From contig CAKKNE010000004.1 of assembly GCA_918797485.1 (NCBI GenBank), positions 806,001 to 870,000 on the forward strand: a stretch of 64,000 nt of DNA, read 5' to 3'. This document shows positions 1 through 64,000 of this stretch, in pieces. The translations under genes were made by a program, and so were the position numbers. This DNA comes from Pelagomonas calceolata. Its lineage: Eukaryota. The notes beneath the pieces are model-generated. The model made no database searches. It worked only from the letters and a program-made list of their open reading frames with translations, and was not told the origin of the DNA. Each line of letters begins with the position of its first letter. Position 1 is the stretch's first letter.

Positions 1-1023
1 CTTGTACTGGTGCACAGGGCCGTCACACAACCTAACATGGACCACGACGTCGTCACTGTCTGGTCGCTCCTCTAAATCACCATCTTGGACCCGCATCGCG
101 TCTCGCAATTGCGGTCGTAGACCAGCATACAACGAGTAGCGCTGCCAGTACCCTAGCAACGAAATACATTGCGTGTCGTCCTGGAGCGACGAAGCGAAGT
201 TCTGCACCTGCTTCGGGAAAGCCAACCGTCGAGAATCCGCCGGCCGCTCCACAAGTAGTAAAGTCCCTTTCTCCCTATACTGACTTTCCACAGGTATCAA
301 CGGCGCACATTTCGCGTCGGCGTCCGCTTGGTAGCCGAGCGACGCCTTCCCAAACACGTCCGTGAAGGCCTTCCAGCCCTCGATCGTGTGCGGCGCGACG
401 CGCTGCGGTTTTACGGGCCCCTCGTCCTCGCGCATCTTGCGCGCCGCGAACGCCGCCCCGGCATCGAGCGCCACGAGCTTGCCGAAGGCCCACTGGAACA
501 ATTGATTGCCCAGGCCGTTGTGGTGGATGGCCACGACTATTTTTTTGGCATGCTGATCTGCGGCGGGCGGCCGCCACGTCGTCGCGTCGAAGGCGCAGGC
601 CGCGTCGATGGCGCCCAGGTGGGCGTCGCGCTTCGACGAGGCCGGGCCTCGATGATGCGCGGCTTCCAAGACTAACAGTGCTCGGCAGAGGAATCCGCCT
701 CTGTCCAAAGCGGTTTTGGTGAGTGGTCTCGCGGATGCGGAGGCCACGACGCGCTGGCAGCCTCTCGCATCTCGTCGACTTAAAGATGGTAAGGTGCAGC
801 GTTTATTCACGGGCGGCCGTTGGACAGAAGGCGTCTGGAGGAGTTGGGCGGCCGCTCGGGCCAGAGCGTGGGCATCTTCCAGGGTCCTAGCTTCCAGCAC
901 CTTCCGCGCGAGCTGGACGGCGCGGCCTTCTCGTGTAACGGGCTTCTCCTTTTTTTGCGACGAGCCGAACCACGACCTCTTCTCGGCCGCCGCCGCGGCC
1001 ACCAGGAGCAGCACGGCCCTCAT
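1..1023 (-). CDS. Alpha-1,2-fucosyltransferase-like (GT11 family), runs off the left edge
   Basis: Hand translation from ATG 1023 (MRAVLLLVAAAAA signal/anchor) is open to base 1. It contains the GT11 motifs HNGLGNQLFQWA, LLGYWQ and VVHVRLCD. It is absent from the ORF track because there is no stop in the window. Confidence 0.85.
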   Translation of the reverse strand, partial: MRAVLLLVAAAAAEKRSWFGSSQKKEKPVTREGRAVQLARKVLEARTLEDAHALARAAAQLLQTPSVQRPPVNKRCTLPSLSRRDARGCQRVVASASARPLTKTALDRGGFLCRALLVLEAAHHRGPASSKRDAHLGAIDAACAFDATTWRPPAADQHAKKIVVAIHHNGLGNQLFQWAFGKLVALDAGAAFAARKMREDEGPVKPQRVAPHTIEGWKAFTDVFGKASLGYQADADAKCAPLIPVESQYREKGTLLLVERPADSRRLAFPKQVQNFASSLQDDTQCISLLGYWQRYSLYAGLRPQLRDAMRVQDGDLEERPDSDDVVVHVRLCDGPVHQYK

Positions 1024-1153
1024 TTGCGGTCCTCAATGCGGCATGCTGCCCCGCGCGCGCGGGCAGCCGTCTTCAGTAGAATGGTACGGACTTCGCGACG
1101 AGCGATGCCGCTGCGACGGCTCGCTGCGGCTGCGCGCAAATTTTCCTGGCTTT

Positions 1154-1172
1154 CTAGTGTCTTACCGCTAGC
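1154..1172 (+). promoter_or_regulatory. Bipartite CTAG motif between the divergent GT11 and TruD genes
   Basis: CTAGTGTCTTACCGCTAGC. Confidence 0.6.
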
Positions 1173-1311
1173 TTGCCATTATTTCGAGGGCTGGAGCTTG
1201 TTGAGCCTGCTGAAGATCTAACCTACACCGGTATAGGTTGATCAGTGGTCGTTAGGCACCGCACTCACACCAGCCCTACGAGGACGCGACTCGTTCGGAA
1301 CACTTCGCGCT

Positions 1312-3135
1312 GTGTCGGAGCCAGCTCGACTGCCTGTTGCAGCCTCCCGGCACGACGCGACGCGCCGTGGCCACGTGACGCCGTCGCGTGAAAGAACCCT
1401 GGACGCGCTCGCCGCGCTCGAAGCCGCAGCCCGGCCGCCGCCACCGATGACGTCCTGGTGGTGCGCCGGCGGCGAGCCTTATACCGCGTGCGGCCTCTTC
1501 GAAGGTCATGTGGACGCCAACGCGCCCGCGTCGCCGTCGAAAACGACTCACATCGAGCTCGAGTTCGTCGAGCTGCCGAAACGCGACGGCGAGGTCGAGG
1601 TCGAGATGCAGGACATGGGTCAGTCGTGGATGCAGCCTCCGTCGCAACTCCCCTATGCTACAAGTACCGAAGGTGTCGGCGGACGATTGAAAGCGAAACC
1701 CGAGCACTTCCGCGTCACCGAATTGTTGAGAAGTGCACCAGACGGCAAAAAAGATAGGGGCGACGCCTGCCACTACGTCCTCAGAATACGCAGACAAAAC
1801 CGCACGACCGAGTGGGTCCGTAGGAGGTTGCAGGAGGCCTTTGGTTTATCATCCTACAGGGACGTCGGCGTCTGCGGTCAAAAGGACAAGCGTGCAGTAA
1901 TCGTCCAGCACTTCTCCGTGCCGTCCTTCTCGCCGAAATTCGAACGGAACGTGCCGCTCGGCGAGTGCAAGATGCTGGCGCCGTGTCGCGGTGATTTAGA
2001 AGTGTTGGAAGTGATGGTGTCGTCCACCAAGTTGCGACGTGGTTCTCATCGGTCGAACGCGTTCCAGGTCGTGCTGTCGGGTGTGGATCGCGACGCGCTG
2101 GAGGCTTGCGAGCTCACTTTGAAGAGACTGCAGTTCACTGGCGTGCCGAACTACTTCGGGCCGCAGCGCTTTGTATGGATGCGGCGTCCTTCCTTCGACG
2201 GGGCGATGGCATCGTCGTGAGACCACGTCGGCTCGCCGGCGTCGACGCGATGCCGCGTCGCCGCGACGCTATCGACGCGGCCGCACGAGAGTCTCTCCGC
2301 GCTGCCGCGACGCTGTCGACGCTGCGACACAAGAGTCTCCACACAGGGCAAGGGCTGCGCGACAGCTTTACGAGGCTACAAGGACCTGAAAAAGCTCGAG
2401 GCTACGTCCGGGGCTGAACGAAGGAAGCTGCGGAACTCGTTACGGCACGAGCCTATGAAAAAGTTCGCGTGCGAGGCCTTCGCGTCGTCCGTCTTCAACT
2501 GCTACGTCGCCGAGCGCTTGCGGCAGGAGACCTTCGATGCTAGGTTAGAAGGTGATTTAACCTCAAGGAAGGGGTTGGGTGGTGGGTCTGCCACGGCGCG
2601 GGAGACCCTTACTGGACCTCTCATTGGTCGAGATCTACTGAAGCCTGCCGAGGGCACGAAGAGTGCTCTGTTCGAGAGTCAAGTACTGGAGAAGATTGAC
2701 CTGAACGAGGAGACTGTGGCTTCTGTCCTCGAAGGGAAGAGGAGGATCGCACGCCTGCCGGTGCCTGACGTCCAGGTGTCACAACATGACGAGGGCGTGT
2801 TGTTTGAATTCTCGCTACCGGTCGGTTGCTATGCCACGTCCGTTTTGAGAGAGTTCGCCAAGTGCGACCTATCATCAACCTGCGACTCCGGTGATGATAG
2901 TGATGGAGACCGCACGGTCGAGGCGGAGCCTGTGATAGAACGAAATGGCAAAAAGGGCGTTAGGTTTGCGGCGTCGCGGGCGGAAGCGGGCCGCGGCCGG
3001 CGCTTAGAAAGGTGGCTCGTCGACAAGGAGGGCAAGCGGGGCGACCCGCCGCGGCTCAAGGCGAAGAAGAAGGTGAACGGCGAGGTGCGGAAGCGTCGGG
3101 CGAAGAAGACGGTGGACTACGACGAGGTGACCTAA
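1312..3135 (+). CDS. TruD/PUS7-family pseudouridine synthase, 2 exons (1312-2172, 2347-3135); start uncertain (first ATG 1447)
   Basis: Motifs LKAKPEHFRVTE, catalytic GQKDKRA and FEFSLPVGCYATSVLRE. Removing GT-AG intron 2173-2346 restores NYFGPQRF|G in frame with ORF 2455..3135. Confidence 0.9.
2173..2346 (+). mobile_element. Introner-like intron in TruD (174 bp)
   Basis: GTATGG...CTCCACACAG. The 3' end resembles the introner TIR end (TTCCACACAG). Internal cgtcgacgcgatg-type palindromes; CGGCGTCC at +10. Confidence 0.75.
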
Positions 3136-3174
3136 CTTTTGGTTTTGTAGCAAGTACACAAAAGAACATTTATC

Positions 3175-4431
3175 CTACCACTCCGAGAACGACGCGCGCG
3201 CGAGCACCGCGTCGTCGTAGAACTCGCCGACCTCAGGGAACTGGGCAGGCTCCCAAAACCCCTTGGGCAAGACGCCGTCGTCCTCCCACGGCTCGAGGGC
3301 CGTCCACCCATGACGGCCCCCCATCGACCAAGACACTGACTTTTCATCGATCTTGATGTGCACTTGGACGCCCGCCGGCACATGGCGCTGAATAAGCGCC
3401 ACGTACTGCGATCGTGTCAAGTTCGGTATCTTTGTACTCTGCAAAACCAAGACGAGCGCCTTGAGCGAGCGAGGCGCATGGGCGAACACCGAGTAATTAC
3501 TTTCGTCGGCCCACGTGTCGTACTCGGAGTCCAGCTGTAATATCAATATTTCGAGAACGGGACAGATCGCATGAACTCGAGTAAAAGCAGTTTGAAGCTG
3601 GTACAATGGCAAAAAGGACTCCCAGAGCTCTAGAAGGGTCATGTGAGGAAATAAGCCGGCCGGGGTTGATGCATGAACGATATCTGCCAACCCTAGCGTT
3701 CTAAGCTCAACAAGTTGCGCGGCTTGCTCGCGGTCCATGAGCGTCCTAGTTTGAACCATGTCCGCTGGTACACCTTCGGGCGCGAGGAGAGCATACGAGG
3801 AGTATTGCCCGGATTGGTCTGGCCGCAGGAAGAGGTCCGCGCCGATCCCGGCTAACTCGAGGCGACGGAGATTCGGGAACTTCTTGTAGAGTGCGCGGGG
3901 CTGCTGACCGTACAGAAAAGACTCCTCGGTCCCTTGCCACCCGTTCCATTCAAGGAAGGGCGCGACGAGACATCCGGCACCAAACAAGGGGCTGAGCGCG
4001 GCTGCCTCGTCATCGTAGTGTTGCAAACATTTGGTGGCGAACAATATATCAATGGTGACCTTCTGCAGACGGGAGAAGCGCTGTCCTGCCAGGCCGCGCC
4101 CGAGCGAGTACGGTGGTTTGTCCCGGGACGCACATTCTGTAAATTCCACGTGGCGCGTGTGCCGCTCGACCGCCAGCCGCAGCTGCTGCGGGGCGCGCTC
4201 CCACGCAGAGACAAGGCAATGATCGTCGTCACCGAGTGGCAAGTTTATCGCGAGCGTCAGCGTCCGCCAGTGCACGGGCGCAGCGTGAGCTTTCAACCAG
4301 GCCTTGTTCAGGCACCAGCGCCGCGCGGCGATGTCGTTGAGCGTGCACAGGTACTCGAGGACGTGCGCGAGGACATCGTCTGGCAAGGAGGCCTGCTGGT
4401 GCTCGGCTGCCATCGGCGCAGGACTCGCCAT
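3175..4431 (-). CDS. F-box-like protein with LRR-like C-terminal region
   Basis: N-terminal SLPDDVLAHVLEYL...CLNKAW F-box pattern; LRRLEL and LEILIL repeats. Confidence 0.65.
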   Translation of the reverse strand: MASPAPMAAEHQQASLPDDVLAHVLEYLCTLNDIAARRWCLNKAWLKAHAAPVHWRTLTLAINLPLGDDDHCLVSAWERAPQQLRLAVERHTRHVEFTECASRDKPPYSLGRGLAGQRFSRLQKVTIDILFATKCLQHYDDEAAALSPLFGAGCLVAPFLEWNGWQGTEESFLYGQQPRALYKKFPNLRRLELAGIGADLFLRPDQSGQYSSYALLAPEGVPADMVQTRTLMDREQAAQLVELRTLGLADIVHASTPAGLFPHMTLLELWESFLPLYQLQTAFTRVHAICPVLEILILQLDSEYDTWADESNYSVFAHAPRSLKALVLVLQSTKIPNLTRSQYVALIQRHVPAGVQVHIKIDEKSVSWSMGGRHGWTALEPWEDDGVLPKGFWEPAQFPEVGEFYDDAVLARASFSEW

Positions 4432-4870
4432 AGCTGGCTTGGCGTGCTGAGGCTGTTGGCAGGACTGAAAGCAATCGCAAACAAGCGTGAGGAGTCAGCG
4501 CCGCGCCAGCAACCACGCGAGCCAAAAAGTCGTGCTAGAGTAGAGAGACACACTAGTTTTGCTTGCGGCCACAACTCAGTGCGGCCGCTGCGGGCACATC
4601 TAGACGTGCGCGAGCCTGCACATTCTCGCTCGGAGCGCTCTGACAGCGCACAGAGCCCGTTCACGCACGCGCGGCGCGAAAAGACCGCGGAGAGCGCCGG
4701 AGGAAGCGGAGAGCTGTACCTTCAGGCGCTGCGAGTATCACGCGTACGCACGTCAAGACGTCCTCAAAAAGCCACGCCACGGCGCGCTGAGACCTCCAGA
4801 AGCCACGCGCTGACCGAGGAGCAATTTCAAGAAGAAGGCGCGCCGCACTCGACGGCGAGGATCACCGGAG

Positions 4871-7800
4871 ATGGCCTTCCTCGCGTCCTTCTTGCGGACG
4901 CTGACGCTCGCCTTCGCGGCGTTACATTTTTTGGACCCGGCACCGCTGGGCCGGGGCCCGCGCGCGCCGCGCGTCGACCCGCGCCAGTGCGCCACGCGCT
5001 CCAAGGAGCGCGCGGCGCGCGCGGCGCTCTGGCAGCGCGCGAAGGCGAACACCTGGGCGCGCCTCACGAGCTTTTATGAAGGCATCAAGGCGGAGCTCGC
5101 GCGGCGGTCCCGATGCTGGGCCGCGGCGCCGGATTTGATTCCGGCCGCGCGGTGCTTCTGGCGCGCGGAGCTGCCGCTCCCTCCGTCCGACGAGGAGAGG
5201 CGGTCCGTGCGGGAGTTGCTGCGGTTCGCCAATATTACGGGGAAGCTGGCCCGCGAGACGAAGCGCGACGTCTTCCGGAAGATGCGAGACGAGGACCTAG
5301 CCCGGAGGGGGGCGCGCGCGTCGCAGCTCTCGCCCGACTACGAGGCGGCGACGACGGAAGTATGGCGCCATATCAGAGCGACGCCCCGCGGCGCGCCCAA
5401 CACTACGGACGTGCGGGCCTGGGCGGACAAAGTCGGCGAGTGGGGTCCTGAATGGCTCGCGACCTTCGCTCAGCGCTCCAACGCAACCCTCTTGGAGGAC
5501 AAGCAAGCCATCGCCGCCGCGGAGCTCGCGTTCCACCTCTTCGACCCGGGCCTGCAGCTCAAGGTGACGACGAACCTCACAAAATTGTCCGAAGCGCTCG
5601 CGCGGCCCTTCAATGGGGACTACGCGCCCGTCCGGTTAGGTGTGATACCTCTGCGGGGTCGTAGACAGCGATTGTTCGCGGGCTGGGCGCTCCTGCGCAT
5701 GATGGATCGCGGCGGCGACGCGCGGGACGCGGCCTACGAGGCGTTGAAGAGTCACGCCGGGTCCGTCGCCGAGAGCGTTTTGGACCCGCTGACGCAGTTA
5801 GTGGCTCTCCACATGATCACGCACCTGTCGCAGGACGACGAGGCGGCGAAGTGGATGGCCATCCTGTTTCCCTCTAAACAACTGTGCGCGGCGCTCGAGG
5901 GTTACCTTTTCGACGGCCACGGCGAATGCCGTCGTGAGGAATGGTCTCGCAGTGACGAAGAGAAGGTCTGGCTGCTGGAAGCCGGGTATAGGGCCGTCTG
6001 GGGCCTCGCTTCTAACAGTGGAGCTATGGCGGAGCACTGCGGCCGCGGCCTCGTCGCGGCCATCACGCAGCCGGGGCGGGACTTTTTTCGAGAACGGGAG
6101 CGCGCCGTGGCATTAACTGGCGACGCGTCGGCGCTGACGGCCTACGACTACGAGGCCGCCACTATCAGAAATGCGGCCTTCGCGCTGCGCATACTAGCTA
6201 GAAATGACAAAGCGCGGCGCCACGTCGCGCTTCAGTTAAGCTTACCGGAAGCGGCGACGATCGGCGATATTGATGAGGCCATCATGGTGGCCTCCGGGGC
6301 CGACGCGGCCTCGGGCCTGGAGAGCGCCTTTGCGTTTGTCGGACGGACGGTGCCGCCGTTCTTGCGGCGGGACGCGCAACGGGCGGTGGCGCGGACGCGC
6401 GTGGCCTGGCACCACCCGGCGCACGCTGCGCCGGCCGTCTACGGGTCCTTGACGGTTGAGTTGCTCGCGGCGGGCTTACTGCGGGCGTCTTGGTTGCGTC
6501 CGTTCCTCGGGAACGAGGCGACGGCGTCCTTAGTGAAGCGGGCGAACGAGCAGGCGCTGTTCTCGGCCGAGGCGCCGAAGCCGGCTTCGAAGCCGGCCGT
6601 GGCGTTGATCCGATGCGGCAAGGATAAGGTCGCCGAGACGTGCGAGGCGTGCCTCTCGCACCAAGGCATGTGCGCCGGCGACTGCACACTTGGGGGCTAC
6701 TTGTCCTTTTCACAAACGAATATGGACTTATGGACCGAGGTACACCCCGAATGGTCCTACGAGGACTATGACCGCGCGGTCCAGGCGCGCTGGGACGCCC
6801 TAGACGAGGACGGCAAACGGATCTTCGGCCGAGATGGCGTCTGCGAGCCGCAGCCCGTGCTGGTCGACTGCGGCGGCGCCCAAGGCCTGGTCGCGGAGTC
6901 GTGCGAGGCGTGCGGGGCGCGCCACGGTATGTGTACAGGTGCCTGTCACTGGGTTCTGCCGGAAACTCCAAAACCCCCGAATTGGCTCCAACGGAAAGCC
7001 GCGGAACTCGGTGCGTATAACCGGAAAAATGCGCCGGGGGTTTACCGCGCATTCGAGTCCGTGGGCCTCGGCGGGTCGGACCGGCTGTACGGACAGCCCG
7101 ACGCGAAGCAAGAGTGCCCCGCCGGGGAAGGCGCCGACGGCGAGTGCCTGTCGACACGCGTCTGCGCGCCGATCCCCTTCCCGCAAAAACCGGAAGAAGA
7201 CACCTGGGCCAAGGCCAAGCAGGGCTTGTCACTCTTCGGCAAGGCCGCAGGCCAGTTCATCAGAGAGACGTGGCCCGCTCTACTTATCTTAGCTATCATA
7301 GCCTTCATACTAATCTCCCAAAGAACAGTAATACAACATGTGCTCCACAAGATGTCAGAAACGTTCTTTGAGCTCTACATCATCGCCTTGACCGATGCTT
7401 GTGTGAGGCACGCGCTGCTCATGGGCGTCGCTATCATTGCCTGGATGCGAGTGGGCGCGCCGTGGCTCCCGTTCATCTTCGCGCCGGTATTTTATGGTAC
7501 TCTGTTGCCTCTATGGTTTTTACTAGCTTGTTGGTTGCTCGTATGCGTGGTAGTACCGGTCTGGGCGGCGCATACGATGCATAGATTTGGAAGAGCTTGT
7601 TATGATGCGTTCAAGCGGCGACGAGCGTCACGAAGAGCGGCGCGCGACGGCCGCAACGCTTTGCATGAAGGTCGCGATGGAGTCGAGGCCGTGCTGGCCG
7701 GCGCGCTGGATGCACAAGGGCCACCACCAGGAGCGATCCATTTAAGAATACGATGCAACGGGGAGGTTGTGTACTTTAAGGTAGGGCTCCAGGTGTCGAT

Positions 7801-9214
7801 CGGTGCGGTCTTCGAGGCCTTTGCGGAACGGAAGCGCGTTGGGGTCGAGGCGTTGCGGTTCCGCGTCGAAGGTGCTGATAGCGATGTGAGTGATACGGTC
7901 CCTACCGTCGGTCAGCTGGGTTTCGCCAATTTAATTTTGATCGACTGCTTTGTCCGCGAGACTGCGGTCTCGGCGGAGGAGGAGCGGCGGCGCATGGCGG
8001 CGGCCGACGCGGCGTCGAGGCCGATGAACGCGGCCGTGGTCGTCGCGACGCCGGAGGAGCTCGCCGCGATCGCGGAGCGGCGCGACGAGCGGCGCGCCGT
8101 CGAGGCCGGGCGGCGCGCGGTGGCCGCCGCCGCGGCGGAGCGGCGCGCGGCGGCCGGCGCCGAGGAGACCAAGGACGGCGAGGCGCCGGCCGCCGCGCCT
8201 GAGGCGGCCGACGCGGCGGCGGCTGCCGAGCTCGACCCCACCGTCGCGGCTTTACTGGCGCACGTCGGCCTCGCGCGCCTCGCGGCCGACTTCGCGCGCG
8301 AGCAGATCGACGCGACGAACATTAAGGACGTCGCGGTCCAAGATCTAGTGGGCCCGCCATTGAACCTCGCGCCCGACGACGCGCGACGACTCGTGGAAGC
8401 GGTGGCCCGCGCGGCGGCTCTCCGGGCGTACCTCGACCGCGCGGAGCTCGGCCACTTGGCGGTGGCGTTGGGTGATAGGACCGTCGAGTCGCTCGCCCAT
8501 CTAACGGCCGAAGAACTGGCCGCGCTAGGCGCCGACGACGCCCAGCGATTACGAGACGCGATCCGCGACCGCCCGCCGGGCCTCCACGACTCCCTCGAAA
8601 GAGTCGAGGCCGCCGTGGATCAAGTAGCTGCCGATTTACACGCGCAGGGCGCGGCGCAGTGGGCCGATTTAGCTGCAGACGTCGCCGCGGAGGCCTCGGA
8701 CGCCATTAAGGGTTGCGCGTCGACTCTATTATTTGTCATTAGTGTCGCGTTGGTGGCGCCCCTGATAGCGATGTGCACGGCTTTGTACATCTTGACCCTG
8801 GAGATCGCACTCGATAGCATTGATCACGTACTGTGCTCATATACGAACGACGTCCACGTCTGGCAACAGGCTCTAGGAAACGCGTGCAACGCTATATTTG
8901 TCTTGACGCTCGCCGGGCCACTACTACAAGCAGAGAGGCGCATGGTCGCGCGCGTGCAAGTTATGGCGGCGCTGGGACCTCTCTTGAGGTGTATAGATTC
9001 ACTCAAACATAGATTGACGCGGCGCGCGGTCGAACGACGAGAGGTGAATGACGGCGACGTCTGCCCCATCTGCCACGAGGAACTTACGGATCAAGAGATG
9101 GGTCCGCTCGCGTTCTGTCGGTGGGGGTGTGGCCGGGCGGTGCACGACGAGTGCGCCAAATTATGGCTGACGAAGTCGGACTCGTGCGTGCTCTGCGGCG
9201 CGGCGTGGTCCTGA
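4871..9214 (+). CDS. 1447-aa multidomain membrane protein with C-terminal RING finger (putative E3 ligase)
   Basis: Signal-like N-terminus, two Cys modules, HMG-box-like segment, several TM helices, SUMO/ubiquitin-like segment (VYFKV...VFEAFAERK...LRFRV), SAM-like repeats and RING CPIC...CRWGCGRAVHDEC...CVLC. Confidence 0.75.
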   Translation: MAFLASFLRTLTLAFAALHFLDPAPLGRGPRAPRVDPRQCATRSKERAARAALWQRAKANTWARLTSFYEGIKAELARRSRCWAAAPDLIPAARCFWRAELPLPPSDEERRSVRELLRFANITGKLARETKRDVFRKMRDEDLARRGARASQLSPDYEAATTEVWRHIRATPRGAPNTTDVRAWADKVGEWGPEWLATFAQRSNATLLEDKQAIAAAELAFHLFDPGLQLKVTTNLTKLSEALARPFNGDYAPVRLGVIPLRGRRQRLFAGWALLRMMDRGGDARDAAYEALKSHAGSVAESVLDPLTQLVALHMITHLSQDDEAAKWMAILFPSKQLCAALEGYLFDGHGECRREEWSRSDEEKVWLLEAGYRAVWGLASNSGAMAEHCGRGLVAAITQPGRDFFRERERAVALTGDASALTAYDYEAATIRNAAFALRILARNDKARRHVALQLSLPEAATIGDIDEAIMVASGADAASGLESAFAFVGRTVPPFLRRDAQRAVARTRVAWHHPAHAAPAVYGSLTVELLAAGLLRASWLRPFLGNEATASLVKRANEQALFSAEAPKPASKPAVALIRCGKDKVAETCEACLSHQGMCAGDCTLGGYLSFSQTNMDLWTEVHPEWSYEDYDRAVQARWDALDEDGKRIFGRDGVCEPQPVLVDCGGAQGLVAESCEACGARHGMCTGACHWVLPETPKPPNWLQRKAAELGAYNRKNAPGVYRAFESVGLGGSDRLYGQPDAKQECPAGEGADGECLSTRVCAPIPFPQKPEEDTWAKAKQGLSLFGKAAGQFIRETWPALLILAIIAFILISQRTVIQHVLHKMSETFFELYIIALTDACVRHALLMGVAIIAWMRVGAPWLPFIFAPVFYGTLLPLWFLLACWLLVCVVVPVWAAHTMHRFGRACYDAFKRRRASRRAARDGRNALHEGRDGVEAVLAGALDAQGPPPGAIHLRIRCNGEVVYFKVGLQVSIGAVFEAFAERKRVGVEALRFRVEGADSDVSDTVPTVGQLGFANLILIDCFVRETAVSAEEERRRMAAADAASRPMNAAVVVATPEELAAIAERRDERRAVEAGRRAVAAAAAERRAAAGAEETKDGEAPAAAPEAADAAAAAELDPTVAALLAHVGLARLAADFAREQIDATNIKDVAVQDLVGPPLNLAPDDARRLVEAVARAAALRAYLDRAELGHLAVALGDRTVESLAHLTAEELAALGADDAQRLRDAIRDRPPGLHDSLERVEAAVDQVAADLHAQGAAQWADLAADVAAEASDAIKGCASTLLFVISVALVAPLIAMCTALYILTLEIALDSIDHVLCSYTNDVHVWQQALGNACNAIFVLTLAGPLLQAERRMVARVQVMAALGPLLRCIDSLKHRLTRRAVERREVNDGDVCPICHEELTDQEMGPLAFCRWGCGRAVHDECAKLWLTKSDSCVLCGAAWS

Positions 9215-9425
9215 TCGTGTTCGTCGCCGCGCCGTCGACGCGGCGTCGGTGGCGTGCCGCAGAGTAGCTACGCGCCCGCCCCACGCCGTCGCCGCAAAGG
9301 CCCCGCGACGGACGCCGGCAACGCGCCTTGCGGGAGGCCTGTACTATAAGTGTTGAAAGATATTAATTACTCGACTCGTAGATGCGGAGTAGTGGCATGA
9401 ATTCTCGCCAGGCGCGTCGCCTGCG

Positions 9426-10031
9426 CTAGCCAGCGCCGGCGCAAGCAGCAAAAATCGCGAAGGGGCAGCAGAAGATGAAGAAACAGACCTGGCAGCAGGC
9501 CGCGTCGCCGGGGCCGATCCACGCGCCGCACGGGTGCGTCGGCTTTTTTTTTATGCCCGCGAGCGGCCGGCCCTCGCGGTCGACGGGCCGCGGCGGCACG
9601 GGGATCGTCAGCGGCGCGCCGGGCGGAACGCCGTGGGGCACCGTCACGTCCAGCGGCCGCCCGTCCGTGAGCGTCACGCGAAAGACCGAGCCTGGGCCCA
9701 GGCCCGGCGGGACATTAACAGTGACGGTCTCCGGTGCAGAGACCGACGCGACGCCCACTCCGGGCTGGCTGACGACGGGCGGCGGTGGGGGCATCACCGG
9801 GGGCGGTGCGGCCGCGACCGGGAAGTGGATCTGATGGCCCGGAGGCGTCCCCGGCGGGACGTTAACCTTAAGAATGCGACCATCAGCAAGCTGGACATGC
9901 ATTATCGACCCGGCGGGGTGCGAGAACGCTTGCATCGTTGGCAGTGGCAGGCTCTCCTGGGCGACCGCCTCCACCGGCACCGCTACCCCTGCATACGGCT
10001 CTGGCTGCATCGGGTAGGCTGCGAACGACAT
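9426..10031 (-). CDS. Pro-rich protein with two V.VPPG modules and Cys-rich hydrophobic C-tail (paralog 1)
   Basis: ATG 10031 (MSFAAYP). Repeats VQLADGRILKVNVPPG and VTLTDGRPLDVTVP; tail CCQVCFFIFCCPF. Confidence 0.75.
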   Translation of the reverse strand: MSFAAYPMQPEPYAGVAVPVEAVAQESLPLPTMQAFSHPAGSIMHVQLADGRILKVNVPPGTPPGHQIHFPVAAAPPPVMPPPPPVVSQPGVGVASVSAPETVTVNVPPGLGPGSVFRVTLTDGRPLDVTVPHGVPPGAPLTIPVPPRPVDREGRPLAGIKKKPTHPCGAWIGPGDAACCQVCFFIFCCPFAIFAACAGAG

Positions 10032-10332
10032 CGGGCAGGCTTTACGCCGTTGACGGCAGCTTGGAGGCCTCGCAGCAATGCACGACCGGCGCACTAGTCG
10101 AACAAAGCCCTTGGGGCAGCCCTGCGACGCGCACGCGAGCTCGCGCTCGATCCTCCCGCGATCCTAGAGTGTCTCACGGGCCACTAGGATTTCCTACACA
10201 TCAGAGCACTGCACGAGCTTTTCAGACTAAGTGTTGTTAAAAAGATTATTACTCTTCGGACACACTAGAATGAATGTGAATTGAACGTTCGAAAAAGGCT
10301 CGGTCGTAGTAGTAACATGAATTCTCGCGGCA

Positions 10333-10968
10333 CTAGTGTTCGCTGACGAATCTGAGAAGCTCGGGTCTGCAGCAAACAATGGCGAGGGGGCAGCAAATCA
10401 AAAAGTAGAGACATTCGCTGAGTGGGCCCGTCTCTCTCCGGCTTCTCCCTAACGGGCGTCCGTCCCGGTCGACGGGGCGCGGCGGAACTGCTACCGTGAG
10501 CGTGCATCCGGGTTGCACACCGGCCGGGACGGTGACATCTAGATCGCGGCCGTCCGTGAGCTTTATCCTGAACACCGCGCCCGGCGCGCTGCCCGGTGGG
10601 ACTTGGATCGTCACCGTCTCGGGCGCATAGACGGGCGGCGGTGGGGGCATCGCCGGGACGCCCGCGCGCGCCATAGGCGGCTGGGGTGCGGGCGCCAACT
10701 GAGGCGGTGCGGCCGTCACCGGAAAGTGGATCTGCCGCCCGGGTGGGGTGCCCGGCGGGACCTGAACGTCGATGATGCGCCCATCGGCGAGTTGCACGCG
10801 CATGATCGAGCCGGTCGGGTGTGCGTAGGCCTGCATCGTCGGCAGTGGCAGGCTCTCGTGGGCGACTGCCTGTACGGGCGCTAGGGGCGCTACAGGCTGC
10901 ATCTCATTGACCGGCACCGCTACAGGCTGCGCTACCCCTGCATACGGCTCTGCCTGCTGCTTCTCCAT
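10333..10968 (-). CDS. Pro-rich protein, tandem paralog 2
   Basis: ATG 10968 (MEKQQAEPY). Closely similar to paralog 1 (ESLPLPTMQA, VQLADGR, VTVP); tail CLYFLICCPLAIVCC. Confidence 0.75.
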   Translation of the reverse strand: MEKQQAEPYAGVAQPVAVPVNEMQPVAPLAPVQAVAHESLPLPTMQAYAHPTGSIMRVQLADGRIIDVQVPPGTPPGRQIHFPVTAAPPQLAPAPQPPMARAGVPAMPPPPPVYAPETVTIQVPPGSAPGAVFRIKLTDGRDLDVTVPAGVQPGCTLTVAVPPRPVDRDGRPLGRSRRETGPLSECLYFLICCPLAIVCCRPELLRFVSEH

Positions 10969-11039
10969 CGGGCAGGCTCGCAGCAACGCACAAAGCCTGT
11001 GGGGCAGCCTGCGGCCGAGCCTGAAATCTTGCACAATTC

Positions 11040-11062
11040 CTAGTGTCTTATAGGCCGCTAGC
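11040..11062 (+). promoter_or_regulatory. Bipartite CTAG motif upstream of ATG 10968
   Basis: CTAGTGTCTTATAGGCCGCTAGC. Confidence 0.6.
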
Positions 11063-11164
11063 AAGACGCCGTCGACGCGACGATGCACATTCGATAAGTC
11101 TTGAAAGATTATAACTACAGGAAGTGGATAGAAGACGTGGACTTTCGAAAAAGGAAGTGGCGAG

Positions 11165-11800
11165 CTACCCGTGATGCCTCTTGTGGAGAAGCATCGCAAC
11201 GGGGCAGCAGAGGACGTAGAAGAGGAGGACGCCGCACTCCTCGCCGACGCACTTGGTTCCCGCGGGCCGTCCCTCGCGGGCCGTCTCCGGAGGAGCGGCG
11301 CCGGGTTGGCGGGCGACGGGCGGCGGCGGTATCATCTGCCGCCTGGGCGGGCTGCCCGGCACGGTCTCCCGGAAAGTCTGTCTCGCCAAGGCGGCGTGCT
11401 TCTCGTCGACGGCGCACATGAGCTGGTGCAGGTTTCTCGCGTCCTCGGCGGCGGCTGCGGCGGCCGCGGCGTCCGCCGGGACGGGCGCCGGCGCTCGCGG
11501 CGCGGTCGCCTGCTTCACGAGGTAGCGCCGGATCGCAGCATCCTCCGCGGCGGCCGCGGCGGCCCGGCGGCGGGCCTCGGCGGCCGCCGCGGCCTGCTCG
11601 TCCACCGCCGGCTCGGCCCGGCGCGGCGCGTACAGCGTGTAGCGCAGCCCCGGTGGGGGCAGCCCCACCGGCCTTTCCTCGATGGTCGGCATGGCCCGCG
11701 GCTCGAACCGGAAGCTCGGGGCAGCCTTAGAGCGCCGCCGCCGCTCCTTTAGGAGCCTGGCATAGGCATCGGCCTCGCGCGCGTGCAAATACGTGGCCAT
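11165..11800 (-). CDS. Diverged paralog 3 sharing the PPPP..PET..GRP..LCCP C-terminus
   Basis: 211-aa ORF ending APPETAREGRPAG...CGVLLFYVLCCPVAML, similar to the tails of paralogs 1 and 2. Confidence 0.55.
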   Translation of the reverse strand: MATYLHAREADAYARLLKERRRRSKAAPSFRFEPRAMPTIEERPVGLPPPGLRYTLYAPRRAEPAVDEQAAAAAEARRRAAAAAAEDAAIRRYLVKQATAPRAPAPVPADAAAAAAAAEDARNLHQLMCAVDEKHAALARQTFRETVPGSPPRRQMIPPPPVARQPGAAPPETAREGRPAGTKCVGEECGVLLFYVLCCPVAMLLHKRHHG

Positions 11801-12140
11801 CGCGCCGCCGCGCGGCAGCTATGACGCTGCCCCAAGCCGCCCGCGAATCCGCGAGGACGCAGCGCTGCACCGCGCGCGTCCGCGATCAGGCGGGCCGTGA
11901 CGACAAAGCAGGATTTTGACATGCAGTAAGTATCCGTTGAGGGGGAATCGAGGTCTCTCCGCATGCGCGTGCCGCTACACGGTTATTCGCGACGTTTACC
12001 ACCGCAACAGAAACACCAGGACGGGTTTCGCTGCGCCGGGGCCCCAGACGCGGGATACTCGCCGCTCCGCGAGCGAAACACAGCTACCCGATAGCTACCC
12101 CCCAACACGCCGTCGCCGCGACGAAGCACATCTACTAGAT

Positions 12141-13046
12141 TTAAGAAACGACCGGCCGCAGCTCGGGCGGCGGATCTCTAGAAAAGTAGTCGTCGGCGAG
12201 CGCGTCGACGGCCTTTGGCCGTCGCCCCGGGTCCAGCACCAGGAGCCGCGACGCCAGCGGTAATGCGGGCGACTCCTTGCCTAACGTCGCGCCCAGCGTC
12301 ACCGCATCCGACTCGGCCTTGAACTCGACGTATTTTCTCAAACAAGAAACGTCGGGCCACGTCTCTTCCGTCGGCACGCCGAGCACCGAGAAGATCCGCG
12401 CCAGTTGGTCGACCTCGTCTTCGCCCCTGAACAGGGGCCTCCCGAGAAACAGCTCGACAAAAATACACCCCGCCGACCAGACGTCCAGCGCGAAGCCGTC
12501 GTAGTGACTGGCCCCGAACAGCAGTTCAGGCGGCCGGTACCATAACGTGCACGCCTCGTACGACATCGCCGCATCTACAGCTGCCGGGTACCGCGCGTAC
12601 CCAAAGTCCGCCAGTTTCAAGACGCCTCGTCTATCCAAGAGTAGATTGGCCGGCTTGATATCCCTGTGACAGATCTGGTGCGCGCTGAGGAACGCCAGAG
12701 CGTCGAGCAGCTGAAAAACATAGCCCTTGGCCTGGGCCGGCGTGATGCGCGGGCCCGGGCCGTACAAAACACGTTCGAGGTCCGAGGCTAATAGTTCAAA
12801 CACTAACGATAAAGCCTCTCCTGAGGCATCGGGAAATACATCATGCAACACCACGATATGAGCGTGTTTGACCCCGCGCAGCATCTTGATCTCTCGGAGG
12901 ACCTGAAAGTTAATTCCCTCTTTTTGGGCACCTGCGACGCGTACTTTTTTTACGGCTACGGCGAGGTTGTCCTCCTTCCGCGTCGCCTTGCGGACGACGC
13001 CCCACTGGCCGGAGCCTAGCGCGGCGCCGATGGTGTACTTGTCCAT
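12141..13046 (-). CDS. Cyclin-dependent kinase, CDK7/CDKD-like
   Basis: ATG 13046. GSGQWG, VAVKK, EGINFQVLREIKML (CDK7/CDKD-type cyclin helix), HRDIKPANLL, DFG, TLWYRPPELLFG. Confidence 0.9.
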   Translation of the reverse strand: MDKYTIGAALGSGQWGVVRKATRKEDNLAVAVKKVRVAGAQKEGINFQVLREIKMLRGVKHAHIVVLHDVFPDASGEALSLVFELLASDLERVLYGPGPRITPAQAKGYVFQLLDALAFLSAHQICHRDIKPANLLLDRRGVLKLADFGYARYPAAVDAAMSYEACTLWYRPPELLFGASHYDGFALDVWSAGCIFVELFLGRPLFRGEDEVDQLARIFSVLGVPTEETWPDVSCLRKYVEFKAESDAVTLGATLGKESPALPLASRLLVLDPGRRPKAVDALADDYFSRDPPPELRPVVS

Positions 13047-13252
13047 TGCTGCTGCTGTTTTTTTGCGACGGCGGCGCGTGCTGAGTTGCGCTGTCTCGCA
13101 GCCCCTAGGTACAGGCAGTGCTGCCAGGCGGCGCACGCGTGCCTCTAGCACTTGGTGCCCTTGAAATCTGAGTTCAGTAATGAGGCGAAAACACGGCAAC
13201 CACGTCTAATCTAGCAGCGATTGCGCTTGCGCTTTGCGCTCGAGCCTGTTTG

Positions 13253-13274
13253 CTAGTGTCTTACAGCAGCTAGC
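13253..13274 (+). promoter_or_regulatory. Bipartite CTAG motif upstream of the CDK gene
   Basis: CTAGTGTCTTACAGCAGCTAGC. Confidence 0.6.
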
Positions 13275-13853
13275 TGCGGCAATTATTGATAAGTCGCGGC
13301 TAGCGAACGGAGGGACCTCGCGCAAGAACCGGAGCAGTTAATCCTTCTTGATACCCCTTTCGAGTTGCCTGAACGCCTCACGCTACGCCGGCGTCGCCCG
13401 TAACTTTACAGAGGCAGACAAGCTTTCGGAGAGCCAAATGCAACACGCAGCGGCGCGCGGCTCCGACGATCACCGCACGCGCGCGCAGGCTCTCATGACG
13501 TTCCCCGTCGCAACGGCCGCGATGGCCCCGCCCCACAACTAAAACTTAGTGCAGTCGGTCGCGTCTGATCGTCTCGAACTACTTCTGTCGCGATGTCGAC
13601 GACGCTGATGTCGGACTGATCGACGACCTGTCGGGCCAACGGTCGACTCGACCATCAACCGACGGTCGTGACCGACGCCCGGGAAAGCGTTCGAGTCGTC
13701 TGCGAGCCGACGACGGGCCGCCGATAGAAACGACGTCCGTCGGAGTCGCTGTGCGGTCGCGGGAATTTTACGAGAGCTACCGATGCGGACGCCGCGACGC
13801 CTTCGGTCGAGGCTTCGTCGCTAGAGTGCGACCCTTGACTTCTCCACAGGTAC

Positions 13854-14264
13854 ATGCCCCTCTACAGCACCGAACACAATGACCGGTACCGGTTCGTCGC
13901 CTTCCAGTTCTACCATCCTGATGAAGTCCTGGGCAACACGAAGTTCGTGACGCGCCTCCACGCGTTTCTAGCCGGCGCCGCGGACGACGGGAAGCTTCCC
14001 ATCAAGGCAGATATGATCAATTTGATCCTCGCGACAAAGGCGACGATGAACTCGTACAACGTCGCCGAGGACAAGGTCTGCGGAACTTCTACGTGTCGCG
14101 GCGGCGTCCTATGCGTGCGCGCGGAGCAGGAAAAGCACAAGCTTTTGAGGATGGTCAAGGGCCGCGAGGTGCTCGACCCGCCGCCTGTGGATTTATTCAA
14201 GAAGCGAGGCAATGGTTCGGCCCAACTACGTGGGTACGAGCCGCGCGAGCCGCGCGGTTCATGA
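13854..14264 (+). CDS. Hypothetical ORF, probably the 5' part of the 14212-15204 gene
   Basis: 136-aa ORF of globular composition, preceded by an acceptor-like TTCTCCACAG at about 13849. It overlaps the next ORF out of frame. Confidence 0.4.
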   Translation: MPLYSTEHNDRYRFVAFQFYHPDEVLGNTKFVTRLHAFLAGAADDGKLPIKADMINLILATKATMNSYNVAEDKVCGTSTCRGGVLCVRAEQEKHKLLRMVKGREVLDPPPVDLFKKRGNGSAQLRGYEPREPRGS

Positions 14265-15204
14265 AGAGAGGACGTACGCCGTCTGCGTCGCTGTGAGTGA
14301 AGTGCTCGTGGAGGAAGTCATCGGCCGGAGGCGAATGAAGAAATTTAGGGTCGTCTACGGCGTGCATCGCCGGCACCATAGCGGAAACCCGGTTGGGGAC
14401 GTCTTCGAGACCATCGATGGGCAAGACGCCTTCAATCGGGCGCTGCCGGAGGAACCCCTGGAAGTCGCTACCGCCGAGGCTTTACGCATGGCGCTCGACG
14501 CGCGGCCCGCGGCGCCGCCGTCGGCGCCGGCGCCGGCGCCGGCGGAGCATCCGAAGCTCGCCGAGCTCCGGGACTTTATCAGAAGCCGTGACGGCGACCC
14601 GAGTCTCCTCGACGGCTGGACTATTGATGAGACCAACAAGAAAAGGCCCTTCGTTCACCCGGTGACGGGCGTTCACTACGACAAGAGCCGCCTCCTGCAA
14701 CTGCTCGACGTCGGCGCTGCCCAGCCCAGTCGCGAGGGAAAACGCGCGAGAAGGACGCCCAAGAAAGCCCAGGACGACGAGGACGCGCGCCTCGCTCCCG
14801 AGGAGTCGTGCGTCCGTCGTCATGGCCTCAAGTGCATTAGTTGTGACTTCGAGGGAAAAGACCACGACGACCTGAAACAGCACCGCGCGGACAAACACAA
14901 GGACGAGCGTGCCGACCAGCGACCGCCAGGAGAGCCTTGCGGCCGGTGTCGCGTTTGCCTCCTGCCGCCACTCGGTACCTGGGTACCCGGATCCGATCGG
15001 CCGCTCTACGAGCCAGGTGACGCCGGTCCCTCGAATTGCGCGAACGCATCCAACCATCGCGACCAGGCCTTCGCGATCGAGCGGCAGGAAAATTTGGCTC
15101 GCCTCGCTGACCATGACGCGGAGAGGGGCCGACGACCGCGTGCGGCCGCCCCTCCCAAGAAGCCGCCCAAGAAGAAACGCCGCGCCAACCCCAAAAAACG
15201 CTGA
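14212..15204 (+). CDS. Hypothetical nuclear protein with C2H2 zinc finger and MBD-like segment
   Basis: CISCDFEGKDHDDLKQHRADKH (C2H2), LLDGWTI...FVHPVTG (MBD-like by eye), basic NLS-like tail KKPPKKKRR. Confidence 0.5.
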   Translation: MVRPNYVGTSRASRAVHEERTYAVCVAVSEVLVEEVIGRRRMKKFRVVYGVHRRHHSGNPVGDVFETIDGQDAFNRALPEEPLEVATAEALRMALDARPAAPPSAPAPAPAEHPKLAELRDFIRSRDGDPSLLDGWTIDETNKKRPFVHPVTGVHYDKSRLLQLLDVGAAQPSREGKRARRTPKKAQDDEDARLAPEESCVRRHGLKCISCDFEGKDHDDLKQHRADKHKDERADQRPPGEPCGRCRVCLLPPLGTWVPGSDRPLYEPGDAGPSNCANASNHRDQAFAIERQENLARLADHDAERGRRPRAAAPPKKPPKKKRRANPKKR

Positions 15205-15224
15205 CGACCTCGCGCCTCCAAACC

Positions 15225-15360
15225 CGACGCCGCGCCGACGCCTGCGCCGCGCCGACGCCTGCGCCGACCTGCGCCGACGCGACGCCTGCGCCGCGCTGAC
15301 GCCTCGCCGACTCCTGAACCGCCCGCGGCGACTCCTGGGCCTACGCCCTGACCGACGCCA
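15225..15360. repeat. Degenerate short tandem repeat (cgccgacgcctg-like)
   Basis: Repeated cgccgacgcctgcgc units directly after the stop at 15204. Confidence 0.6.
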
Positions 15361-15765
15361 TATCCACAAAAACTCGACGTGCTGCTCACTCCAAACCGGA
15401 CTTTGTCTGCTGCTGTACTGTTTCGGGACCTTTAGATACATCCCTTTTGCCTTTCGTTTTTTGCTCGGTTCGCAGTCTACATGCGAAAATGATCCCGAGC
15501 CCGTCTGGTTGTACGACTGGGTCTCTCCACCGTGGCTTTTTTCTCAAGCTGGCGGTGTTTCATCTTATCCTAGAAAAAATATCCTTCTGTCAACTTAGAT
15601 CGCGGCAATTCGCGACAGCAGGATTCAAGGTTAAGAGCCGGGCGATATAGATACTTCCGCACACTGGTGTGCGGCATCGGCGCACTGTCGTCCAATTGAG
15701 GGCGCGACGCGTAAGTATGTCGTTTTTCTAAATAAATTCACATAGAATATATACCTAAGCTAGAA

Positions 15766-18700
15766 CTAGTCCTCCTCCTCGAGCGACCGCGCGATGGCCT
15801 CGTCGCTGGCCGTGTTGTTCTCCTGCCGCGCCCGCGCCTTCGCGCGCAGGTCGTCGAGCGTCTCCTCCTCCGGCGGCTTTTGGCCCCAGCCCGGGAACTT
15901 GTTCTCCTCCGTCTTCTTCTTCGAGCCAAAAAAGGACGTCATCGTCGCCTGCTTCTTCGGCTTCTCGGCCGTCGTCTTCTTCTTCGGGATCGGTTGATCT
16001 ACATCAATCACCTCGACGGGCTTTCCGGTAGGTTTGGAAGCTGAGGCCTTCTGGCGCTTCGGCGCCGGGTCGACGGGCCCCTTCTCCTTCTTCGGCCTTG
16101 GCGCTTTCCGTTTCTTCGCGGGTTCTTCTACAGCAGCGCCGGTCGCGGCCCGTACGAGCGCGAGGTGGCGCGCGTTTAATTTGGTGCGGTCCTGCGTGGA
16201 TTGAATCGGTGATGGTGGGTCGCGGCGACGGCGACGCGCGGCGAGGGCCACGCGCCGATGGCGTGGCGATAGCGTCGCGGCAGCGGCGCGGCGATGGCGT
16301 AGAAGGGACACCGACGACAAACGGGCAGGTGCGGCAGCTTCTTCTCCGGCTTCTTGGCCGCGGGCTTCTTCTTGCCGTTCGCGTCGCCGTTCGCCGGCGC
16401 GGGCGCCGGCGCTTCCGCGGCCGGCGAGAGCCAGGCCGGCGGCTTCGGTGGAGGCTGGGGCATGTCCGACGGCCAATCTAGAGCTTGATCTTCCAATATA
16501 GCCTCCCGTACTTTCTCCGACGCCAGGGGACCGTGCTCGAGGACGCCCTTCAGCAGACACAGGTCGTGGCGCGCGTCCCACCAGGGCGCCGGTCGAGAAG
16601 AGACGGCGATATTCTCCATACCTAATGCTGAACGTATTTGATCCGTGGAGGGGTTCTCTCCAAGGGCCTTCAGGGCCTTATCTAGCAAAACCCGAGACAC
16701 TTCGAGATCATTGGCCGCTTCCAGAATCTTCTTGCAGCGGTTGCTGCCGTCCCTATCGTCGTTCTGGGCGCAGACGTTCGCGCCGAGGTAGCCTGCGTTG
16801 TACAGAGCGGTGACGGCGTGCTCATGGCGGTCCGTCCCATCGACGCGACGACGCGACGCGACGGACGCGTGTGCCGCGTCGCGGCGACGGCGTGTGGGCG
16901 GCGCCAGATTCAAGGACACGGCATGTAACCAGGCGTGTTCGTCGCGCCGTAGAACGCCGCGATCAGCGTCTCGAGGTCAATACTTCTATCGGGCGCCTCG
17001 CGCTTGACGATGGCCGTCAACGAGCTCTTCAAAGCTCGATTACGAGTGATGAGCTTCGAGACCCAGTCCTGGTCGATATGGCCTCCGGACTTCATCCGCC
17101 GCCACGACGACGTGTCGTCACCTCGTTCTTGAGCAACATGATGTCTCTCGCGAGCCATGGCGCGACCGTAGGACGCGAGAGCGTCGTGCGCCGCCGAGAT
17201 GGCATCTTTCGGTTCCGGCCTCCGCTCGAGCGAACAGTAGCCGCGGACGAAGCGAGACGGGTCCATCCCGATAGGCCTTTTCGGCAGCACGAGCCGCAAC
17301 TCCCGAGCCTGCGTCTTGCCCCAGTCGTACGGATGTTGTTCTTTTTTATCTTCGGGGACGTCCTCGTAGTAGTCCGCGTCGCGCTGTCTCTTCTTCACGC
17401 GATCGACGGGACCGTAGTTGTGGACGTATTCTTTATCTCCTTGTTTTGCTTTCCTCTGGGTAGTATCCACAATCTCCTTCTTCTGCTTGAGAGCATCCTT
17501 GCCCAGGGTCTTCTCCCTGCGCGGCACCGACACCGTTGCCGCGGCTCCCGCGCGAGACGCGTAGGCTCTCTGACGGCCGCAGCGACGGCGTCGCGGTGGC
17601 GTGATATCGTGGAGACGCCATCTTCACAAAGTTGAAGTTCAGAAAACTTCGGAAACGGACGCTGAGTCACGGACCAGAAGTCGGGATCATCAAGAGCGAT
17701 CTTGTCCTCCTCCTTGCTCGCGACGAAGGTTGCTGAGGATAACGACTCCAGGGCACCACCGGAAGTGTCAGAAGCCAACACCACGGCCTTCGAGCGCGTC
17801 GCGAGGATATCATCTAAAGACTGGTCGCGGAAGGCCTTCGCGTCCTCATCATCATCACCATCCAATTCTTTATTCACCGCATGCGGTTTAAATGAGACGG
17901 CACCAGCACCTTGTTTGAGTAGTGATTCATGCAAGTGCCTATTACCAGCATTGGCCGACGCCATCCCATCTAGCACGGCTCGATCCAACGAGAGCTTCGC
18001 CGTCGCGACCGCGTACATGTGCGCCTCGTAAGTGCCCGCCGTCAGCAACCGGTAGACCGTGACCTTCCGCGTCTGGCCGATGCGGTGGCACCGCGCCATG
18101 GCCTGCACATCATTTTGCGGGTTCCAGTCCGAGTCGTAGACGACGACCGTGTCCGCCGCCACCAAATTGATGCCCACGCCGCCCGCTCTTGTGGAGAGGA
18201 GCATGACGCGCACGGCACCCTCGCCTTGTTGCGCGAACTGGTCGATCTGCTTCTGCCGGTCTCGGCCCGTGACGCCACCATCCACGCGACCGTGCGCGTA
18301 CTTCGCACTCCTCAGGTAATCACTCAACACATCCAGCATCATGACGAACTGCGAGAATATCAAAACTTTCCTGTTACTTTCCTGGAAGAGTCTCGGGAGG
18401 AGTTTGTCGAGGAACTGCAATTTCCCGCACGCGCCTACCAGTCTTTCTCTTTCCGTCTGGCCCGACAACCTCGCTTCCTCTTGTCTCTCGACGCCCTTCA
18501 GGAGAAAGGGATGGTTGCAGCACTTCCGCAGCTCCATGGCCAGGTTCATGAGGCTCGGGCCGTCGACGGGCCGGCCCGTGCCCGCGAGCATGAGGACGTT
18601 TTTTTCGTAGAGCGCTCTGTAGTACCTTTTTTGGAGCGGGGCCAACGCTACGGAGACCACAATTTCCTCCTTCGGCGGCACGGACTTTTCGACGTGGGCC

Positions 18701-21481
18701 TTGACCCTTCTTAACACGTAGGGGCGCATCTCGTCGAGTAGTGAGCTGAGGACGGAGCCGTCGTCCTCGGCATCCTCATCTTTTTCTTGCACGGCCAGGC
18801 CTTCCGCGGGCGCTTCGTGGGCGCAGGACCTGCGTATTACGTGTGTGACTGCGATCTGCGTGGTCGAGCGTGCGACTCACGGGGCGCCGCGGCGACAGCG
18901 TCGCGGGAGGCCGTGCCGCTTCCCGGCCGCGCCTCGCGCCACATGTACGCCATCGGCCGCCGCGCCGGGGGGTATTAAGTCGAAAGAAAGACGCCGGGAA
19001 CGCGCGCGTACTTCTCGACAAATTCCTCAGAATCCTCGCCAAATTGTTTTTCGTCGCAAAAAGATAATAAGGACCAGAGCTCCGTCATGTTATTTTGTAA
19101 AGGTGTCCCCGTCAACAACAACCGAGATATGGCCTTGAACGTGCCGTTGTCGCCGTGTAGAGTTCTGTACAGTCTAGAGTGTGGGTTCTTCAGTCTGTGA
19201 GCCTCGTCGACGACCAACAGACTCCAGGATATAGCACCAAGAGCGTTGGCGGAGTCCTCCAACAGTAGTTGTTCGTAGGTCGTCACGACCACATCCACCG
19301 AAGGAGTCTTTGGCGTCTTTACCTTGGGGTTTCTCTTCGCGGCCGTTTTGCGCGCCATGAGGTCCAAATTTCTCGCCTCTAGACGAGAAGCTTGGCTCCC
19401 GTGGTAGACCATGACATCTAACGCGGACCAATGTTCAAATTCTCGCTGCCAGTGGGCTAACGTCGACAGGGGTGCCACTACCAATGCAGGGCCTTGCGCG
19501 CCGTAGCGCTCCTTGGCCATTCGTACTAATGATACCGTTTGCACGGTCTTCCCGAGGCCCATCTCGTCCGCCAAGATGGACGACCGCTTCTGCAAGTAGT
19601 TAAAGGCCAGCCAAGCCACGCCGTCGATCTGATAAGGGCGCAAGTGCAGAGGACCTCCTCTATAAGGTGCTAATGGTACGGCCCGCTTCACGGCCTTGAC
19701 CGAGGCCTTGTCCTGGGCGGCTCGTGCCGACGCTTGACTGCGAGTGGGCTTCGACGCAAAGCGTCTCGCACAAGCAACAACTCTCGCATCTAGGTCTTCC
19801 CGGTCGGCACACGCCTCCAGCACGTCGGACCACCTTTCTCTAGAAGCTTCGTCGTAGCCCAGACCCGTCCACTTCACTAGTACGTCTTCCGCGTCGGGCG
19901 GAGCGACCGTGGCCGCACATAGAGCTACCGCATCAGCGACAGCCTTCCTCCGAGCCTCGCCCTGGGCCTCGGTCTCCTTGAGCGCCGATTCGTACTGCTC
20001 CGCCGCGAACTTGCGCCGCGCCGCGGCGTCGTCGAGGTCGACGCCGCTCGCGGCCGCCTGCTCCTCGTAGTTATTCTCCTCGCCCTCCATGATGCCGTCC
20101 TCCTCGAGGTCGGGAGGCGGTAGATTCAACGCGAGGCGCTTCTCGCCGGCCTCGCCCCCAACCAGGCCGGGCAGCTCGAGGACGCGCTCCTGCGTGCGTG
20201 TGGAGTGAGGGTCGCGGCGGCGGCGTGTACTCTCGAGGGCGGCTAGGCGACTGCGACCTCTCTACGCCATCGATGCGACGCCTCCACGCCATCGATGCGA
20301 CGCACCGGTCGACGCGACGCGAGGTGCCACTCTCGCTCGTGGCGCGTCGATGGCGCGACGACGCTCAGTTACAAAGGACGCCGGCTACAAACCACCTCGA
20401 CCATCTGGGGATCAAAGGCCCTTTTAGCACAGGGCGGCTTGCCGATCTCCGGGACCTGGCCCTTCCTTTCTCGACCTTGCAACGACATGATCGCCCTTTG
20501 ACAAGCTTTTTGATCTATGGACTCCAAATCTCTTTTCGTCTCCCAGGACACGTGCAGGAACGAGAACTGCTTCCACTTGACCAAGTACCGCGTGATGGGC
20601 AGGTCCTCGTCCTCCGGGAGCGCCTCGCCTCCATCAGGAACATCCATGGCCGAGCCGTGGAAGACGTGCTTCGTGCGCATCTTCTCGAGGATCGGCCGCC
20701 ACTCCTTCTTCGTCAGCGTTTCCTGGCACAAGAGCCGTTCGATGCCCTCCTTACTATCCGTCGGCGGCGGGGACCTACGACCCTTCTTCGTGCCGTAGGT
20801 GTCGCCCCTCGCGCGGGGCGAGCCGTCGCTCCCGACGTCGATGTCGGACTCGTCCTCCGCACTACTTCCAACTTCGACGTACGACTTCTGCGCCGCGGCT
20901 CGACGACTAGACCGCTCCTTCTTGGGCGGCGCGCGCCTTTTTCTAGGTGGTGACGGCGACTCCGACGAGTCGTACCTTCTCGCCCTCCGGTTCCTCCGCG
21001 GCCGGTTGTCCTCCTCCTCCCACTCGCGCTGGAGCCGCCGCGCCAACGCCTCGTCGTCCTCGGCCTGCGAGTCCTCGTCCTCGTCCTCCTCGTCGTCCTC
21101 GGCGTCGCCGTCGTCCTCGTACGCCTCCTCCTCTTCCTCCTCGTCGGCCGCGTCGGCCATGTCCTCGTCGTCGTCATCATCAAAGAGCTTGCCCGGCGAC
21201 GCCGCGGGCGCGACGTCGTCGTCGTCATCATCATCAGCGAAGAGGTCGTCGACGGGTTGTTGTTGCGTAGGCGGCGGCTGCGTCACCGCGGGCGGCGCCG
21301 CGGGCGCCTCGGTCGCCGTCGGGGCATTTTCTTGCGTTACCGTTGGCGGCGCCGGCGCCGGCGCGGCAATTGGTTGCGAGCCGTCCGGTGCCGCGGGCGG
21401 CGCGGGCGGCGCGCTGGACGGCGCGCTTGGCGAGGGCGGGCTAGGGTCACTCTCCGGCAGTGCCGGATTTGAATTTTCCAT
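15766..21481 (-). CDS. CHD-family SNF2 chromatin remodeller, 6 exons (21481-20393, 20189-19006, 18829-17675, 17516-16930, 16792-16323, 16191-15766), about 1636 aa
   Basis: Chromodomains (YLVKWKQFSFLHVSWE; VLVKWTGLGYDEASRE), ILADEMGLGKT, DEAH, TGTPLQN, LRKCCNHP, DSDWNPQNDVQAMARCHRIGQ. Splicing gives consistent phases 0,2,2,1,0 and restores DPDFW|EK and WWD..HD..LL.G. Confidence 0.92.
16192..16322 (-). other. CHD intron 5 (131 bp, GT-AG, introner-like)
   Basis: GTTTGTCGT-CGGTGTCC...TCCACGCAG; phase 0 join LPHLP|DRTKL. Confidence 0.8.
16793..16929 (-). other. CHD intron 4 (137 bp)
   Basis: GTTACATG-CCGTGTCC...CAACGCAG; phase 1 join NTP-G-YLG; internal cgcgtcgatgg motif. Confidence 0.7.
17517..17674 (-). 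other. CHD intron 3 (158 bp)
   Basis: GTCCGTGACT-CAGCGTCC...CCGCGCAG; phase 2 join restores DPDFWEK. Confidence 0.85.
18830..19005 (-). other. CHD intron 2 (176 bp with GC donor; alternative GT donor at 19011)
   Basis: GCGCGTTCC-CGGCGTCT...ATACGCAG. The GC donor puts the shared CGGCGTC motif at +10, as in the other introns. Confidence 0.7.
20190..20392 (-). other. CHD intron 1 (203 bp, introner-like)
   Basis: GTTTGTAGC-CGGCGTCC...CACGCAG; join MVEV|ERVLE; two internal cgcatcgatggcgt motifs. Confidence 0.85.
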
Positions 21482-21710
21482 CGCAGCGATGGCTTCCGGC
21501 GCGCTGCGCTGGCAATTTAAATCGGTTTCCCGGCTGCGTATCGCTGGCGCTTAGTGCGCAATGATGCCGCAAATACACTCGCCGCGTACGGCCATGCGGC
21601 TTTTGGGAACCTACTAGCCTCGCAGCCATTCGACGCTTCTTCGTCGTGGAACTGTCGTACGCACGGCTCCGAGACGCCTCGCCGGCCGAAGCTCGAGTTT
21701 CGTCTGCTTG

Positions 21711-21734
21711 CTAGTGTCTTTACAGACCGCTAGC
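21711..21734 (+). promoter_or_regulatory. Bipartite CTAG motif between the divergent CHD and ZnF genes
   Basis: CTAGTGTCTTTACAGACCGCTAGC. Confidence 0.6.
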
Positions 21735-21834
21735 TCGAGTTTCGCGCGGCCGTATCGGATGCATAACTCGTGGCTCAGGCAGTAATCAGTGGTGCAACTG
21801 CTCAAACCAACGCCTCACGTCGCACAGAGCAGCC

Positions 21835-23538
21835 ATGGCGCGCGGCCGCGGCAGAGGCAGGGGAAGAGGCCGCGGCCGAGGCCGGGGCCGAGGCCGCTGG
21901 ACCTGTCTCATCTGCACCTTCGCCGAGAACCACGCGAATAGGAAGAGATGCGCGATGTGCACGAACCCCCGCGGCGCGACGAGCGCGACGGCCGCGCCGC
22001 TGCCGGCGCCAGCCGAGGACGACGACGACGACGACGACGAGCCCGAGGTCGTCGCGCCGCCGACGCGCAAGCGCAAGCATGCGCAACAGTGGACCTGCGG
22101 CGCGTGCACTTTTGTCAACGAGGGCGGCCGGACCTGCGACGTCTGCGGCGCGGCGCGGACCTACGACGCCAAGCGGCCGGCGGCGGCGCTGCGCGAGCTC
22201 GCGGCGCACAACGCCGTGCCGCCGCCGCGGCCGCCGCCGCCCACCGGCGGCGACGACACGCCCGAGGCCGACGACGCCGACATGGCCGAGGCGCCCCCGG
22301 AGGCCGAGGACGCGGCCGAGGAGCGACCGCTGCATGTAGACGACGCCGACGACGCGCCCGTGGCCGAGGAGCGACCGGCGCCGCCGGACGATGACGACGC
22401 GGAAATGGCCGAGGACGCCTCCGACGCGGCGGCGGCGGCCGACGACGGCGGCGTCGCGGGGCTCCTCCGGTCCATGATGGTCGCCGAGCAGACGTCGCGG
22501 CAGGAGTCGGGCGCCGTCGTCGCCGTCGCCGCCTGCCGCGACACGGTCGCCGTCGCCACAGCTAGATCGATCTCATTGCTACGGCTCGAGGGCGCCGCGG
22601 ACGTCCGGGAGCTGCGGCGGTGCGCGTCGCCGGGCGGTTCCGTGGTGGCCGTCGCCGTCGAAAGGCGCGGCGATTTTCTAGCCGTCGCGTGCAATAGTCG
22701 AGGTGACGACCGGCTGCTGGCGGTCTACGACTTTGGCGCGTCCGAGGCGCCGAAGCTGCGAGCGCGGCCCCAAGGCAATCAGAGGCGGTCGAAGACGCGC
22801 TTGCACCTCGACGTGGACGGCAATGAATGGGCGGCGCGCTGGTGCGAGTCCTACAACGATGATAGACCCGTGGCGCACAGGTGGGACTCGGCCGAGACTT
22901 GGGTCGCGTTGCCCTTTCCCGATGACGTGACGCTGGTGCGAGACATGACGCGGGGCGAGGGTTCTAAAAGGAAATGGACCTGCGCCGTCTGCAGCGGTGC
23001 TGAAACATGTGTAATTCTCTGGGACGAGAGCGGGAGCCGGTCGTTCGTGCTCCCAGTCGAGCCGCGCGCCTACGTCTTCGTTCCGAGTGGCGCGTCATGT
23101 AGAGTGGGCCGCTGGGCCGCGGCGCACGCGTCGGACGCGGCGGAGGGCTACGGGTCCTTGGTTTGTGTCGCGCACGCGGCGACGGCCGACGGGATTACAG
23201 CGGTGGCCTGCGCGGTCCGCAGTGACCTCAAGGCCGCAAAGGCGGCGTCGGGCGCCGCGCGGCGGTCTAGCATAGAGCAGGTGCCTCCGGCGCGGCGCGT
23301 CGCGGCGGGCGGGCCGTTCCTGTGCGAGGCCGGGACCGGCGCGTCGTTTCGCGTGCACGACGTCGTCGGCGAGCAGTCCTCTCATTTGGAGGGGGAGGGC
23401 GAGGCTGACGTCGGCGCCTGCGCGCGGCTCTGCGTCGTCGACCGCGGCGCCGCGGGCGCGTGCGTCGTGTCGACGCACGCGGGCGCCGACCGGGAAGTGC
23501 GCTTCCTGCCGCTCACGGTGACTGGTGGGGGGTCCTAA
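21835..23538 (+). CDS. RanBP2-type zinc-finger protein with N-terminal RG repeats and beta-rich C-terminal region
   Basis: (RG)n, WTCLICTFAENHANRKRCAMC and WTCGACTFVNEGGRTCDVC. Confidence 0.75.
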   Translation: MARGRGRGRGRGRGRGRGRGRWTCLICTFAENHANRKRCAMCTNPRGATSATAAPLPAPAEDDDDDDDEPEVVAPPTRKRKHAQQWTCGACTFVNEGGRTCDVCGAARTYDAKRPAAALRELAAHNAVPPPRPPPPTGGDDTPEADDADMAEAPPEAEDAAEERPLHVDDADDAPVAEERPAPPDDDDAEMAEDASDAAAAADDGGVAGLLRSMMVAEQTSRQESGAVVAVAACRDTVAVATARSISLLRLEGAADVRELRRCASPGGSVVAVAVERRGDFLAVACNSRGDDRLLAVYDFGASEAPKLRARPQGNQRRSKTRLHLDVDGNEWAARWCESYNDDRPVAHRWDSAETWVALPFPDDVTLVRDMTRGEGSKRKWTCAVCSGAETCVILWDESGSRSFVLPVEPRAYVFVPSGASCRVGRWAAAHASDAAEGYGSLVCVAHAATADGITAVACAVRSDLKAAKAASGAARRSSIEQVPPARRVAAGGPFLCEAGTGASFRVHDVVGEQSSHLEGEGEADVGACARLCVVDRGAAGACVVSTHAGADREVRFLPLTVTGGGS

Positions 23539-23780
23539 GTTTTGGCATACTACTACCTGTCGCCAGTGTCCTCGGGCCGCCGTCGCCGACGCAATGGCTT
23601 ATTTATAAATATTAGCATGGCAGGATATGCCGCGCCGGTTCTCGACGCGACGAAGAAGGGGGCGGGCGATACGAACTGCGACTGCGACCGATGCACCGTG
23701 GCGATACACAGGGGGCGACTGCGACCGATGCACCGTGGCGATGCACCGGGGGCGAGTCCGGCGAGCTCGCGGGGAGGCTA

Positions 23781-26700
23781 TCACACCTCGCCCGTCTTGG
23801 GCGGCGGCGGCGGCTGATCAGCGGCGGCCGCGGGGGGCTTGGCGGGCGCGGTCCGCCACGGCCCGTCGTATGCCGCCTCGGCGGCGCGCGCGCCGGCGGC
23901 GTCCTTGAAGACCACCATCGCGGCGTTGCCGCTGCCGAGGCCGACGTTCAGCACGGGCGCGAGCGCCTGGAACGTCTCACGCAGCGTGTCCTCCGTCGGC
24001 CGTGCGGCGCCGCGCGGCCACGACACCTTGAGAATGCAGGCCGGGTCGTAGGACGCCGGCGTCGGGCGCGCTGTCGGTTTCGCCTCGGGGTACGGCCAGG
24101 GCGGCAGCGACTGGCCGCCCGGGTAGGCGGCCGGCTTGGACATGTCGCTGAGCTCCAATGCGCCGCCGGCGGGTCGCGGCGGCGCCTTTTGGACCTCGAG
24201 CTCGACGTCGACCTCGACGTTCCTTTCGAAGGTGTCCTGGTCTTCTTTGTTCGTTTCGTGAGTCTCGACGTCGATGGCGTCGTAGTTCGCCCGGGCGGCG
24301 TCGTCCCACGTCGGTTGTCTCTGATTCGCCTCGATCTGAGCAGTTTTCTGGCGATGGTAGCGATGGTACGCGTAGTAACCGATGGCGGCGACGGCCAGCA
24401 AGAAGACGGCACCGGCGGCCAGCCCGCCGCCCGACGCTGCCGCAGTTTGCTCGTTCTCATCTTGCATTTGCTGGAGCATGTCGTACAGTACTTGAAGGTC
24501 GACTGGCTCTTCGCTGGAAGTCTTCTTCCACGACACGTCGAAGGTCATGCTGTGTGATTCGGGGCCCCGGGCCGGCTTCGACCAGGAGGACGTGCCTATG
24601 TCCCAAATTGGGTATTCGACTGCAATCTCGCCGTACGACCTCGAAGCAGGGTTCTCGTCCATGCTTGTCTGGTACTGGTACACCTCCTGGATGCCGTCAT
24701 CGTCTGGATCCTCGCAATCCGCGTAGAGTTCGAGCTGGATCTTCGAGTACTTGTAGCACTGATCTGGCATGTCGTCGTTCCGCGCGACGAAGATGTGAAC
24801 CTCGGACTGTCCGTACGGAATCGGGTCAATAACCAGGCCGTCTCCGTCCCGCATATTTAGGTTGGTTAGAGATACCGCACCCATCTCGAGCGCGCCCATG
24901 TCGCCCTCAGGACACTCGTCGCCGGCATCCGTTTGTTTCCCCGAGTACCACCACGTCGTGCCGCCGTTGGCCGCGCGGAGCCAGTACCGCACGCCAGCTC
25001 GCCAAGGCGATCTGTTCTGAAGCTGCACGGAGAAGAAGGCGGTCTCGCCGGGTTCCAGGTCTTTGCAGCCTTCGGTTGCGCACTGCGGCGTGATGCTAAT
25101 GATGCTGACCCCGCTGTCCCGCCGTGTCGTGCCCGTCTCACCGGGGCACGACGAGAAGCCCCCCAAGGTCGTGAAAATGGGCGTGCCGTAGGTCGCATCC
25201 ATCGCGACCTGGACGGCAAACACGTCCCTCACGTTGTCATCTTTAAGGGAAACAGCTACGGTGTGCGTGTGTCCGGTCTCCTTGTTGGCGGACCGCGACA
25301 TGCTCACCGAAAATGAATCTGTTTCTGCGTGACCCCACGTACCACAGCCCTGGATGCCGAGCTGCAGGCGGCGGCGACACCCGCCGCCTTCGGGGGGGCC
25401 CTCGTGTTCGGGCGTGTTGATCTTCTGCGCGGCCGTGAGAATCTCATTCATTTTATCCTTGGTGGCTTGGTTCACTGGGAGTTTCCGTCGCCCCTGCTCG
25501 GGCGCAGCCGCCGCCTCCTCCACCAGCTTCCGCCGTTTCTCCGCGAGCGCCTCGGGCGTCACCTCGAGCAGCTTCTTGGACACGGCGTGCACGGGACCGC
25601 TCGTCGGGTACGCGTAGCCGGCCAAGGACACGAGGCCACTGCTTGAACGAGACTCGTCGGTCAGGCGCCGGCCGATCTGAAAACCAAAACTACCGTCGTA
25701 GTTCCAGCCGCCCTCTAACGACCCATCCGTGGTCACGGACACATCGGACCCGCGCGCCTCCGCGACGTCCCACGAGAAGTCGACGCCCGTCGAGCCGGAG
25801 AACGTGAGGAATCTTTCCGTGTCGCTGAGGAAGTTTAACGCGCTCAGATAATGAGCTCCGCTCATGGTCGTTCCGATGCCGGGCACCGTACCGTCTCGCT
25901 TGCAGAACGTCTTCACAGACTCGATGTCAGTCTCAAAGCCGCACACGCCGAGGAGCGTCTGGACAAGGTCCACTTTCTCTCCGATGTTTTGGTAAGCGGT
26001 GCACAGAGGATGAAGATTGGTGGGATCTATCTTGCTCGTTGCCACGGCGCAAGCTTTTGCTGCTTCCGTGACGCTATCACTCACCTTGCCGACCGTGTCC
26101 TCGATATATTTGTGCCCGTCAAATCCTGCAGATTTTTCCTTAATATCGTCGGTGACCCCTCCGTCTTCAACTCCCCCATCAGGTATCACAGACTGCATGT
26201 CCTCGCCACGCTTGTGCCTGTTGAGGTTCTCAATCCCCCGCGCGACGAAGTCCTTGACTTCGGAGGACTGCGCGTCGCTTAGGTCGTTTAGGTCTTTGTG
26301 AAACTTTGTAAAGTCCGTGTGCAAACCGTCCATTACCGTCTGAAGCTGTGCGGCGACGCTCGTCTTCTCGGTTGCCCGGTAGGCTGTGAGCACTTTCTCC
26401 CAATTAGTTAGCTGTGTTTGCAGTTTCGTAGCGTCCATGCCCTCACCTGATATTTCCATGTCTCCATTACCTATGTCCCGAACCGCTTCGCCCAAACGCT
26501 CGATCGTCTTCTCGATCTCGTAGACCGTCATGACGTACGTCGTGATCCTCTCAGGTATGAACTCGACCGTCTGCCTTCCGGCGAGACAGATCTCACCGTT
26601 TCCATTTTTCCCCTCTCCCTCTGGTGGGTCTCTGTAGACCTCTATGGCCGAGATGAAGCGCAGGTTGGCGCCGCCACCAATAATAACATCGGACGGCTGG

Positions 26701-29700
26701 CCCGCCAGGTATGGCGAGTCAGAAGTGGTGATGGCAATTCCAAAGGAGATGCCGATGTCAAAGTGTGACGATGATCCGCGGCTGACGGTAATGCTAGTAC
26801 TATCTGACTGACCTCCTCCATGGTTGGTTCCAATACCCACGCCGTTGAAAATGACCCCGGGCGGCGCAGTTTTGAAACCGCCCTGAATGCCTCCAGAGGC
26901 GCTCCATTGGAACGTCTTGCCCAACGTTGCGGCGTGCGCGCCCTCGATGGCCATGGACGTCGAGATTGTTGACCCTTCGACGAGCGTGGCCGTCGACGCG
27001 CCGCCCGGCGGGTCGCGGAGGACCGAGAAGATCAGACCCTCCACGGCCGTCGTCCAGACCTGAGGAACCTCCTCAGCGATCGATCCCAGTATCAGCACGT
27101 GGCGCTCGAACAAAATCCTGGCGTTGTCGAACGCCCGCGTGAACTCCACGCTGATCTTCTTCGAGAAGGGCGCGAAGGGGTTGGGTTCGCCGGCCGTCAT
27201 GAAATGCGTGAACTCGAGGATGGATCCATCGCTCGACTCGGAGCAGGCGGTACTCGGGGTGATACTTGGGCAGCTTTCCTCGTAGTCCTCGGGGGTCACG
27301 CCGTCGGCGACATGGATCTTGATCTGGTGGTCGTCCGACGGCAGGTTCACACTAGGCGGTGGGTTATTCTCGTAGCCGTTACATTTGCCGCCCTCATCCC
27401 ACGGATAAATACCGTCGGCACCACAATTTGGCTCGCGCTCCACGAGCTCGAACTTGAACTCCACGACGTCGCCCTTGTTCAAGATCGAGTCCTCGTTGCT
27501 GGTACAGGCCTCGCCGTAAATGTTAATAGTGTCGTCCGTTTCAGGGTCATCCGTGAGAGGTTCGGGGGGCGAGAGCAGGAGGTCCTCGATTTTAGATCCG
27601 GCCTTTACTGCATTGAGACAGAGCGGCGAAATGATTTCGAACTGAACCAAGGCCGCCGCCGCGCTATTGTGGGCGAGATCCCTGCCAAAGTTTCGATCTA
27701 CCGGCAGCTCGTCTACGTAGGTGTAGTCCATGGTCGCGCAGGGTCTCTCTGCGCTCCCGGATACGTCGGGGATCTTCGCGCGGCAGCCGCGGAGCATAAT
27801 TTCCTCAGCGTTCACGGTGTCATCATCGTCACCAGACACGAAAAGCGTTCCTACCATCTCATCGCGCGGCGTCGGACCGTCAGGGTCGCCATCGCAGTCG
27901 TGAACCACGAGCTCTTGGTCGGCATTAGATAAAGTGCCGGGCGGGTAGTAATACTTCGGCTCGTCGACCTCGTCCGCCTCGAGCACGCGCACGTCGAACG
28001 CGGCGGCTCCGAGCCAGAAGGCGGCCTCGCCCCGCAGTATCCAGGCCGGCAGCTCCCACCCACAGCGCGCGACGCTCGCGACGACCGGCACGCCATTCAC
28101 GTACGAGGCCGGCTCTCGATTCGCGCCCGCGACGAGTCTCGCGGAGAGGCTCTGCATACTCGTGTCGAGGAAGTGGACCTCGGCATTTTCGTCTGCCTTG
28201 TAGTTGAACGTCGGCGCCTGGCCACCCGATGGATTGACCGAGAATTGCGTTGCTTGGGCGGCCGAAAACGCGTGCGTGACCGAGAACGTGTGCGCGACGG
28301 AGTTGAAGCTACAGAGGTAGTCCTTTACACACTGATCCGAAGGCCTCGGATCGTCGTTGAACTGAAACCCTATAGTATCATCCCAACCCGTAATAGAGAT
28401 CCAGGATCCCGCCTGGTAGCTTTCCGACGCAGATTTCCCTCCGTTCGGCTCATTGTAATATGTTGATGAGGCAGTCTCTGCCTCTCGCAGAAACCACGGC
28501 GACCCCGCGACGCTCGTCCAGCCAGCGACGACGGCCCCCGCGTCGTCGCTATTCATCGCGTACGTAATGGTTTCGGGATAAGTCCCATGCTGCTCGCGGT
28601 AGACGCCGACGAGGTTGGGCAAATGCTCTTTGCCCGTGATGCTTTGGTACTTATCACGCACGGCCTTTGCGTGCTCGTAGCTCCGCGGGACCCAGATGTC
28701 GTAGCCAGCGGGGCAGGAGTTGTCGTCGAAGTGACCACATGTCAGAGTACCATCTATCACCTCGAGGACGTCTACAAACTGCGTCCCCGTCGTGTCCGTG
28801 AATTGGACGCAGTGAAGCGAGCGGCCTTCGTGTGTGGACGTGCCAACAGCCGTGCACTCGGGCGGAGAAGCGCCGCCGTAGTATTCTTTCAGGCTGAGCG
28901 TCACAATCTCACCGTTGAAGACGGCGGTCGAGTACGTGCCGTCGTCCTGCAGCTCCACGTCTTCGACGGCTCCCGAAGCGCGCGTGATCTCGAGCTTTGC
29001 GCCGTCGACGGAACAGATGCACTCCTCTGTGTCCGCCCTCGTGTAGATGGCTGCGACCGAGATGGCGGTATCGGGGGCGAAGCCGGATCCGGTATCTTCC
29101 TGCCAAGTACCAGATACTGCCTCAAGGTCCTGGGCCGAGTCAGCCACATGTATCGCTGCAGAAGCACTTCCACAGCCGTCACTTCCGATGTGCCATTTTC
29201 CAGTTTTGTACCAAATATACTGATCGCTGCTGCAGTCGACGCACTCGTAGTAGGGCACATCCTCGCACAGCCCGTTCTGCCGGTACGTCCCGTGCGTGTC
29301 TTGATGATTGGAGGTTCCTGAGACAAGGAAAGAGTCTAACAGGAACTGGAACTTCGTGTGAGGGCAGTCCTCAGCGAAGTAAGCGGCACCGAAGCCGGCG
29401 TGCGACACGGTGCCCGAGATGACGACGGCCGTCTCGTCGATGAAGGTCAAGGGGGCCTCCTCCAGGTGGCGCAAGATCGCTTGCTGGGTTGGGGGCTCGA
29501 AGTCGTGTTCCAGTATTCCGAGGACCTTGATCGGATCGCCCCAGATCCGGCTGGTAGCAGAAGTTGGGTCAGTAGAAGAGCCGGTCAAGGTAGCCCAACT
29601 GGATCCAGCGTAATTGTTCGTAGTAATACAGGTAGATTCGTCGTTGATAATCCAAACTTTATCCGCGGAACGCCATAGGTAGCCACCGCAATCCCTGCAC

Positions 29701-32700
29701 TCGTAGCGGGGCATGCCGTTGCACAGAGCTATGCTGTTGCTGCTGCTATCAGGAACGGGGAAGTATGCCCCGTTCCTGTCCAGCGAGTCGTCGAATCCCG
29801 AGACCCTCAATGGGCTCTCTTGGTCGTAGTCCGCGCCCTCCTTTTTATCACTTAACTTCTCGACGTCCACGCGGAAGTGCTGCGTTTTACTAAACCAATT
29901 GCTATCCTGGACGCGCACCCTTAGCACCGCTTCTCCGTAGGCATCTGTCTCTTCCTCGAGGAATTCCCTGTATGTCTCATCGACGTCCACTTTGCCGCTG
30001 CCATCATCTTTCATGCGCGACAGCTTCACGGTGACTTTCTCGACTGGTCCACCTCCCTCGGCCACGACGGAGACCCGAACGTCGCCAAACCACGTCACGA
30101 TGAAGCCGCTGGTTGTGGACGAAGAAGCCCCGCCCTGGAGTCGCCGCGCGCGCCTCCGGGAGCCGCTGCTCGATAGGGCGAATTTGTCCCCGCTCACGCC
30201 GACCTTGTCCTTGATCTCGGCGCCAGCCGCGTCGAGCGGCACGATGGCGTAGCCGACCCCAAGGCCTGGCTCTGATCCTGTCGTGGCGTCGCGGAAATCC
30301 AGATAGTTGTGCGTGAGCCCACACGTAGAAGAAGAGACTTCGCGCAGGAGCCGGGCCGACGTGTCCTCAGCGAACGGCGCGGAAGGGTCGTATTTGTAGA
30401 TGCGGTAGCCGCTCGCCACCGTCGACGTGTCGAGCCAGCTAATCGAGACGCCTTCCTTGCCCAGCATGCGCGGGAATATATCCATGGGCGTTCCGTCGTA
30501 CTGGAGGCCCGTCGTGCAGCGCGTCGTTGTCGTGATGCCCTCCGTATCTAAGTCGCAAACTGGAATCTCCTTCAAGCAGATGTCCGAGAGCGTGACTTTG
30601 GCGGCGTCGTACCACGGATCCGCGACGTACACGGCAGCGTTCTCCCGAGCAGGGGTCGAGCCCCCGGTAGAGGTGGCGAGCTTAACGCCATCGACGTACA
30701 GGACCAGCTTGCTCTTATCGAGAACGACCTTGATGTCGTAGGTCCTTCCGGCCGTGAAACCGAAGGAGGTGTCGGTGGATGCACCACAGCAAGTGTCATG
30801 GTTTACGTACAGTCTGTTGTCGTTTGGTTCAAACCAGATGCCAGGCATGCGGTGGCCATTTTCGTCGCCGATGTGAAAGACGGACTGCCACGCGCCCGTG
30901 ATGCTCCAGTCACCCGCCAGCTCCATCGTGAACGAGAGCACGTAGTCCTCGAACGTGACATCGGCAGTCCCCACCTTGTTACCCTTGGAAGCGGTGTATG
31001 GACCGGGCAGACTCAGCGCGCACTCGGCCTGGCCCACACCAGGACAGAACTTCGTCTCGACGCAGTAGCTGTGCTTGCTGATGGCGAGCGCCTCGACCTC
31101 GCGAAAGATAACGTCGGAGATCGTCGCTTTTACTGGCGCGTACCAAGGACCGCCCACATATAGCACGCCGCCGTCCGCGGGCGCACTCGTCGAGGTTCCT
31201 TGTGTAGAGACTTCCAGCAGGCCGTCCACGTAAACGCTGAGCAACGAGTCAATATTGGTGATTCTGATCTCATAAGATTCGCCCGCCTTGAACACAGTAG
31301 TCGCATATGCATTTGTCTCCCCACTGTTTTCGTTGCTACGGGCAACATACAAGCGACCCACGTCCGAAAACCAGAGACCGGGGTAGCGTAGCCCGTTCGC
31401 CTCGTCCTTGCCGGTCAGATGGATAATAGAAATGGTAGATCCGAAAACCTCATCTTGATCCATGGCGATGGTGAGCGAGAGCTCGTAGTTGGCCGGTGTC
31501 GGCACCGTGCCCAGGTTGCAGCCGCCGTCGGAACACATGTTACCAGAATTATCTCCGCAACCGGAACCAACCGCGGCGTCCAACGTGCACCAGCTGCCGC
31601 ACGGGCCACCGGCAGTGTACGAGGCGTCGTTGTAGCAGATCCCTGGAATACTTACGTGTGGGTACGGGAAGCTCGCGGGGCACCCGCATGCGCCGACGTC
31701 GATCGGCGCGCTGTACTCGCTTGGCCATAAATTAACGACGAGCTCGCCGTCTGGCGATTCGACGCAGCTTCCCTCGGAGGTAATCTCACCCGCGGCCGTG
31801 CAGGGGCTTCGATGGTGAGACTCTACCTTGTAGTCGGGACCGAGTTGGAACTTGAACTCGCACTCGGAGTCGAATTCGCCGCGGCAGTCGTTAGAATCTA
31901 CGTTGCTGTCTCCACTCGAGACGTCGTCATCCCAGCTATCGTACGCAGAGAGCGCCTGGCCGTTGAAGAAGGCGCACTGCTGGAAGATGATCTTCTCGCC
32001 GCGGTCGACGGTCCACTCGAGTTCTGGTTTAGCCTGATTCTGGGTTGTACATTCGGTGTTCGTAGAGAGGGGATTCGGATAGGTCGCCGTCATCGCCGAG
32101 ATTTCGCCGGAGCCGCTCGGCTTATCGTGGTAGTCCTTCGTGCCCTGCGTCTCCAACCGGTCGAGCTCATCCTGGATCATGTCCGTGATGGTCACGTCGT
32201 TCTCGTCCAGCTTGACGCCATCTCTCGACCAGATGTGCGACACCTTCAAAGGAATCGCCATGCCACCGTCCGCTATCGCCCTCCTTGCCTGCGCGGACAG
32301 TGAGTCACCGACGAACGCGGCCTCGGTTAATAATTGCATTGATAGACGCTGGCCCTCGCCTCGGTGACGCTTAAATGATTGTCCGAATTCACGTCGAATG
32401 CACGGAACGCTGCCGAGATGCCCGAGAAGGCCTCGTTCCTCGAGAGCACTCGCGCGTGCCGCGGCCATTGCACTTCTAATACAAGAAATCCGAGCGACAC
32501 CGCTGGCTTCGTGCCCGCGCATTCAGCTTGATCGCAGTTCGTGCCGGTTTGGCCGGGTGCGCAATCGCACTCGTTTTCGCTCGTTAAGCCGCTCTGGTTC
32601 GGGTCCCAAAGACTCTCAAGGTAGCCAGCGTAGCCGACGTCGCCGCACTTCAAGCATTCGCCGGCTTGGCCTCCCGTCGCGTACGTTCCCGCGGGACAGA

Positions 32701-33654
32701 TCGAGCAAGAGTTGGGTTGACCTGCTGTCGAGGACGTGCCCGCGGGGCACGGCTGGCACGTGCCGCCCTGCACCGAAAATTCTCCCGCGGCGCAAGTCAC
32801 GCAGGCCGTGTGCGCCGAGTTAGACGTCTGGCCCGCGGGGCAGGCGGCGCACGCAGTTCCCGCGCTCGAGATGTAGCCCGCGGGGCAGTCTTGACACCCG
32901 CTTTTGGCTGAGTTCGACGTCTGGCCCGCGGCACATATTCCGCACGAGGCCCATGCCTCTCCAGAGTAGTATCCCGTGGCGCATGCAGGACATCCAGTGT
33001 TCCTCGCATGAGGAGAGTAAGTCCCCGCAGGGCAGTTCGTGCAGCCGCCATTGGCACTCCCGGAAGAGTACTTGCCCGCGCCGCATTGACCGCACGAACT
33101 CCACGCCGCTTCGGAGTACCATCCCGCGCCGCACAAGTGAACGCACGAGGTTTGGGATCCGGCACTTGGTTGATACGTCCCGGCTCCGCATGCAGTAGTC
33201 GCTCCGTTGTTGTAGATATTACTATAATATCCTGCTGGAGCCGATAGGCATGCGCCGAGGGAGGTTGTCCAGCTGTAATAATCGCAGCAATAGCCGTGAC
33301 CGTAACCTGGCGTGTGGCTTCCGGGTCTACCGGGCGGGCAATACTGGCCATGATAATGACAACTCCATCCGCTACACCTGCGTCGTTTCGAGGTTAAGTC
33401 TGCCGACGGACGCGCGAGCACGATCGGTCGGAACACCGGTTTGATTTCTACACTGCGCGATACGACGACGCGACACCATTGTTGGCGTCTCCTGCTGCGA
33501 ACCCCGCCGCCGCCAGCAGCGCGCCGCCGACGCGCCCGGCTGCGGACCCGCGCGCCGCGAGCACCAGCGCCGCGCTCCCGGCTGCCCTGGGGTGCTGGCA
33601 GGCTGCCGCGAGCACCAGCGCGGCGGCGAGCGGGGCAGCCTTCTCTTTTACCAT
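23781..33654 (-). CDS. Giant single-pass membrane protein A (about 3238 aa; exons 33654-33464, 33377-32360, 32288-23781)
   Basis: Signal peptide MVKEKAAPLAAALVLAAAC, GCC2/TNFR-like C..CPAG repeats, EF-hand loop DVNSDNHLSVTE, LamG-like modules, LRDPPGG core, TM GLAAGAVFLLAVAAIGYYAY, RRM-like tail. Exon joins are guided by alignment to paralog B; the total is a multiple of 3. Confidence 0.85.
32289..32359 (-). other. GC-AG intron in giant gene A (71 bp), absent from paralog B
   Basis: Removal gives LSVTE|ARRAIADGGM, matching the uninterrupted LSVDEARHALRDGGM of gene B. Confidence 0.8.
33378..33463 (-). mobile_element. Degenerate introner intron in giant gene A (86 bp)
   Basis: Donor GTATCGCG (8 nt) is followed by TIR-like CAGTGTAGAAATCAA. 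The downstream exon starts GTGTAGCG (6/8 TSD match). The phase-2 join links the signal exon to the Cys-rich exon. Confidence 0.65.
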
Positions 33655-33764
33655 CGGGCGTGCTCTCGTCGTGTCAGGTGCTGCCGCGCGACGCGGTACG
33701 CCCTCTCGGAATTTGGCTCTCTCTCGGCCGGCCGCTGGGCGCGGCGAGCCGATCCGCGCAGATC

Positions 33765-34320
33765 GCGCCGCGCAAGACCGCTCCGGGAAGGCCCGGACGA
33801 GTCCCACGCAACCCTCGGGAGGGATCTCGCGCGGCGCTCGCGACGGCCGCCGCGCGTGCCACCTAGAACATGATCGACATGGCGTTGCCCCGCCCGCCCT
33901 TGGGCGCCACGAGCCGGCCCTTGATGAAGTATATTTATATTTTAATGTTGCTTTGCTTAGGGCTACTTAGCACCGTTTGTTCTCGGCGCGGGCGAAGCAG
34001 GCGATACGAACCAGCACAGTTGCGACTGTGACCGATGCACCTTTAGCGACTTCCGGGCGGCGCTGGGCGTGTGCGTGCGGCCGCTCAGCAGCGGCGAGAC
34101 GTAGAAACTGTTAATCTCTTTATACTAGGGGATACTACACCGGGGGCGGCCCGGGTGCAACGGGAGCTGATGGGGAAAGGGAGTCGCTGTTTGCCGATGT
34201 ACCGTGGCGATACAACGAGGGGAGTCCAGCGAGCTTATAAGGAGGCCATCACACCTCGCCCGTCTTGGGCGGCGGCGGCGGCTGATCAGCGGCGGCCGCG
34301 GGGGGCTTGGCGGGCGCGGT
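33765..34320. repeat. Duplicated spacer (promoter of gene A, PA28 3' fragment, 3' flank of gene B)
   Basis: Near-identical to about 45745-46318. Confidence 0.9.
33860..33923 (-). pseudogene. Fragment of the PA28 3' coding end
   Basis: cacctagaacatgatcgacatggcgttgcc...cttgggcgccacgagccggcccttg matches the PA28 end at 46463-46525. Confidence 0.8.
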
Positions 34321-37300
34321 CCGCCACGGCCCGTCGTAGGCGGCCTCGGCCGCGCGCGCGCCGGCGGCGTCCTTGAACACCACCATCGCGGCGTTGCCGC
34401 TGCCGAGACCGACGTTGAGCACGGGCGCGAGCGCCGCGAAGGTCTCGCGCAGCGTGTCCTCCGTCGGCCGGGCGGCGTCGCGCGGCCACGACACCTTGAG
34501 AATGCAGGCCGGGTCGTAGGACGCCGGCGTCGGTCTCGTCTCGGGGTACGGCCACGGGGGCAGAGACTGGCCGCCCGGATAGGCGGAGGGCTGTGGCGGC
34601 GCCTTTTGGACCTCGAGCTCGACGTCGACCTCGACGTTCCTTTCGAAGGTGTCCTGGTCTTCTTTGTTCGTTTCGTGAGTCTCGACGTCGATGGCGTCGT
34701 AGTTGGCCCGGGCGGCGTCGTCCCACGTCGGCTGTCTCTGAGCCATCTCGACCTGAGCAATTTTCTGATGGTGGCGATGGTACATGTAGTAACCGATGGC
34801 GGCGACGGCCAGCAAGAATACCGCGCCGACGGCCAGCCCGCTGCCCGACGCCGCCGCCGTTTCCTCGTTTTCTTCTTGCATTTGTCGGACCATTTCGAAT
34901 AGCTCTTGTTGATTCTCGAGTAGTTGAGCGAGCTGGTCTTTTTCGCCAGCACCTTCCTTCCAGGACACGTCGAAGGTCTTCCTAGACGTGTCGGGGCCGT
35001 TGGCCTTCGACGCGTCCGTGAAAGTGTAGAGGTCACAGTGTTTGTATGGGGCCCATGGGTCCTTCGCCAACAACTGTTCCCGTTCCGTGGGCATGGCGGT
35101 TGGAGCGAAGCTGACATGATCGTCCTCTTCTTTCTCTTTTTCTGGAAATGTTAGATCATCCTTCTTCGTGAGGAGGTGGGTGGTCGTTTGGCGCGTCTTG
35201 TAGTCTTTGTGGTCTGCGGGTTTGGTGACGTCGTAAGTCACTAAGTCGTCCACCAGGCAATCGCAGCCGTTCTGGCAGCGGCATTGCCCGGTCACCTCCT
35301 CCCAGTCGATCGCCTTGAGCTCAAAGGGCCCGTCGACTGGCGAGCACTTAAACTCCTCACCCTTGTCATCCGTCTGTTGTATGAACGAGATCGGGCAGCC
35401 TTGCGCGGCTGCAGACTCCATCGAGGGAACCTTCTCGATCTTGTTAAGGACCTCGATTTTTTCATTACACTTCGACCAGCAACTCGCTGGAGACAGCGTG
35501 CAGTCCACGGCCAGGTTCAGGTCCGAGTAGCACCATTTACCGTCGCCATGATACGTGGAAGCGGGAGTGGTGCCTGCGCCGGCACCAGTAGTAGCAACGA
35601 TGCCATCAAGATCAACGATGCCCGCGGCAGGACAGTCTGTTCCAGCCGAATCTTCGTCAGCACATTCAGCAACTAAGGTGATGCCGGGGTCCAAACCGAC
35701 GGGCCGCCCGACAAACTTCGGGTGGACCACGCTAACAGCGCCATTCTCAGGATCCATGTGCGCCTGGTACTGGTACACGTCCTGATTGTTGGCCCAGTCC
35801 GTGTCCTCGCACACCGCAACGAGCTCGAGCTCGAGGTCTGAGTACGAGCGGCACTGCGGCGTGAAGTCGCGTCGAGACACGAGAAGCCGAATCTCGGACT
35901 GGCCGTAGGGAAGCGGCGCGAGTTCTTCGCCAGCGCCGTTGCGGAGGTCACCGGAATCGGAGCCAAGAGGGTTGATCAGCAAGGAACCGAGGTCGCCGGG
36001 GGGGCACGCCTCTTCAACAAGCCGGGCGTACTTGCCCGAATCCCACGCCGTCGAGGCGCCGTTCACCGCGCGGAGCAAGTATCTCACGCTCGTCACCCAG
36101 GGCGAGAGATTTTGGAGCACCACGGAGATAATGGCGTCCTGGCCGGGCTCGAGATCTTTGCACTCGCACGTCAGCTTGCTTTTGCAAAGGGCCTCGCCAG
36201 TATCGGCGCTTTCTTTGATATCAGCATCGGAGACACACAGAGGCTTGATCTCCTTGATCGTCACGCGCGAGTCGCGCCGCGTCGTGGCCGTCTCGCCGGG
36301 GCACGACGAGCGGCCTCCCATTGTCGTGAATATGGGTGTGCCGTAGGTGGAGTCCTGCGAAATCTTCACGGCGAAGACGTCCTGCGCGTTTCCGTCCTTC
36401 AGGGAGACGGCGACGGAGTGCGTGTGCTCGGCCTCCTTGTTCGCGGCGCGTCCCAACGATACCTCGAATGAAGAGGATGTCCCGCCTTCGAAATCGGCGC
36501 ACGCCGTGATGCCGAGGCGACGGCCTCCTTCGTCGGACATTTTGGTCAAGCGCCGACGGCATGGGTTGCTGTCGTCGGGTTCATTCATCTTGTTCGCAGC
36601 CGCATTTACAGCGGCTACATCAAGCTTGTCCTTTAGCCGCCGCCTCTCCTCGAGCGCCTCCGGCGTCACCTCCAGCAGCTTTTTGGACACGGCCAGCACT
36701 TTTCCAGTCGTAGGGTAGGCATAGCCGGGCACGCCTTTATCGGTGGCCTCTAGGCGCCGCCGCCCGATATTGGCACCGAACCCAAGGCTCCCGCCTATTG
36801 CGTCGTTGACGGCCCCGTCGTGCGTCGAAGAGAGTTCCTGGCCGCGAGACTGCGAGACATCCCAGCTGAGTTCGATGCCCGTGGTCCCAGAGAACGTGAT
36901 GAAGTGCGTGGTGTCGGATAGCGCGTCGAAAGCGCTGATGTCCTCGTAGTTGCCCGTATCCGCCCGATATGGGCCTTTCTTGCAGAACCTGTGCGAAGAT
37001 CAAACCTGAGGTCGAATGGGCCCGCGAAGAAAATGATTGAATTCAAAAGCACTGTGCAGAACGCTTCTACCGCGTTCAGTCCGTCCTTTAAGTCGCAAAT
37101 GCCGAACAGTGAAGACTTGAGCTCGAGCTTCTCATGGATCTCCTTGTAGACACTGCACAGCCGGGCCCCTCCGCCGGGCTCCGCGAGTTCAACGCTAGCG
37201 ATGCAGTCGCTATATACAGAATTAACTCGGTCCAAAACGTCGTTCTCGTAGAGCTCTAGCCGAGGGCGGTCCGCGACATCCTCCATCGTTTCCGCATCGC

Positions 37301-40300
37301 TTAGCGCTGTATCGCCCACCGGTCCCAGATTATTCTGCTCCCGATGGTAGATTAACTTGTGCTTTTCAAGTTCGTTTAGACCATGTGACAAAAAGTCAGA
37401 GAACTGATCTGCCTCAAAACCACCCGTGGTTGCAGCCTGTAGAAAGCTTTGAAAGTTTTCGTGGATGATGTCCAACTCGTCCTTGAGCTGCTCGGCGACT
37501 GACAGCGCCTGGTCCTTGATTGTCGCGGCTCTGTAGTTCGCGAGCACGGTCCGCCAGTTCTCGATCTGCTTTACGAGGTCGTCGCGCGGGTCGGGCCCGC
37601 CGCCCTTCGCCTCGATCTTTGTGTTCGGATCGGTCAGCGCCGCACCGATGCGCTCGATCGTCTTCTCGATCTCGTAGACGCTCATGACCCACGTGCTGAT
37701 CTGCTCGGGTAGGAACTCCAGGGCAGTGAGGCCGCCAAGACAGAGGCCGCCAGTAACGTCGGGATCCACCTTCGCATAGATCTCGATGGCCGAGATGAAG
37801 CGCAGGTTCGCGCCGCCGCCGATGATCACGTCGGACGGCTGGCCCGCGATGTAGGGCGAGTCGGACGTGCTGATGCTGACGGAGAAACTGATGCCGATGT
37901 CGAAATGCCGCGAAGTTGAACGCGAGACGGTCACGTCCGTGGGCGTGTGCGCGTAGGAAAAGCCGGCGTTAAGGCCAACTGAGGCAACGTTTTTAATCAC
38001 AAACGCCCCGACGCCCAATCCTCCTTTCACAGCGACTCCAGCGCCAACCGAAGCGCCAAACTCAAAAGAGTCTTCCAGCTGGGCGGCGTGCGCGCCTTCG
38101 ATGGCCATGGACGTCGAGATGGTGGAGCCTTCGACAAGTGTGGCCGTCGACTCGCCGCCCGGCGGGTCGCGGATGATCGAGAAAATCAGCGTCGGATTCG
38201 TGGCTGCTGTCCAGACCTGCGGCACCTCTTCTGGAATCGACCCAACAACCAGCACGTGGCGCACGAACAGAATCTTGGCGTTGTCGAACGCCCGAGTAAA
38301 CTCCACGCTCAGCTCGTGCGAGAACGGCGCGAACGGGTTCGGCTTGCCCGCCGTCATGGTGTGTTTTAATGTCGCGGTTCCAGCATATTCGCCGCTGTCC
38401 CCGATTCCGCTGACACCGTCGGCGACTCGAATCTTGATCTGGCGGTCCGTCGGTAGGCTATCATGCGCCGGCAGGGAAACGTCATTGTAGCTGCTACATA
38501 TATCCCACGGATAAAGACCGCTGCCTGGACACGTGGGCTCGCGCTCCACGAGCTTGAACTCTAGCTCCACAGCGTCGCCCTCGCGGAAGATTGCGCCCGT
38601 GTTCGTGGTGCAAGCTTTGCCATACAGTCCATCCTCCTCGGGCTCGGGTAATTCCGACAGGAGCAGCATGCTCTCCGGGCCGTCTATAGGGTAAGCAGCG
38701 GTATCCCGGAGAAGTGGTTTTCCGGCATTGTCTACACCAGGGTCGATGAGCTTCTGGACAATCAAATCGGTCACCGCATCGGCTGCTTTTCCGCTTGACG
38801 ACACAGTTACAGAGTCCAGGCAGAGCGGCGAAATGATCTCGAAGTCAACCGGCTCGAGGTTGGTAAGGTCCGAGAGGTCCTTGTCAAAGTTTCGAGTCAC
38901 CGGCAGCTCGTCCACGTAGGTGTGGTCCATGGTTGCACAGGGAAGCCTCTCGGTCTGGCACTTTTTATTGGCGGGAGTTTCACCTTCGCCGCACTCTCGC
39001 ACCTCGGGGATCTTCGCGCGGCAGCCGCGGAGCATAATATCTTCAGTACTCTGGGTGCCACTGGCATCGGTCACGAAGAGTGTTCCGACCATGTCGTCGC
39101 GAGATAGCGTATCCTCATCGCAGTCGGGGACCGCTAACTCCTGGCCAGCATTAGACAGATCACTGAGCGGGTAGTAGTACGCCGAGTTGTCGACCTCGTC
39201 CGCGCCAAGCGTGCGAACCTTGACCGCGGCGGCCCCGACATTGCCAAAGTCGGCGACGCCCCCCAGCGTCCAAACTGGTTTCTCCCAGCCGCAGCGCGCT
39301 ACGCTCGCGACCACCGGCAGGCCGTTCACGTAGGATGCCGGGGCCGGGGCTGCGCCGTGGACGAGCCTGGCAGAGAGGCTCCGGATACTATCGTCGACGA
39401 AGTGCACCACGGCGTCTTGGGTCGCCATGTACGTAAAGCTCGGCAAGACGCCGTCCTGCTTGCTAATCAGGGAGTCCCCCGATTCCTGGGTGACCGAGAA
39501 CGCGTGGAGGCTCACGCGGCTACAGAGGTAGTCGGTGAAACACTGTTCCGGACTCTGGCCCGGCAAAATCGGAGCGTCGTCAAACTGAAACCCTAGAGTA
39601 TCATCCCAACCCGTGATAGTGATCCAGGAGCCCGCCTGGTAGTTCCCTGCAGATGTCCCGCCGTCCGGCTCAGTGTAGTATCCTGATGCCTCAGCTTCTC
39701 GCAGGAACCACGGCGACCCTGCGACGCTCCGCCAGCCGGCGGCGACGGCTCCCGAGTCGTCGCTGTTCATCGCATATGTAATGGCTTCGGAATGAGCCCC
39801 ATCCTGCTCGCGGTACACGCCGACGAGTTTTTTGAAATTGCTATTAATGTTCGTATCATCCCAGATCGCCTTTGCGTGCTCGTAGCTCCGGGGGACCCAG
39901 ATGTCGTAGCCAGCGGGACAAGAATTAACGTCGGTGTGATCACAGGTCGGAGTACCTGTCACCGCGACAACGTCGACTAGGGATTTGTCCGGCAGCTCGA
40001 TGCAGTGAAGTTTCCCGAGGCTACTATCATCTGGGTCATAGTCTCGGCTTTCGACTTTCTCGCAGTCCGAATTCACACCAACGCCGTAGTATCTGCCCAG
40101 GTAGAGCGTCACCTGCTCGTCCTCGAGAACTGCAGTCGCGAACCTTCCGTCATTTACTGTCACTTCTTCGTGGTCTCCAGATGCGCGTATGATGAACACC
40201 TTCGCGCCGTCGACGGGGCACATGCACTCGCTGGAGTCCTCGCTCTTCGTGTGTGGACAGTCGGCGGCGAAGTAATTGGCGTCAAGGCCGGCGTGCGAGA

Positions 40301-43300
40301 CGGTACCGGAGATGATGTTGACCGTCGTGTCAGTGAACTCAAAGGTGGTCTCGCCGAGGTGCTTCACGGACAAGTCCTTGGAAGGGGGCGAGAAGCCGTG
40401 AATTACATCGACATTGTTCGCGTTCTTTGACGTCTTCTCGACCTCCACGCGGAAGTGCTGCGTGAGGGTAGTCCACGACGTATCTTCGACGCGAATATTT
40501 AGCAGCGCTTCCCCGTACTCGTCCGTTTGCGCAGTGACGAAGCCCATCTGATAATTCTGGTCGATAGCGTTGTTGACCAAGTGGGCAACCTTCACGGTAA
40601 CGTCCTCGACTGGCCCGCCGCCCTCGGCTTCCACCTTCACCCGGATATCGCCAAACCACGTCACAATAAAGCCACTTGTCGTGGACGAGGCCGACGCCGA
40701 CGAAGAACTGAGTCGTCGGCGCCTCTCGGAGGACAACGACGCGGAGCTGCCCCCGCTCACGCCGGCCTTGTCCTTGACCTCTTTGCCGGCGTCGTCGAGC
40801 GGCACGATTGCGTAGCCCACTTGTAGGCCCGGCTCCGAACCGGTCGTCACGTCGCGGAAATCTATATAGTTGTGCGTGAGACCGCATGCAGAAGTGGAGA
40901 TCTCCTTCAGGAGCCGGGCCGACGTGTCCGTGGCGAACGGCACAGAAGCATCGTACTTGTAGACGCGGTAGCCCGTCGCGACTGTCGACGTGTCGAGCCA
41001 GCTGATGGACACGCCTTCGTTGCCCAGCATGCGCGGAAAAATATCTGCAGGCGTCCCGTCGTACTGAAGGCCGGTCGTGCAGCGCGTGACCGTGAGAGCT
41101 GGGTCGGCGAGAGTCGCGTCGCAGACCGCAGTGCCGCTGGGGCAAAACTTCGTCTCGACGCAGTAGCTCTGCTTGCTGATGGGCAGGACTTCGAAAGAGC
41201 TAGTTGTCGAGAAGCCCCTCACGTACGCGTAGGTGTTGCTGTATGCCATAAAGCCGAGGTAAGTCGTCGTCCCAAATGCGGAACAATAAGATCTGCTAGA
41301 CGTAAGGACATCCACGCCGTCGACCGTCCACGCATCCAGGTACACACAATTGTTCCTCGTCGCAAAGACCAAGCGCCACGTGTGCCACTGCGTTGGGTCT
41401 GTCACGTCTGCCGGACCGTACCACGTCTGGCCTGCCACAGAGTTATCCCACTGATAGTCGCCAAGGCCATACCTCCCTCCATCAGAGATCCACCAAAGAT
41501 CAGGTGTCTCCCGACCCGTCGAGCCCAACGACGAACGAAACGGCTCGAAGAACCAATGCGGCGTTATGCTCGACTGCTGTCCAGTCACGGGTGTCGTACA
41601 GTCGGCCTCGTAGCAACCGCGGGTCTCGAACTCGACGACGAGGGAGCCTTCGAAGTCCCATGTGACGGGAACGTCGAGCGAGCATGCCCCGAGGGTCTTC
41701 ACTGAGAGCTCGCTCGCCGTGACGGAGCACCCCGAGGTGCTGCCGATAGCAGAGGCGAGGTTGACCGGAGCCGCAATAGCCGCTTGCTGGTGGTAGCTTT
41801 TGACCTGGTAGGAGTCTGGCAGATAGAACTCGAATTCGCAGACTTGAGCTCCGTCTGTCCCGCTGCAGTCCGTAGAATCGACATTGCTTCTCCCGCTCGA
41901 GACGTACTCGTCTAGATTGGCGAGAATGTTGCTGCTTTTTGAGAAGAATCGGCGTAGATACGCGTAGGTGCCGCCGTATGTGGCTAGTCCGAGGTATGTT
42001 GTTTTGCCATACGCGGAACAATACTTGCGAGTGGCCGTAAGGACATCTACGCCGTCGACCGACCAAGCATCTAGGTACACACAATTGTTCCTCGTCGTAA
42101 AAACAATGCGCCACGTGTGCCACTGCGTCGGGTCTGCCACGTTGTTTGGGCCGTAGTTAGTCCTGTCTGTCGCAGAGTCATCCCAAGAATAGTCACCAAG
42201 GCCATAGGTAGCTGTATCTGAGATCCACCAGAGATCAGGCTGCTCGCGGCCCGTCGAGCCTAACGACGAACGGAACGGCTCGAAGAACCAATGCGGTAAA
42301 ATGTTCGTCTGGCCTCCGGTCACGGAAGTCGTACAGGCTTCCTCGCGGCAGCCGCGGGTCTCGAACTCGACGACGAGGGAGCCTTCGAAGTCCCACGTGA
42401 CCGGCACGTCGAGCGAACATCCATCATTGCCCGTAAGCAAGAGCTCGCCGTCACTCGTGACGGAGCACCCCGAGCTGGTGCCGATGGACGCCTCTAGATC
42501 GAGCTCCGTGTCCCGAGAGGGCGCCTCACCGTTAAAGAAGGCACACTGCTGGAAGATGGTGTTGTCGCCGCGGTCGACGGTCCACTCAAGGAGCGGTTGC
42601 TCCTCGTGCTGGTCCTCACACTCATCCTCCGTAGTGAGCGGATTGGGATAGGTCGCCGTCATTGTATCGATTGCGCCGGCGCTCATCGAACGTTCGTAGA
42701 ATTCCTTCGTGCCCTGCGCCTCCAACCGCGCGAGCTCGTCCTGGATCATGTCCGTAATAGTCACGTCACCCCTGCACGTTTCTGCTGCCACCCACGTCGA
42801 ACCAACGCAGCATTTACCGCTCGAGGGACAGTACTGGCCTTCTACGGAGCAGTCCTCGGCGCAGGAGTCAGCAGCCTCGTGGATTTCCACGCGCGCCCCG
42901 TTTTCCACGCGGGACCAAACGTGGGACACCTCAAAAGGAACCGCCATGCCGCCGTCCCGCAGCGCATGCCGTGCCTCGTCGACGCTCAGACGATTGTCCG
43001 AGTTCGCGTCGAACGCGCGGAACGCGGCCGAGATGCCCGAGAAGGCTTCGTTTCTCGAGAGCATTCGCGCGTGCCGCGGCCACTGCACCTCCAAAAGGAG
43101 GAAGCCGAGCGACACCGCCGGCGTAGTGGTCGCGCAGGTCTCCTGCTCGCAGTTCGTACCGGTCCTGCTCAGGGCGCACTCGCACTTATCCCCACTTGTT
43201 ATGCCGCTCTGTTCCACGTCCCAGAGGCTCTGGTCCCAGACGTCCTCCACGCACATCACCTTATCAAACTGGAAAGTTTGCTTCGATGAACCAGTGCCCC

Positions 43301-45542
43301 ACCATGGGTTAGAAACTGCGATAGTTGGAATGCCGTCGCAGCCGGTAGCGTGGTGCGTGGCGCAAAAAGTGTACCCGGATTCCAGTGAGCCCATTTGGAG
43401 CCATTGGTTGTCGTTGACTTCGAAAGAGCTAGTTGTCGAGAAGCCCCTCACGTACGCGTAGGTGTTGCTGTATGCCATAAAGCCGAGGTAAGTCGTCGTC
43501 CCAAATGCGGAACAATAAGATCTGCTAGACGTAAGGACATCCACGCCGTCGACCGTCCACGCATCCAGGTACACACAATTGTTCCTCGTCGCAAAGACCA
43601 AGCGCCACGTGTGCCACTGCGTTGGGTCTGCCACGTCTGCCGGACCGTACCACGTCTGGTCTGTCGCAGAGTTATCCCACTGATAGTCGCCAAGGCCATA
43701 CCTCCCTCCATCAGAGATCCACCAAAGATCAGGTGTCTCCCGACCCGTCGAGCCCAACGACGAACGAAACGGCTCGAAGAACCAATGCGGCGTTATGCTC
43801 GACTGCTGTCCAGTCACGGGTGTCGTACAGTCGGCCTCGTAGCAACCGCGGGTCTCGAACTCGACGACGAGGGAGCCTTCGTTCCACGTGACGGGAACGT
43901 CGAGCGAGCATGCCCCGAGGGTCTTCACTGAGAGCTCGCCCGCCGTGACGGAGCACCCCGAGGTGCTGCCGATAGCAGAGGCGAGGTTGACCGGAGCCTT
44001 GATAGGTGCTTCAGCATTGCAATCCGAAGAGTAGGGAATCCAAGCGTCGGTCTGGTCGACCGCACCTGTCCGCGAGGGGTCTTCCCCGTTTGGACATAGG
44101 TCGCTGTACGTTGCGAGCGAAAGTCCGAGCGCCGCGCACGTCGCCTTCTGTCCTTCCCACGAGTAGTCCCCCGATGTTATTTGCGTCCAAAGTGTGCGGC
44201 GAGGCTCGCCGCACTTTGTGCATTCGGTGGCGCCTCCCACCGAGTACGTTCCCGCGGGACAGAGCGTGCACTGGCCTTGCCCTGGCTCAACGAACGTACC
44301 GGCGGGACACTGCGTGCACGGCCCATGCGGACCAACGATTCCCGAGGCAAATCGGCGTAGATACGCGTAGGTGCCCCCCCATGTAGCTAGTCCGAGGTAC
44401 GTTGTCTTGCCGAACGCGGAACAATAAGAGCGGGTAAACGTGATGATCTCCGCGCCGTCGACCGTCCACTCGTCCAGGTACACGCAGTTTTCCCTCGCCG
44501 CAAAAACAAAGCGCCACGTGTGCCACTGTGTAGGATCCAGTCCGTTTGGACCGTAGTTGGTCCTGTCTGTCGCAGAGTTATCCCACTGGTAGTCGCCAAG
44601 GCCATCACCATTTGAGAGCCACCAAAGATCGGGCGGCTCGCGACCCGTCGAGCCTAATGCAGTACGGAACGGCTCGAAGAACCAATGCGGCGCAGTGGCC
44701 GACCCGACTGGGTCACATTCCTCATCGAGGCAGCCCTTCGTCTCGAACTCGACGACAAGGGAGCCTTCAAAGTTCCAGGTGATCGGCACGTCGAGCGAAC
44801 ATCCATCATTTCCCGTCAGCAAGAGCTCGCCGTCACCCGTAACGGAGCACTCCGAGCTGCTGCTTTCTATAGCTGCCTCCAAATTGATCTCCGCGCCTCT
44901 AAACGCATCGTCGCCCTGTCCTGCGGCCGAAAACGACCCGGCGTCGCACTGCGTGCACGAACTTGCCCCGACCCCTGAATACGTGCCCGCGGGACAAGTC
45001 GTGCACAAGTCGGCTCCCGCCGCCGCATACGTGCCCGCGGGACAGGACGTGCACGAGCCGGCCGCAGCCCCGGCGTACGTGCCGGCGTCGCACGGCGTGC
45101 ACTCGTCGGCTCCCTCCGCCGAGTACGTGCCAGCGGAGCATGTTTCGCACTCGCAGTGTGTGGCCGCATATTCGCCTGCTGCGCATGTCACCTTATCATT
45201 GAAAGGATTGCAACCCCTGCGTGGTACCGACACGGTTTCTGGCGAAGCGCGAGGGCGAGCTACTGTACACACTGCATCGCGCGTCGTCGTGCCATCGTCA
45301 AGGCGTCGTTGGTCCTTGAGCCCGACGTCGGGCGCGCCACGCATTTTGTTCCTCCACGGCCCGAGCCACCAGCGCCCAGCGGCGCCTTCAGACTCGTCTA
45401 CCTGCCCCGCCGCCGCGAACTCCGCTCCCGCCAGCAGCGCGCCGGCGCGCCAGGCCGGGCTGCCCGCGAGCGCCGAGGCCGAGACGGCGGAAGAGGCCGC
45501 CACCAGCGCGGCGACGGCGAGGGCAGCCCTTGCTCTTTCCAT
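34249..45542 (-). CDS. Giant single-pass membrane protein B (about 3739 aa; exons 45542-37063, 36988-34249; possible extra in-frame intron 45217-45282)
   Basis: Signal peptide MERARAALAVAALVAASSA, Cys-rich repeats, four about 170-aa beta-sandwich-like repeats, EF-hand, IRDPPGG core. TM and tail are nearly identical to gene A. Confidence 0.85.
36989..37062 (-). mobile_element. Introner intron (74 bp) with perfect 8-bp TSD GTTCTGCA
   Basis: TSD at 37055-37062 and 36981-36988; ends CAGTGC... and ...TTCGCACAG. Removal restores VEA|FCKK in frame with ORF 34249..36732. Confidence 0.9.
41190..44890 (-). repeat. Four internal coding repeats in gene B (about 41190-41772, 41945-42500, 43419-43996, 44350-44890)
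   Basis: Each encodes CSLDVP.TW..EGSLVVEFET.GC...PHWFFEPFR...PDLWW...DPTQWHTWR...NCVYLD.W.VDG. The copies at about 41190 and 43419 are almost identical in DNA. Confidence 0.9.
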
Positions 45543-45744
45543 CGTTAAGCCCTTTTCTGATTTGCTCCTCCCAAGGTGCTGGCGCGTGACCGCGCACCGA
45601 GACCTTTCTACTCGCGCACGACCAAGCTCGTCAATGCCTGGAAGGTGCTGCCGTGCTGCCGACAGACCGCGGCCCGGTGCGCGGCTGCCTCCCGCCCGAG
45701 AGCAGCGCAGGCGCTGGCTCAAATTCCGGCAGGCGGCGGGATCG

Positions 45745-46318
45745 CCGCGCCGCGCAAGACCGCTCCGGGGAGGCCCGGACGAGTCCCACGCATCTCTCGG
45801 GAGGGATCTCGCGCGGCGCTCGCGACGGCCGCCGCGCGCGCCACGTAAACGAGAGGGGCAGCGACACCTAGAACATGATCGACATGGCGTTGCCTCGCCC
45901 TCGGGCGCCACGAGCCTGTCCTTGATGAAGTATATTTATATTTTAATGTTGCTTTGCTTAGGGCTACTTAGCACCGTTTGTTCTCGGCGCGGGCGAAGCA
46001 GGTGGATACGAACTGTGACTGTGGCCGATGCACCTTTAGCGACTTCTGGGCGGCTGGGCGTGTGCGTGCGGCCGCTCAGCAGCGGCGAGACGTAGAAACT
46101 GTTAATCTCTTTATACTAGTAGGAGATGCTACACCGGGGGCGGCCCGGGTGCAACGGGAGCTGATGGGGAAGGGGAGTCGCTGTTACGGAACGGCGGCCG
46201 ATACACCGTAGCGATGCACCGGGGGCGAGTCCAGCGAGCTTATAAGGAGGCCATCACACCTCGCCCGTCTTGGGTGGCGGCGGCGGCTGATCGGCGGCGG
46301 CCGAGGGGGGCTTAGCCG
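45745..46318. repeat. Second copy of the duplicated spacer
   Basis: Matches 33765-34320, including a PA28 fragment at 45863-45924. Confidence 0.9.
46254..46318 (-). pseudogene. 3'-terminal remnant of a third giant-gene copy
   Basis: Encodes AKPPSAAADQPPPPPKTGEV*, matching the last 20 aa of genes A and B, with their 3' flank. Confidence 0.85.
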
Positions 46319-46467
46319 ATCCGGTGCCGCGCAAGAGCACTACGGGGCGACCCCGAGGAATCCCACGCACCCCTCTGTAGACATCGCGCGCCCGGGCGCG
46401 CCGCCGGACCGCGCGCGCCCGGCGCGACGAGCTAGCACGAGCACTTTAGACGAGGACGCGAGGACAC

Positions 46468-47319
46468 CTAGAACATCGACATGGCGTTGCCGCCCTCGCC
46501 CTTGGGCGCGACGAGCTTGCCCTTGTTCTTCTCGAGGCAGTCGCCGACGGCGATGTACGCGTCCCGCACGACCTCCAGCAGGAAGATGAGGGCGAAGCGG
46601 TGCTGGACGTCGAGCTGGGCGACGGCGGCGACGGCGTCGGGGAGGGGCTTGGCGGAGGACGTTTTTGTGGTGGACGACGACGATTTCCCGCTCTTCGCCG
46701 TCGTCTTCGCCTCGGTCCCCTTCTCCTCGTCGGTCGACGACGACGTGGCCTCGGACGTTTCCGTCGTGGTCCTGGCGACGACCTTCTCCAACAAGGCGGC
46801 CCGGTCCTTGTGGTAGGCCGGTAGAGCATCTAATAGTCCCTTGCATTCCTTGCCCGTCTCCTTGACGAGCTTCGCCACCTCGAGCTGGATCGCCACCCCG
46901 AAGTTGTTGCCGTCTTCCACTTTGGGGACGTGCAGCGTGATGAAGCGCTCGATCTTCCGCAAGTCGAGCACGCAGGCCGCGGCCTCGCCTCTCGCGTAGG
47001 TCTGCAGCTCGCAGAGCTCGGCGTTGACCGCGGCCGCCGTCGCGCCCTTGGTGTAGGTCTTCTCGGCGTCCGCCAACGAGGTGGCCTGGAGCGCGCCGAC
47101 ACGGCCGTCCAACGCCATGACCTTGTCCCCTAAACTCGCCTCGAGGGCCTCGACCTCGCGCCTGCGCGGGGTCATTCATTTGTTATCTGGGTGCGCAGCG
47201 CGACCACCCATCGATTGCGGGCGTCGACGGCGTGGAGGTCACGACTCAGCCGGAAGGCGCCGCGTCTGTGATCTATGCACCGTGGCTTGCGCGGACGCGT
47301 CCTTGAGCTGAGCAAACAT
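46468..47319 (-). CDS. Proteasome activator PA28/REG (PSME-family); probable first exon 47319-47279 and GC-AG intron 47162-47278
   Basis: Signature ITLHVPKVEDGNNFGVAIQ and C-terminus KLVAPKG...MSMF. The 5' exon model is less certain; the alternative start is ATG 47175. Confidence 0.85.
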
Positions 47320-47411
47320 CCTTTCAGTCGCGCTGCTTGCGGCTCAAAAACAACTGCTAGCCTAGCTCCAAATGGCGGAAAAAAAAGCCAGGCGGCCGGC
47401 GCCTCGCGCGA

Positions 47412-47432
47412 GCTAGCGTAGTGCGACACTAG
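47412..47432 (-). promoter_or_regulatory. Bipartite CTAG motif upstream of PA28
   Basis: Minus strand CTAGTGTCGCACTACGCTAGC. Confidence 0.55.
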
Positions 47433-48255
47433 CAAGCGCAGTCCAGCCCTCCTAGCTAAAGGAGGGTCCTGCCGCCCCCGGGGAATGGTAGTCGTCGCAA
47501 ATTAAAATCGAAATTCGCACGGGCTTGCAGCTCGGTGCTAAAGGCTGTGCTTCCGTGCGCAGCAGAGGCAGCCCCAACAACTAAATGGCTCCTTCAGTGA
47601 GTCGTTCGGTGGTCTGGCAAGCCTTTTAGCACCTTCCCGCTACTCGCCGCGGTCTGTGGAGCGGCATGTGGCCCAAAACACTATGGATTATGCTAGCGGC
47701 AACCAACACACTAGGCAAACCATTTGTGAGTTTGGTCCGAAGGCCCCTCCTGCGCCAGCGCAGCACCGTGCGCCAGCGACGCGCACACGCCGGCGTGGTA
47801 CACCAAAGCACCAGCTGCCTTGAAATTTACAGCGTCGGGCTGCACTTGCGCAGCACCAGGGGCCTTTTTACCTCCGCTGCGCCAGCACGTCATCAGAGAC
47901 GCTTACCGGTCAGAAGAAGGACACGTCCGGCGACGACACACCGGAGAGGCCCACCGCGAGGCCCGCGGCGCTGGCCCCCTGCCCCCAGAGAGCTTCTGGG
48001 AGGACGCGCCCCTCGATAACAGGAGGCTCGACATAACGCCACGCCCGCGCGCAGGTCGGGTCGTACCTTCGAGGACAGCATCGTGGTCGTCGCGAACAGT
48101 GCGTAAATCAAAAAGAGGAGGCGCCTTCGACGTTTTAGCTTTAGTGGTGATCGAGAGCCGCGCGGGTGCGGCAGCGGCAAAGGCGCTGCTCGGCGAAGCG
48201 TCGCTCCTGGGCGTACACGCGGCGCTCGCTCGGCGCCGCGAGCCGGTGCGTCGAG

Positions 48256-49008
48256 GGCGTGGCGCCGCGCGCCGACGACCTGGGCCAGGCCGCCGTCCGG
48301 CAGCGCCGGCGCCGCCGCGGACCGGCGCTGCGCGTCGCGTCGCTGGCCCTACGCGTCGTGCCGGCGGGCCTGCGCGAGGCGGCGCGTCGTGGGCGTGGCG
48401 CTGGCGCCGCGCGCCGACGACCTGGGCCAGGCCGCCGTCCGGCAGCGCCGGCGCCGCCGCGGACCGGCGCTGCGCGTCGCGTCGCTGGCCCTACGCGTCG
48501 TGCCGGCGGGCCTGCGCGAGGCGGCGCGTCGTGGGCGTGGCGCTGGCGCCGCGCGCCGACGACCTGGGCCAGGCCGCCGTCCGGCAGCGCCGGCGCCGCC
48601 GCGGACCGGCGCTGCGCGTCGCGTCGCTGGCCCTACGCGTCGTGCCGGCGGGCCTGCGCGAGGCGGCGCGTCGTGGGCGTGGCGCTGGCGCCGCGCGCCG
48701 ACGACCTGGGCCAGGCCGCCGTCCGGCAGCGCCCGGCGCCGCCGCGGACCGGCGCTGCGCGTCGCGTCGCTGGCCCTACGCGTCGTGCCGGCGGGCCTGC
48801 GCGAGGCGGCGCGTCGTGGGCGTGGCGCTGGCGCCGCGCGCCGACGGCCTGGGCCAGGCCGCCGTCCGGCAGCGCCGGCGCCGCCGCGGACCGGCGCTGC
48901 GCGTCGCGTCGCTGGCCCTACGCGTCGTGCCGGCGGGCCTGCGTGAGGCGGCGCGTCGTGGGCGTGGCGCTGGCGCCGCGCGCCGACGACCTGGGCCAGG
49001 CCGCCGTC
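48256..49008. repeat. Tandem repeat, 142-bp unit, about 5.3 copies, very GC-rich
   Basis: The T of the anchor cctgggccagg recurs at 48281, 48423, 48565, 48707, 48850 and 48992 (spacing 142,142,142,143,142). Confidence 0.95.
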
Positions 49009-49272
49009 GGGCCGATCGTCTTGAACGCCTACTACAAGTGGACGCGAAGACGAGCGCCACAACGAGGTACTCGTGAGAGGTTTGAGAGGAGGGCGTGTGC
49101 TTCACGTACTACTGATGGACGTTTCGAGAGCTGACGTGTGAGATGGTTCGAGAACGCCCACAAATGCGACCGTCACCGCGCAGGCCTTCGACTGCTCTCT
49201 ACTTCAAGAGCAAGGGGTGCCCTACCAAGACACGCGCTGCGTGCGTGTAGACGGACTGCGGGCCCAAGCAAG

Positions 49273-51984
49273 ATGGGCGTCACGGGTTCGAGAGTCGAAA
49301 CGCCGTCCGAAGAAGTGCTCATGAAGTTAAGCGGCTGCTCGCGCGACCACTTTACACGGACGAACGAAGCTCTGGTCTCCGAGGTGATCTGGACCGAAAC
49401 CAGCCGGGACCCGAGAACACCTCTAGTCGTAACCTTCATCAACCGGCCGCGCCCCTCTGGCAAGGCAGTCCGCAACCGGCCACCACCCCCTGAAGGCACG
49501 CGAAGGACGTGTCCGTGGCCCGCGACACAACCTGTACCTCCGGATTTTTCCGAGCGAGCAGGCGGACGCGAAGGCCTGCGTGCTGTGCTAGCGGGAGAAA
49601 CGCAATTAAATCGTGGCCTCTTGAAAAACATCTCTAAATTCTTGACACATCCGCACATGCCGGCAAAGAAGACCGCGGAGCCCTGGTACGTCGCGATGTA
49701 TCGGAGGCTCTGGGGCTACGAGCGCGCGTCCTTGATTGATCCGGATCATGAAGCTTTACGAGAGAAAGGCAACACCCCGATTATATCAAATCTGCCACCG
49801 GCCGTCAATTCAAAGATACAAGTGCACACGTACAGCGCCGGCGCGTGCGATGACGAGGCGGCTCGCAAGCTCGCGGCGGAGCTCGCGGCGGATCCCGCTG
49901 CGGACGCCTTAAAGGAGGCGTACGCACGCGAGCAGGCCGCGGTGGTAGGGCAGCCCGAGTGGTTCGACGCGGTTGTGCTTGGGTGTACTCGAAACGGCGT
50001 GCTCGAAGACGGTGTGCTGGAAGTCTGCTACGAGAGTGATGGTTCTTTGGACTACATCAAGTGGCCTGACGAGAAAGCAGACATCAAAGTCGTCGAGGCC
50101 GCTGCCGGCCCCGTTGGCCAGGAGTGGTGCGAAGTACCCATGAACTCCGATTATCAACGCGTCGCCGTCGCGTGTGGTAAAGCGTTCGGAGATGTTTTCT
50201 ACCCCCAGCTCGAGCCAGACGAGGCCCATCTCAAACCGATTCGATATGCAAACCTTTCGTACATCCATCGAAAGGGGAATTGGAAAAAAAACTATCCAGT
50301 GGAACTACTCCCGTGGCCGCTGCCCGTCCACAAAAATTCCGGAGGTAGAAGCCTGATCCAGCCCGTCGACTGCAGTGCAGTATTCAATGTTCAAAAAAGA
50401 GGGCCACGCCATCGACGCGACGTTGTCCGTAACCTGAGTCACTGGTTGATGTCCACACAGTTCGATCCATTTGCGTGGCGGCCCGATGGCGTGCGCACGC
50501 CGGGATGTTCGCTGCACACATATCTCGACATGTGCACGATACCGTTATTGGGGGCGGGCGTGCTAGAGGAGACCAACTGGAACACGGCCTTCGGCTCAAA
50601 GCCCGATGAGACGCATGAGTACGAGGGTCCCCGCCACTCGCGAAGCTTCGTCGTGCACGGTGAGATCTGGGATCGGCTGCTCGACGATCCTTCTATAGAT
50701 GAGCGCGTCCGCAAGTGCTTCAAGGCGCTCCCCGAAGGACCGCCCAAGGAACTCGTCCGCATTGCGCTCACGCTCCGCTCCGGGACCGCCGAGAGCGTCG
50801 GCTGGTGCGTGTGCATCACTGGTTTTAAGTTTGCGCAATTCCTCGCGATCGAACATTATGGCATCGACGTTATGGATCTGCGTGACGCGCTCTTCTGGCT
50901 CAATCGTACGTTTGGCAGCACCGAGGTCACGTGCGGCGAGCAGGGCTTTGTGAGCATTGCGCTGGAATGGTACGCCTTCCAGTCGCGGCGCGTGTCGACG
51001 AAGAAGCTCTACCTGGACAGTGAGTGCCGGCGCCGCCCGCTCTACCTGGCGATGTCTCGAGATGTCGAAAGCGGCACGCTGCTGTACGAGAAGCTGCCCG
51101 ACGGCACAGTGCGCTGCTACAGGAGCAGTTCAGGCTTCCAGGCATCTAAGTACGGCTACCGCTTTGACGAATGGGTCGTCATGCCGGTGCCGTCCTGGGT
51201 CACGGAGCCTAACATCGGCATCGCTTGCCCGCTCCACCCGCCCGAGTGCCACTTGGCCGAGCGCCTCGAGCGCTTCGGCCTAGAGCGCTGCATCTCTGTA
51301 TGGCCTGGAGATAAGTGTATACATGTCTTCGAGAAGCTCCGCAAGCGCATGGGCGCTAGGGCTTACGAGAAGTCCAAAACCTTCTTCGTCGTCGTCCGGC
51401 ACATCATCAGCGGCCTTACCGGCCGGCGCGGTGTTGTCATTTTCAATAGAGAAAAAGTCGTGTTCGCATCACTGAGTGGGCCCCGTGACCTGTACGCATT
51501 CAATTATCCGCTGCACCTCATTGACAAGCCGTGCTTGAACCGCGTCCGGTTGGCTGCCGACGGAACGCCGCACTGGCGCTACGACCGCGCTGTTACTGGC
51601 TACCAGTCGGTCGTGTATCCGTTTGCCGACTGGATGTTTTCCCGTGGCGTTCAAGCTAAGCATTGGCTAGCCCCTTCCAACTACACGGCGCACCTGCGCC
51701 TGTTGCGCGTCGCGCTCGACGCAACCAATGCTACCATCCCGCCCGCGTTCCCAGAAGCCGGCGATTATCTCAAAGCGGAGCGATTAGCGGGGCGATTGAC
51801 GAATCAGGCCTTTGATTATTGCACCTTCCATAATGCCTACAGAGAAATGAAGAAGCACCAGCCCCTAATTCAATTGAATGGTGGCGCGAGCGCGCTCTGC
51901 CTGGGAGCCCCGACGCCGCGGGAACTGGCCGAAGGCGCCGTGATCGAACTGGCGGAGGGCCCAGCCTTCGCGGCGGCCCTGTGA
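49273..51984 (+). CDS. Large orphan protein (about 870-900 aa) with a Tudor-like segment; in-frame intron 50365-50460
   Basis: Long ORF of globular composition from ATG 49273. WFDAVVLG...LEVCYESDGSLDYI resembles Tudor/agenet; the rest is unrecognised. Confidence 0.6.
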   Translation: MGVTGSRVETPSEEVLMKLSGCSRDHFTRTNEALVSEVIWTETSRDPRTPLVVTFINRPRPSGKAVRNRPPPPEGTRRTCPWPATQPVPPDFSERAGGREGLRAVLAGETQLNRGLLKNISKFLTHPHMPAKKTAEPWYVAMYRRLWGYERASLIDPDHEALREKGNTPIISNLPPAVNSKIQVHTYSAGACDDEAARKLAAELAADPAADALKEAYAREQAAVVGQPEWFDAVVLGCTRNGVLEDGVLEVCYESDGSLDYIKWPDEKADIKVVEAAAGPVGQEWCEVPMNSDYQRVAVACGKAFGDVFYPQLEPDEAHLKPIRYANLSYIHRKGNWKKNYPVELLPWPLPVHKNSGGRSLIQPVDCSAVFNVQKRGPRHRRDVVRNLSHWLMSTQFDPFAWRPDGVRTPGCSLHTYLDMCTIPLLGAGVLEETNWNTAFGSKPDETHEYEGPRHSRSFVVHGEIWDRLLDDPSIDERVRKCFKALPEGPPKELVRIALTLRSGTAESVGWCVCITGFKFAQFLAIEHYGIDVMDLRDALFWLNRTFGSTEVTCGEQGFVSIALEWYAFQSRRVSTKKLYLDSECRRRPLYLAMSRDVESGTLLYEKLPDGTVRCYRSSSGFQASKYGYRFDEWVVMPVPSWVTEPNIGIACPLHPPECHLAERLERFGLERCISVWPGDKCIHVFEKLRKRMGARAYEKSKTFFVVVRHIISGLTGRRGVVIFNREKVVFASLSGPRDLYAFNYPLHLIDKPCLNRVRLAADGTPHWRYDRAVTGYQSVVYPFADWMFSRGVQAKHWLAPSNYTAHLRLLRVALDATNATIPPAFPEAGDYLKAERLAGRLTNQAFDYCTFHNAYREMKKHQPLIQLNGGASALCLGAPTPRELAEGAVIELAEGPAFAAAL
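50365..50460 (+). mobile_element. In-frame introner intron (96 bp)
   Basis: GTCGACTG + CAGTGCAGTATTCAA ... ccacgccatcgacgcgacg ... CACTGGTTGATGTCCACACAG; same family as 55300-55476. Confidence 0.75.
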
Positions 51985-52214
51985 CAGAGACGGAGCTGCG
52001 TCGGGTCATGGCGCGGCGTGGCGTCGGCCCGCCCGACGACCTCGAGGAGCTTCGACGAATTAGTAGCTTAACTAAGCTCGTTTATTTGTATTATGACTAC
52101 TAGGGATGCGCGCCGCGGATAGCGTGCTTAAAGACACTAGCAAACGCCGCTCTTGGTTTTGGCAAGCTTAGGGGAGCTTTTTGCAAGCTCACTCTAGCTC
52201 TGCCGCCGCGTTTG

Positions 52215-52236
52215 CTAGTGTCTTGCTACCGCTAGC
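52215..52236 (+). promoter_or_regulatory. Bipartite CTAG motif upstream of PCIF1 (further copies at 52118-52140 minus and 52428-52448)
   Basis: CTAGTGTCTTGCTACCGCTAGC. Confidence 0.55.
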
Positions 52237-52637
52237 TGCCACGGACAAGTCTGGCTTGCTACGCTTTATTGCGAGTCGAGGTGCGCCTGAGACGACTCCG
52301 GGCGTCTTATTGCATCGCCAGAGACGGCAAGAACCACCGCTCGTTGCAAGCGCGCCGTAAAACTTGCATAACTTTGGGCTGAGTCGGTTTCACCTTTTTT
52401 GCGTATGCTGAAAGACATCGGAGGATTCTAGTATGTCTATAGGCTAGCGTGAAAATAGCCTGCCTGCAGGCCAGCAGCGGCAAGTGAGGCAAGCTGCTGC
52501 AGATGTTAGCTGTCCAATCCTGAAGGCACGCATGGCAAGATAGTGACGGACAGCCGCGAAGAGAGTGCACGGCTTTTTTAGCGCGGAAAGCAACACACCA
52601 GTGAAGCTGCACGCTGCTGCTCAACGAGAGCTGAGAA

Positions 52638-54053
52638 ATGACGCACATCTGGCACGCCGACGAGCGCATCGCCTGGCCGACGGAGCGCCGAGGCGCCGCC
52701 GACGAGCGCTGCGACCCGGCCGCGGAGCTCGCCCGCTTCGGCCGGCTCAAGACGCTACGCAGTTTGCTGCAGCGCCTCGTGACGCAGCACGGCGGCCAGG
52801 GCGCGAGCGCACCGCCGCTCGCCTTCGAGCGCTGGCTCGCGCGCTCGGCGCTCCGGCGCGCGGCGGAGGCCGATCCCGTGCTGCCGGCGGCGGATGGTGT
52901 CGACGAGCAGCTTGTGGCAGACCTTTCGCGATCTTTGCCGCGCGAGAAGGCCGTCATCATTGCGGAAGCCCTATCGGCACGGAGCCGCGACGACGCCGCG
53001 CGGCAAGCAGCCGTGTTTTCGGACTCCGAAGCGCAGGCGCCAGCGCCCGCCGCGACGCAGCGTTTGGTCAAGGCCGTGCGTCGGGCGGGAAAACCGCTGC
53101 CGACGGACGCCGCGGCCTGGGCAGAGCTGGCGACCGCCGCCGAGGCGCTCGCCGCGCACGCGCGGAGTCGGGCCGAAGTGCGGCCTACTTACACGGTCGT
53201 CGTCGACCGCGACGGGCCGAACGTGCGGCTGGCCGCGATGGACGGCGACGCGCCGAAGAAGCCGTACGTGCTGATCTCCCACGACCACTACGCGAAGCTC
53301 ACGACGCTCCACGCGCGCTACGGTGCCGGTGACCCCGACGAGCGCATTTTTTGTCTTGTGACGCGCTATGAAGCATTGAGGGGCGCCGGGTTCCAGTGCG
53401 CCGTGCCGGGCGCGTGCTTCGAAAGTTTGCGCGAGTTCCTGGGAAATACGATAGAATGCTTCGCGTCGCCGCTGAACTGCCGGTTCGAGCGCTACTTCAG
53501 CGCGTTTCCTGCGCTGGAGCGCGCCTTCGGGAGCCTGGGCTCGTTCTTCGACGAGTGGTCCCGCATCGAACAGGGCTCCTTCGAGGTCAACCCGCCCTTC
53601 GTGCCCGAGGTCCTCGCCTTCGCGGCGGCGAAGGTTGGCGAGCTGCTCGGCGACGGGGCGAAGGGCGCGCTCTCGTTCCTCGCGGTCGTGCCGGACTGGG
53701 GCGGCGGGTCGTCGGCGGCGCAGGCGCTCCGCGAGTCGCCGTTCCTCCGCGCCAACGTCACGATCCCGGCCGCCGATCATGTGTTTGTGGATGGTGCCCA
53801 ACACCGCGTCCGGGACCGGCACCGACCCTCCAGCTGGGATACGGCAGTTCTCCTACTCCAGAATGACGCCGGCGCGGCGAAATGGCCCCTCGACACGAAG
53901 ACGCTCGCGCGCGTCGCTCGGGCGTCGTTCCGCCGCGCGGCGAACGAGGCCGCGCCCGAGGGGGCGGAGGATCTGCAAGCTTGGGAGAAGCGCGGGCCCA
54001 GCCGCGGGGGCAAGAAGCGTCCGCGCTCCGCGCCACCAAAGCAGAAGATGTAA
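52638..54053 (+). CDS. PCIF1: PCIF1/CAPAM-like cap adenosine N6-methyltransferase
   Basis: RYEAL.GAGFQCA, ECFASPLN, FGSLGSFF and the catalytic GSFEVNPPF motif. Confidence 0.85.
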   Translation: MTHIWHADERIAWPTERRGAADERCDPAAELARFGRLKTLRSLLQRLVTQHGGQGASAPPLAFERWLARSALRRAAEADPVLPAADGVDEQLVADLSRSLPREKAVIIAEALSARSRDDAARQAAVFSDSEAQAPAPAATQRLVKAVRRAGKPLPTDAAAWAELATAAEALAAHARSRAEVRPTYTVVVDRDGPNVRLAAMDGDAPKKPYVLISHDHYAKLTTLHARYGAGDPDERIFCLVTRYEALRGAGFQCAVPGACFESLREFLGNTIECFASPLNCRFERYFSAFPALERAFGSLGSFFDEWSRIEQGSFEVNPPFVPEVLAFAAAKVGELLGDGAKGALSFLAVVPDWGGGSSAAQALRESPFLRANVTIPAADHVFVDGAQHRVRDRHRPSSWDTAVLLLQNDAGAAKWPLDTKTLARVARASFRRAANEAAPEGAEDLQAWEKRGPSRGGKKRPRSAPPKQKM

Positions 54054-54071
54054 TGTTTCTTTCACAATAAA

Positions 54072-54647
54072 TTACCTCGGAGGTGTTGGAGGAGGAGTCG
54101 GCCGTTGCGACGGCGGTGCCCGCACGACGGCCGCGCTCTCCAACCTCAGTCGCACGGCCTCGTCGACGCGCGTCGCGAAGACTGGAGACGTGATCTCGCC
54201 CCCGTCCAGTTTAAAGAAGGGGTTCGCCAGGCACTTGGCGTAGGCCTTTCTCGCGTCAGCTAAACATGCGCGGACGTGTGCCTCCGGGACGCCCGCGGCC
54301 GCGTCCAACACCGCGCACAGGGTTATGCCCGTCGCCGTCCTACTGGCATAAAGTTTGCGGCCGTCGACCGTCGTCGCCACACCCAGGAACTCGTCTCGGC
54401 TATTCTCCTGCGCTTGGGCGCACTCGTCGACGACGTCCAGGGAGCACAGGATGAGATTCCGCAGGTACGCGTCACTATTCGCGTCGTAAACACGGAAAGC
54501 GAGTGGCCGGTTCTTCTTCCCGATGACGGCGAGTGCGGCGCAGGCCCTTGGGCTGGGCTTGCGTGCAGGCACAGCTGGTGGTACGGGCGCGGGCGGTGCC
54601 GGCGGTGGCCGTGGTGGTGCTGGGACGCCTGGTTGTGTAGTAGCCAT
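54072..54647 (-). CDS. Sedlin/TRAPPC2L-like trafficking subunit
   Basis: AALAVIGKKNRPL, CSLDVVDE, FLG, KLYAS.TATG, YAKCLANPF. Confidence 0.8.
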   Translation of the reverse strand: MATTQPGVPAPPRPPPAPPAPVPPAVPARKPSPRACAALAVIGKKNRPLAFRVYDANSDAYLRNLILCSLDVVDECAQAQENSRDEFLGVATTVDGRKLYASRTATGITLCAVLDAAAGVPEAHVRACLADARKAYAKCLANPFFKLDGGEITSPVFATRVDEAVRLRLESAAVVRAPPSQRPTPPPTPPR

Positions 54648-54701
54648 GCTCCTTGTGCTTCCGTTGCGGTGCTGCTTCGCGGCGCGCCTGCTGTCGATTT
54701 A

Positions 54702-54724
54702 GCTAGCGGCCTGTAAGACACTAG
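54702..54724 (-). promoter_or_regulatory. Bipartite CTAG motif upstream of TRAPPC2L
   Basis: Minus strand CTAGTGTCTTACAGGCCGCTAGC. Confidence 0.6.
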
Positions 54725-55021
54725 CAATCTATACCTAGGGAGGTACTTATATCTATCATACTTATAATAAGAAATAAAATTTAGGAAGACACTGAAGATT
54801 ATTCTGGCCTGCTTGGCTTACTCAGCGTGGTATGGTAAAGTACTTACTACCGAGGACCGCTATACATCTATAGTACATATGTATAGCAAGCAAGCCGCGC
54901 CGTCGAAGGAGGTGCGTTGTTATGAAAGAAGGGACTCCGCCCACTAGTCCTAGCACCGTAACAGAAAATCGTTTAGCAAAAGCTCTTCTACTTAGGACTT
55001 CGTCTTTCAGACCTACATGAC

Positions 55022-55839
55022 CTACATGAGGTACATGTAGTAGTACGCCGCCGCCGCGCCCGCGACGCCGAGCGCGACGAGCGGCCCGGCCACGCCGCCA
55101 CCCGACGACCCCACCAGGTCGCTCTTCTTGTCCAGGATCTGGTCCTCGGGCACGGTCCAGTCGCACACATCACTCTTGCACGTCTTGCTGAAGGCGGCGA
55201 CGACGTCCTTGGCCCACTTCGCGACCGCCTCGTCGCCCGTTAACGTCTCGTTCTCGTCGACTTCGACGCGCGCTAACATGCGCTTGGACCCCAGGGCGCC
55301 TGTGTGGAAATCAAAATTTTACGGCGCGTTCGTGAATCATCGCGTCGTCCTCCACGCCATCGACGCGACGCCTGCTCGATGGCGTGGCGATGCCGGTTCC
55401 TCGCCGCTCGACCGAGCCAGGTGGGCCGCGTCATCGCCGAGAAGTGCACCCGACACACTGGTTGATTTCCACACAGCAGGGCGCCCATGAGTTTGTCCGT
55501 CAGGCGCGGGCAGTTCTGGAAGGTCTCGTAGTCCGTCGAGCCATACCCCAGCACGCAGTGCTGCTTGCCCGCGAGCACGCCCTCGTCGGCCGTGTAGAGC
55601 GCCCGCAAGAAGTTCTCGAAGTTGCTCGGCGGGTCGCCGTCGCCGTAGCTCGACGACACGATGACGAAGGCGTCGTACTTCGCGGCCAGCGCCTCCAGGC
55701 CGACGGACGCTGCGTCGTTGCCGGACATGAAGTCCTTCGACTGGTCGAAATTGGCCTTGGGCCAAGTTTTCGAGAGGCGCTTGGCGTGGCGCTCGGAGCC
55801 GCCGGACTCCGTGCCGTGGATGCAGATCACTTTCACCAT
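55022..55839 (-). CDS. Flavodoxin-like FMN-binding protein with C-terminal TM anchor (exons 55839-55485, 55299-55022; 210 aa)
   Basis: HGTESGGSE, SSSYGDGDPP, VLGYGSTDYETF; spliced LMG|ALGSKRML; tail PLVALGVAGAAAAYYYMYLM. Confidence 0.88.
55300..55476. mobile_element. Intact introner/MITE (177 bp) with 15-bp perfect TIRs and 8-bp TSD
   Basis: TIRs CTGTGTGGAAATCAA (55300-55314) and TTGATTTCCACACAG (55462-55476); TSD CAGGGCGC at 55292-55299 and 55477-55484. It forms GC-AG intron 55484-55300. Confidence 0.95.
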
Positions 55840-55840
55840 C

Positions 55841-55896
55841 TTAGCTGCGCTGTTGGGGGTGGCAAGCGTGTTAGCTGTGCTGTTGGGGTGGCAAGC
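55841..55896. repeat. About 30-bp tandem duplication just upstream of the flavodoxin ATG
   Basis: ttagctg(c/t)gctgttggggg/gtggcaagc twice, at 55841 and 55871. Confidence 0.75.
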
Positions 55897-56221
55897 TTGT
55901 GTGAGCTGTGTGGGCTCGCTCGTTGCAAACGCTTCGATCTCTGGTTTTTAGTGCAAGCGGTGCTGCTTTGGAAGAGCTGCAGTTGCAATTTCGCGCGTCG
56001 ACGGCGTCGCGAGGCGGTGCTTAGGCGACTGCTACGTGCCACCTCGATGTGGATGCGAGCACGAGCTCGCCCCCTCGAACGCCGCCGCAACAGCCGTGGA
56101 CAGACATATAGAGACCTGCTACCAGCGCTCCGGGGCATTCAGGGAACTCGCAGTTGCGCGCGCGGAGACGGCCGCCCACAAGAGGCCGTCGATGCGCCAT
56201 CGAACGAACCTAAACCTAAAG

Positions 56222-57718
56222 TTAAGACACCCCCGAATCCGGCGGCCGCAGCGCCAGGCACGGCTCCGCCGAGAACAGGTGTAAAGACAGGACGCAACCT
56301 CCCATGGGCACCACGAGTAAACAACTGGCAATATTGACCGCGGTCCAGTAGCCGCTCTCGCCGGCCCAGACGATCGGCGCCGTGAGTAACGCCGCGAAGC
56401 CACCCAGCGTATACAAGAGACCGGCCGTCCGCCCTATGCTTTTCTGCCCAAAAAGTCCAGCACAAAAGTTCGGCACGGAGGCGTAGAACGCCGCCCGATA
56501 CGCGGCGTAAATGATCGCGCCGAAGATCTGAGCTGTAACTGTGGGAATACAAACGCAGATGCTGAACGCGAGGCCTATCAGATTAATCACATGAGCCGAG
56601 GCACATAAGCCAATGCGAAACAAGTACGCCAAGATGGGAATCCACAGACAACCGGCCACGACCAACCCCGAGATCAGCTCGGGCACGCCGTTCGTGCCGT
56701 CGCCGATCGCGTCGAGCCAATCATATATAGTACCTAAGTACCCTATCGCTTTGAACATCCCGAGCGTGACCCACGTCGCCAGGAGCGCGAACTCGAGCGT
56801 GTAGAGCTGGCCCCGGCCGAAGGGCCTATCCTTTAAGCGTAATGCCGTCGCATTCTTCCGATCATCTATTTCATGATCGACGGCGTCGCATCCACTCAGC
56901 CGCCAGCAGTACGCTAAAGCTATCGTGAGTGCTAGCGAGAGGACCGCTAGCAGCAGGAAGGCGACGCGGAAGTGGCCATAATTATTATCGAAGAGGTTTA
57001 GGATGCCTTGCACCGCTAAAAAAACGCCGCTCGACGAGTCGTACAAGCAAGACGCCGCCGTCAAAAAAACGACTCGACTTTCCGTCAGGCCCGCGGCCCG
57101 GAACGAGGCCAGGAAGAAGCCCATGCCGCCGACGCCCAACAGCATGAACGCGACAAACAGACACCAGTCGCCGAACCAGTCGAAGAGCCCTATGAGCACG
57201 TAGCCCGCGACGTAGCACGCTCCGGACAGTAGGACCGTGACTTCCGAGCCTTGCAAGTCGACCAAGACGCCGATGAGGAAGGCGCTGCCCTCGTTGACGA
57301 AGGACGCTAGCGAGTACACCGCGGATAACGTCTCGATCTGCGCCGCGCAGGCCGAATCCGACGATTCTACGATGACTTCTTCCGCGTCGCACTCGTAGAG
57401 AAAAGCCCCCCTTTCGACCAACATGGCCTGCATCGGCGTCCAGCCATATATAGGGCCCGCGAACATGAGGCATGACAGTAAAGCGAGGTACGGCGTCACC
57501 TTCTTCGCGACGGGGTGCGTCGTATCTCGACTCAGTAAAGGCGTCGCCTCCACCGCAAAACCTCTTCCAGAACCGTCCATTTCTTCGGTGGCCTGGCAGC
57601 AGGCCTCGCCCAGGAGGTTCACGCCCAAGGCGTCGTTTCTGGGTGACGGGCCCTGCGTCGTGTTGTCGATAATCTCTAAATCGGCATCTCGTCGTCGCGG
57701 GGACTCGGGGTCCGACAT
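56222..57718 (-). CDS. MFS transporter, SLC43/LAT3/FMP42-like
   Basis: ATG 57718; about 12 hydrophobic helices; AGPIYGW..M..ML...G.F and LYDSSSGVF motifs. Confidence 0.8.
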   Translation of the reverse strand: MSDPESPRRRDADLEIIDNTTQGPSPRNDALGVNLLGEACCQATEEMDGSGRGFAVEATPLLSRDTTHPVAKKVTPYLALLSCLMFAGPIYGWTPMQAMLVERGAFLYECDAEEVIVESSDSACAAQIETLSAVYSLASFVNEGSAFLIGVLVDLQGSEVTVLLSGACYVAGYVLIGLFDWFGDWCLFVAFMLLGVGGMGFFLASFRAAGLTESRVVFLTAASCLYDSSSGVFLAVQGILNLFDNNYGHFRVAFLLLAVLSLALTIALAYCWRLSGCDAVDHEIDDRKNATALRLKDRPFGRGQLYTLEFALLATWVTLGMFKAIGYLGTIYDWLDAIGDGTNGVPELISGLVVAGCLWIPILAYLFRIGLCASAHVINLIGLAFSICVCIPTVTAQIFGAIIYAAYRAAFYASVPNFCAGLFGQKSIGRTAGLLYTLGGFAALLTAPIVWAGESGYWTAVNIASCLLVVPMGGCVLSLHLFSAEPCLALRPPDSGVS

Positions 57719-58081
57719 GCGGCGGCGTGGGCAGCCTCTGATGAAGGCAGGGCTGCGCAGCCGTCTCGCGCGCGATCCGTTGGCGGCGTCGTGCGCTTGC
57801 CGCTCTTTCTCGTCGACAGCTGCGTCGAGACAAGCGCCAGCTTGTGTGGGCGTCGAGCCAGGCGCGCGAGAGGAAAGGGGGAAATGGGCAGATACGTTGC
57901 GCCGCGCGGGCGACGCGCGGCCGGTCCCGGAGCGCTCCCGGCCGCGGCGACGGCGTTCGCGGCGCGCTGACGGGTCGTGTGGCCCGTTCGGGGCGCGCGA
58001 CGCGCGGCGGCCGGGACGCTGCACGCCGCATGAACCCATGCACTACTCGGAACATACCGCCCACAACCTAAAACGAAACAA

Positions 58082-59287
58082 TTAATAGAGCCCCCCGACG
58101 TCCGCAACCTCGTCCACCTCCGCCGCCCCACGCTTGCCCGCGACCGCTCGTTCAACCAACCGGTTCTCCTCGGCCAAATCCCTGGAAACAATATCGCAGT
58201 ACCGCTGCAGCGGCAGGATCTTCGGCCGGTCGTCGTGGATGCCGAAGGGCTCCTCGATGATGTGCCCGATCTCCTCGGTCGCGAGGAGCATCCACGAGAG
58301 TAATGCTGTTGCTGGTGGTACCAATAACAAAGGCATGGACTGGACGAGGATGATCGGGCTTCCCAGCGTCCAGATCGATAGCAAGCGAGACGTATGTCTG
58401 GAGTAGGAGAGGGGCACGGGCGTCCCGGCGATGGCTTCCGCGTCGCCGATGGCGTCTTGCAGTTCCAACAGTAAGCTCTCGAGCTGCCACCAGAGGAGAT
58501 GAGAGGCGGACTGCGTGTCTTCCGACGCTCTTCGCACCGCATCCACCCTAGATGATAGAGCGTACGTGCACGCTAATGGTAAATTGTCCGCGGATTCCAG
58601 TTCTCTCCTCTCATCATTCCCGAGGCAGTGGAACTCGTCGAGGCGGCGCTCTCCTCTCAAATGCTGTTTGAGGGCCAAAGGGAAGGCCTCGAGCCATCGC
58701 AGCAGCGCCGCGGTCTCCTCTGCTTCATGTTCGGGCGCCGCCGTCGTGACGTACGCTCGGCACGTCCGCGCCGTCGCTCTTACCCTATTCACGACCTTCG
58801 CCCAGACCTGGCGGCCCTCCCAGAACCGGTCATAAGATTGCGACGTCCGGAACGCGAGCAGGATGCCCAGGATGCCTCCGCTCAGCTCGAAGGGCGCCCC
58901 CAAGTTCAAGTGTTCCGCTTCCAGGAGTGTCGTGTCAAACGCGAGGTGCTCCGCTCGTATCGCGTAGGCCAGACCCGACACGAGAATCGCAAAAAACGTG
59001 TTCGCCACGAGGTGCCCCTGCACCCGCTGGAGCACGCTCGACGACGGCAGGTTCCGCAAGTTCAGCCACCAGTCCGCGATGGAGTAGCGCGTCGGCGCAT
59101 CCAAGGTGTAGCCGTCCTCGTCGGCGTACGCGGCCAGCCGGTCGAGGTAGGTCTCCTGCGTCCTGGCCGGGGCATCGGTCGGGAACTCGTCCGAGGACGG
59201 CGCGGCCTCGCGTCTCGTCGCGCGCCGCGGCGGCGCGACGAGGGCGTGTGCTGCCACGAGTAAAGGTGTCAGCGCGAGCGCGCGCAT
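58082..59287 (-). CDS. Bestrophin-like (UPF0187/VCCN-type) anion channel, probably plastid-targeted
   Basis: LLAFRTSQSYDRFWEGRQVW, TPVPLSYSRHTSRLL, EEIGHIIEEPF; bipartite signal ...AAHA|LVAP. Confidence 0.9.
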   Translation of the reverse strand: MRALALTPLLVAAHALVAPPRRATRREAAPSSDEFPTDAPARTQETYLDRLAAYADEDGYTLDAPTRYSIADWWLNLRNLPSSSVLQRVQGHLVANTFFAILVSGLAYAIRAEHLAFDTTLLEAEHLNLGAPFELSGGILGILLAFRTSQSYDRFWEGRQVWAKVVNRVRATARTCRAYVTTAAPEHEAEETAALLRWLEAFPLALKQHLRGERRLDEFHCLGNDERRELESADNLPLACTYALSSRVDAVRRASEDTQSASHLLWWQLESLLLELQDAIGDAEAIAGTPVPLSYSRHTSRLLSIWTLGSPIILVQSMPLLLVPPATALLSWMLLATEEIGHIIEEPFGIHDDRPKILPLQRYCDIVSRDLAEENRLVERAVAGKRGAAEVDEVADVGGLY

Positions 59288-59499
59288 CGTTGGCGTTACC
59301 GCGACGACGGGTGCGCGTCACGCTGCACCAAGCCACTGAGGAGGCTGCAGCTGCTGTCCCACTGAGATGCGGCGCTTGGTGTCCGCACAAACTTCTGAGG
59401 AGCGGCGCACGGGCCCACGCTATTAGTGCCTGACTGGTGCCGCGTCGTGTTGCGAGTCAGTTGCTGTTATGACGGCAAAAAACAGAGCACAGCATATTC

Positions 59500-59522
59500 C
59501 TAGTATGTCAGTGTACGCTAGC
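59500..59522 (+). promoter_or_regulatory. Bipartite CTAG motif between the divergent bestrophin and DENN genes
   Basis: CTAGTATGTCAGTGTACGCTAGC. Confidence 0.5.
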
Positions 59523-59733
59523 GCGCGTTTTTTACGCAATTTGCTTGGCAGTGCGAGACAAAACACGAATAGCACTGCAACAGATCGTGAACACAACGCG
59601 CTGAGCCGCCCGAGGCCACCTGTCACCGAATAACTCGAACGCGTAACCCCATGCGTCATTGCTTTGGCAGAGCACACGAAAGCAAGCAGAGCACTGCAGA
59701 GGAAAGCAAGCGACGCACAAAAAGCAAACAGGA

Positions 59734-62700
59734 ATGGAAACCTTCGCAATATGCGGCATCGACCACACGACGACCACCGATGACGACGAAGAGCACGCGC
59801 AAGTTATTGTGGACGTAGCTGTGATAGCCGCCGACGCGGCGGTCGACGCCCCGTGGGAGCGCTGCGTTGGAGAGACGAACATCGGCTTAGGGCTGCGGCG
59901 CGTCGGCATCGCGGTGCGCAAAGCGGCTAGGACGGACGCGCCCGCGTACGTCGTCGACGCACGTATATCTGCGACGCGGCCCGGCAATGACCGCGGCTGG
60001 ACGGCCTGCGCCCAGCTAAATGGAGCGAACCCGTCTTTATCATCGGGAGGATTGACCGGGTCGCTGCGCGCGCCTTTGTTGCTCTGGCGCCGCGTCGCCG
60101 CGCCCAGCGACCGCGCCGCACCTTTGGTAGCGTTACGTCTGACGACCGGCACTCCACAAAAGCCCTGGGCGCCTTTATCAATACCTACCACTACAAATTT
60201 CCCGCGGACCACTGCCCTATTCGACAGACGGGGCCAGGCCCGTTTGTATGGAGTCCGCGCGCCACCGATGAAAGCTCCTCCACAAATACTAGCGAGTTGG
60301 GGCCGGCCGCCGCCCAGATTGGCCGACCTCGTTTTTGATGATGACGCCTCTGTGAAGAGGAAGCCGCGCGATTCATTGACTTTCGAGGAGTTTTCCTTCA
60401 GCCTCACGGACGCAACGGGTGCGATAACCTTCGTGAGCTGCGTGCGCTTCGACGCGCCCCTCTCCAATCAACAGGGCGCGGAGATACGCTGCGAGCCCGT
60501 GGCGTTCTGCCTCTTGTATCGTAGATCAGACGCGCGCGCGGCGATGCGCACGGCGTGCGTCGAGCTCTACCGCCTCTACTTGTCGAAGCACCCTAGAGCG
60601 TTCCGCGTCCTGCTCGCGACACTGGCACATTTGCCTTTGCCTTCACCTGATGAGCGCGTCGACCTGCGTATTAGTTTTGTCGATGAAGATGGATCAATGG
60701 CGCCGTTGCGGGAGATTTCTGTAAGGTCGTCTCGGTTATTACGGGCGGGCCTGCGGTCCGTGGATGATGCGCAGGCGTGGCGCGCGTTTCTTTCTTCGTT
60801 AGCACCCGACAACTTGGTGAGAGTTGTGGAACTCGCGTTACTGGAAAGACCGCTACTCGTGTGTGCGTCGTCGACCCCGAGCTGGTTCCTCGATTGTTTG
60901 AGAGCGGTCTTGTACCCGCTGCACTGGGCCCTGCCTTGCGTGGATCGCGTGCCGCGCGACATCGGCCACGACCTCGTGAGCGGCGTCGTGCCCCTGCTCG
61001 CCGCGTGCCGCCTGGGGCCGGGGGCGGCGCCGGCGCGGAATCGGTGCTTTAGTGAACCCGTAGATCACTCGGTCGTCGTCGTGGACCTCGACTCAAAAGA
61101 AATCGATTTTGGCCTCAAGCTCCACGCGTCGGCGCCGCGTATCTCCCAAATGCACCGGCGGCGCTGCTGCGGCGCGCTGCGCGTGATTGGCGACATTGAC
61201 GGCGAGGGCGTGGCGATCCGCGACGTCTTCGCGCAACTGGTCGCTTCCGTCCTCGAGGGCCACCGGGCGTGCCTCAACCTCCAGAAGCGGGACACGCGGC
61301 GCCTGAGTGTGAGTGATATCATCGACGCGAAACGCTTCTCGCGAGGGGACCCGTTCCGCTGCGAACTGGGCGAGACCCAGGCCTTCGCCGAATTTGTCAG
61401 AAGGGCGGTGGAGCCCGACGTGGACGACGGTGCCGTCGACGTCACCGTAGGTGGCCTCGCGGCGCAGCTGCGGGCCCGCGACGAGACGACCATAGAGTGT
61501 TCGGCGGCCGTGACGCTGCCCTGCGTCGCCTCGACGGAAGAGACGAACTGGGCTTCCCTAGTTGGAGACGCTTCAGAACGCGTCGACTTTGAGGATTTGA
61601 GGATGCGCATTCAGACGGCCTCGGCGTCGGACGCGGCGACGCCGGCCGAGCGCTACCGGCGCGACGCCCTCGCGGCGGCGGGGCGGTCTCAGTTAAATCT
61701 AGATGCAGACCCGGCCCGAGGCGCCGTCCGCGACGTGGCCGAGCTCCATTTTTTAACTTTGCCGCGGTTTGTCAGGCGACGCCGCACGGCCGCGCAGATG
61801 GCCTGGGGGCTGCTGCGGGCGCTGGGGCTGCTCCGGCACCTGCTCGCGAACAGGTTGGTCCCGAGCGAGGCCGCCTGGCGCGCCTTGTTGCTCGCCGCGG
61901 GCCAAATCAAGGCGACAGCCACCGACTTAACGGTGCGGGAGTTCGCCCGGGACGTCGCGCGGGCGCTCTTCCGCGAGATGCAAGCATGGGACATAAAAAT
62001 AGGGCCCCAGACCTTCGCGCTCTGGTCGTTAGCGGTAGCGGGAGACGAAGACGCAGGATACGCCACGGAGGACGATGAATTAGCGGCGCCGCGGTTGTTT
62101 GCCCGCTCCGCGACCTGGTCGGCCGAGGACGCTGGTAATGAATGTCCGTGGCTCTGGGACGCGGGCGCGCAATTTTGTCAGGAGCGAGGCGTGTCCACGG
62201 CGGACCTTGGGGTGCTCTGCGCCAAGGATGACGACGCCTGTTACGCGCCGGGCGACGCGTTCTTTGGGCGGGGCGGCTCACCGCCGACGCCGAAGTTACC
62301 AGAAGCGTCGGAGCGGCGCATTGTGCTCAAGCCGGGGGCCGTCGGTTGTGAAGCTTGCGGGGCAAGAGCGCCCGAGCCGGCCGTGCTGGCGGCGGTGCTC
62401 CACGGCTGCCTCGGGCAGTCGGCGTGTGCCAAATGTGGTGCATCTGGAGATGGAGTGAAACCGACGCTCGTCGTCCTCGACAGTGTGATCGGGCCCCAGG
62501 TCGTGGCCTACCTCGCGCCGCGGGCGATACGCCTGGACGTGGACGCGCGCATCCGGCGCCACGGCGAGGCGTCGCTCGCGGCGGCGCGCGTGGTTGCGGA
62601 CGCGCCGGACGTCTTTTATAGTGCCTTGTGGTGGTCCGCGCGGCTCCGCCTGCCGCCGCCGTTCCGGGGCCGCGGCGACCACGCGCTGCACCTGGCGCTC

Positions 62701-62808
62701 CAGTCGTCGTCCGGCGACGTTGGGAAGGACGACCGGCTGGCGGGGGCGCGCGATGCGTTCGGGACGCTGCCGCGGTCGGGGCTGGAGGTGTGGCTGCCGG
62801 CGTTTTAG
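59734..62808 (+). CDS. DENN-domain protein (DENND4-like Rab GEF)
   Basis: METFAICG, ANPSLSSG (MABP-like), FSFSLTDATG...SCVRF, LALLERPLLV, LYPLHWALP.V, VVVDLD, ETQAFAEFV. Confidence 0.8.
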   Translation: METFAICGIDHTTTTDDDEEHAQVIVDVAVIAADAAVDAPWERCVGETNIGLGLRRVGIAVRKAARTDAPAYVVDARISATRPGNDRGWTACAQLNGANPSLSSGGLTGSLRAPLLLWRRVAAPSDRAAPLVALRLTTGTPQKPWAPLSIPTTTNFPRTTALFDRRGQARLYGVRAPPMKAPPQILASWGRPPPRLADLVFDDDASVKRKPRDSLTFEEFSFSLTDATGAITFVSCVRFDAPLSNQQGAEIRCEPVAFCLLYRRSDARAAMRTACVELYRLYLSKHPRAFRVLLATLAHLPLPSPDERVDLRISFVDEDGSMAPLREISVRSSRLLRAGLRSVDDAQAWRAFLSSLAPDNLVRVVELALLERPLLVCASSTPSWFLDCLRAVLYPLHWALPCVDRVPRDIGHDLVSGVVPLLAACRLGPGAAPARNRCFSEPVDHSVVVVDLDSKEIDFGLKLHASAPRISQMHRRRCCGALRVIGDIDGEGVAIRDVFAQLVASVLEGHRACLNLQKRDTRRLSVSDIIDAKRFSRGDPFRCELGETQAFAEFVRRAVEPDVDDGAVDVTVGGLAAQLRARDETTIECSAAVTLPCVASTEETNWASLVGDASERVDFEDLRMRIQTASASDAATPAERYRRDALAAAGRSQLNLDADPARGAVRDVAELHFLTLPRFVRRRRTAAQMAWGLLRALGLLRHLLANRLVPSEAAWRALLLAAGQIKATATDLTVREFARDVARALFREMQAWDIKIGPQTFALWSLAVAGDEDAGYATEDDELAAPRLFARSATWSAEDAGNECPWLWDAGAQFCQERGVSTADLGVLCAKDDDACYAPGDAFFGRGGSPPTPKLPEASERRIVLKPGAVGCEACGARAPEPAVLAAVLHGCLGQSACAKCGASGDGVKPTLVVLDSVIGPQVVAYLAPRAIRLDVDARIRRHGEASLAAARVVADAPDVFYSALWWSARLRLPPPFRGRGDHALHLALQSSSGDVGKDDRLAGARDAFGTLPRSGLEVWLPAF

Positions 62809-62885
62809 TTGTTGTTGTGTAAGATTACTGTCTCTGATGGACGCCTAGCGCGGCGACGAGGCGGCGGCGTCTCGTGGGCGCCGAC

Positions 62886-63704
62886 TTAAGGATCCTGGTC
62901 CCCGGCGTCGGCGCCCTCGCCCGAGAGCGCCGCCTGCATAAGCTCGGCGAAGGCCTCGGGGTCGCGCGCCTTCAGCTCCGACAGCTCCTCAATGGCAGCG
63001 TTGGCTTCCTGCGGGTCCATGCCCAGGTGGCCCGCGATGGCCGACGCGGCGGCGAACGGCGTCGCCGCGGCCGCGAGCTGCGGCTCGGGCGGTGCAAGTT
63101 CGCCTGGTACTGCTTGCCCGAGCAGTTCGCGCAGCGCGAAGCGGGCTCGCGCCTGTCGTAGACCGCCCTCAATATTACGGGTGGACGGGTGCGCTCCGCC
63201 GAACACGCGCCGCGCGGTCCGTGCCGTCTCCTCGAGTATCGTCAAGGCCTCGCGGAGATCGTCGAGCGTGGCGGCGGGGTCTGCGCAGAAGGCCATTGCG
63301 TAGTTTGTCCTCATCCCGAGCGTCATCTCATGACTCTCGCCGAGAACACGTCGCGCCACGGGCAGCGTTTTGCGATACAATGCCTTGGCTTCTTCGGAGC
63401 GCTGAAGTTGAATAAGGGACCCCATGTAGTTGATTGCTGCTCGGAGGGTGCTAAAATCTTCCTCGCCGTTCGTGTCGTCGGCGCACGCCTCGACCGCGAC
63501 CGCGACGGCCTCCTTGTATTTTTTGTCGGCGTGATATTGCTCCGCGTTGCCGCCGCGGTGTATTTTCTTACACATTTGCTTGTGGCCGCGGCGCCAGTGG
63601 TCATGTTGGCAAGTTTTGTTGCAGTATCTGGTATGGCATCTAACGCATCGCGGCGCGTCGTGGGCCAGTGGGGCGGCGCAGGCGGCGCAGGTTGTGAGGA
63701 TCAT
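62886..63704 (-). CDS. MYND zinc-finger protein with TPR-like helices
   Basis: CAAC...CVRC...YCNKTCQHDHW..GHKQMC; ARRVLGESHEMTL and ARRVFGGAHPST repeats. Confidence 0.85.
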   Translation of the reverse strand: MILTTCAACAAPLAHDAPRCVRCHTRYCNKTCQHDHWRRGHKQMCKKIHRGGNAEQYHADKKYKEAVAVAVEACADDTNGEEDFSTLRAAINYMGSLIQLQRSEEAKALYRKTLPVARRVLGESHEMTLGMRTNYAMAFCADPAATLDDLREALTILEETARTARRVFGGAHPSTRNIEGGLRQARARFALRELLGQAVPGELAPPEPQLAAAATPFAAASAIAGHLGMDPQEANAAIEELSELKARDPEAFAELMQAALSGEGADAGDQDP

Positions 63705-63868
63705 TTTTGCGTCGGCGGGGCGTCGAGAGGGTCGCGGGCGTCGATGTGAATGCGGTGAGGCTGGCTAGTATCCTTAGAGGCTAGCTCAAGAAAAGTTAAT
63801 CAACAGCGCAGCCAGCCAGTCCTACGAGTCGACGTAGCCGAGGTAGGCGTACGAATGCCCGCGATATA

Positions 63869-63997
63869 ACACACGTGTGCCTGGCGCACGCACGCTGCAT
63901 TTGTCGCATCGCTGCGAGAACCACAGCTCCAAGCCAGCTCCAAGCCACACACGTGCCTGGCGCACCACTGCATTGTCGCACGAGAACCACAGCTCCA
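63869..63997. repeat. Imperfect direct repeat at the window end
   Basis: acacacgtg(tg)cctggcgcac...ctgcatt(t)gtcgca...cgagaaccacagctccaa occurs twice. Confidence 0.7.
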
Positions 63998-64000
63998 AAA

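What the first reader, a model, noticed from the sequence alone, without database searches (positions are those of the whole stretch)
1154..63785. Recurrent bipartite CTAG-TGTC-N-GCTAG element marking gene starts
Seen: about 13 copies of consensus TTGCTAGTGTCTTACAGGCCGCTAGC at 1154(+), 4534-4556(-), 10164(+), 11040(+), 13253(+), 21711(+), 47412(-), 52118-52140(-), 52215(+), 52428(+), 54702(-), 59500(+) and 63765(+). All are intergenic under my gene models. Most lie about 55-250 bp from a start codon, in either orientation, often in the middle of divergent gene pairs. The two CTAG half-sites are 14-20 bp apart. I did not see it in coding DNA or before the giant genes. Inference: a lineage-specific bidirectional promoter or nucleosome-positioning element, or a domesticated transposon end. 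I know of no description of it.
Basis: partly seen in the sequence, partly recalled or inferred. Interest (0 to 1): 0.75.

Follow-up and report, generated by a model that had tools for sequence, protein, structure and literature searches.

The report
Two-way promoter signal in marine alga
A roughly 28-letter, two-part DNA signal sits just in front of gene starts at many unrelated places in this marine microalga, usually as one copy shared by two back-to-back genes, and is likely the landing site of a still unidentified protein that would open promoters in both directions.

Summary
The element is real. Marine metagenome contigs of the same pelagophyte-type alga raised the set to 163 copies with unrelated flanks: consensus GCTTGCTAGTGTCTTACAGGCCGCTAGCT, CTAG-to-CTAG distance 14-20 (mode 18). 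Among intergenic gaps not picked by the search, 16 of 22 divergent, 9 of 50 tandem and 0 of 45 convergent gaps hold it. It faces genes either way, about 200 bp before the start codon. Stranded RNA reads switch strand at it, three 5'-end piles lie 12-36 nt outside it, ATG is depleted on the outward strand from its edge, and A/T tracts flank it. It shows no target-site duplication, no flanking homology and no compensatory pairing, so it is neither a transposon end nor a conserved hairpin. Best reading (0.7): the site of an abundant, orientation-independent promoter factor, like yeast general regulatory factors or human ZNF143. The protein is unidentified and function untested. My searches found no description. 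Probably several thousand copies genome-wide (extrapolated).

The parts
1149..1173 (+). Copy 1; divergent gap between an unnamed minus-strand gene and TruD
   Evidence: TruD; RNA strand switch in bin 935-1401
4533..4561 (-). Copy 2 (degenerate, 17 bits); divergent gap before a minus-strand gene and a 1466-aa RING ORF
   Evidence: RNA strand switch in bin 4204-4670
10159..10189 (+). Copy 3 (degenerate, 13.5 bits); upstream of a minus-strand gene; 5'-end pile at 10128
   Evidence: pile 6 of 12 molecules in X22
11035..11063 (+). Copy 4; upstream of the tandem paralogue of the gene served by copy 3
   Evidence: family D14
13248..13275 (+). Copy 5; upstream of a protein kinase gene (minus); 5'-end pile at 13222
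   Evidence: pile 5 of 15 in X24
21706..21735 (+). Copy 6; divergent gap between a chromo/SNF2 helicase gene and a RanBP2-zinc-finger gene; flanked by the only long direct repeat (13 bp) among 159 copies
47411..47437 (-). Copy 7; upstream of a PA28 proteasome-activator gene (minus)
47691..47719 (-).
52117..52145 (-). Copy 9 (second half CTAT); head-to-head with copy 10 in the tandem gap before a PCIF1 gene
52210..52237 (+). Copy 10
52423..52449 (+). Copy 11 (degenerate, 19 bits); about 190 bp before the PCIF1 start codon
54701..54729 (-). Copy 12 (best match, 44.6 bits); upstream of a Sedlin/TRAPPC2 gene; 5'-end piles at 54673-54691 in all four runs
59495..59523 (+). Copy 13; divergent gap between bestrophin and DENN genes
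   Evidence: RNA strand switch between bins 59006-59422 and 59423-59839
63760..63786 (+). Copy 14; about 60 bp upstream of a MYND-TPR gene (minus)

Best explanation
The element is a dispersed, two-part DNA motif that sits about 200 bp before start codons in either orientation, and it is likely the binding site of an abundant sequence-specific promoter factor that would keep the DNA open and let transcription start within about 40 bp outside either end. Shown: the sequence, its elastic spacer, its sharp boundaries, its position at gene 5' sides, one copy per divergent gap, RNA leaving it in both directions. Inferred: that a protein reads it as double-stranded DNA (two DNA-binding modules on a flexible linker, or two factors, one per CTAG half), that with the flanking short A/T tracts it forms a nucleosome-depleted core of about 85 bp, and that it recruits or licenses RNA polymerase II on whichever side a gene lies. 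The factor is unidentified.
For: Position: of intergenic gaps not picked by the pattern scan, 16 of 22 divergent, 9 of 50 tandem and 0 of 45 convergent gaps hold a copy; for gaps of 150 bp or more 16 of 21 against 0 of 13 (Fisher p 1e-5). Without the window's 6 divergent gaps it is 10 of 16. Sharing: 30 of 32 motif-bearing divergent gaps hold a single copy. Orientation: in 28 tandem-gap copies the first half faces the gene 16 times, the second 12 times; MYND-TPR paralogues carry it both ways round. Anchoring: in tandem gaps the distance to the downstream coding start is tight (median 201, log SD 0.38) and to the upstream coding end loose (median 197, log SD 0.82; Levene p 0.003). RNA: strand switches at copies 1, 2, 13 and 5'-end piles 36, 31 and 12-30 nt from the nearest CTAG at copies 3, 5, 12. 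Leader signature: on the outward strand 14-134 bp from the centre ATG 64 against CAT 163 in 109 arms that lead to a gene start (the most skewed of 32 trinucleotide pairs), 36 against 33 in 25 arms that face a gene end; both halves show it. TTTT+AAAA counts per 10-bp bin outward are 79, 79, 52, then 12 (273 arms). Footprint: kept in a diverged divergent promoter of a syntenic pair with 84% coding identity (L129/L146) and in two further pairs. Fixed asymmetry: T faces G at the fifth stem position in 154 of 159 copies, as expected for sequence read-out.
Against: No binding, chromatin or reporter data. The four RNA runs come from at most one sample, are poly(A) fragments rather than cap-selected, and 5'-end piles also fall inside genes (12508, 3686, 7993, 2425), so the 12-36 nt distance rests on three genes; 8 pile rows were not shown. 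A plus-strand pile begins inside copy 14 (63767, 5 of 11 in X22), and 25-44 reads per run from a MYND paralogue elsewhere run through a copy that abuts the start codon, so the motif can lie inside transcripts. ATG depletion already holds in the first 30 bp outside the motif, so starts are not fixed at 30 bp. 6 of 38 divergent gaps and, by my gene models, 5 of 22 window genes (2 more doubtful) have no copy, and two of those 5 are well transcribed (flavodoxin, MFS): it is not required for all promoters. Two gaps called convergent hold copies (L137, L147), though both contain short outward ORFs. Length-normalised over all gaps the convergent deficit is only p 0.017. Gene models in the metagenome loci come from my own Markov HMM, checked against RNA strand only in the window. 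The plus side of copy 5 is nearly silent.
Confidence: 0.7

Rival explanations
1. Promoter-boundary (insulator) site: a bound factor sits between back-to-back or tandem genes and blocks cross-activation or read-through, as Tbf1 does in yeast divergent promoters, rather than activating.
For: One central copy per divergent gap; the two sides of copy 5 are expressed very unequally; Tbf1 precedent (PMC4551913, passages).
Against: Absent from 45 of 45 unselected convergent gaps; anchored to the downstream start in tandem gaps and leaders begin at its edge. These fit a core or proximal promoter site better, but the two roles are not exclusive.
Confidence: 0.12
2. Replication-origin or general chromosome-organising site that lies in promoters only because they are the open non-coding space.
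For: Spacing of one per 4.6-6.8 kb; base skews flip at the motif; orientation independent.
Against: Skew flip and ATG depletion are explained by outward transcription; a 25-kb stretch has no copy; convergent gaps of 150-860 bp are empty.
Confidence: 0.07
3. End or footprint of a transposon (MITE, Helitron CTAG end, CACTA-type TAGTG/CACTA ends) that inserts near gene starts.
For: Near-inverted symmetry; the first half contains TAGTG and three copies read TAGTG-N10-CACTA-like (the CACTA and Helitron end rules are recalled); the motif flips orientation among paralogues; copy 6 has a 13-bp flanking direct repeat.
Against: No TSD excess at any boundary; longest flanking direct repeat mean 5.04 against 5.07 for shuffled pairs, and 1 of 159 at 9 bp or more against 0.7% expected. 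Base composition is background beyond -6 and +5. Self-BLAST of 122 loci and the window found no family extending from the motif apart from paralogous genes. No Rfam match in 20 sources.
Confidence: 0.05
4. Structural hairpin or cruciform (DNA), or RNA stem-loop in 5' leaders.
For: GCTAGTG and CGCTAGC can pair with one wobble; mean folding energy -9.0 kcal/mol as RNA on one strand, -3.2 as DNA; a variable loop would explain the elastic spacer.
Against: In 36 unselected copies no position pairs more often than shuffles (closing pair 14 Watson-Crick against 16.6 expected; inner pair 11 against 13.1); the commonest inner combination is a T-C mismatch (89 of 159); orientation relative to the gene is free although the wobble works on one strand only. 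One pair (5,-2) reaches p 0.003 in the full set, but that set mixes pattern-selected copies with insertion variants.
Confidence: 0.04

Closest known systems
Human Staf/ZNF143 binding site (SBS) at bidirectional promoters (PMC3082894; abstract seen)
   Same: A long sequence-specific site over-represented between head-to-head genes and needed for expression in both directions.
   Different: No sequence likeness tested or claimed; here about three quarters of sampled divergent gaps carry one copy, the site is bipartite with a spacer that varies by 6 bp, and no factor is known.
Yeast general regulatory factor sites (Tbf1, Cbf1, Abf1, Reb1, Mcm1) in divergent promoters (PMC4551913; passages seen)
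   Same: Abundant promoter-proximal sites in a compact genome, serving functionally unrelated genes; A/T tracts beside the site (the yeast poly(dA:dT) architecture is recalled).
   Different: Different sequence; longer; elastic spacer (Abf1's fixed spacer and Rap1's variable half-site spacing are recalled, not checked).
Drosophila Motif 1 / M1BP core-promoter element (10.1101/2020.10.27.357533; abstract and passages seen)
   Same: A lineage-restricted, long, TATA-independent element at thousands of promoters of mostly constitutive genes, promoting accessibility.
   Different: Motif 1 is a single block of different sequence; directionality here is free.
Toxoplasma GCTAGC element bound by AP2XI-5 (PMC13734140; passages seen)
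   Same: The hexamer GCTAGC is the core of the second half here and nearly of the first; it peaks about 84 bp upstream of gene starts in Toxoplasma.
   Different: There a 6-bp palindrome in 12.3% of promoters marking late-cycle genes; here part of a 28-bp bipartite site in an unrelated lineage. Likely convergence; an AP2-type reader is only a lead.

Membership tests
Bidirectional-promoter / general-regulatory-factor site | Enriched at gene 5' sides, depleted between convergent genes | tested here: met
   16 of 22 divergent, 0 of 45 convergent unselected gaps
Bidirectional-promoter / general-regulatory-factor site | Orientation independent; one site shared by two divergent genes | tested here: met
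   16:12 orientation split in tandem gaps; 30 of 32 divergent gaps with one copy
Bidirectional-promoter / general-regulatory-factor site | Transcription starts close to the site on both sides | tested here: inconclusive
   Strand switches and three 5' piles at 12-36 nt, outward ATG depletion; no cap-selected data, one pile inside a motif
Bidirectional-promoter / general-regulatory-factor site | Serves functionally unrelated genes | tested here: met
   93 downstream segments hit diverse Pfam families (proteasome, condensin, Ndc80, Ras, transporters, enzymes); 28 control segments were as mixed, so no pathway bias was visible
Bidirectional-promoter / general-regulatory-factor site | Nucleosome depletion over the site and phased flanking nucleosomes | tested here: inconclusive
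   A/T tracts within 30 bp and low CG to about 180 bp, but no consistent period in CG, SS or WW profiles (best periods 250, 200, 140)
Bidirectional-promoter / general-regulatory-factor site | Bound by an identified sequence-specific protein; mutation lowers transcription | not testable with these tools
   needs pull-down and reporters
MITE / DNA transposon end | Target-site duplication flanking the element | tested here: not met
   no excess at 56 boundary pairs x 7 lengths
MITE / DNA transposon end | Shared internal or subterminal sequence beyond the terminus | tested here: not met
   background composition beyond -6/+5; no extending BLAST family
MITE / DNA transposon end | Presence/absence polymorphism with empty sites | not testable with these tools
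   no second assembly of the same locus among the fetched contigs
Helitron 3' end (rule recalled: hairpin then CTRR, inserted before T) | Terminal CTAG followed by host T, with conserved hairpin upstream | tested here: not met
   base after the second CTAG is C in 21 of 31 unselected copies and T in 2; no separate upstream hairpin
Structured RNA / DNA hairpin | Compensatory base changes in the stem | tested here: not met
   36 unselected copies, no pair above shuffles; no Rfam match in 20 sources, 115,679 bases
Site-specific recombination site (rule recalled: fixed spacer between inverted arms) | Fixed spacer length | tested here: not met
   CTAG distance 14 (1), 16 (14), 17 (43), 18 (84), 19 (15), 20 (2) of 159
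Toxoplasma AP2XI-5 GCTAGC element | Recognition by an ApiAP2 domain | not tested
   no genome of this organism was available to look for AP2 proteins

The most novel reading that the evidence does not exclude
This alga has replaced TATA/initiator logic at a large share of its genes with one back-to-back core promoter: each CTAG half sits about 30 bp from a start site, the position of a TATA box, and seeds its own pre-initiation complex in the opposite direction, read by a lineage-specific factor (possibly a divergent TBP partner or a domesticated transposase). No TATA peak was seen outside the motif.
Probability: 0.15. Interest if true: 0.8.

Novelty: new variant of a known kind. Interest (0 to 1): 0.57.

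Why it matters
My searches found no promoter element described for any pelagophyte, a group of abundant open-ocean picoalgae. A 28-bp signal at probably several thousand promoters would give a bait to pull down the master promoter factor, a marker to place gene starts and 5' UTRs in genomes and metagenomes, a compact two-way promoter for genetic tools, and a case for how very gene-dense, GC-rich genomes mark promoters. The elastic spacer within so long and conserved a site is unusual and points to a particular protein architecture.

Tried and rejected
No whole genome was held, so genome-wide counts are extrapolated. The strict pattern gave 4 viral hits, all single and inside long ORFs, and 20 hits in 596 Gb of prokaryote genomes; 15 have odd spacers, 5 look like true copies and lie on contigs of MAG bins below 90% complete or above 5% contaminated, two of them with eukaryote-type genes, so I treat them as probable mis-binned algal DNA (not proven for L244, L248, L253). 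Two strict metagenome hits with CTAG distances 22 and 23 (L178, L231) were left out of all counts. Nucleosome phasing by CG periodicity: inconclusive; the paper on Dnmt5 linker methylation in these algae was not held, so that background is recalled. Functional bias of target genes: none visible in 93 against 28 segments; in the window the genes without it are the two giant surface proteins, flavodoxin, an MFS transporter and one unnamed gene, too few to call. Rfam: nothing in 20 of 123 sources. Earlier findings of the scan: nothing relevant.
Full report
1. Observation. The strict form occurs 8 times against 0.02 expected from 60 local Markov simulations. No whole genome was held. The window is eukaryotic and pelagophyte-like: GC 63%, a spliced GT-AG intron, and a bestrophin whose closest named relative is Aureococcus anophagefferens at 64% identity. 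GC content and repeated introns of about 200 bp fit the published description of Pelagomonas calceolata (passages); that assignment is my inference.

2. More copies. Self-BLAST showed that the loci are different places, sharing only paralogous genes, introns and short repeats. Two matches with CTAG distances of 22 and 23 were dropped. Relaxed and PWM scans added copies that the pattern had not selected, giving 163 in 359 kb: 127 selected and 36 unselected, 14 of these in the window. At the 16-bit threshold about 0.9 false hits are expected. In 15 loci of 5 kb or more there are 20 copies beyond the one that fetched each locus, in 136 kb, one per 6.8 kb; the window has one per 4.6 kb. For a genome of about 32 Mb (size recalled) that means roughly 4,700-7,000 copies for 16,667 genes (gene count).

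3. Anatomy. Consensus GCTTGCTAGTGTCTTACAGGCCGCTAGCT. In 31 unselected copies the first CTAG is invariant, followed by T (30), G (27), T (28); the second half is C (28), G (27), CTA (31), G (28), C (21) (finder anchored on these positions, so the figures are upper bounds). The CTAG distance is 16-19 in 156 of 159 copies, mode 18. Composition returns to background beyond -6 and +5. The halves rarely go alone on the left: CTAGTGT occurs 150 times in motifs, 8 times elsewhere in non-coding DNA, 4 times in coding DNA (dominated by selected copies); of 29 unselected CTAGTGT hits about 20 had a second half (read by eye).

4. Position. A self-trained coding HMM agreed with RNA strand for all its segments in the two stretches where reads were laid but missed two short minus-strand genes, which I added. 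No copy lies in a predicted coding segment. Among gaps between predicted segments that do not hold a pattern-selected copy, 16 of 22 divergent, 9 of 50 tandem (some are introns) and 0 of 45 convergent gaps hold one; for gaps of at least 150 bp, 16 of 21, 9 of 34 and 0 of 13 (Fisher p 1e-5). Over all gaps and corrected for length, 3 of 65 copies fall in convergent gaps that make up 13.7% of the bases (p 0.017); those 3 lie in two gaps that contain short outward ORFs. 30 of 32 motif-bearing divergent gaps hold one copy. Median distance to the predicted start codon is 195 bp on the first-half side (n 55) and 209 bp on the second-half side (n 61). In tandem gaps either half may face the gene (16:12) and the distance to the downstream gene is much less variable than to the upstream one.

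5. Transcription. Four stranded poly(A) runs (at most one sample, 6-12% of each read) were laid on 1-14000 and 51500-64000; copies 6-8 were not covered. RNA runs leftward on one side and rightward on the other at copies 1, 2 and 13; at copy 5 the right side is nearly silent. 5'-end piles of minus-strand transcripts lie at 10128, 13222 and 54673-54691, that is 36, 31 and 12-30 nt from the nearest CTAG. Two other upstream piles (56021-56029, 57846-57852) belong to genes with no motif. Against a fixed geometry: piles also occur inside genes, one plus-strand pile starts inside copy 14, and reads from a MYND paralogue elsewhere run through a motif that abuts the ATG. An independent sequence signal agrees with outward transcription: ATG is 2.5-fold rarer than CAT on the outward strand of arms that lead to a gene start (64:163) but not of arms that face a gene end (36:33), on both halves and from the edge onward (the first bin of the first-half side overlaps the motif's own extension). 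A4/T4 tracts are about five times denser within 30 bp of the edges than at 30-40 bp, and base skews appear only beyond 45 bp from the centre (also seen in arms facing gene ends, so not diagnostic).

6. Conservation. L129 and L146 are syntenic (6-phosphofructo-2-kinase gene and divergent partner, 84-90% coding identity) and keep the motif with a changed spacer in an otherwise patchy promoter. L142/L173 and L159/L241 show the same. Both members of each pair were fetched by the motif, so this shows positional retention, not frequency. MYND-TPR paralogues carry it in both orientations at a similar place. In prokaryote genomes and viruses the strict pattern is at chance level apart from probable mis-binned contigs. 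Other pelagophyte genera could not be searched.

7. Rivals tested. Transposon end: no TSD, no flank homology. Hairpin: no compensatory change, fixed T/G asymmetry, commonest inner pair a mismatch; no Rfam match. Recombination site: spacer not fixed. Nucleosome phasing from CG periodicity: one step at the coding start, no stable period. Pathway-specific regulon: downstream genes are mixed.

8. Mechanism. Shown: sequence, position, sharing, free orientation, outward RNA. Inferred: a general promoter factor with two DNA-contacting modules (or two cooperating factors) binds the two halves across about one and a half to two helical turns, and with the A/T tracts clears a short region from which polymerase II starts within about 40 bp on the side or sides where genes lie. 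Confidence 0.7; insulator 0.12, origin or organiser 0.07, transposon end 0.05, hairpin 0.04.

9. Comparison and novelty. It works like the ZNF143 site (abstract), yeast general-regulatory-factor sites (passages) and Drosophila Motif 1 (passages), but matches none in sequence as far as those passages show; it shares only the hexamer GCTAGC with the Toxoplasma AP2XI-5 element (passages). I found no description: searches for Pelagomonas+promoter+motif (4 listed of 6), Pelagomonas calceolata+genome+intergenic (27), the first-half octamer (29; 30 listed of 615, none algal by title), stramenopile core promoter terms (49; none), Aureococcus+nucleosome+promoter (50) and Pelagomonas+transcription factor+upstream (59) were seen as listings only; the genome preprint's main text has no occurrence of 'motif' or 'promoter' and the outlier-chromosome preprint none of 'motif'. 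Supplements of these preprints were closed, the journal version of the genome paper was not read, and subscription papers are not searched, so absence from print is not certain.

10. Verdict. A real, previously unnoticed (by my searches) promoter-proximal element of a known functional kind, unusual in its length, elastic spacer and prevalence. Interest 0.57; new variant of a known kind.

Noticed in passing
L129:772(-), L137:4145(-), L143:13(-), L145:5479(-) and 1459(-), L168:3551(+), L214:349(-), L227:342(+): A second non-coding element (core GGAGCCCTGGAAG, about 30 bp with its leader) lies 17-81 bp beyond the second half of the main motif, same orientation, in 8 copies; a ninth (L149) lies on the other side, reversed, so it always reads away from the motif. 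None near a motif in the window.
   Followed up: partly
window 54931-54963; L143:3187, L144:3513, L165:2193, L172:209, L199:233 and 182: A 60-85 bp short repeat ending CACCGTAACA sits 44-228 bp from the motif and reads away from it in all 7 copies; its reverse begins TGTTA like an LTR end (recalled rule). RNA reads with variants show other copies are transcribed.
   Followed up: partly
window 55292-55476 and 2173-2346; L134, L150, L151, L186: Spliced 174-185 bp introns; the one in the flavodoxin gene is a high-copy repeat (87-93% identical copies in other loci, heavy cross-mapping), consistent with introner elements reported for Pelagomonas.
   Followed up: partly
window 23700-46400: Tandem duplication (unit 10.4-12 kb) of a giant ephrin-receptor-like/laminin-G surface-protein gene; both copies are interrupted near 32330-32360 and 36970-37060, and a third partial 3' end lies at 46190-46420.
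   Followed up: no
window 48164-49154: Tandem array of a 142-bp, about 80% GC unit (about 6 copies) between copies 7/8 and the 949-aa ORF.
   Followed up: no
window 62886-63704; L125, L134, L139, L144, L157, L180, L202, L221, L222: A large dispersed MYND-TPR paralogue family; members carry the motif upstream in either orientation, one (L134:11623) has none, and antisense reads exceed sense reads over the window copy at 95% likeness.
   Followed up: partly
L137:3757-4496; L198:15: A gap with degenerate TTAGGG repeats, a palindrome and two motif copies; one copy and its flank recur identically in L198.
   Followed up: no
non-coding flanks in the window and loci: GGGCAGCC is over-represented near the motif (51 of 66 hits non-coding), possibly a leader element.
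   Followed up: no
L255:353-377 and L260:3001-3025: The same algal-type locus lies in two different prokaryote MAG bins, probably mis-binned eukaryote DNA.
   Followed up: partly

Follow-up and report, generated by a model that had tools for sequence, protein, structure and literature searches.

Tandem spliced paralogues of Pelagomonas calceolata encode likely membrane-anchored proteins whose conserved core is a candidate two-hairpin beta-barrel pore former

The window, the whole stretch of DNA analysed here, comprises 64,000 nucleotides of Pelagomonas calceolata contig CAKKNE010000004.1, and all positions refer to it. Two tandem paralogues lie on its minus strand: gene A (3238 aa) and gene B (3717 aa, a length calculated with the RNA joints). 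Their top BLASTP segment shows 48% identity over 1118 columns. Both genes are transcribed and spliced. Transcripts of both were present in all three raw RNA runs examined (one sample label), and RNA supports introns at 33376-33461 and 32287-32357 in gene A and at 45216-45281 (one read and a contig) and 36981-37054 in gene B. The start of gene A at 33654 supersedes an ORF start at 32522, and its exon 3 matches the P. calceolata protein CAH0373291.1 at NCBI at 99.97%. The features of the two genes are collected in Table 1.

Table 1. Positions of the features of genes A and B in the window.
Feature	Position	Strand	Basis or remark
Gene A	23781..33654	(-)	RNA joints and NCBI model
Gene A coding exons (3)	33654-33462, 33375-32358, 32286-23781	(-)	Each joint may shift by 2-4 nt
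Gene A N-terminus: likely signal peptide, Cys-rich ephrin-receptor-like repeats, weak EF-hand near 32395	32358..33654	(-)	Pfam; signal peptide by eye
Gene A LamG (Laminin_G_3), better of two Pfam stretches	30630..30905	(-)	E 1.7e-7
Gene A conserved core (exon-3 ORF aa 1836-2463)	25134..27017	(-)	Homologous to bacterial 308-aa core
Gene A hairpin 1 (strand A 26999-26871, strand B 26861-26727)	26727..26999	(-)	Alignment; pairing from bacterial coevolution
Gene A helical block that separates the modules	25818..26429	(-)	AlphaFold helices at model 196-403; alignment
Gene A strand C, first of hairpin 2	25674..25790	(-)	Alignment
Gene A charged insert at hairpin 2 tip, bracketed by four RRL-type motifs	25365..25670	(-)	Predicted cleavable plug
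Gene A strand D, second of hairpin 2	25245..25364	(-)	Alignment
Gene A predicted transmembrane helix	24366..24425	(-)	Hydropathy peak; cytoplasmic tail then to 23781
Gene B	34249..45542	(-)	RNA joints and ORFs
Gene B coding exons (3)	45542-45282, 45215-37055, 36980-34249	(-)	RNA joints
Four extracellular domains of gene B, repeats of one another	41187..44893	(-)	Self-BLAST; lectin-like by eye only
Gene B conserved core, split by intron 36981-37054	36289..38171	(-)	Alignment, ORFs, RNA joints
Gene B RRL-bracketed insert at hairpin 2 tip	36514..36762	(-)	Alignment, motifs
Gene B transmembrane helix (predicted; approximate ends)	34780..34840	(-)	Hydropathy

As proposed in a preliminary description of this DNA, both paralogues carry Cys-rich repeats, which pass in Pfam as Ephrin_rec_like (E 4e-11 in A, 3e-7 in B), and each has a single C-terminal hydropathy peak in keeping with one transmembrane helix (19 residues; 1.96 in A, 2.07 in B). 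A peak C-terminal of the core also occurs in most full-length eukaryote-type homologues, and proteins A and B are likely membrane-anchored. Their signal peptides were judged by eye. The EF-hand that had been assigned to both gives a weak signal in each that stays under the Pfam cut-off (E 0.059 in A, 0.0026 in B). The proposed lectin-like sandwiches are borne out in gene A by its LamG match. The four repeated sandwiches of gene B, two copies of which are 97.5% identical in DNA, had no Pfam match, and the term “lectin-like” is therefore applied to them by eye only.

Both motifs expected to bound the conserved core were located: in gene A, RDPPG at 27017 and SCPGE at 25151; in gene B, RDPPG at 38171 and SCPGE at 36306. 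The A and B cores gave no Pfam or NCBIfam match. Column hydropathy revealed polar-hydrophobic alternation on the hairpin strands in both the bacterial and the eukaryote-type alignments, on all four strands in the latter, which agrees with the amphipathic hairpins of the preliminary description. The four stretches described there coincide with the mapped strands, although the second stretch of each gene holds a charged insert that is not amphipathic. The frame motifs of the core are conserved, and the helical block of gene A is far longer than in most bacterial cores.

By profile comparison (E 3e-32, small local set), the algal core is homologous to a 308-residue core of Bacteroidota-group proteins, and this core was found in hundreds of proteins of that group with a T9SS tail. 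Among the 120 relatives listed, 107 had the T9SS tail and only 8 had PF13385 (LamG), so that of an earlier suggested link to Bacteroidota LamG proteins the Bacteroidota part stands and the LamG part largely falls away. Viral contigs searched for the core yielded no usable match.

Coevolution in the bacterial relatives predicts strand pairings in the order A-B-C-D and then A of the neighbouring chain, with the two hairpins of one core pairing mutually; the D-A ladder reached 2.09 compared to a null maximum of 0.88. In the bacterial alignment, the four hairpin tips carry a hydrophobic belt that faces outward and is aligned in register. On the top peaks the strands close with an offset of at most 2 residues per chain, and the second peaks permit other values of barrel shear. 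Aerolysin-family oligomers contain a concentric double beta-barrel; a ladder for closure of an outer ring, from the last strand to the neighbour's first strand, was looked for in the bacterial relatives and not seen. The ring signal derives from these relatives rather than from the algal copies, and it supports a ring-forming beta-barrel architecture for the core, in line with the pore-former architecture first proposed.

The hairpin 2 tip insert has 102 residues in gene A and 83 in gene B, and is amphipathic in neither. RRL motifs bracket it in 22 of 24 pelagophyte-type members that have the insert, compared to 0 of 30 members that lack it. On this pattern the insert is likely a cleavable plug, and a protease step in activation is plausible. 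The diatom RXL-domain proteins Silicanin-1 and the silaffins are described as secretory-pathway proteins whose RRL motif is removed by a protease, Silicanin-1 being a single-pass membrane protein (PMC5525289). A and B resemble these proteins of a related algal group in having RRL in probable secretory-pathway proteins and, like Silicanin-1, a single membrane pass, here predicted. In the diatom proteins, however, RXL closes an N-terminal pro-domain, whereas in A and B paired RRL motifs surround an internal insert. Our literature searches did not find a cleavable plug at a pore tip described.

In the bacterial model, strands were predicted at 24-29, 38-57, (after a loop) 93-111, 130-149 and 154-175, and in the second half at 227-235, 240-261, (after a loop) 280-307, 315-322 and 329-338. 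The AlphaFold model of gene A has the same strand order, as compared between predicted models and with no superposition. Only this strand order suggests a two-module duplication, since hhalign gave an internal duplication a probability of 3.4% compared to 2.5% for the reversed control. PDB searches by phmmer and profile returned nothing significant (best relevant row CEL-III, E 0.19). At E 0.1, A and B matched neither the MACPF and thiol-cytolysin families of Pfam nor PF01117 and PF03318, and the latter two were not among the 25 families listed, of 47, for 78 bacterial cores. Sequence conservation in the aerolysin family is known to be weak (PMC3110756). A scan of 151 genomes for ETX/MTX2 members returned none, nor did any control give a signal. 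Gasdermin, CsgG and anthrax protective antigen gave no sequence match and were absent among the listed fold rows. MACPF/CDC was likewise absent among those rows; the models show the hairpins as strand or low-confidence coil, which may be a pore-like state. Sequence comparison gave no pointer to either MACPF/CDC or anthrax protective antigen, whose pore hairpins the preliminary description had cited together with those of aerolysin. The only structural leads were weak aerolysin-family matches with scores that were not significant.

The most likely interpretation is that the core represents an undescribed family and is a beta-pore former. We consider it reasonably probable that A and B, as expressed, spliced and membrane-anchored paralogues, form a beta-barrel pore with two hairpins per chain after a protease cuts out the RRL-bracketed plug. 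The proteins would enter the secretory pathway and be tethered by the C-terminal helix, and the lectin-like and Cys-rich heads would bind a target surface on a long stalk. As the placement of the motifs suggests, an RXL-type protease could then cut on both sides of the charged insert, which would otherwise block membrane crossing by hairpin 2. Strands A-B-C-D would pair with the next chain's A and close a ring whose lumen is polar and whose hairpin tips form a hydrophobic belt. Speculatively, the pore could be aimed at a cell that the alga touches or has engulfed or, as for perforin-2, at a membrane of the alga's own compartments. A and B are candidates for a role in defence or attack.

One alternative, which we regard as unlikely, is that the core oligomer is a non-lytic tube, filament or translocation conduit for attached domains, better compared with CsgG or a secretin than with a toxin. 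The ladders show strand cycling rather than lysis, the core sits mid-chain in proteins of 1500-5000 aa, flanked on either side by many Ig, FN3, Kelch, DUF11 and LamG domains, the search for an immunity-like neighbour gave none, and secretins occur among the Foldseek rows (TM under 0.1). On the other hand, the outward-facing hydrophobic belt is in register, every weak fold or feature lead over module 1 is a pore-forming toxin, and a charged tip plug that can be cut away would suit a controlled entry into the membrane.

Less likely again is that the bacterial pores are real and the algal copies are repurposed, RXL-processed surface or cell-covering proteins that act without lysis in adhesion, recognition or membrane fusion. 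The Gly-rich hairpin 1 of gene A with its weakly hydrophobic strand B, expression in every RNA run examined, and the use of RXL as a mark of diatom silica-associated proteins (PMC5525289) would fit such a change. The eukaryote-type set also gave no ring signal, but that negative is under-powered (Neff 32 compared to 188 for the bacterial set), and the alternation and frame motifs have been kept. It is highly improbable that a large adhesin simply contains the core as a common monomeric domain, Ig/FN3-like or enzymatic, with an alternation that reflects a beta-sandwich: antibody Fab chains head the Foldseek rows and the flanking domains are Ig-like, yet the bacterial ladders largely disfavour this reading.

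If the core does form a pore, it most resembles, in its predicted models, the aerolysin family, here aerolysin, epsilon toxin, Laetiporus lectin LSL and monalysin. Each core half has that family's strand order, the inserting hairpins alternate polar and hydrophobic residues, and the B-C and D-A pairings match the strand-3-to-strand-2 contact expected between neighbours. In contrast to the single hairpin of an aerolysin domain, the core has two hairpins that pair together, giving four strands per chain because two modules lie in one chain. Its mid-chain position, with a T9SS tail in bacteria or a membrane anchor in algae, also differs, as does the predicted pro-piece at the hairpin tip rather than at the C-terminus. 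The two modules share no similarity detectable by hhalign.

Two hairpins per chain and D-A pairing, the latter indicated by coevolution in the bacterial relatives, are shared with MACPF/CDC pores, in which the fourth strand pairs with the neighbour's first. MACPF/CDC monomers have a bent sheet of four strands and two clusters of helices. The hairpins here were modelled without such clusters, in models that may show a pore-like state. With four strands from each chain, gasdermins and CsgG also build oligomeric barrels. Gasdermins are switched on by proteases, as is likely for A and B, but are cytosolic, unlike the secreted or surface-tethered proteins of the A/B type. Proteins of the anthrax protective antigen/Vip type resemble the predicted A/B pore in a long barrel's tip-only membrane belt, Ig-like flanks and basic-site activation, but have one hairpin per chain.

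More tentatively, and with less than even confidence, we propose a new beta-pore class of two fused aerolysin-type modules, secreted by T9SS in Bacteroidota-group bacteria, acquired by marine algae, membrane-tethered there and given a protease-removable plug at the hairpin tip in pelagophytes, as a counterpart of perforin-2 against bacteria, viruses or grazers. Perforin-2 (MPEG1) is described as membrane-anchored and proteolytically processed (PMC13631362), and A and B resemble it in the one membrane helix towards the C-terminus and the cytosolic tail behind it, as indicated by hydropathy. If the predicted pore architecture of the core holds, at least several hundred proteins under “LamG / T9SS domain-containing” and “EF-hand” annotations would belong to an unannotated oligomeric beta-barrel family, which would structurally link aerolysin-type pores, with one hairpin, to MACPF-type pores, with two. 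An abundant open-ocean picoalga would have a candidate immune effector or weapon used on contact, and its control by a cleavable tip plug would be of a kind that our literature searches did not find described.

Two long minus-strand reading frames lie in the window, at 23781-32522 and 34249-45935 (the latter in two pieces), and correspond to the tandem paralogues, genes A and B. Gene A matches CAH0373291.1 (NCBI, Pelagomonas calceolata, 3238 aa), with 99.97% identity over exon 3. Poly(A) RNA (three raw runs sharing one sample label, plus a contig set) showed both genes to be transcribed in the expected orientation. The gene A stretch received 423, 758 and 4154 reads and the gene B stretch 944, 996 and 3365; coverage leans strongly to the 3' end, and some reads cross-map from one paralogue to the other. 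Per million reads, runs of the same sample label (X21, X22 and X24; 23400-46400) spread about elevenfold for gene A and about fourfold for gene B, and their 3' bias also differed. By arithmetic, the RNA joints yield proteins of 3238 aa and 3717 aa, 48% identical across the best 1118-column segment.

Introns of genes A and B and strand ladders of the bacterial core (introns in window positions, ladders in core residues)
Feature	Position	Strand	Index sum	Evidence
Gene A intron	33376-33461	-		RNA joints
Gene A intron	32287-32357	-		RNA joints
Gene B intron	36981-37054	-		RNA joints, 80 reads
Gene B intron	45216-45281	-		RNA: 1 read and a contig
Ladder A-B	A(36-73) with B(82-116)		156	bacterial coevolution
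Ladder B-C	B(82-116) with C(239-268)		355	bacterial coevolution
Ladder C-D	C(239-268) with D(275-308)		545-547	bacterial coevolution
Ladder D-A	D(275-308) with A(36-73)		344	bacterial coevolution

The introns at 32287-32357 and 45216-45281 are RNA-supported, yet they do not read GT..AG in the mapping tables; the latter, of 66 nt, preserves the frame. The 74-nt intron of gene B has an 8-nt direct repeat at both ends (36981-37062), reminiscent of introner-type insertions. It is shorter than the intron peak of 210 bp given for the P. calceolata genome (PMC9481584).

The domain architecture proposed in the preliminary description was borne out in part by Pfam. Cys-rich ephrin-receptor-like repeats were found in both proteins and LamG in gene A, whereas the EF-hands fell under the cut-off and the repeated domains of gene B had no match. 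A single transmembrane segment is also predicted, one strong hydrophobic helix lying downstream of the core in each gene. At 75% identity, the cytoplasmic tails resemble each other more closely than does the remainder of the genes. By eye, their final ~80 residues (23784-24000; 34252-34470) resemble what we take to be an RRM-type fold; Pfam gave no hit there.

The core itself had no Pfam match in either gene and belongs to none of the Pfam or NCBIfam families tested, and no description of it was found in the mostly open-access literature (main texts). The main text of the P. calceolata genome paper mentions no toxin, phagotroph or mixotroph; its supplements could include genes A and B (PMC9481584).

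A search with the gene A core returned 12 proteins out of 7982 candidates, including pelagophyte proteins (Pelagophyceae CCMP2097, Aureococcus anophagefferens) and one bacterial-type relative with a T9SS tail (P0012, E 1e-8). The P0012 core in turn matched 714 of 7993 candidates. A link to large secreted Bacteroidota LamG proteins had been suggested earlier; Bacteroidota homologues do exist, but by manual count LamG occurs in just 8 of the 120 matches listed and the T9SS tail domain in 107. A pattern scan of species genomes confirmed at least 522 of 600 stretches. Judged by title, most of a set of 80 belong to Bacteroidota; small numbers come from Chlorobiota, Fibrobacterota, Calditrichota, KSB1, Latescibacterota and Marinimicrobia. 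In an even phylum sample the core was present in 8/201 genomes (one of them the centre genome), and one genome has 8 matches. Similarity reaches beyond the core in some members, into flanking Ig-like and carboxypeptidase-regulatory-like domains. A profile from 78 bacterial cores hit two separate pieces of gene A, at E 3e-32 in a small local set. With the limit set at E <=0.001, exhaustive phmmer from the gene A core identified 756 representatives; many of the full-length ones terminate in a hydrophobic helix and tail.

In a midpoint-rooted FastTree of 130 cores (201 frame columns; 227 rows past the gap filter, then thinned by identity), membrane-tailed proteins formed a single clade (support 0.967) whose sister is a T9SS protein, with weak support (0.51). 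This topology is compatible with one transfer out of bacteria, a direction that the tree leaves unproven. A few bacterial members (P0275, L168, L183) have a 60-115 residue insertion between modules, like eukaryote-type proteins; only P0275 groups near the latter, with weak support. In some homologues (P0006, P0011, P0140) the chain also includes a JmjC-type domain (PF08007).

To derive strand pairing we used corrected inverse-covariance couplings in 260 distinct bacterial cores (Neff 188; from 334 profile hits, 305 past the gap filter). Four long antiparallel ladders stood out, with sharp peaks and side peaks two residues off. Against 200 column permutations they scored 2.45, 1.62, 1.67 and 1.95 (null maximum 1.54, 25-residue window); against 40 simulations of independent sites evolved along the family tree, 2.42, 1.58, 1.40 and 2.09 (null maxima 0.73, 0.96, 0.76 and 0.88), each time in the order A-B, B-C, C-D and D-A. 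Each of two disjoint sequence halves recovered the same four best registers. Non-adjacent strands gave parallel offsets (A-C 201, B-D 190), as ring order predicts, while their antiparallel scores (0.58 and 0.57) were at the null level of the tree simulations.

The amphipathic hairpins claimed at the outset were upheld. Hydrophobic positions are odd in A, odd in B, even in C and odd in D, which is what one shared face requires, and in the bacterial alignment the most amphipathic segments coincide at the hairpin tips. The inner face holds too much Glu, Lys and Gln for a single-chain four-stranded closed barrel, so at least one ladder should be inter-chain, which suggests that several chains, each giving four strands, build an oligomeric barrel or tube. 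For the aerolysin family, too, coevolution has been compared with the contacts that monomers make in the pore (PMC5654971). Run on 56 cores of eukaryote type (Neff 32), the coupling analysis gave noise, though polar/hydrophobic alternation is conserved among them. Such a barrel in the bacterial family, as read from sequence, is the best supported step of the proposed mechanism.

A charged insert breaks hairpin 2 at its tip, with 102 residues in gene A and 83 in gene B; across 20 such proteins it spans 28-109 residues, 28-57% of them charged. Among the 54 of 160 eukaryote-type proteins anchorable by pattern, 24 had a long tip segment and 30 a short one. In 22 of the 24, RRL-type motifs flank the segment on both sides, close behind strand C and close ahead of strand D (the two misses look mis-anchored). 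None of the 30 short-segment proteins has any such motif, and 1/260 bacterial cores has one at that position. Since insert-bearing proteins form one subclade (support 0.886), the 22 cases represent one gain maintained in place, not 22 independent ones. In diatoms, RXL domains are cut off by a protease of unknown identity (PMC5525289). Sitting at the hairpin tip, a charged loop would prevent insertion, and its excision would arm the pore; the RRL-bracketed insert is a likely cleavable plug. Members without it must have some other control.

On balance, we consider the core of genes A and B to be probably a tethered, processed, oligomerising beta-pore former; the lysis, cleavage and target of these proteins we infer. 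The logic is that of perforin-2, which is membrane-anchored and proteolytically processed (PMC13631362), processing being predicted here. The local topology of the core resembles aerolysin, but each core has two hairpins and so is not placed in that family; nor is it placed in MACPF/CDC, as it has no profile match. We file it as an undescribed family among beta-pore formers.

A non-lytic tube or conduit would share the four strands per chain and the ring of ladders, and we regard it as unlikely beside a plugged, tethered pore former. Less likely still, the algal copies may be repurposed surface proteins. That the core is an ordinary sandwich domain seems very improbable next to the four ladders and their shared face.

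A membrane-tailed subgroup (P0182, P0184, P0193, P0202, P0222, P0228, P0231, P0258, P0262) ends in a Tyr-Gly-small-x-hydrophobic motif, presumably similar to a tyrosine-based endosomal sorting signal, which would be consistent with a vacuolar site of action.

Across 160 loci, no small partner gene widely conserved beside the bacterial core genes was found. Two-component, TPR and LytTR regulators make up most of their neighbors, and a single BLAST cluster covers 38 loci; hybrid two-component sensors, TPR regulators and stand-alone LytTR genes often adjoin (L001:2751-5711, L014:3839-5737, L037:10704-11063, L005:10783-12956). Six close loci have a small lipoprotein-like gene downstream (L001:10857-11294), with no Pfam hit.

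A vestigial 3' end of these genes lies upstream of gene B (46191-46316, 88% identical to 23718-23843), and 45746-46316 repeats 33764-34311 at 86.5% identity; together these may be left from a third tandem copy or mark the duplication breakpoint. Elsewhere in the window are a tandem array (48157-49012, period ~143 bp, 94% identity), a direct repeat of ~420 bp (9564-10879, 69%) and, by Pfam, genes for proteasome activator PA28, DENN-domain, RING-finger and RanBP zinc-finger proteins (46468-47175, 59659-62808, 4871-9214 and 21835-23538).

What the first reader, a model, noticed from the sequence alone, without database searches (positions are those of the whole stretch)
25290..25790. RRL-flanked insert plugged into the tip of a putative transmembrane hairpin
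Seen: in gene A, ...DGSFGFQIG-RRL begins an insert of about 100 aa containing KRRKL and GRRKL and ending CRRRL-QLGIQGCG, where the alternating strand resumes. Gene B has the same layout (IGRRRL, ERRRL, CRRRL, GRRL-GIT). Another RRL site lies before GFIVTWFGD in both genes. Established: RRL/RxxL motifs are secretory proprotein-processing sites. Inference: an excisable safety-catch peptide whose removal arms the hairpin.
Basis: partly seen in the sequence, partly recalled or inferred. Interest (0 to 1): 0.7.

Follow-up and report, generated by a model that had tools for sequence, protein, structure and literature searches.

The report
Latched plug in an algal pore
A giant surface protein of the marine alga Pelagomonas carries a 102-residue insert, bounded by likely protease sites, exactly at the tip of a predicted membrane-piercing hairpin; relatives suggest it is a removable plug that would stay tied on by a disulfide until reduced, in a pore-like protein family with no match to solved folds.

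Summary
Gene A (Pelagomonas calceolata by its cluster mate) has a 102-aa insert from RRL to RRRL, kept in mRNA (no joints in 861 reads). It sits at the turn of a hairpin that is 72-81 aa in 65 of 65 insert-less rows and 123-184 aa in 10 of 10 insert rows; the two arms alone sum to 80-84 aa. Coevolution in 227 bacterial relatives pairs the four arms of two hairpins in a closed antiparallel ring (0 of 3000 permutations each), the pattern of an oligomeric beta-barrel. No Pfam or solved-fold match was found. New here: a Cys just before an RRL in the insert has a partner Cys near the tip, on the 5' arm in four lineages and on the facing position of the 3' arm in Pelagomonas-type genes. Best reading (0.45): a propeptide nicked in the secretory pathway but held by a disulfide until reduced. 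Cleavage, disulfide, pore activity and target are all untested; RRL linkers also come and go elsewhere in these proteins.

The parts
23781..33654 (-). Gene A, whole: 3238-aa type-I membrane protein (hydrophobic N-terminus, Cys-rich repeats, two LamG domains, two-hairpin core, C-terminal TM helix, tail); introns near 33376-33461 and 32287-32357
   Evidence: P0142 = CAH0373291.1 in the cluster of the 100% hit; joints in RNA; Pfam; start codon read
26691..27014 (-). Hairpin 1 of gene A (DPPG ... SDVIIGGG), no insert
   Evidence: arm pairing from bacterial coevolution
25671..25799 (-). 5' arm of hairpin 2 (43 aa after the TFSG Phe)
   Evidence: base strand E468-475 in model
25365..25670 (-). 102-aa insert, RRL ... 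KRRKL ... GRRKL ... CRRRL
   Evidence: in mRNA; two helices of middling confidence in model
25377..25379 (-). Insert Cys (Cys2382 of P0001), directly before the last RRRL
25248..25364 (-). 3' arm of hairpin 2 (39 aa), with Cys2393 (25344-25346) at position L-33
   Evidence: base strand E640-647
26586..26588 (-). Conserved core Cys1979; with Cys2459 (25146-25148) a candidate disulfide across the cut (inferred)
   Evidence: both at 90% or more in A6, invariant in A5
24357..24422 (-). Predicted C-terminal transmembrane helix
   Evidence: sequence, by eye
30138..30146 (-). Second RRL site, in a Ser/Gly linker before GFIVTWFGD; lineage-specific
   Evidence: present in genes A, B and P0006; absent in P0007 and the six other homologues where the site was found
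34249..45542 (-). Gene B, tandem paralogue; 74-nt intron near 36981-37054; start codon inferred, upstream part not tested with RNA
   Evidence: 85 junction reads over four runs
36514..36762 (-). 83-aa insert of gene B (RRRL ... ERRRL ... CRRRL ... RRL); insert Cys 36559-36561; arm Cys 36499-36501 at L-33
40710..40724 (-). Linker RRRRL of gene B before GFIVTWFGD

Best explanation
The insert is likely an internal propeptide that blocks a predicted barrel-forming hairpin: it would be nicked at its RRL sites in the secretory pathway, would stay tied to the hairpin tip by a predicted disulfide, and would be shed only on reduction, so that the protein likely needs two keys before it can enter a membrane. 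Shown: the insert is translated, sits at the hairpin turn, is bounded by R[RK]L in every carrier, and adds nothing to the arms. Inferred from coevolution in bacterial relatives: two long hairpins per subunit join a closed beta-barrel with a hydrophobic belt at the far end. Inferred from Cys positions: the latch. Inferred from other organisms: cleavage after RRL. After the cuts the chain would be two pieces, likely held by the core sheet and a conserved Cys pair. The target membrane is unknown.
For: Insert rows 10 of 10 with 2-4 R[RK]L, span 123-184 aa; insert-less rows 65 of 65 with 72-81 aa, no Cys, one with a single R[RK]L. Arms sum 80-84 aa. Insert interiors are unrelated between five lineage groups (local score z mostly under 2, highest 3.7) while the end motifs stay. 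Exactly two Cys in 9 of 10 rows; the tenth (P0010) lacks the insert Cys but its cluster mates P0147 and P0148 have it. Arm Cys at F+39 in 8 rows, at L-33 in gene A, gene B and P0006; the register F+6 with L (antidiagonal peak at sum 79; strand limits in both models) puts F+39 opposite L-33, both on the polar face. The L-33 group is one clade (0.999) among F+39 carriers. Ring closure: sums 215, 431, 635, 415, each 0 of 3000 permutations; controls 2895 and 257 of 3000; distal parts alone 0, 3, 6, 6 of 3000. mRNA keeps the insert. Precedent: RRL cut by ASP5 inside an inserted element of Toxoplasma LCAT (PMC6212819, passages); RXL removal from diatom precursors (PMC4557024, PMC5525289, passages).
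Against: No proteomic, biochemical or structural data on this family. The distal arms have pLDDT under 50 in both models, so pairing at the tip rests on bacterial coevolution carried over to the algal rows. The Cys swap is one evolutionary event. The permutation test keeps column make-up but is not a full phylogenetic null. RRL linkers are common in these proteins and dispensable at the second site. L003, which groups with the insert carriers (0.876), and ten other non-Saprospiraceae rows have no insert, so the family works without this safety catch. The processing protease could not be looked for (no genome held). KRRKL lies inside a predicted helix and RKL sites may not be cut.
Confidence: 0.45

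Rival explanations
1. Constitutive maturation linker: the insert is cut out during secretion like the insulin C-peptide or the complement C3 linker (recalled), helps folding or sorting, and has no role in timing; the Cys pair serves folding only.
For: RRL linkers occur at domain borders throughout these proteins (P0006 has 8, L013 several); the second site comes and goes; interiors vary freely from 41 to 123 aa.
Against: The end motifs and a CRRL are kept in all five lineage groups at this one place, unlike the second site; the partner Cys moved to the facing strand position and not elsewhere; insert-less relatives fold without it.
Confidence: 0.25
2. Not a pore in the alga: the barrel is a structural tube or stalk (in bacteria it is encoded beside a tail-fibre-like gene), or the algal copy has lost membrane insertion, and the exposed turn simply tolerates inserts.
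For: No match to any pore-forming family by Pfam; bacterial operon with S74-chaperone fibre gene upstream (4 of 9 upstream ORFs scanned hit PF13884) and Ig/cohesin/dockerin gene downstream; another eukaryote-type lineage has a charged 80-aa insert without RRL at hairpin 1.
Against: Arm length and the alternating hydrophobic belt at the tip are kept in insert carriers; a tolerated loop would not need protease motifs at both ends.
Confidence: 0.2
3. The insert is cargo: a disulfide-linked peptide carried through the barrel and released in the reducing cytosol of a target, as in A-B toxins (recalled).
For: The arm Cys faces the polar, presumably luminal side near the far end.
Against: Interiors share no sequence between lineages and are low-complexity; no domain hit.
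Confidence: 0.07
4. Artefact: an in-frame intron or a chance cluster of Arg-rich words in GC-rich DNA.
For: RRL occurs 10 times in 7921 aa of 14 other window ORFs; both genes have real introns.
Against: No joints and even depth over the insert in 861 reads of four runs of one sample, while the gene B intron shows 85 junction reads; same layout in named Aureococcus and CCMP2097 proteins.
Confidence: 0.02

Closest known systems
MACPF/CDC pore-forming proteins, especially membrane-anchored perforin-2 (MPEG1)
   Same: Two hairpins per subunit rising from a four-stranded antiparallel sheet that oligomerises edge to edge (PMC2954219, passages; our ring); a TM-anchored, proteolytically processed ectodomain as in perforin-2 (PMC13631362, abstract).
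   Different: No MACPF motif at strand 3, no Pfam or fold hit; hairpins not helical in the model (low confidence); register offset of about 4 residues per subunit against about 2 recalled for CDC/MACPF; processing sites lie in the hairpin tip itself.
Anthrax PA / aerolysin-type long-stem beta-barrel pores
   Same: Long Ser/Thr-rich polar stem with a short hydrophobic belt at the tip (comparison recalled); protease activation; aerolysin cluster as a weak Atlas lead (0.77).
   Different: Those give one hairpin per subunit and carry terminal propeptides (recalled); here two hairpins and an internal, tip-located insert.
Toxoplasma LCAT inserted element cut by ASP5 at RRL; diatom RXL precursors (silaffins, silacidins, Sin1)
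   Same: RRL motif in a secretory protein, in a lineage-specific internal insert (PMC6212819; PMC4557024).
   Different: Here the insert interrupts a predicted membrane hairpin and carries a conserved Cys; no protease is known for pelagophytes.
Saprospiraceae/Bacteroidota 'T9SS type A sorting domain / LamG-like jellyroll' proteins
   Same: True homologues of the core: 657 proteins, at least 484 GTDB loci.
   Different: Named only for their accessory domains; T9SS tail in place of a TM anchor; no insert, no Cys in hairpin 2.

Membership tests
MACPF/CDC | Two hairpins inserted between strands 1-2 and 3-4 of an antiparallel four-stranded sheet | tested here: met
   Coevolution pairs A-B, B-G, G-H antiparallel in bacterial relatives; which contact is between subunits is not resolved
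MACPF/CDC | Oligomerisation through the edge strands | tested here: met
   H-A closure, sum 415, 0 of 3000 permutations, top pair 65-350 at Z 12.8; inferred, no structure
MACPF/CDC | Signature Y/W-G-T/S-H-F/Y-X6-GG on strand 3 | tested here: not met
   Motif as given in PMC2954219; gene A has only YGTPIFTTLGG, shorter and after strand 4
MACPF/CDC | Hairpins stored as helical bundles in the soluble form | tested here: inconclusive
   No helices in the hairpins of either model, but pLDDT under 50 there
MACPF/CDC | Fold match to solved members | tested here: inconclusive
Aerolysin / anthrax PA-type pores | One membrane hairpin per subunit (recalled) | tested here: not met
   Two hairpins in every full core examined
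Aerolysin / anthrax PA-type pores | Long polar stem with a distal alternating hydrophobic belt | tested here: met
   Hydropathy by position
Beta pore-forming proteins in general | Membrane permeabilisation | not testable with these tools
   needs bench work
RXL/TEXEL-processed secretory proteins | RRL motif in a protein entering the secretory pathway | tested here: met
   Motifs; hydrophobic N-terminus and C-terminal TM judged by eye, no predictor run
RXL/TEXEL-processed secretory proteins | Cleavage after the Leu by a secretory-pathway protease | not testable with these tools
   No proteomics on hand; no genome held to look for the protease

The most novel reading that the evidence does not exclude
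An undescribed family of long beta-barrel pores, four strands per subunit with a shear of about four residues per subunit, shared by Bacteroidota and microbial eukaryotes; pelagophyte algae armed their membrane-anchored version with a two-key lock at the hairpin tip: Golgi nicking at RRL plus a disulfide latch on the lumen face, so the pore is unplugged only when its tip meets a reducing compartment.
Probability: 0.3. Interest if true: 0.88.

Novelty: new variant of a known kind. Interest (0 to 1): 0.72.

Why it matters
Pore-forming proteins are usually held shut by terminal propeptides or partner domains (recalled); a propeptide inside the membrane hairpin, latched by a disulfide that has jumped between facing strands, would be a new way to control one. 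It also points to a large, unnamed barrel-forming family (hundreds of Bacteroidota loci, several per genome) and gives an abundant open-ocean picoalga and the brown-tide alga Aureococcus a candidate contact weapon or defence. It extends RXL processing beyond diatom silica proteins and offers clean substrates for finding the unknown protease.

Tried and rejected
PDB sequence searches: nothing meaningful (1 hit at E 0.89; 0; 1 at E 2). Foldseek of the bacterial model: best TM-score about 0.1; of the gene A model: 0 matches at E 0.001. VIA wide: best Z 6.3, helix-hairpin matches only; VIA second look: best Z 3.9, HAP2/fusexin rows covering only the C-terminal Ig domain, so class II fusogen was rejected. 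These blanks do not show that the fold is new. Dimer prediction of the bacterial core: no verdict, score 0.00, alignment not used. Atlas: unnamed Bacteroidota clusters at 0.85-0.93, aerolysin at 0.77, leads only. Viral contigs: 0 relatives among 2 pattern hits. NCBIfam: only T9SS tail on 2 of 6 proteins as a passing hit. The 50%-representative search was never run (queue full at all 8 tries), so no wider independent test of the Cys rule was made; P0159 was the only new full hairpin and fits it. A regex census of 229 proteins was crude (26 of 191 unanchored; five long bacterial spans proved mis-anchored by eye) and is not used for counts. A5 used 69 of 75 genome loci plus 4 metagenome loci. The first tree run died; FastTree on 41 sequences, 248 columns, replaced it and leaves the single origin of the insert unresolved (0.147). 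Paper searches found no description of the family or of the insert (listings only; open-access library only; supplements such as Pelagomonas proteome tables were not seen). Earlier-findings look-ups by sequence, words and place gave nothing on this family.

Full report
Setting. The window is eukaryotic (kinase, SNF2, DENN, bestrophin genes). The 100% hit of gene A clusters with CAH0373291.1 of Pelagomonas calceolata, 3238 aa. Genes A (23781-33654) and B (34249-45542) are tandem minus-strand paralogues with a hydrophobic N-terminus, Cys-rich repeats, lectin-like domains, a conserved core, a C-terminal TM helix and a tail (signal and TM by eye).

The observation. Every motif quoted is present. 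The insert is 102 aa in gene A and 83 aa in gene B. Four of five R[RK]L sites of gene A lie in it, and RRL is about ten times more frequent than composition predicts in 8 of 9 insert-bearing proteins counted. Poly(A) reads from four runs of one sample cover the insert evenly with no joints (861 reads), while real introns are seen nearby. So the insert is translated.

The family. The core (DPPG ... SDVIIGGG ... helices ... TFSG ... LxDxxxxDxF ... SSCPGE) has homologues in pelagophytes, unnamed eukaryote-like contigs and Bacteroidota T9SS proteins (18 hits; 657; 80; 74 and 75 loci). In alignment A6 (75 rows) the stretch between the anchors F and L is 72-81 aa in 65 rows, with no Cys, and 123-184 aa in 10 rows, all with two to four R[RK]L. 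In those 10 the arms outside the first and last motif sum to 80-84 aa, the length of the insert-less eukaryote-type hairpin (77-81), and their far ends alternate hydrophobic and polar. The insert is therefore a pure addition at the turn. Its interior is unrelated between five lineage groups while the end motifs persist. A tree of the N-half puts all carriers with one insert-less row (0.876) and does not resolve a single origin.

What the hairpin is. AlphaFold of a bacterial core (pLDDT 74, pTM 0.72) and of gene A (pLDDT 64) pair the hairpin bases and leave the tips uncertain. Coevolution gives more. In 88 non-redundant bacterial hairpins the antidiagonal peak is at sum 79, that is F+6 opposite L. 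Mean-field couplings on 227 sequences (effective 146) pair the four arms of hairpins 1 and 2 antiparallel in a ring: A-B 215, B-G 431, G-H 635, H-A 415, none reached by 3000 column permutations, while the control pairs are reached 2895 and 257 times; the signal holds in the distal halves (0, 3, 6, 6 of 3000). The registers leave an offset of about 4 residues, too little for a closed four-strand barrel in one chain (geometry, inferred), so one contact is likely between subunits: an oligomeric barrel about 35-40 residues long. This works like MACPF/CDC in layout (PMC2954219, passages) and like PA or aerolysin in stem character (recalled), but the MACPF signature is absent and no profile or fold match was found. 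Membership is not claimed.

The latch. Nine of 10 insert rows have exactly two Cys in the span; the exception is an Aureococcus gene model whose two cluster mates have both. One Cys always stands directly before an RRL or Arg run inside the insert. The other is at F+39 on the 5' arm (CCMP2097, Aureococcus, P0014, L001, L002) or at L-33 on the 3' arm (genes A, B, P0006). By the register above these two positions face each other, on the polar side, and the L-33 group is a nested clade. A partner that moved across the hairpin to the facing position is what a disulfide from insert to tip would allow. It is one event, so it is suggestive, not proof.

Mechanism. RRL is cut after the Leu by Golgi ASP5 in Toxoplasma, including inside the inserted element of LCAT (PMC6212819, passages); diatom precursors lose RXL-ended pieces to an unknown protease (PMC4557024, PMC5525289, passages), though one paper calls this unproven (PMC5647440, passages). 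If cutting is constitutive here too, it cannot be the trigger, or the protein would be armed in its own Golgi. A disulfide-held polar fragment on the tip solves that: nicked but latched until reduced. Shown: position, translation, conservation. Inferred: barrel, membrane entry, cleavage, disulfide, inhibition. Unknown: target and protease.

Against. RRL linkers are frequent in these proteins, and the second site is absent from P0007 and the other pelagophyte groups, so plain maturation (0.25) is a live rival. The barrel may be structural, given the fibre-like neighbour in bacteria (0.2). Many relatives need no insert. All tip geometry comes from bacterial sequences.

Verdict. Observation confirmed; interpretation partly supported and refined to a two-key lock (0.45). 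Six paper searches of an open-access library (listings) showed no description. New variant of a known kind (protease-activated beta pore), possibly in a new family. Interest 0.72.

Noticed in passing
L075-L149, around the match: Bacterial relatives sit in a recurring three-gene run: a 300-750-aa gene upstream (4 of 9 upstream ORFs scanned hit Peptidase_S74, tail-fibre-like), the barrel gene, and an Ig/cohesin/dockerin or T9SS gene downstream; several paralogues per genome.
   Followed up: partly
P0017, P0018, P0156 against P0157 (hairpin 1): A charged, repeat-like insert of about 80 aa without RRL replaces the tip of hairpin 1 in three cluster members and is missing in the fourth; it may be a second, independent plug or a mis-read intron.
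   Followed up: no
window 23850-24038 and the matching end of gene B: The cytosolic tails of genes A and B are nearly identical and end in a small domain that looks RRM-like by eye (recalled); Pfam gives only DUF4523 at E 0.045.
   Followed up: partly
window 23600-37600: Run X24 covers gene A about as deeply as gene B, while X21-X23 favour gene B; condition or library differences were not separated.
   Followed up: no
L014-L074: Many metagenome loci encode 2500-3700-aa Bacteroidales-like relatives with the DPPGG hairpin-1 motif; their hairpin 2 was not parsed.
   Followed up: no
P0148, P0014: Some algal relatives carry a JmjC domain near the N-terminus, and P0148 has cytosolic WW domains.
   Followed up: no
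window 25154-25190: The conserved YGTPIFTTLGG resembles the MACPF signature but is shorter and in another place.
   Followed up: partly
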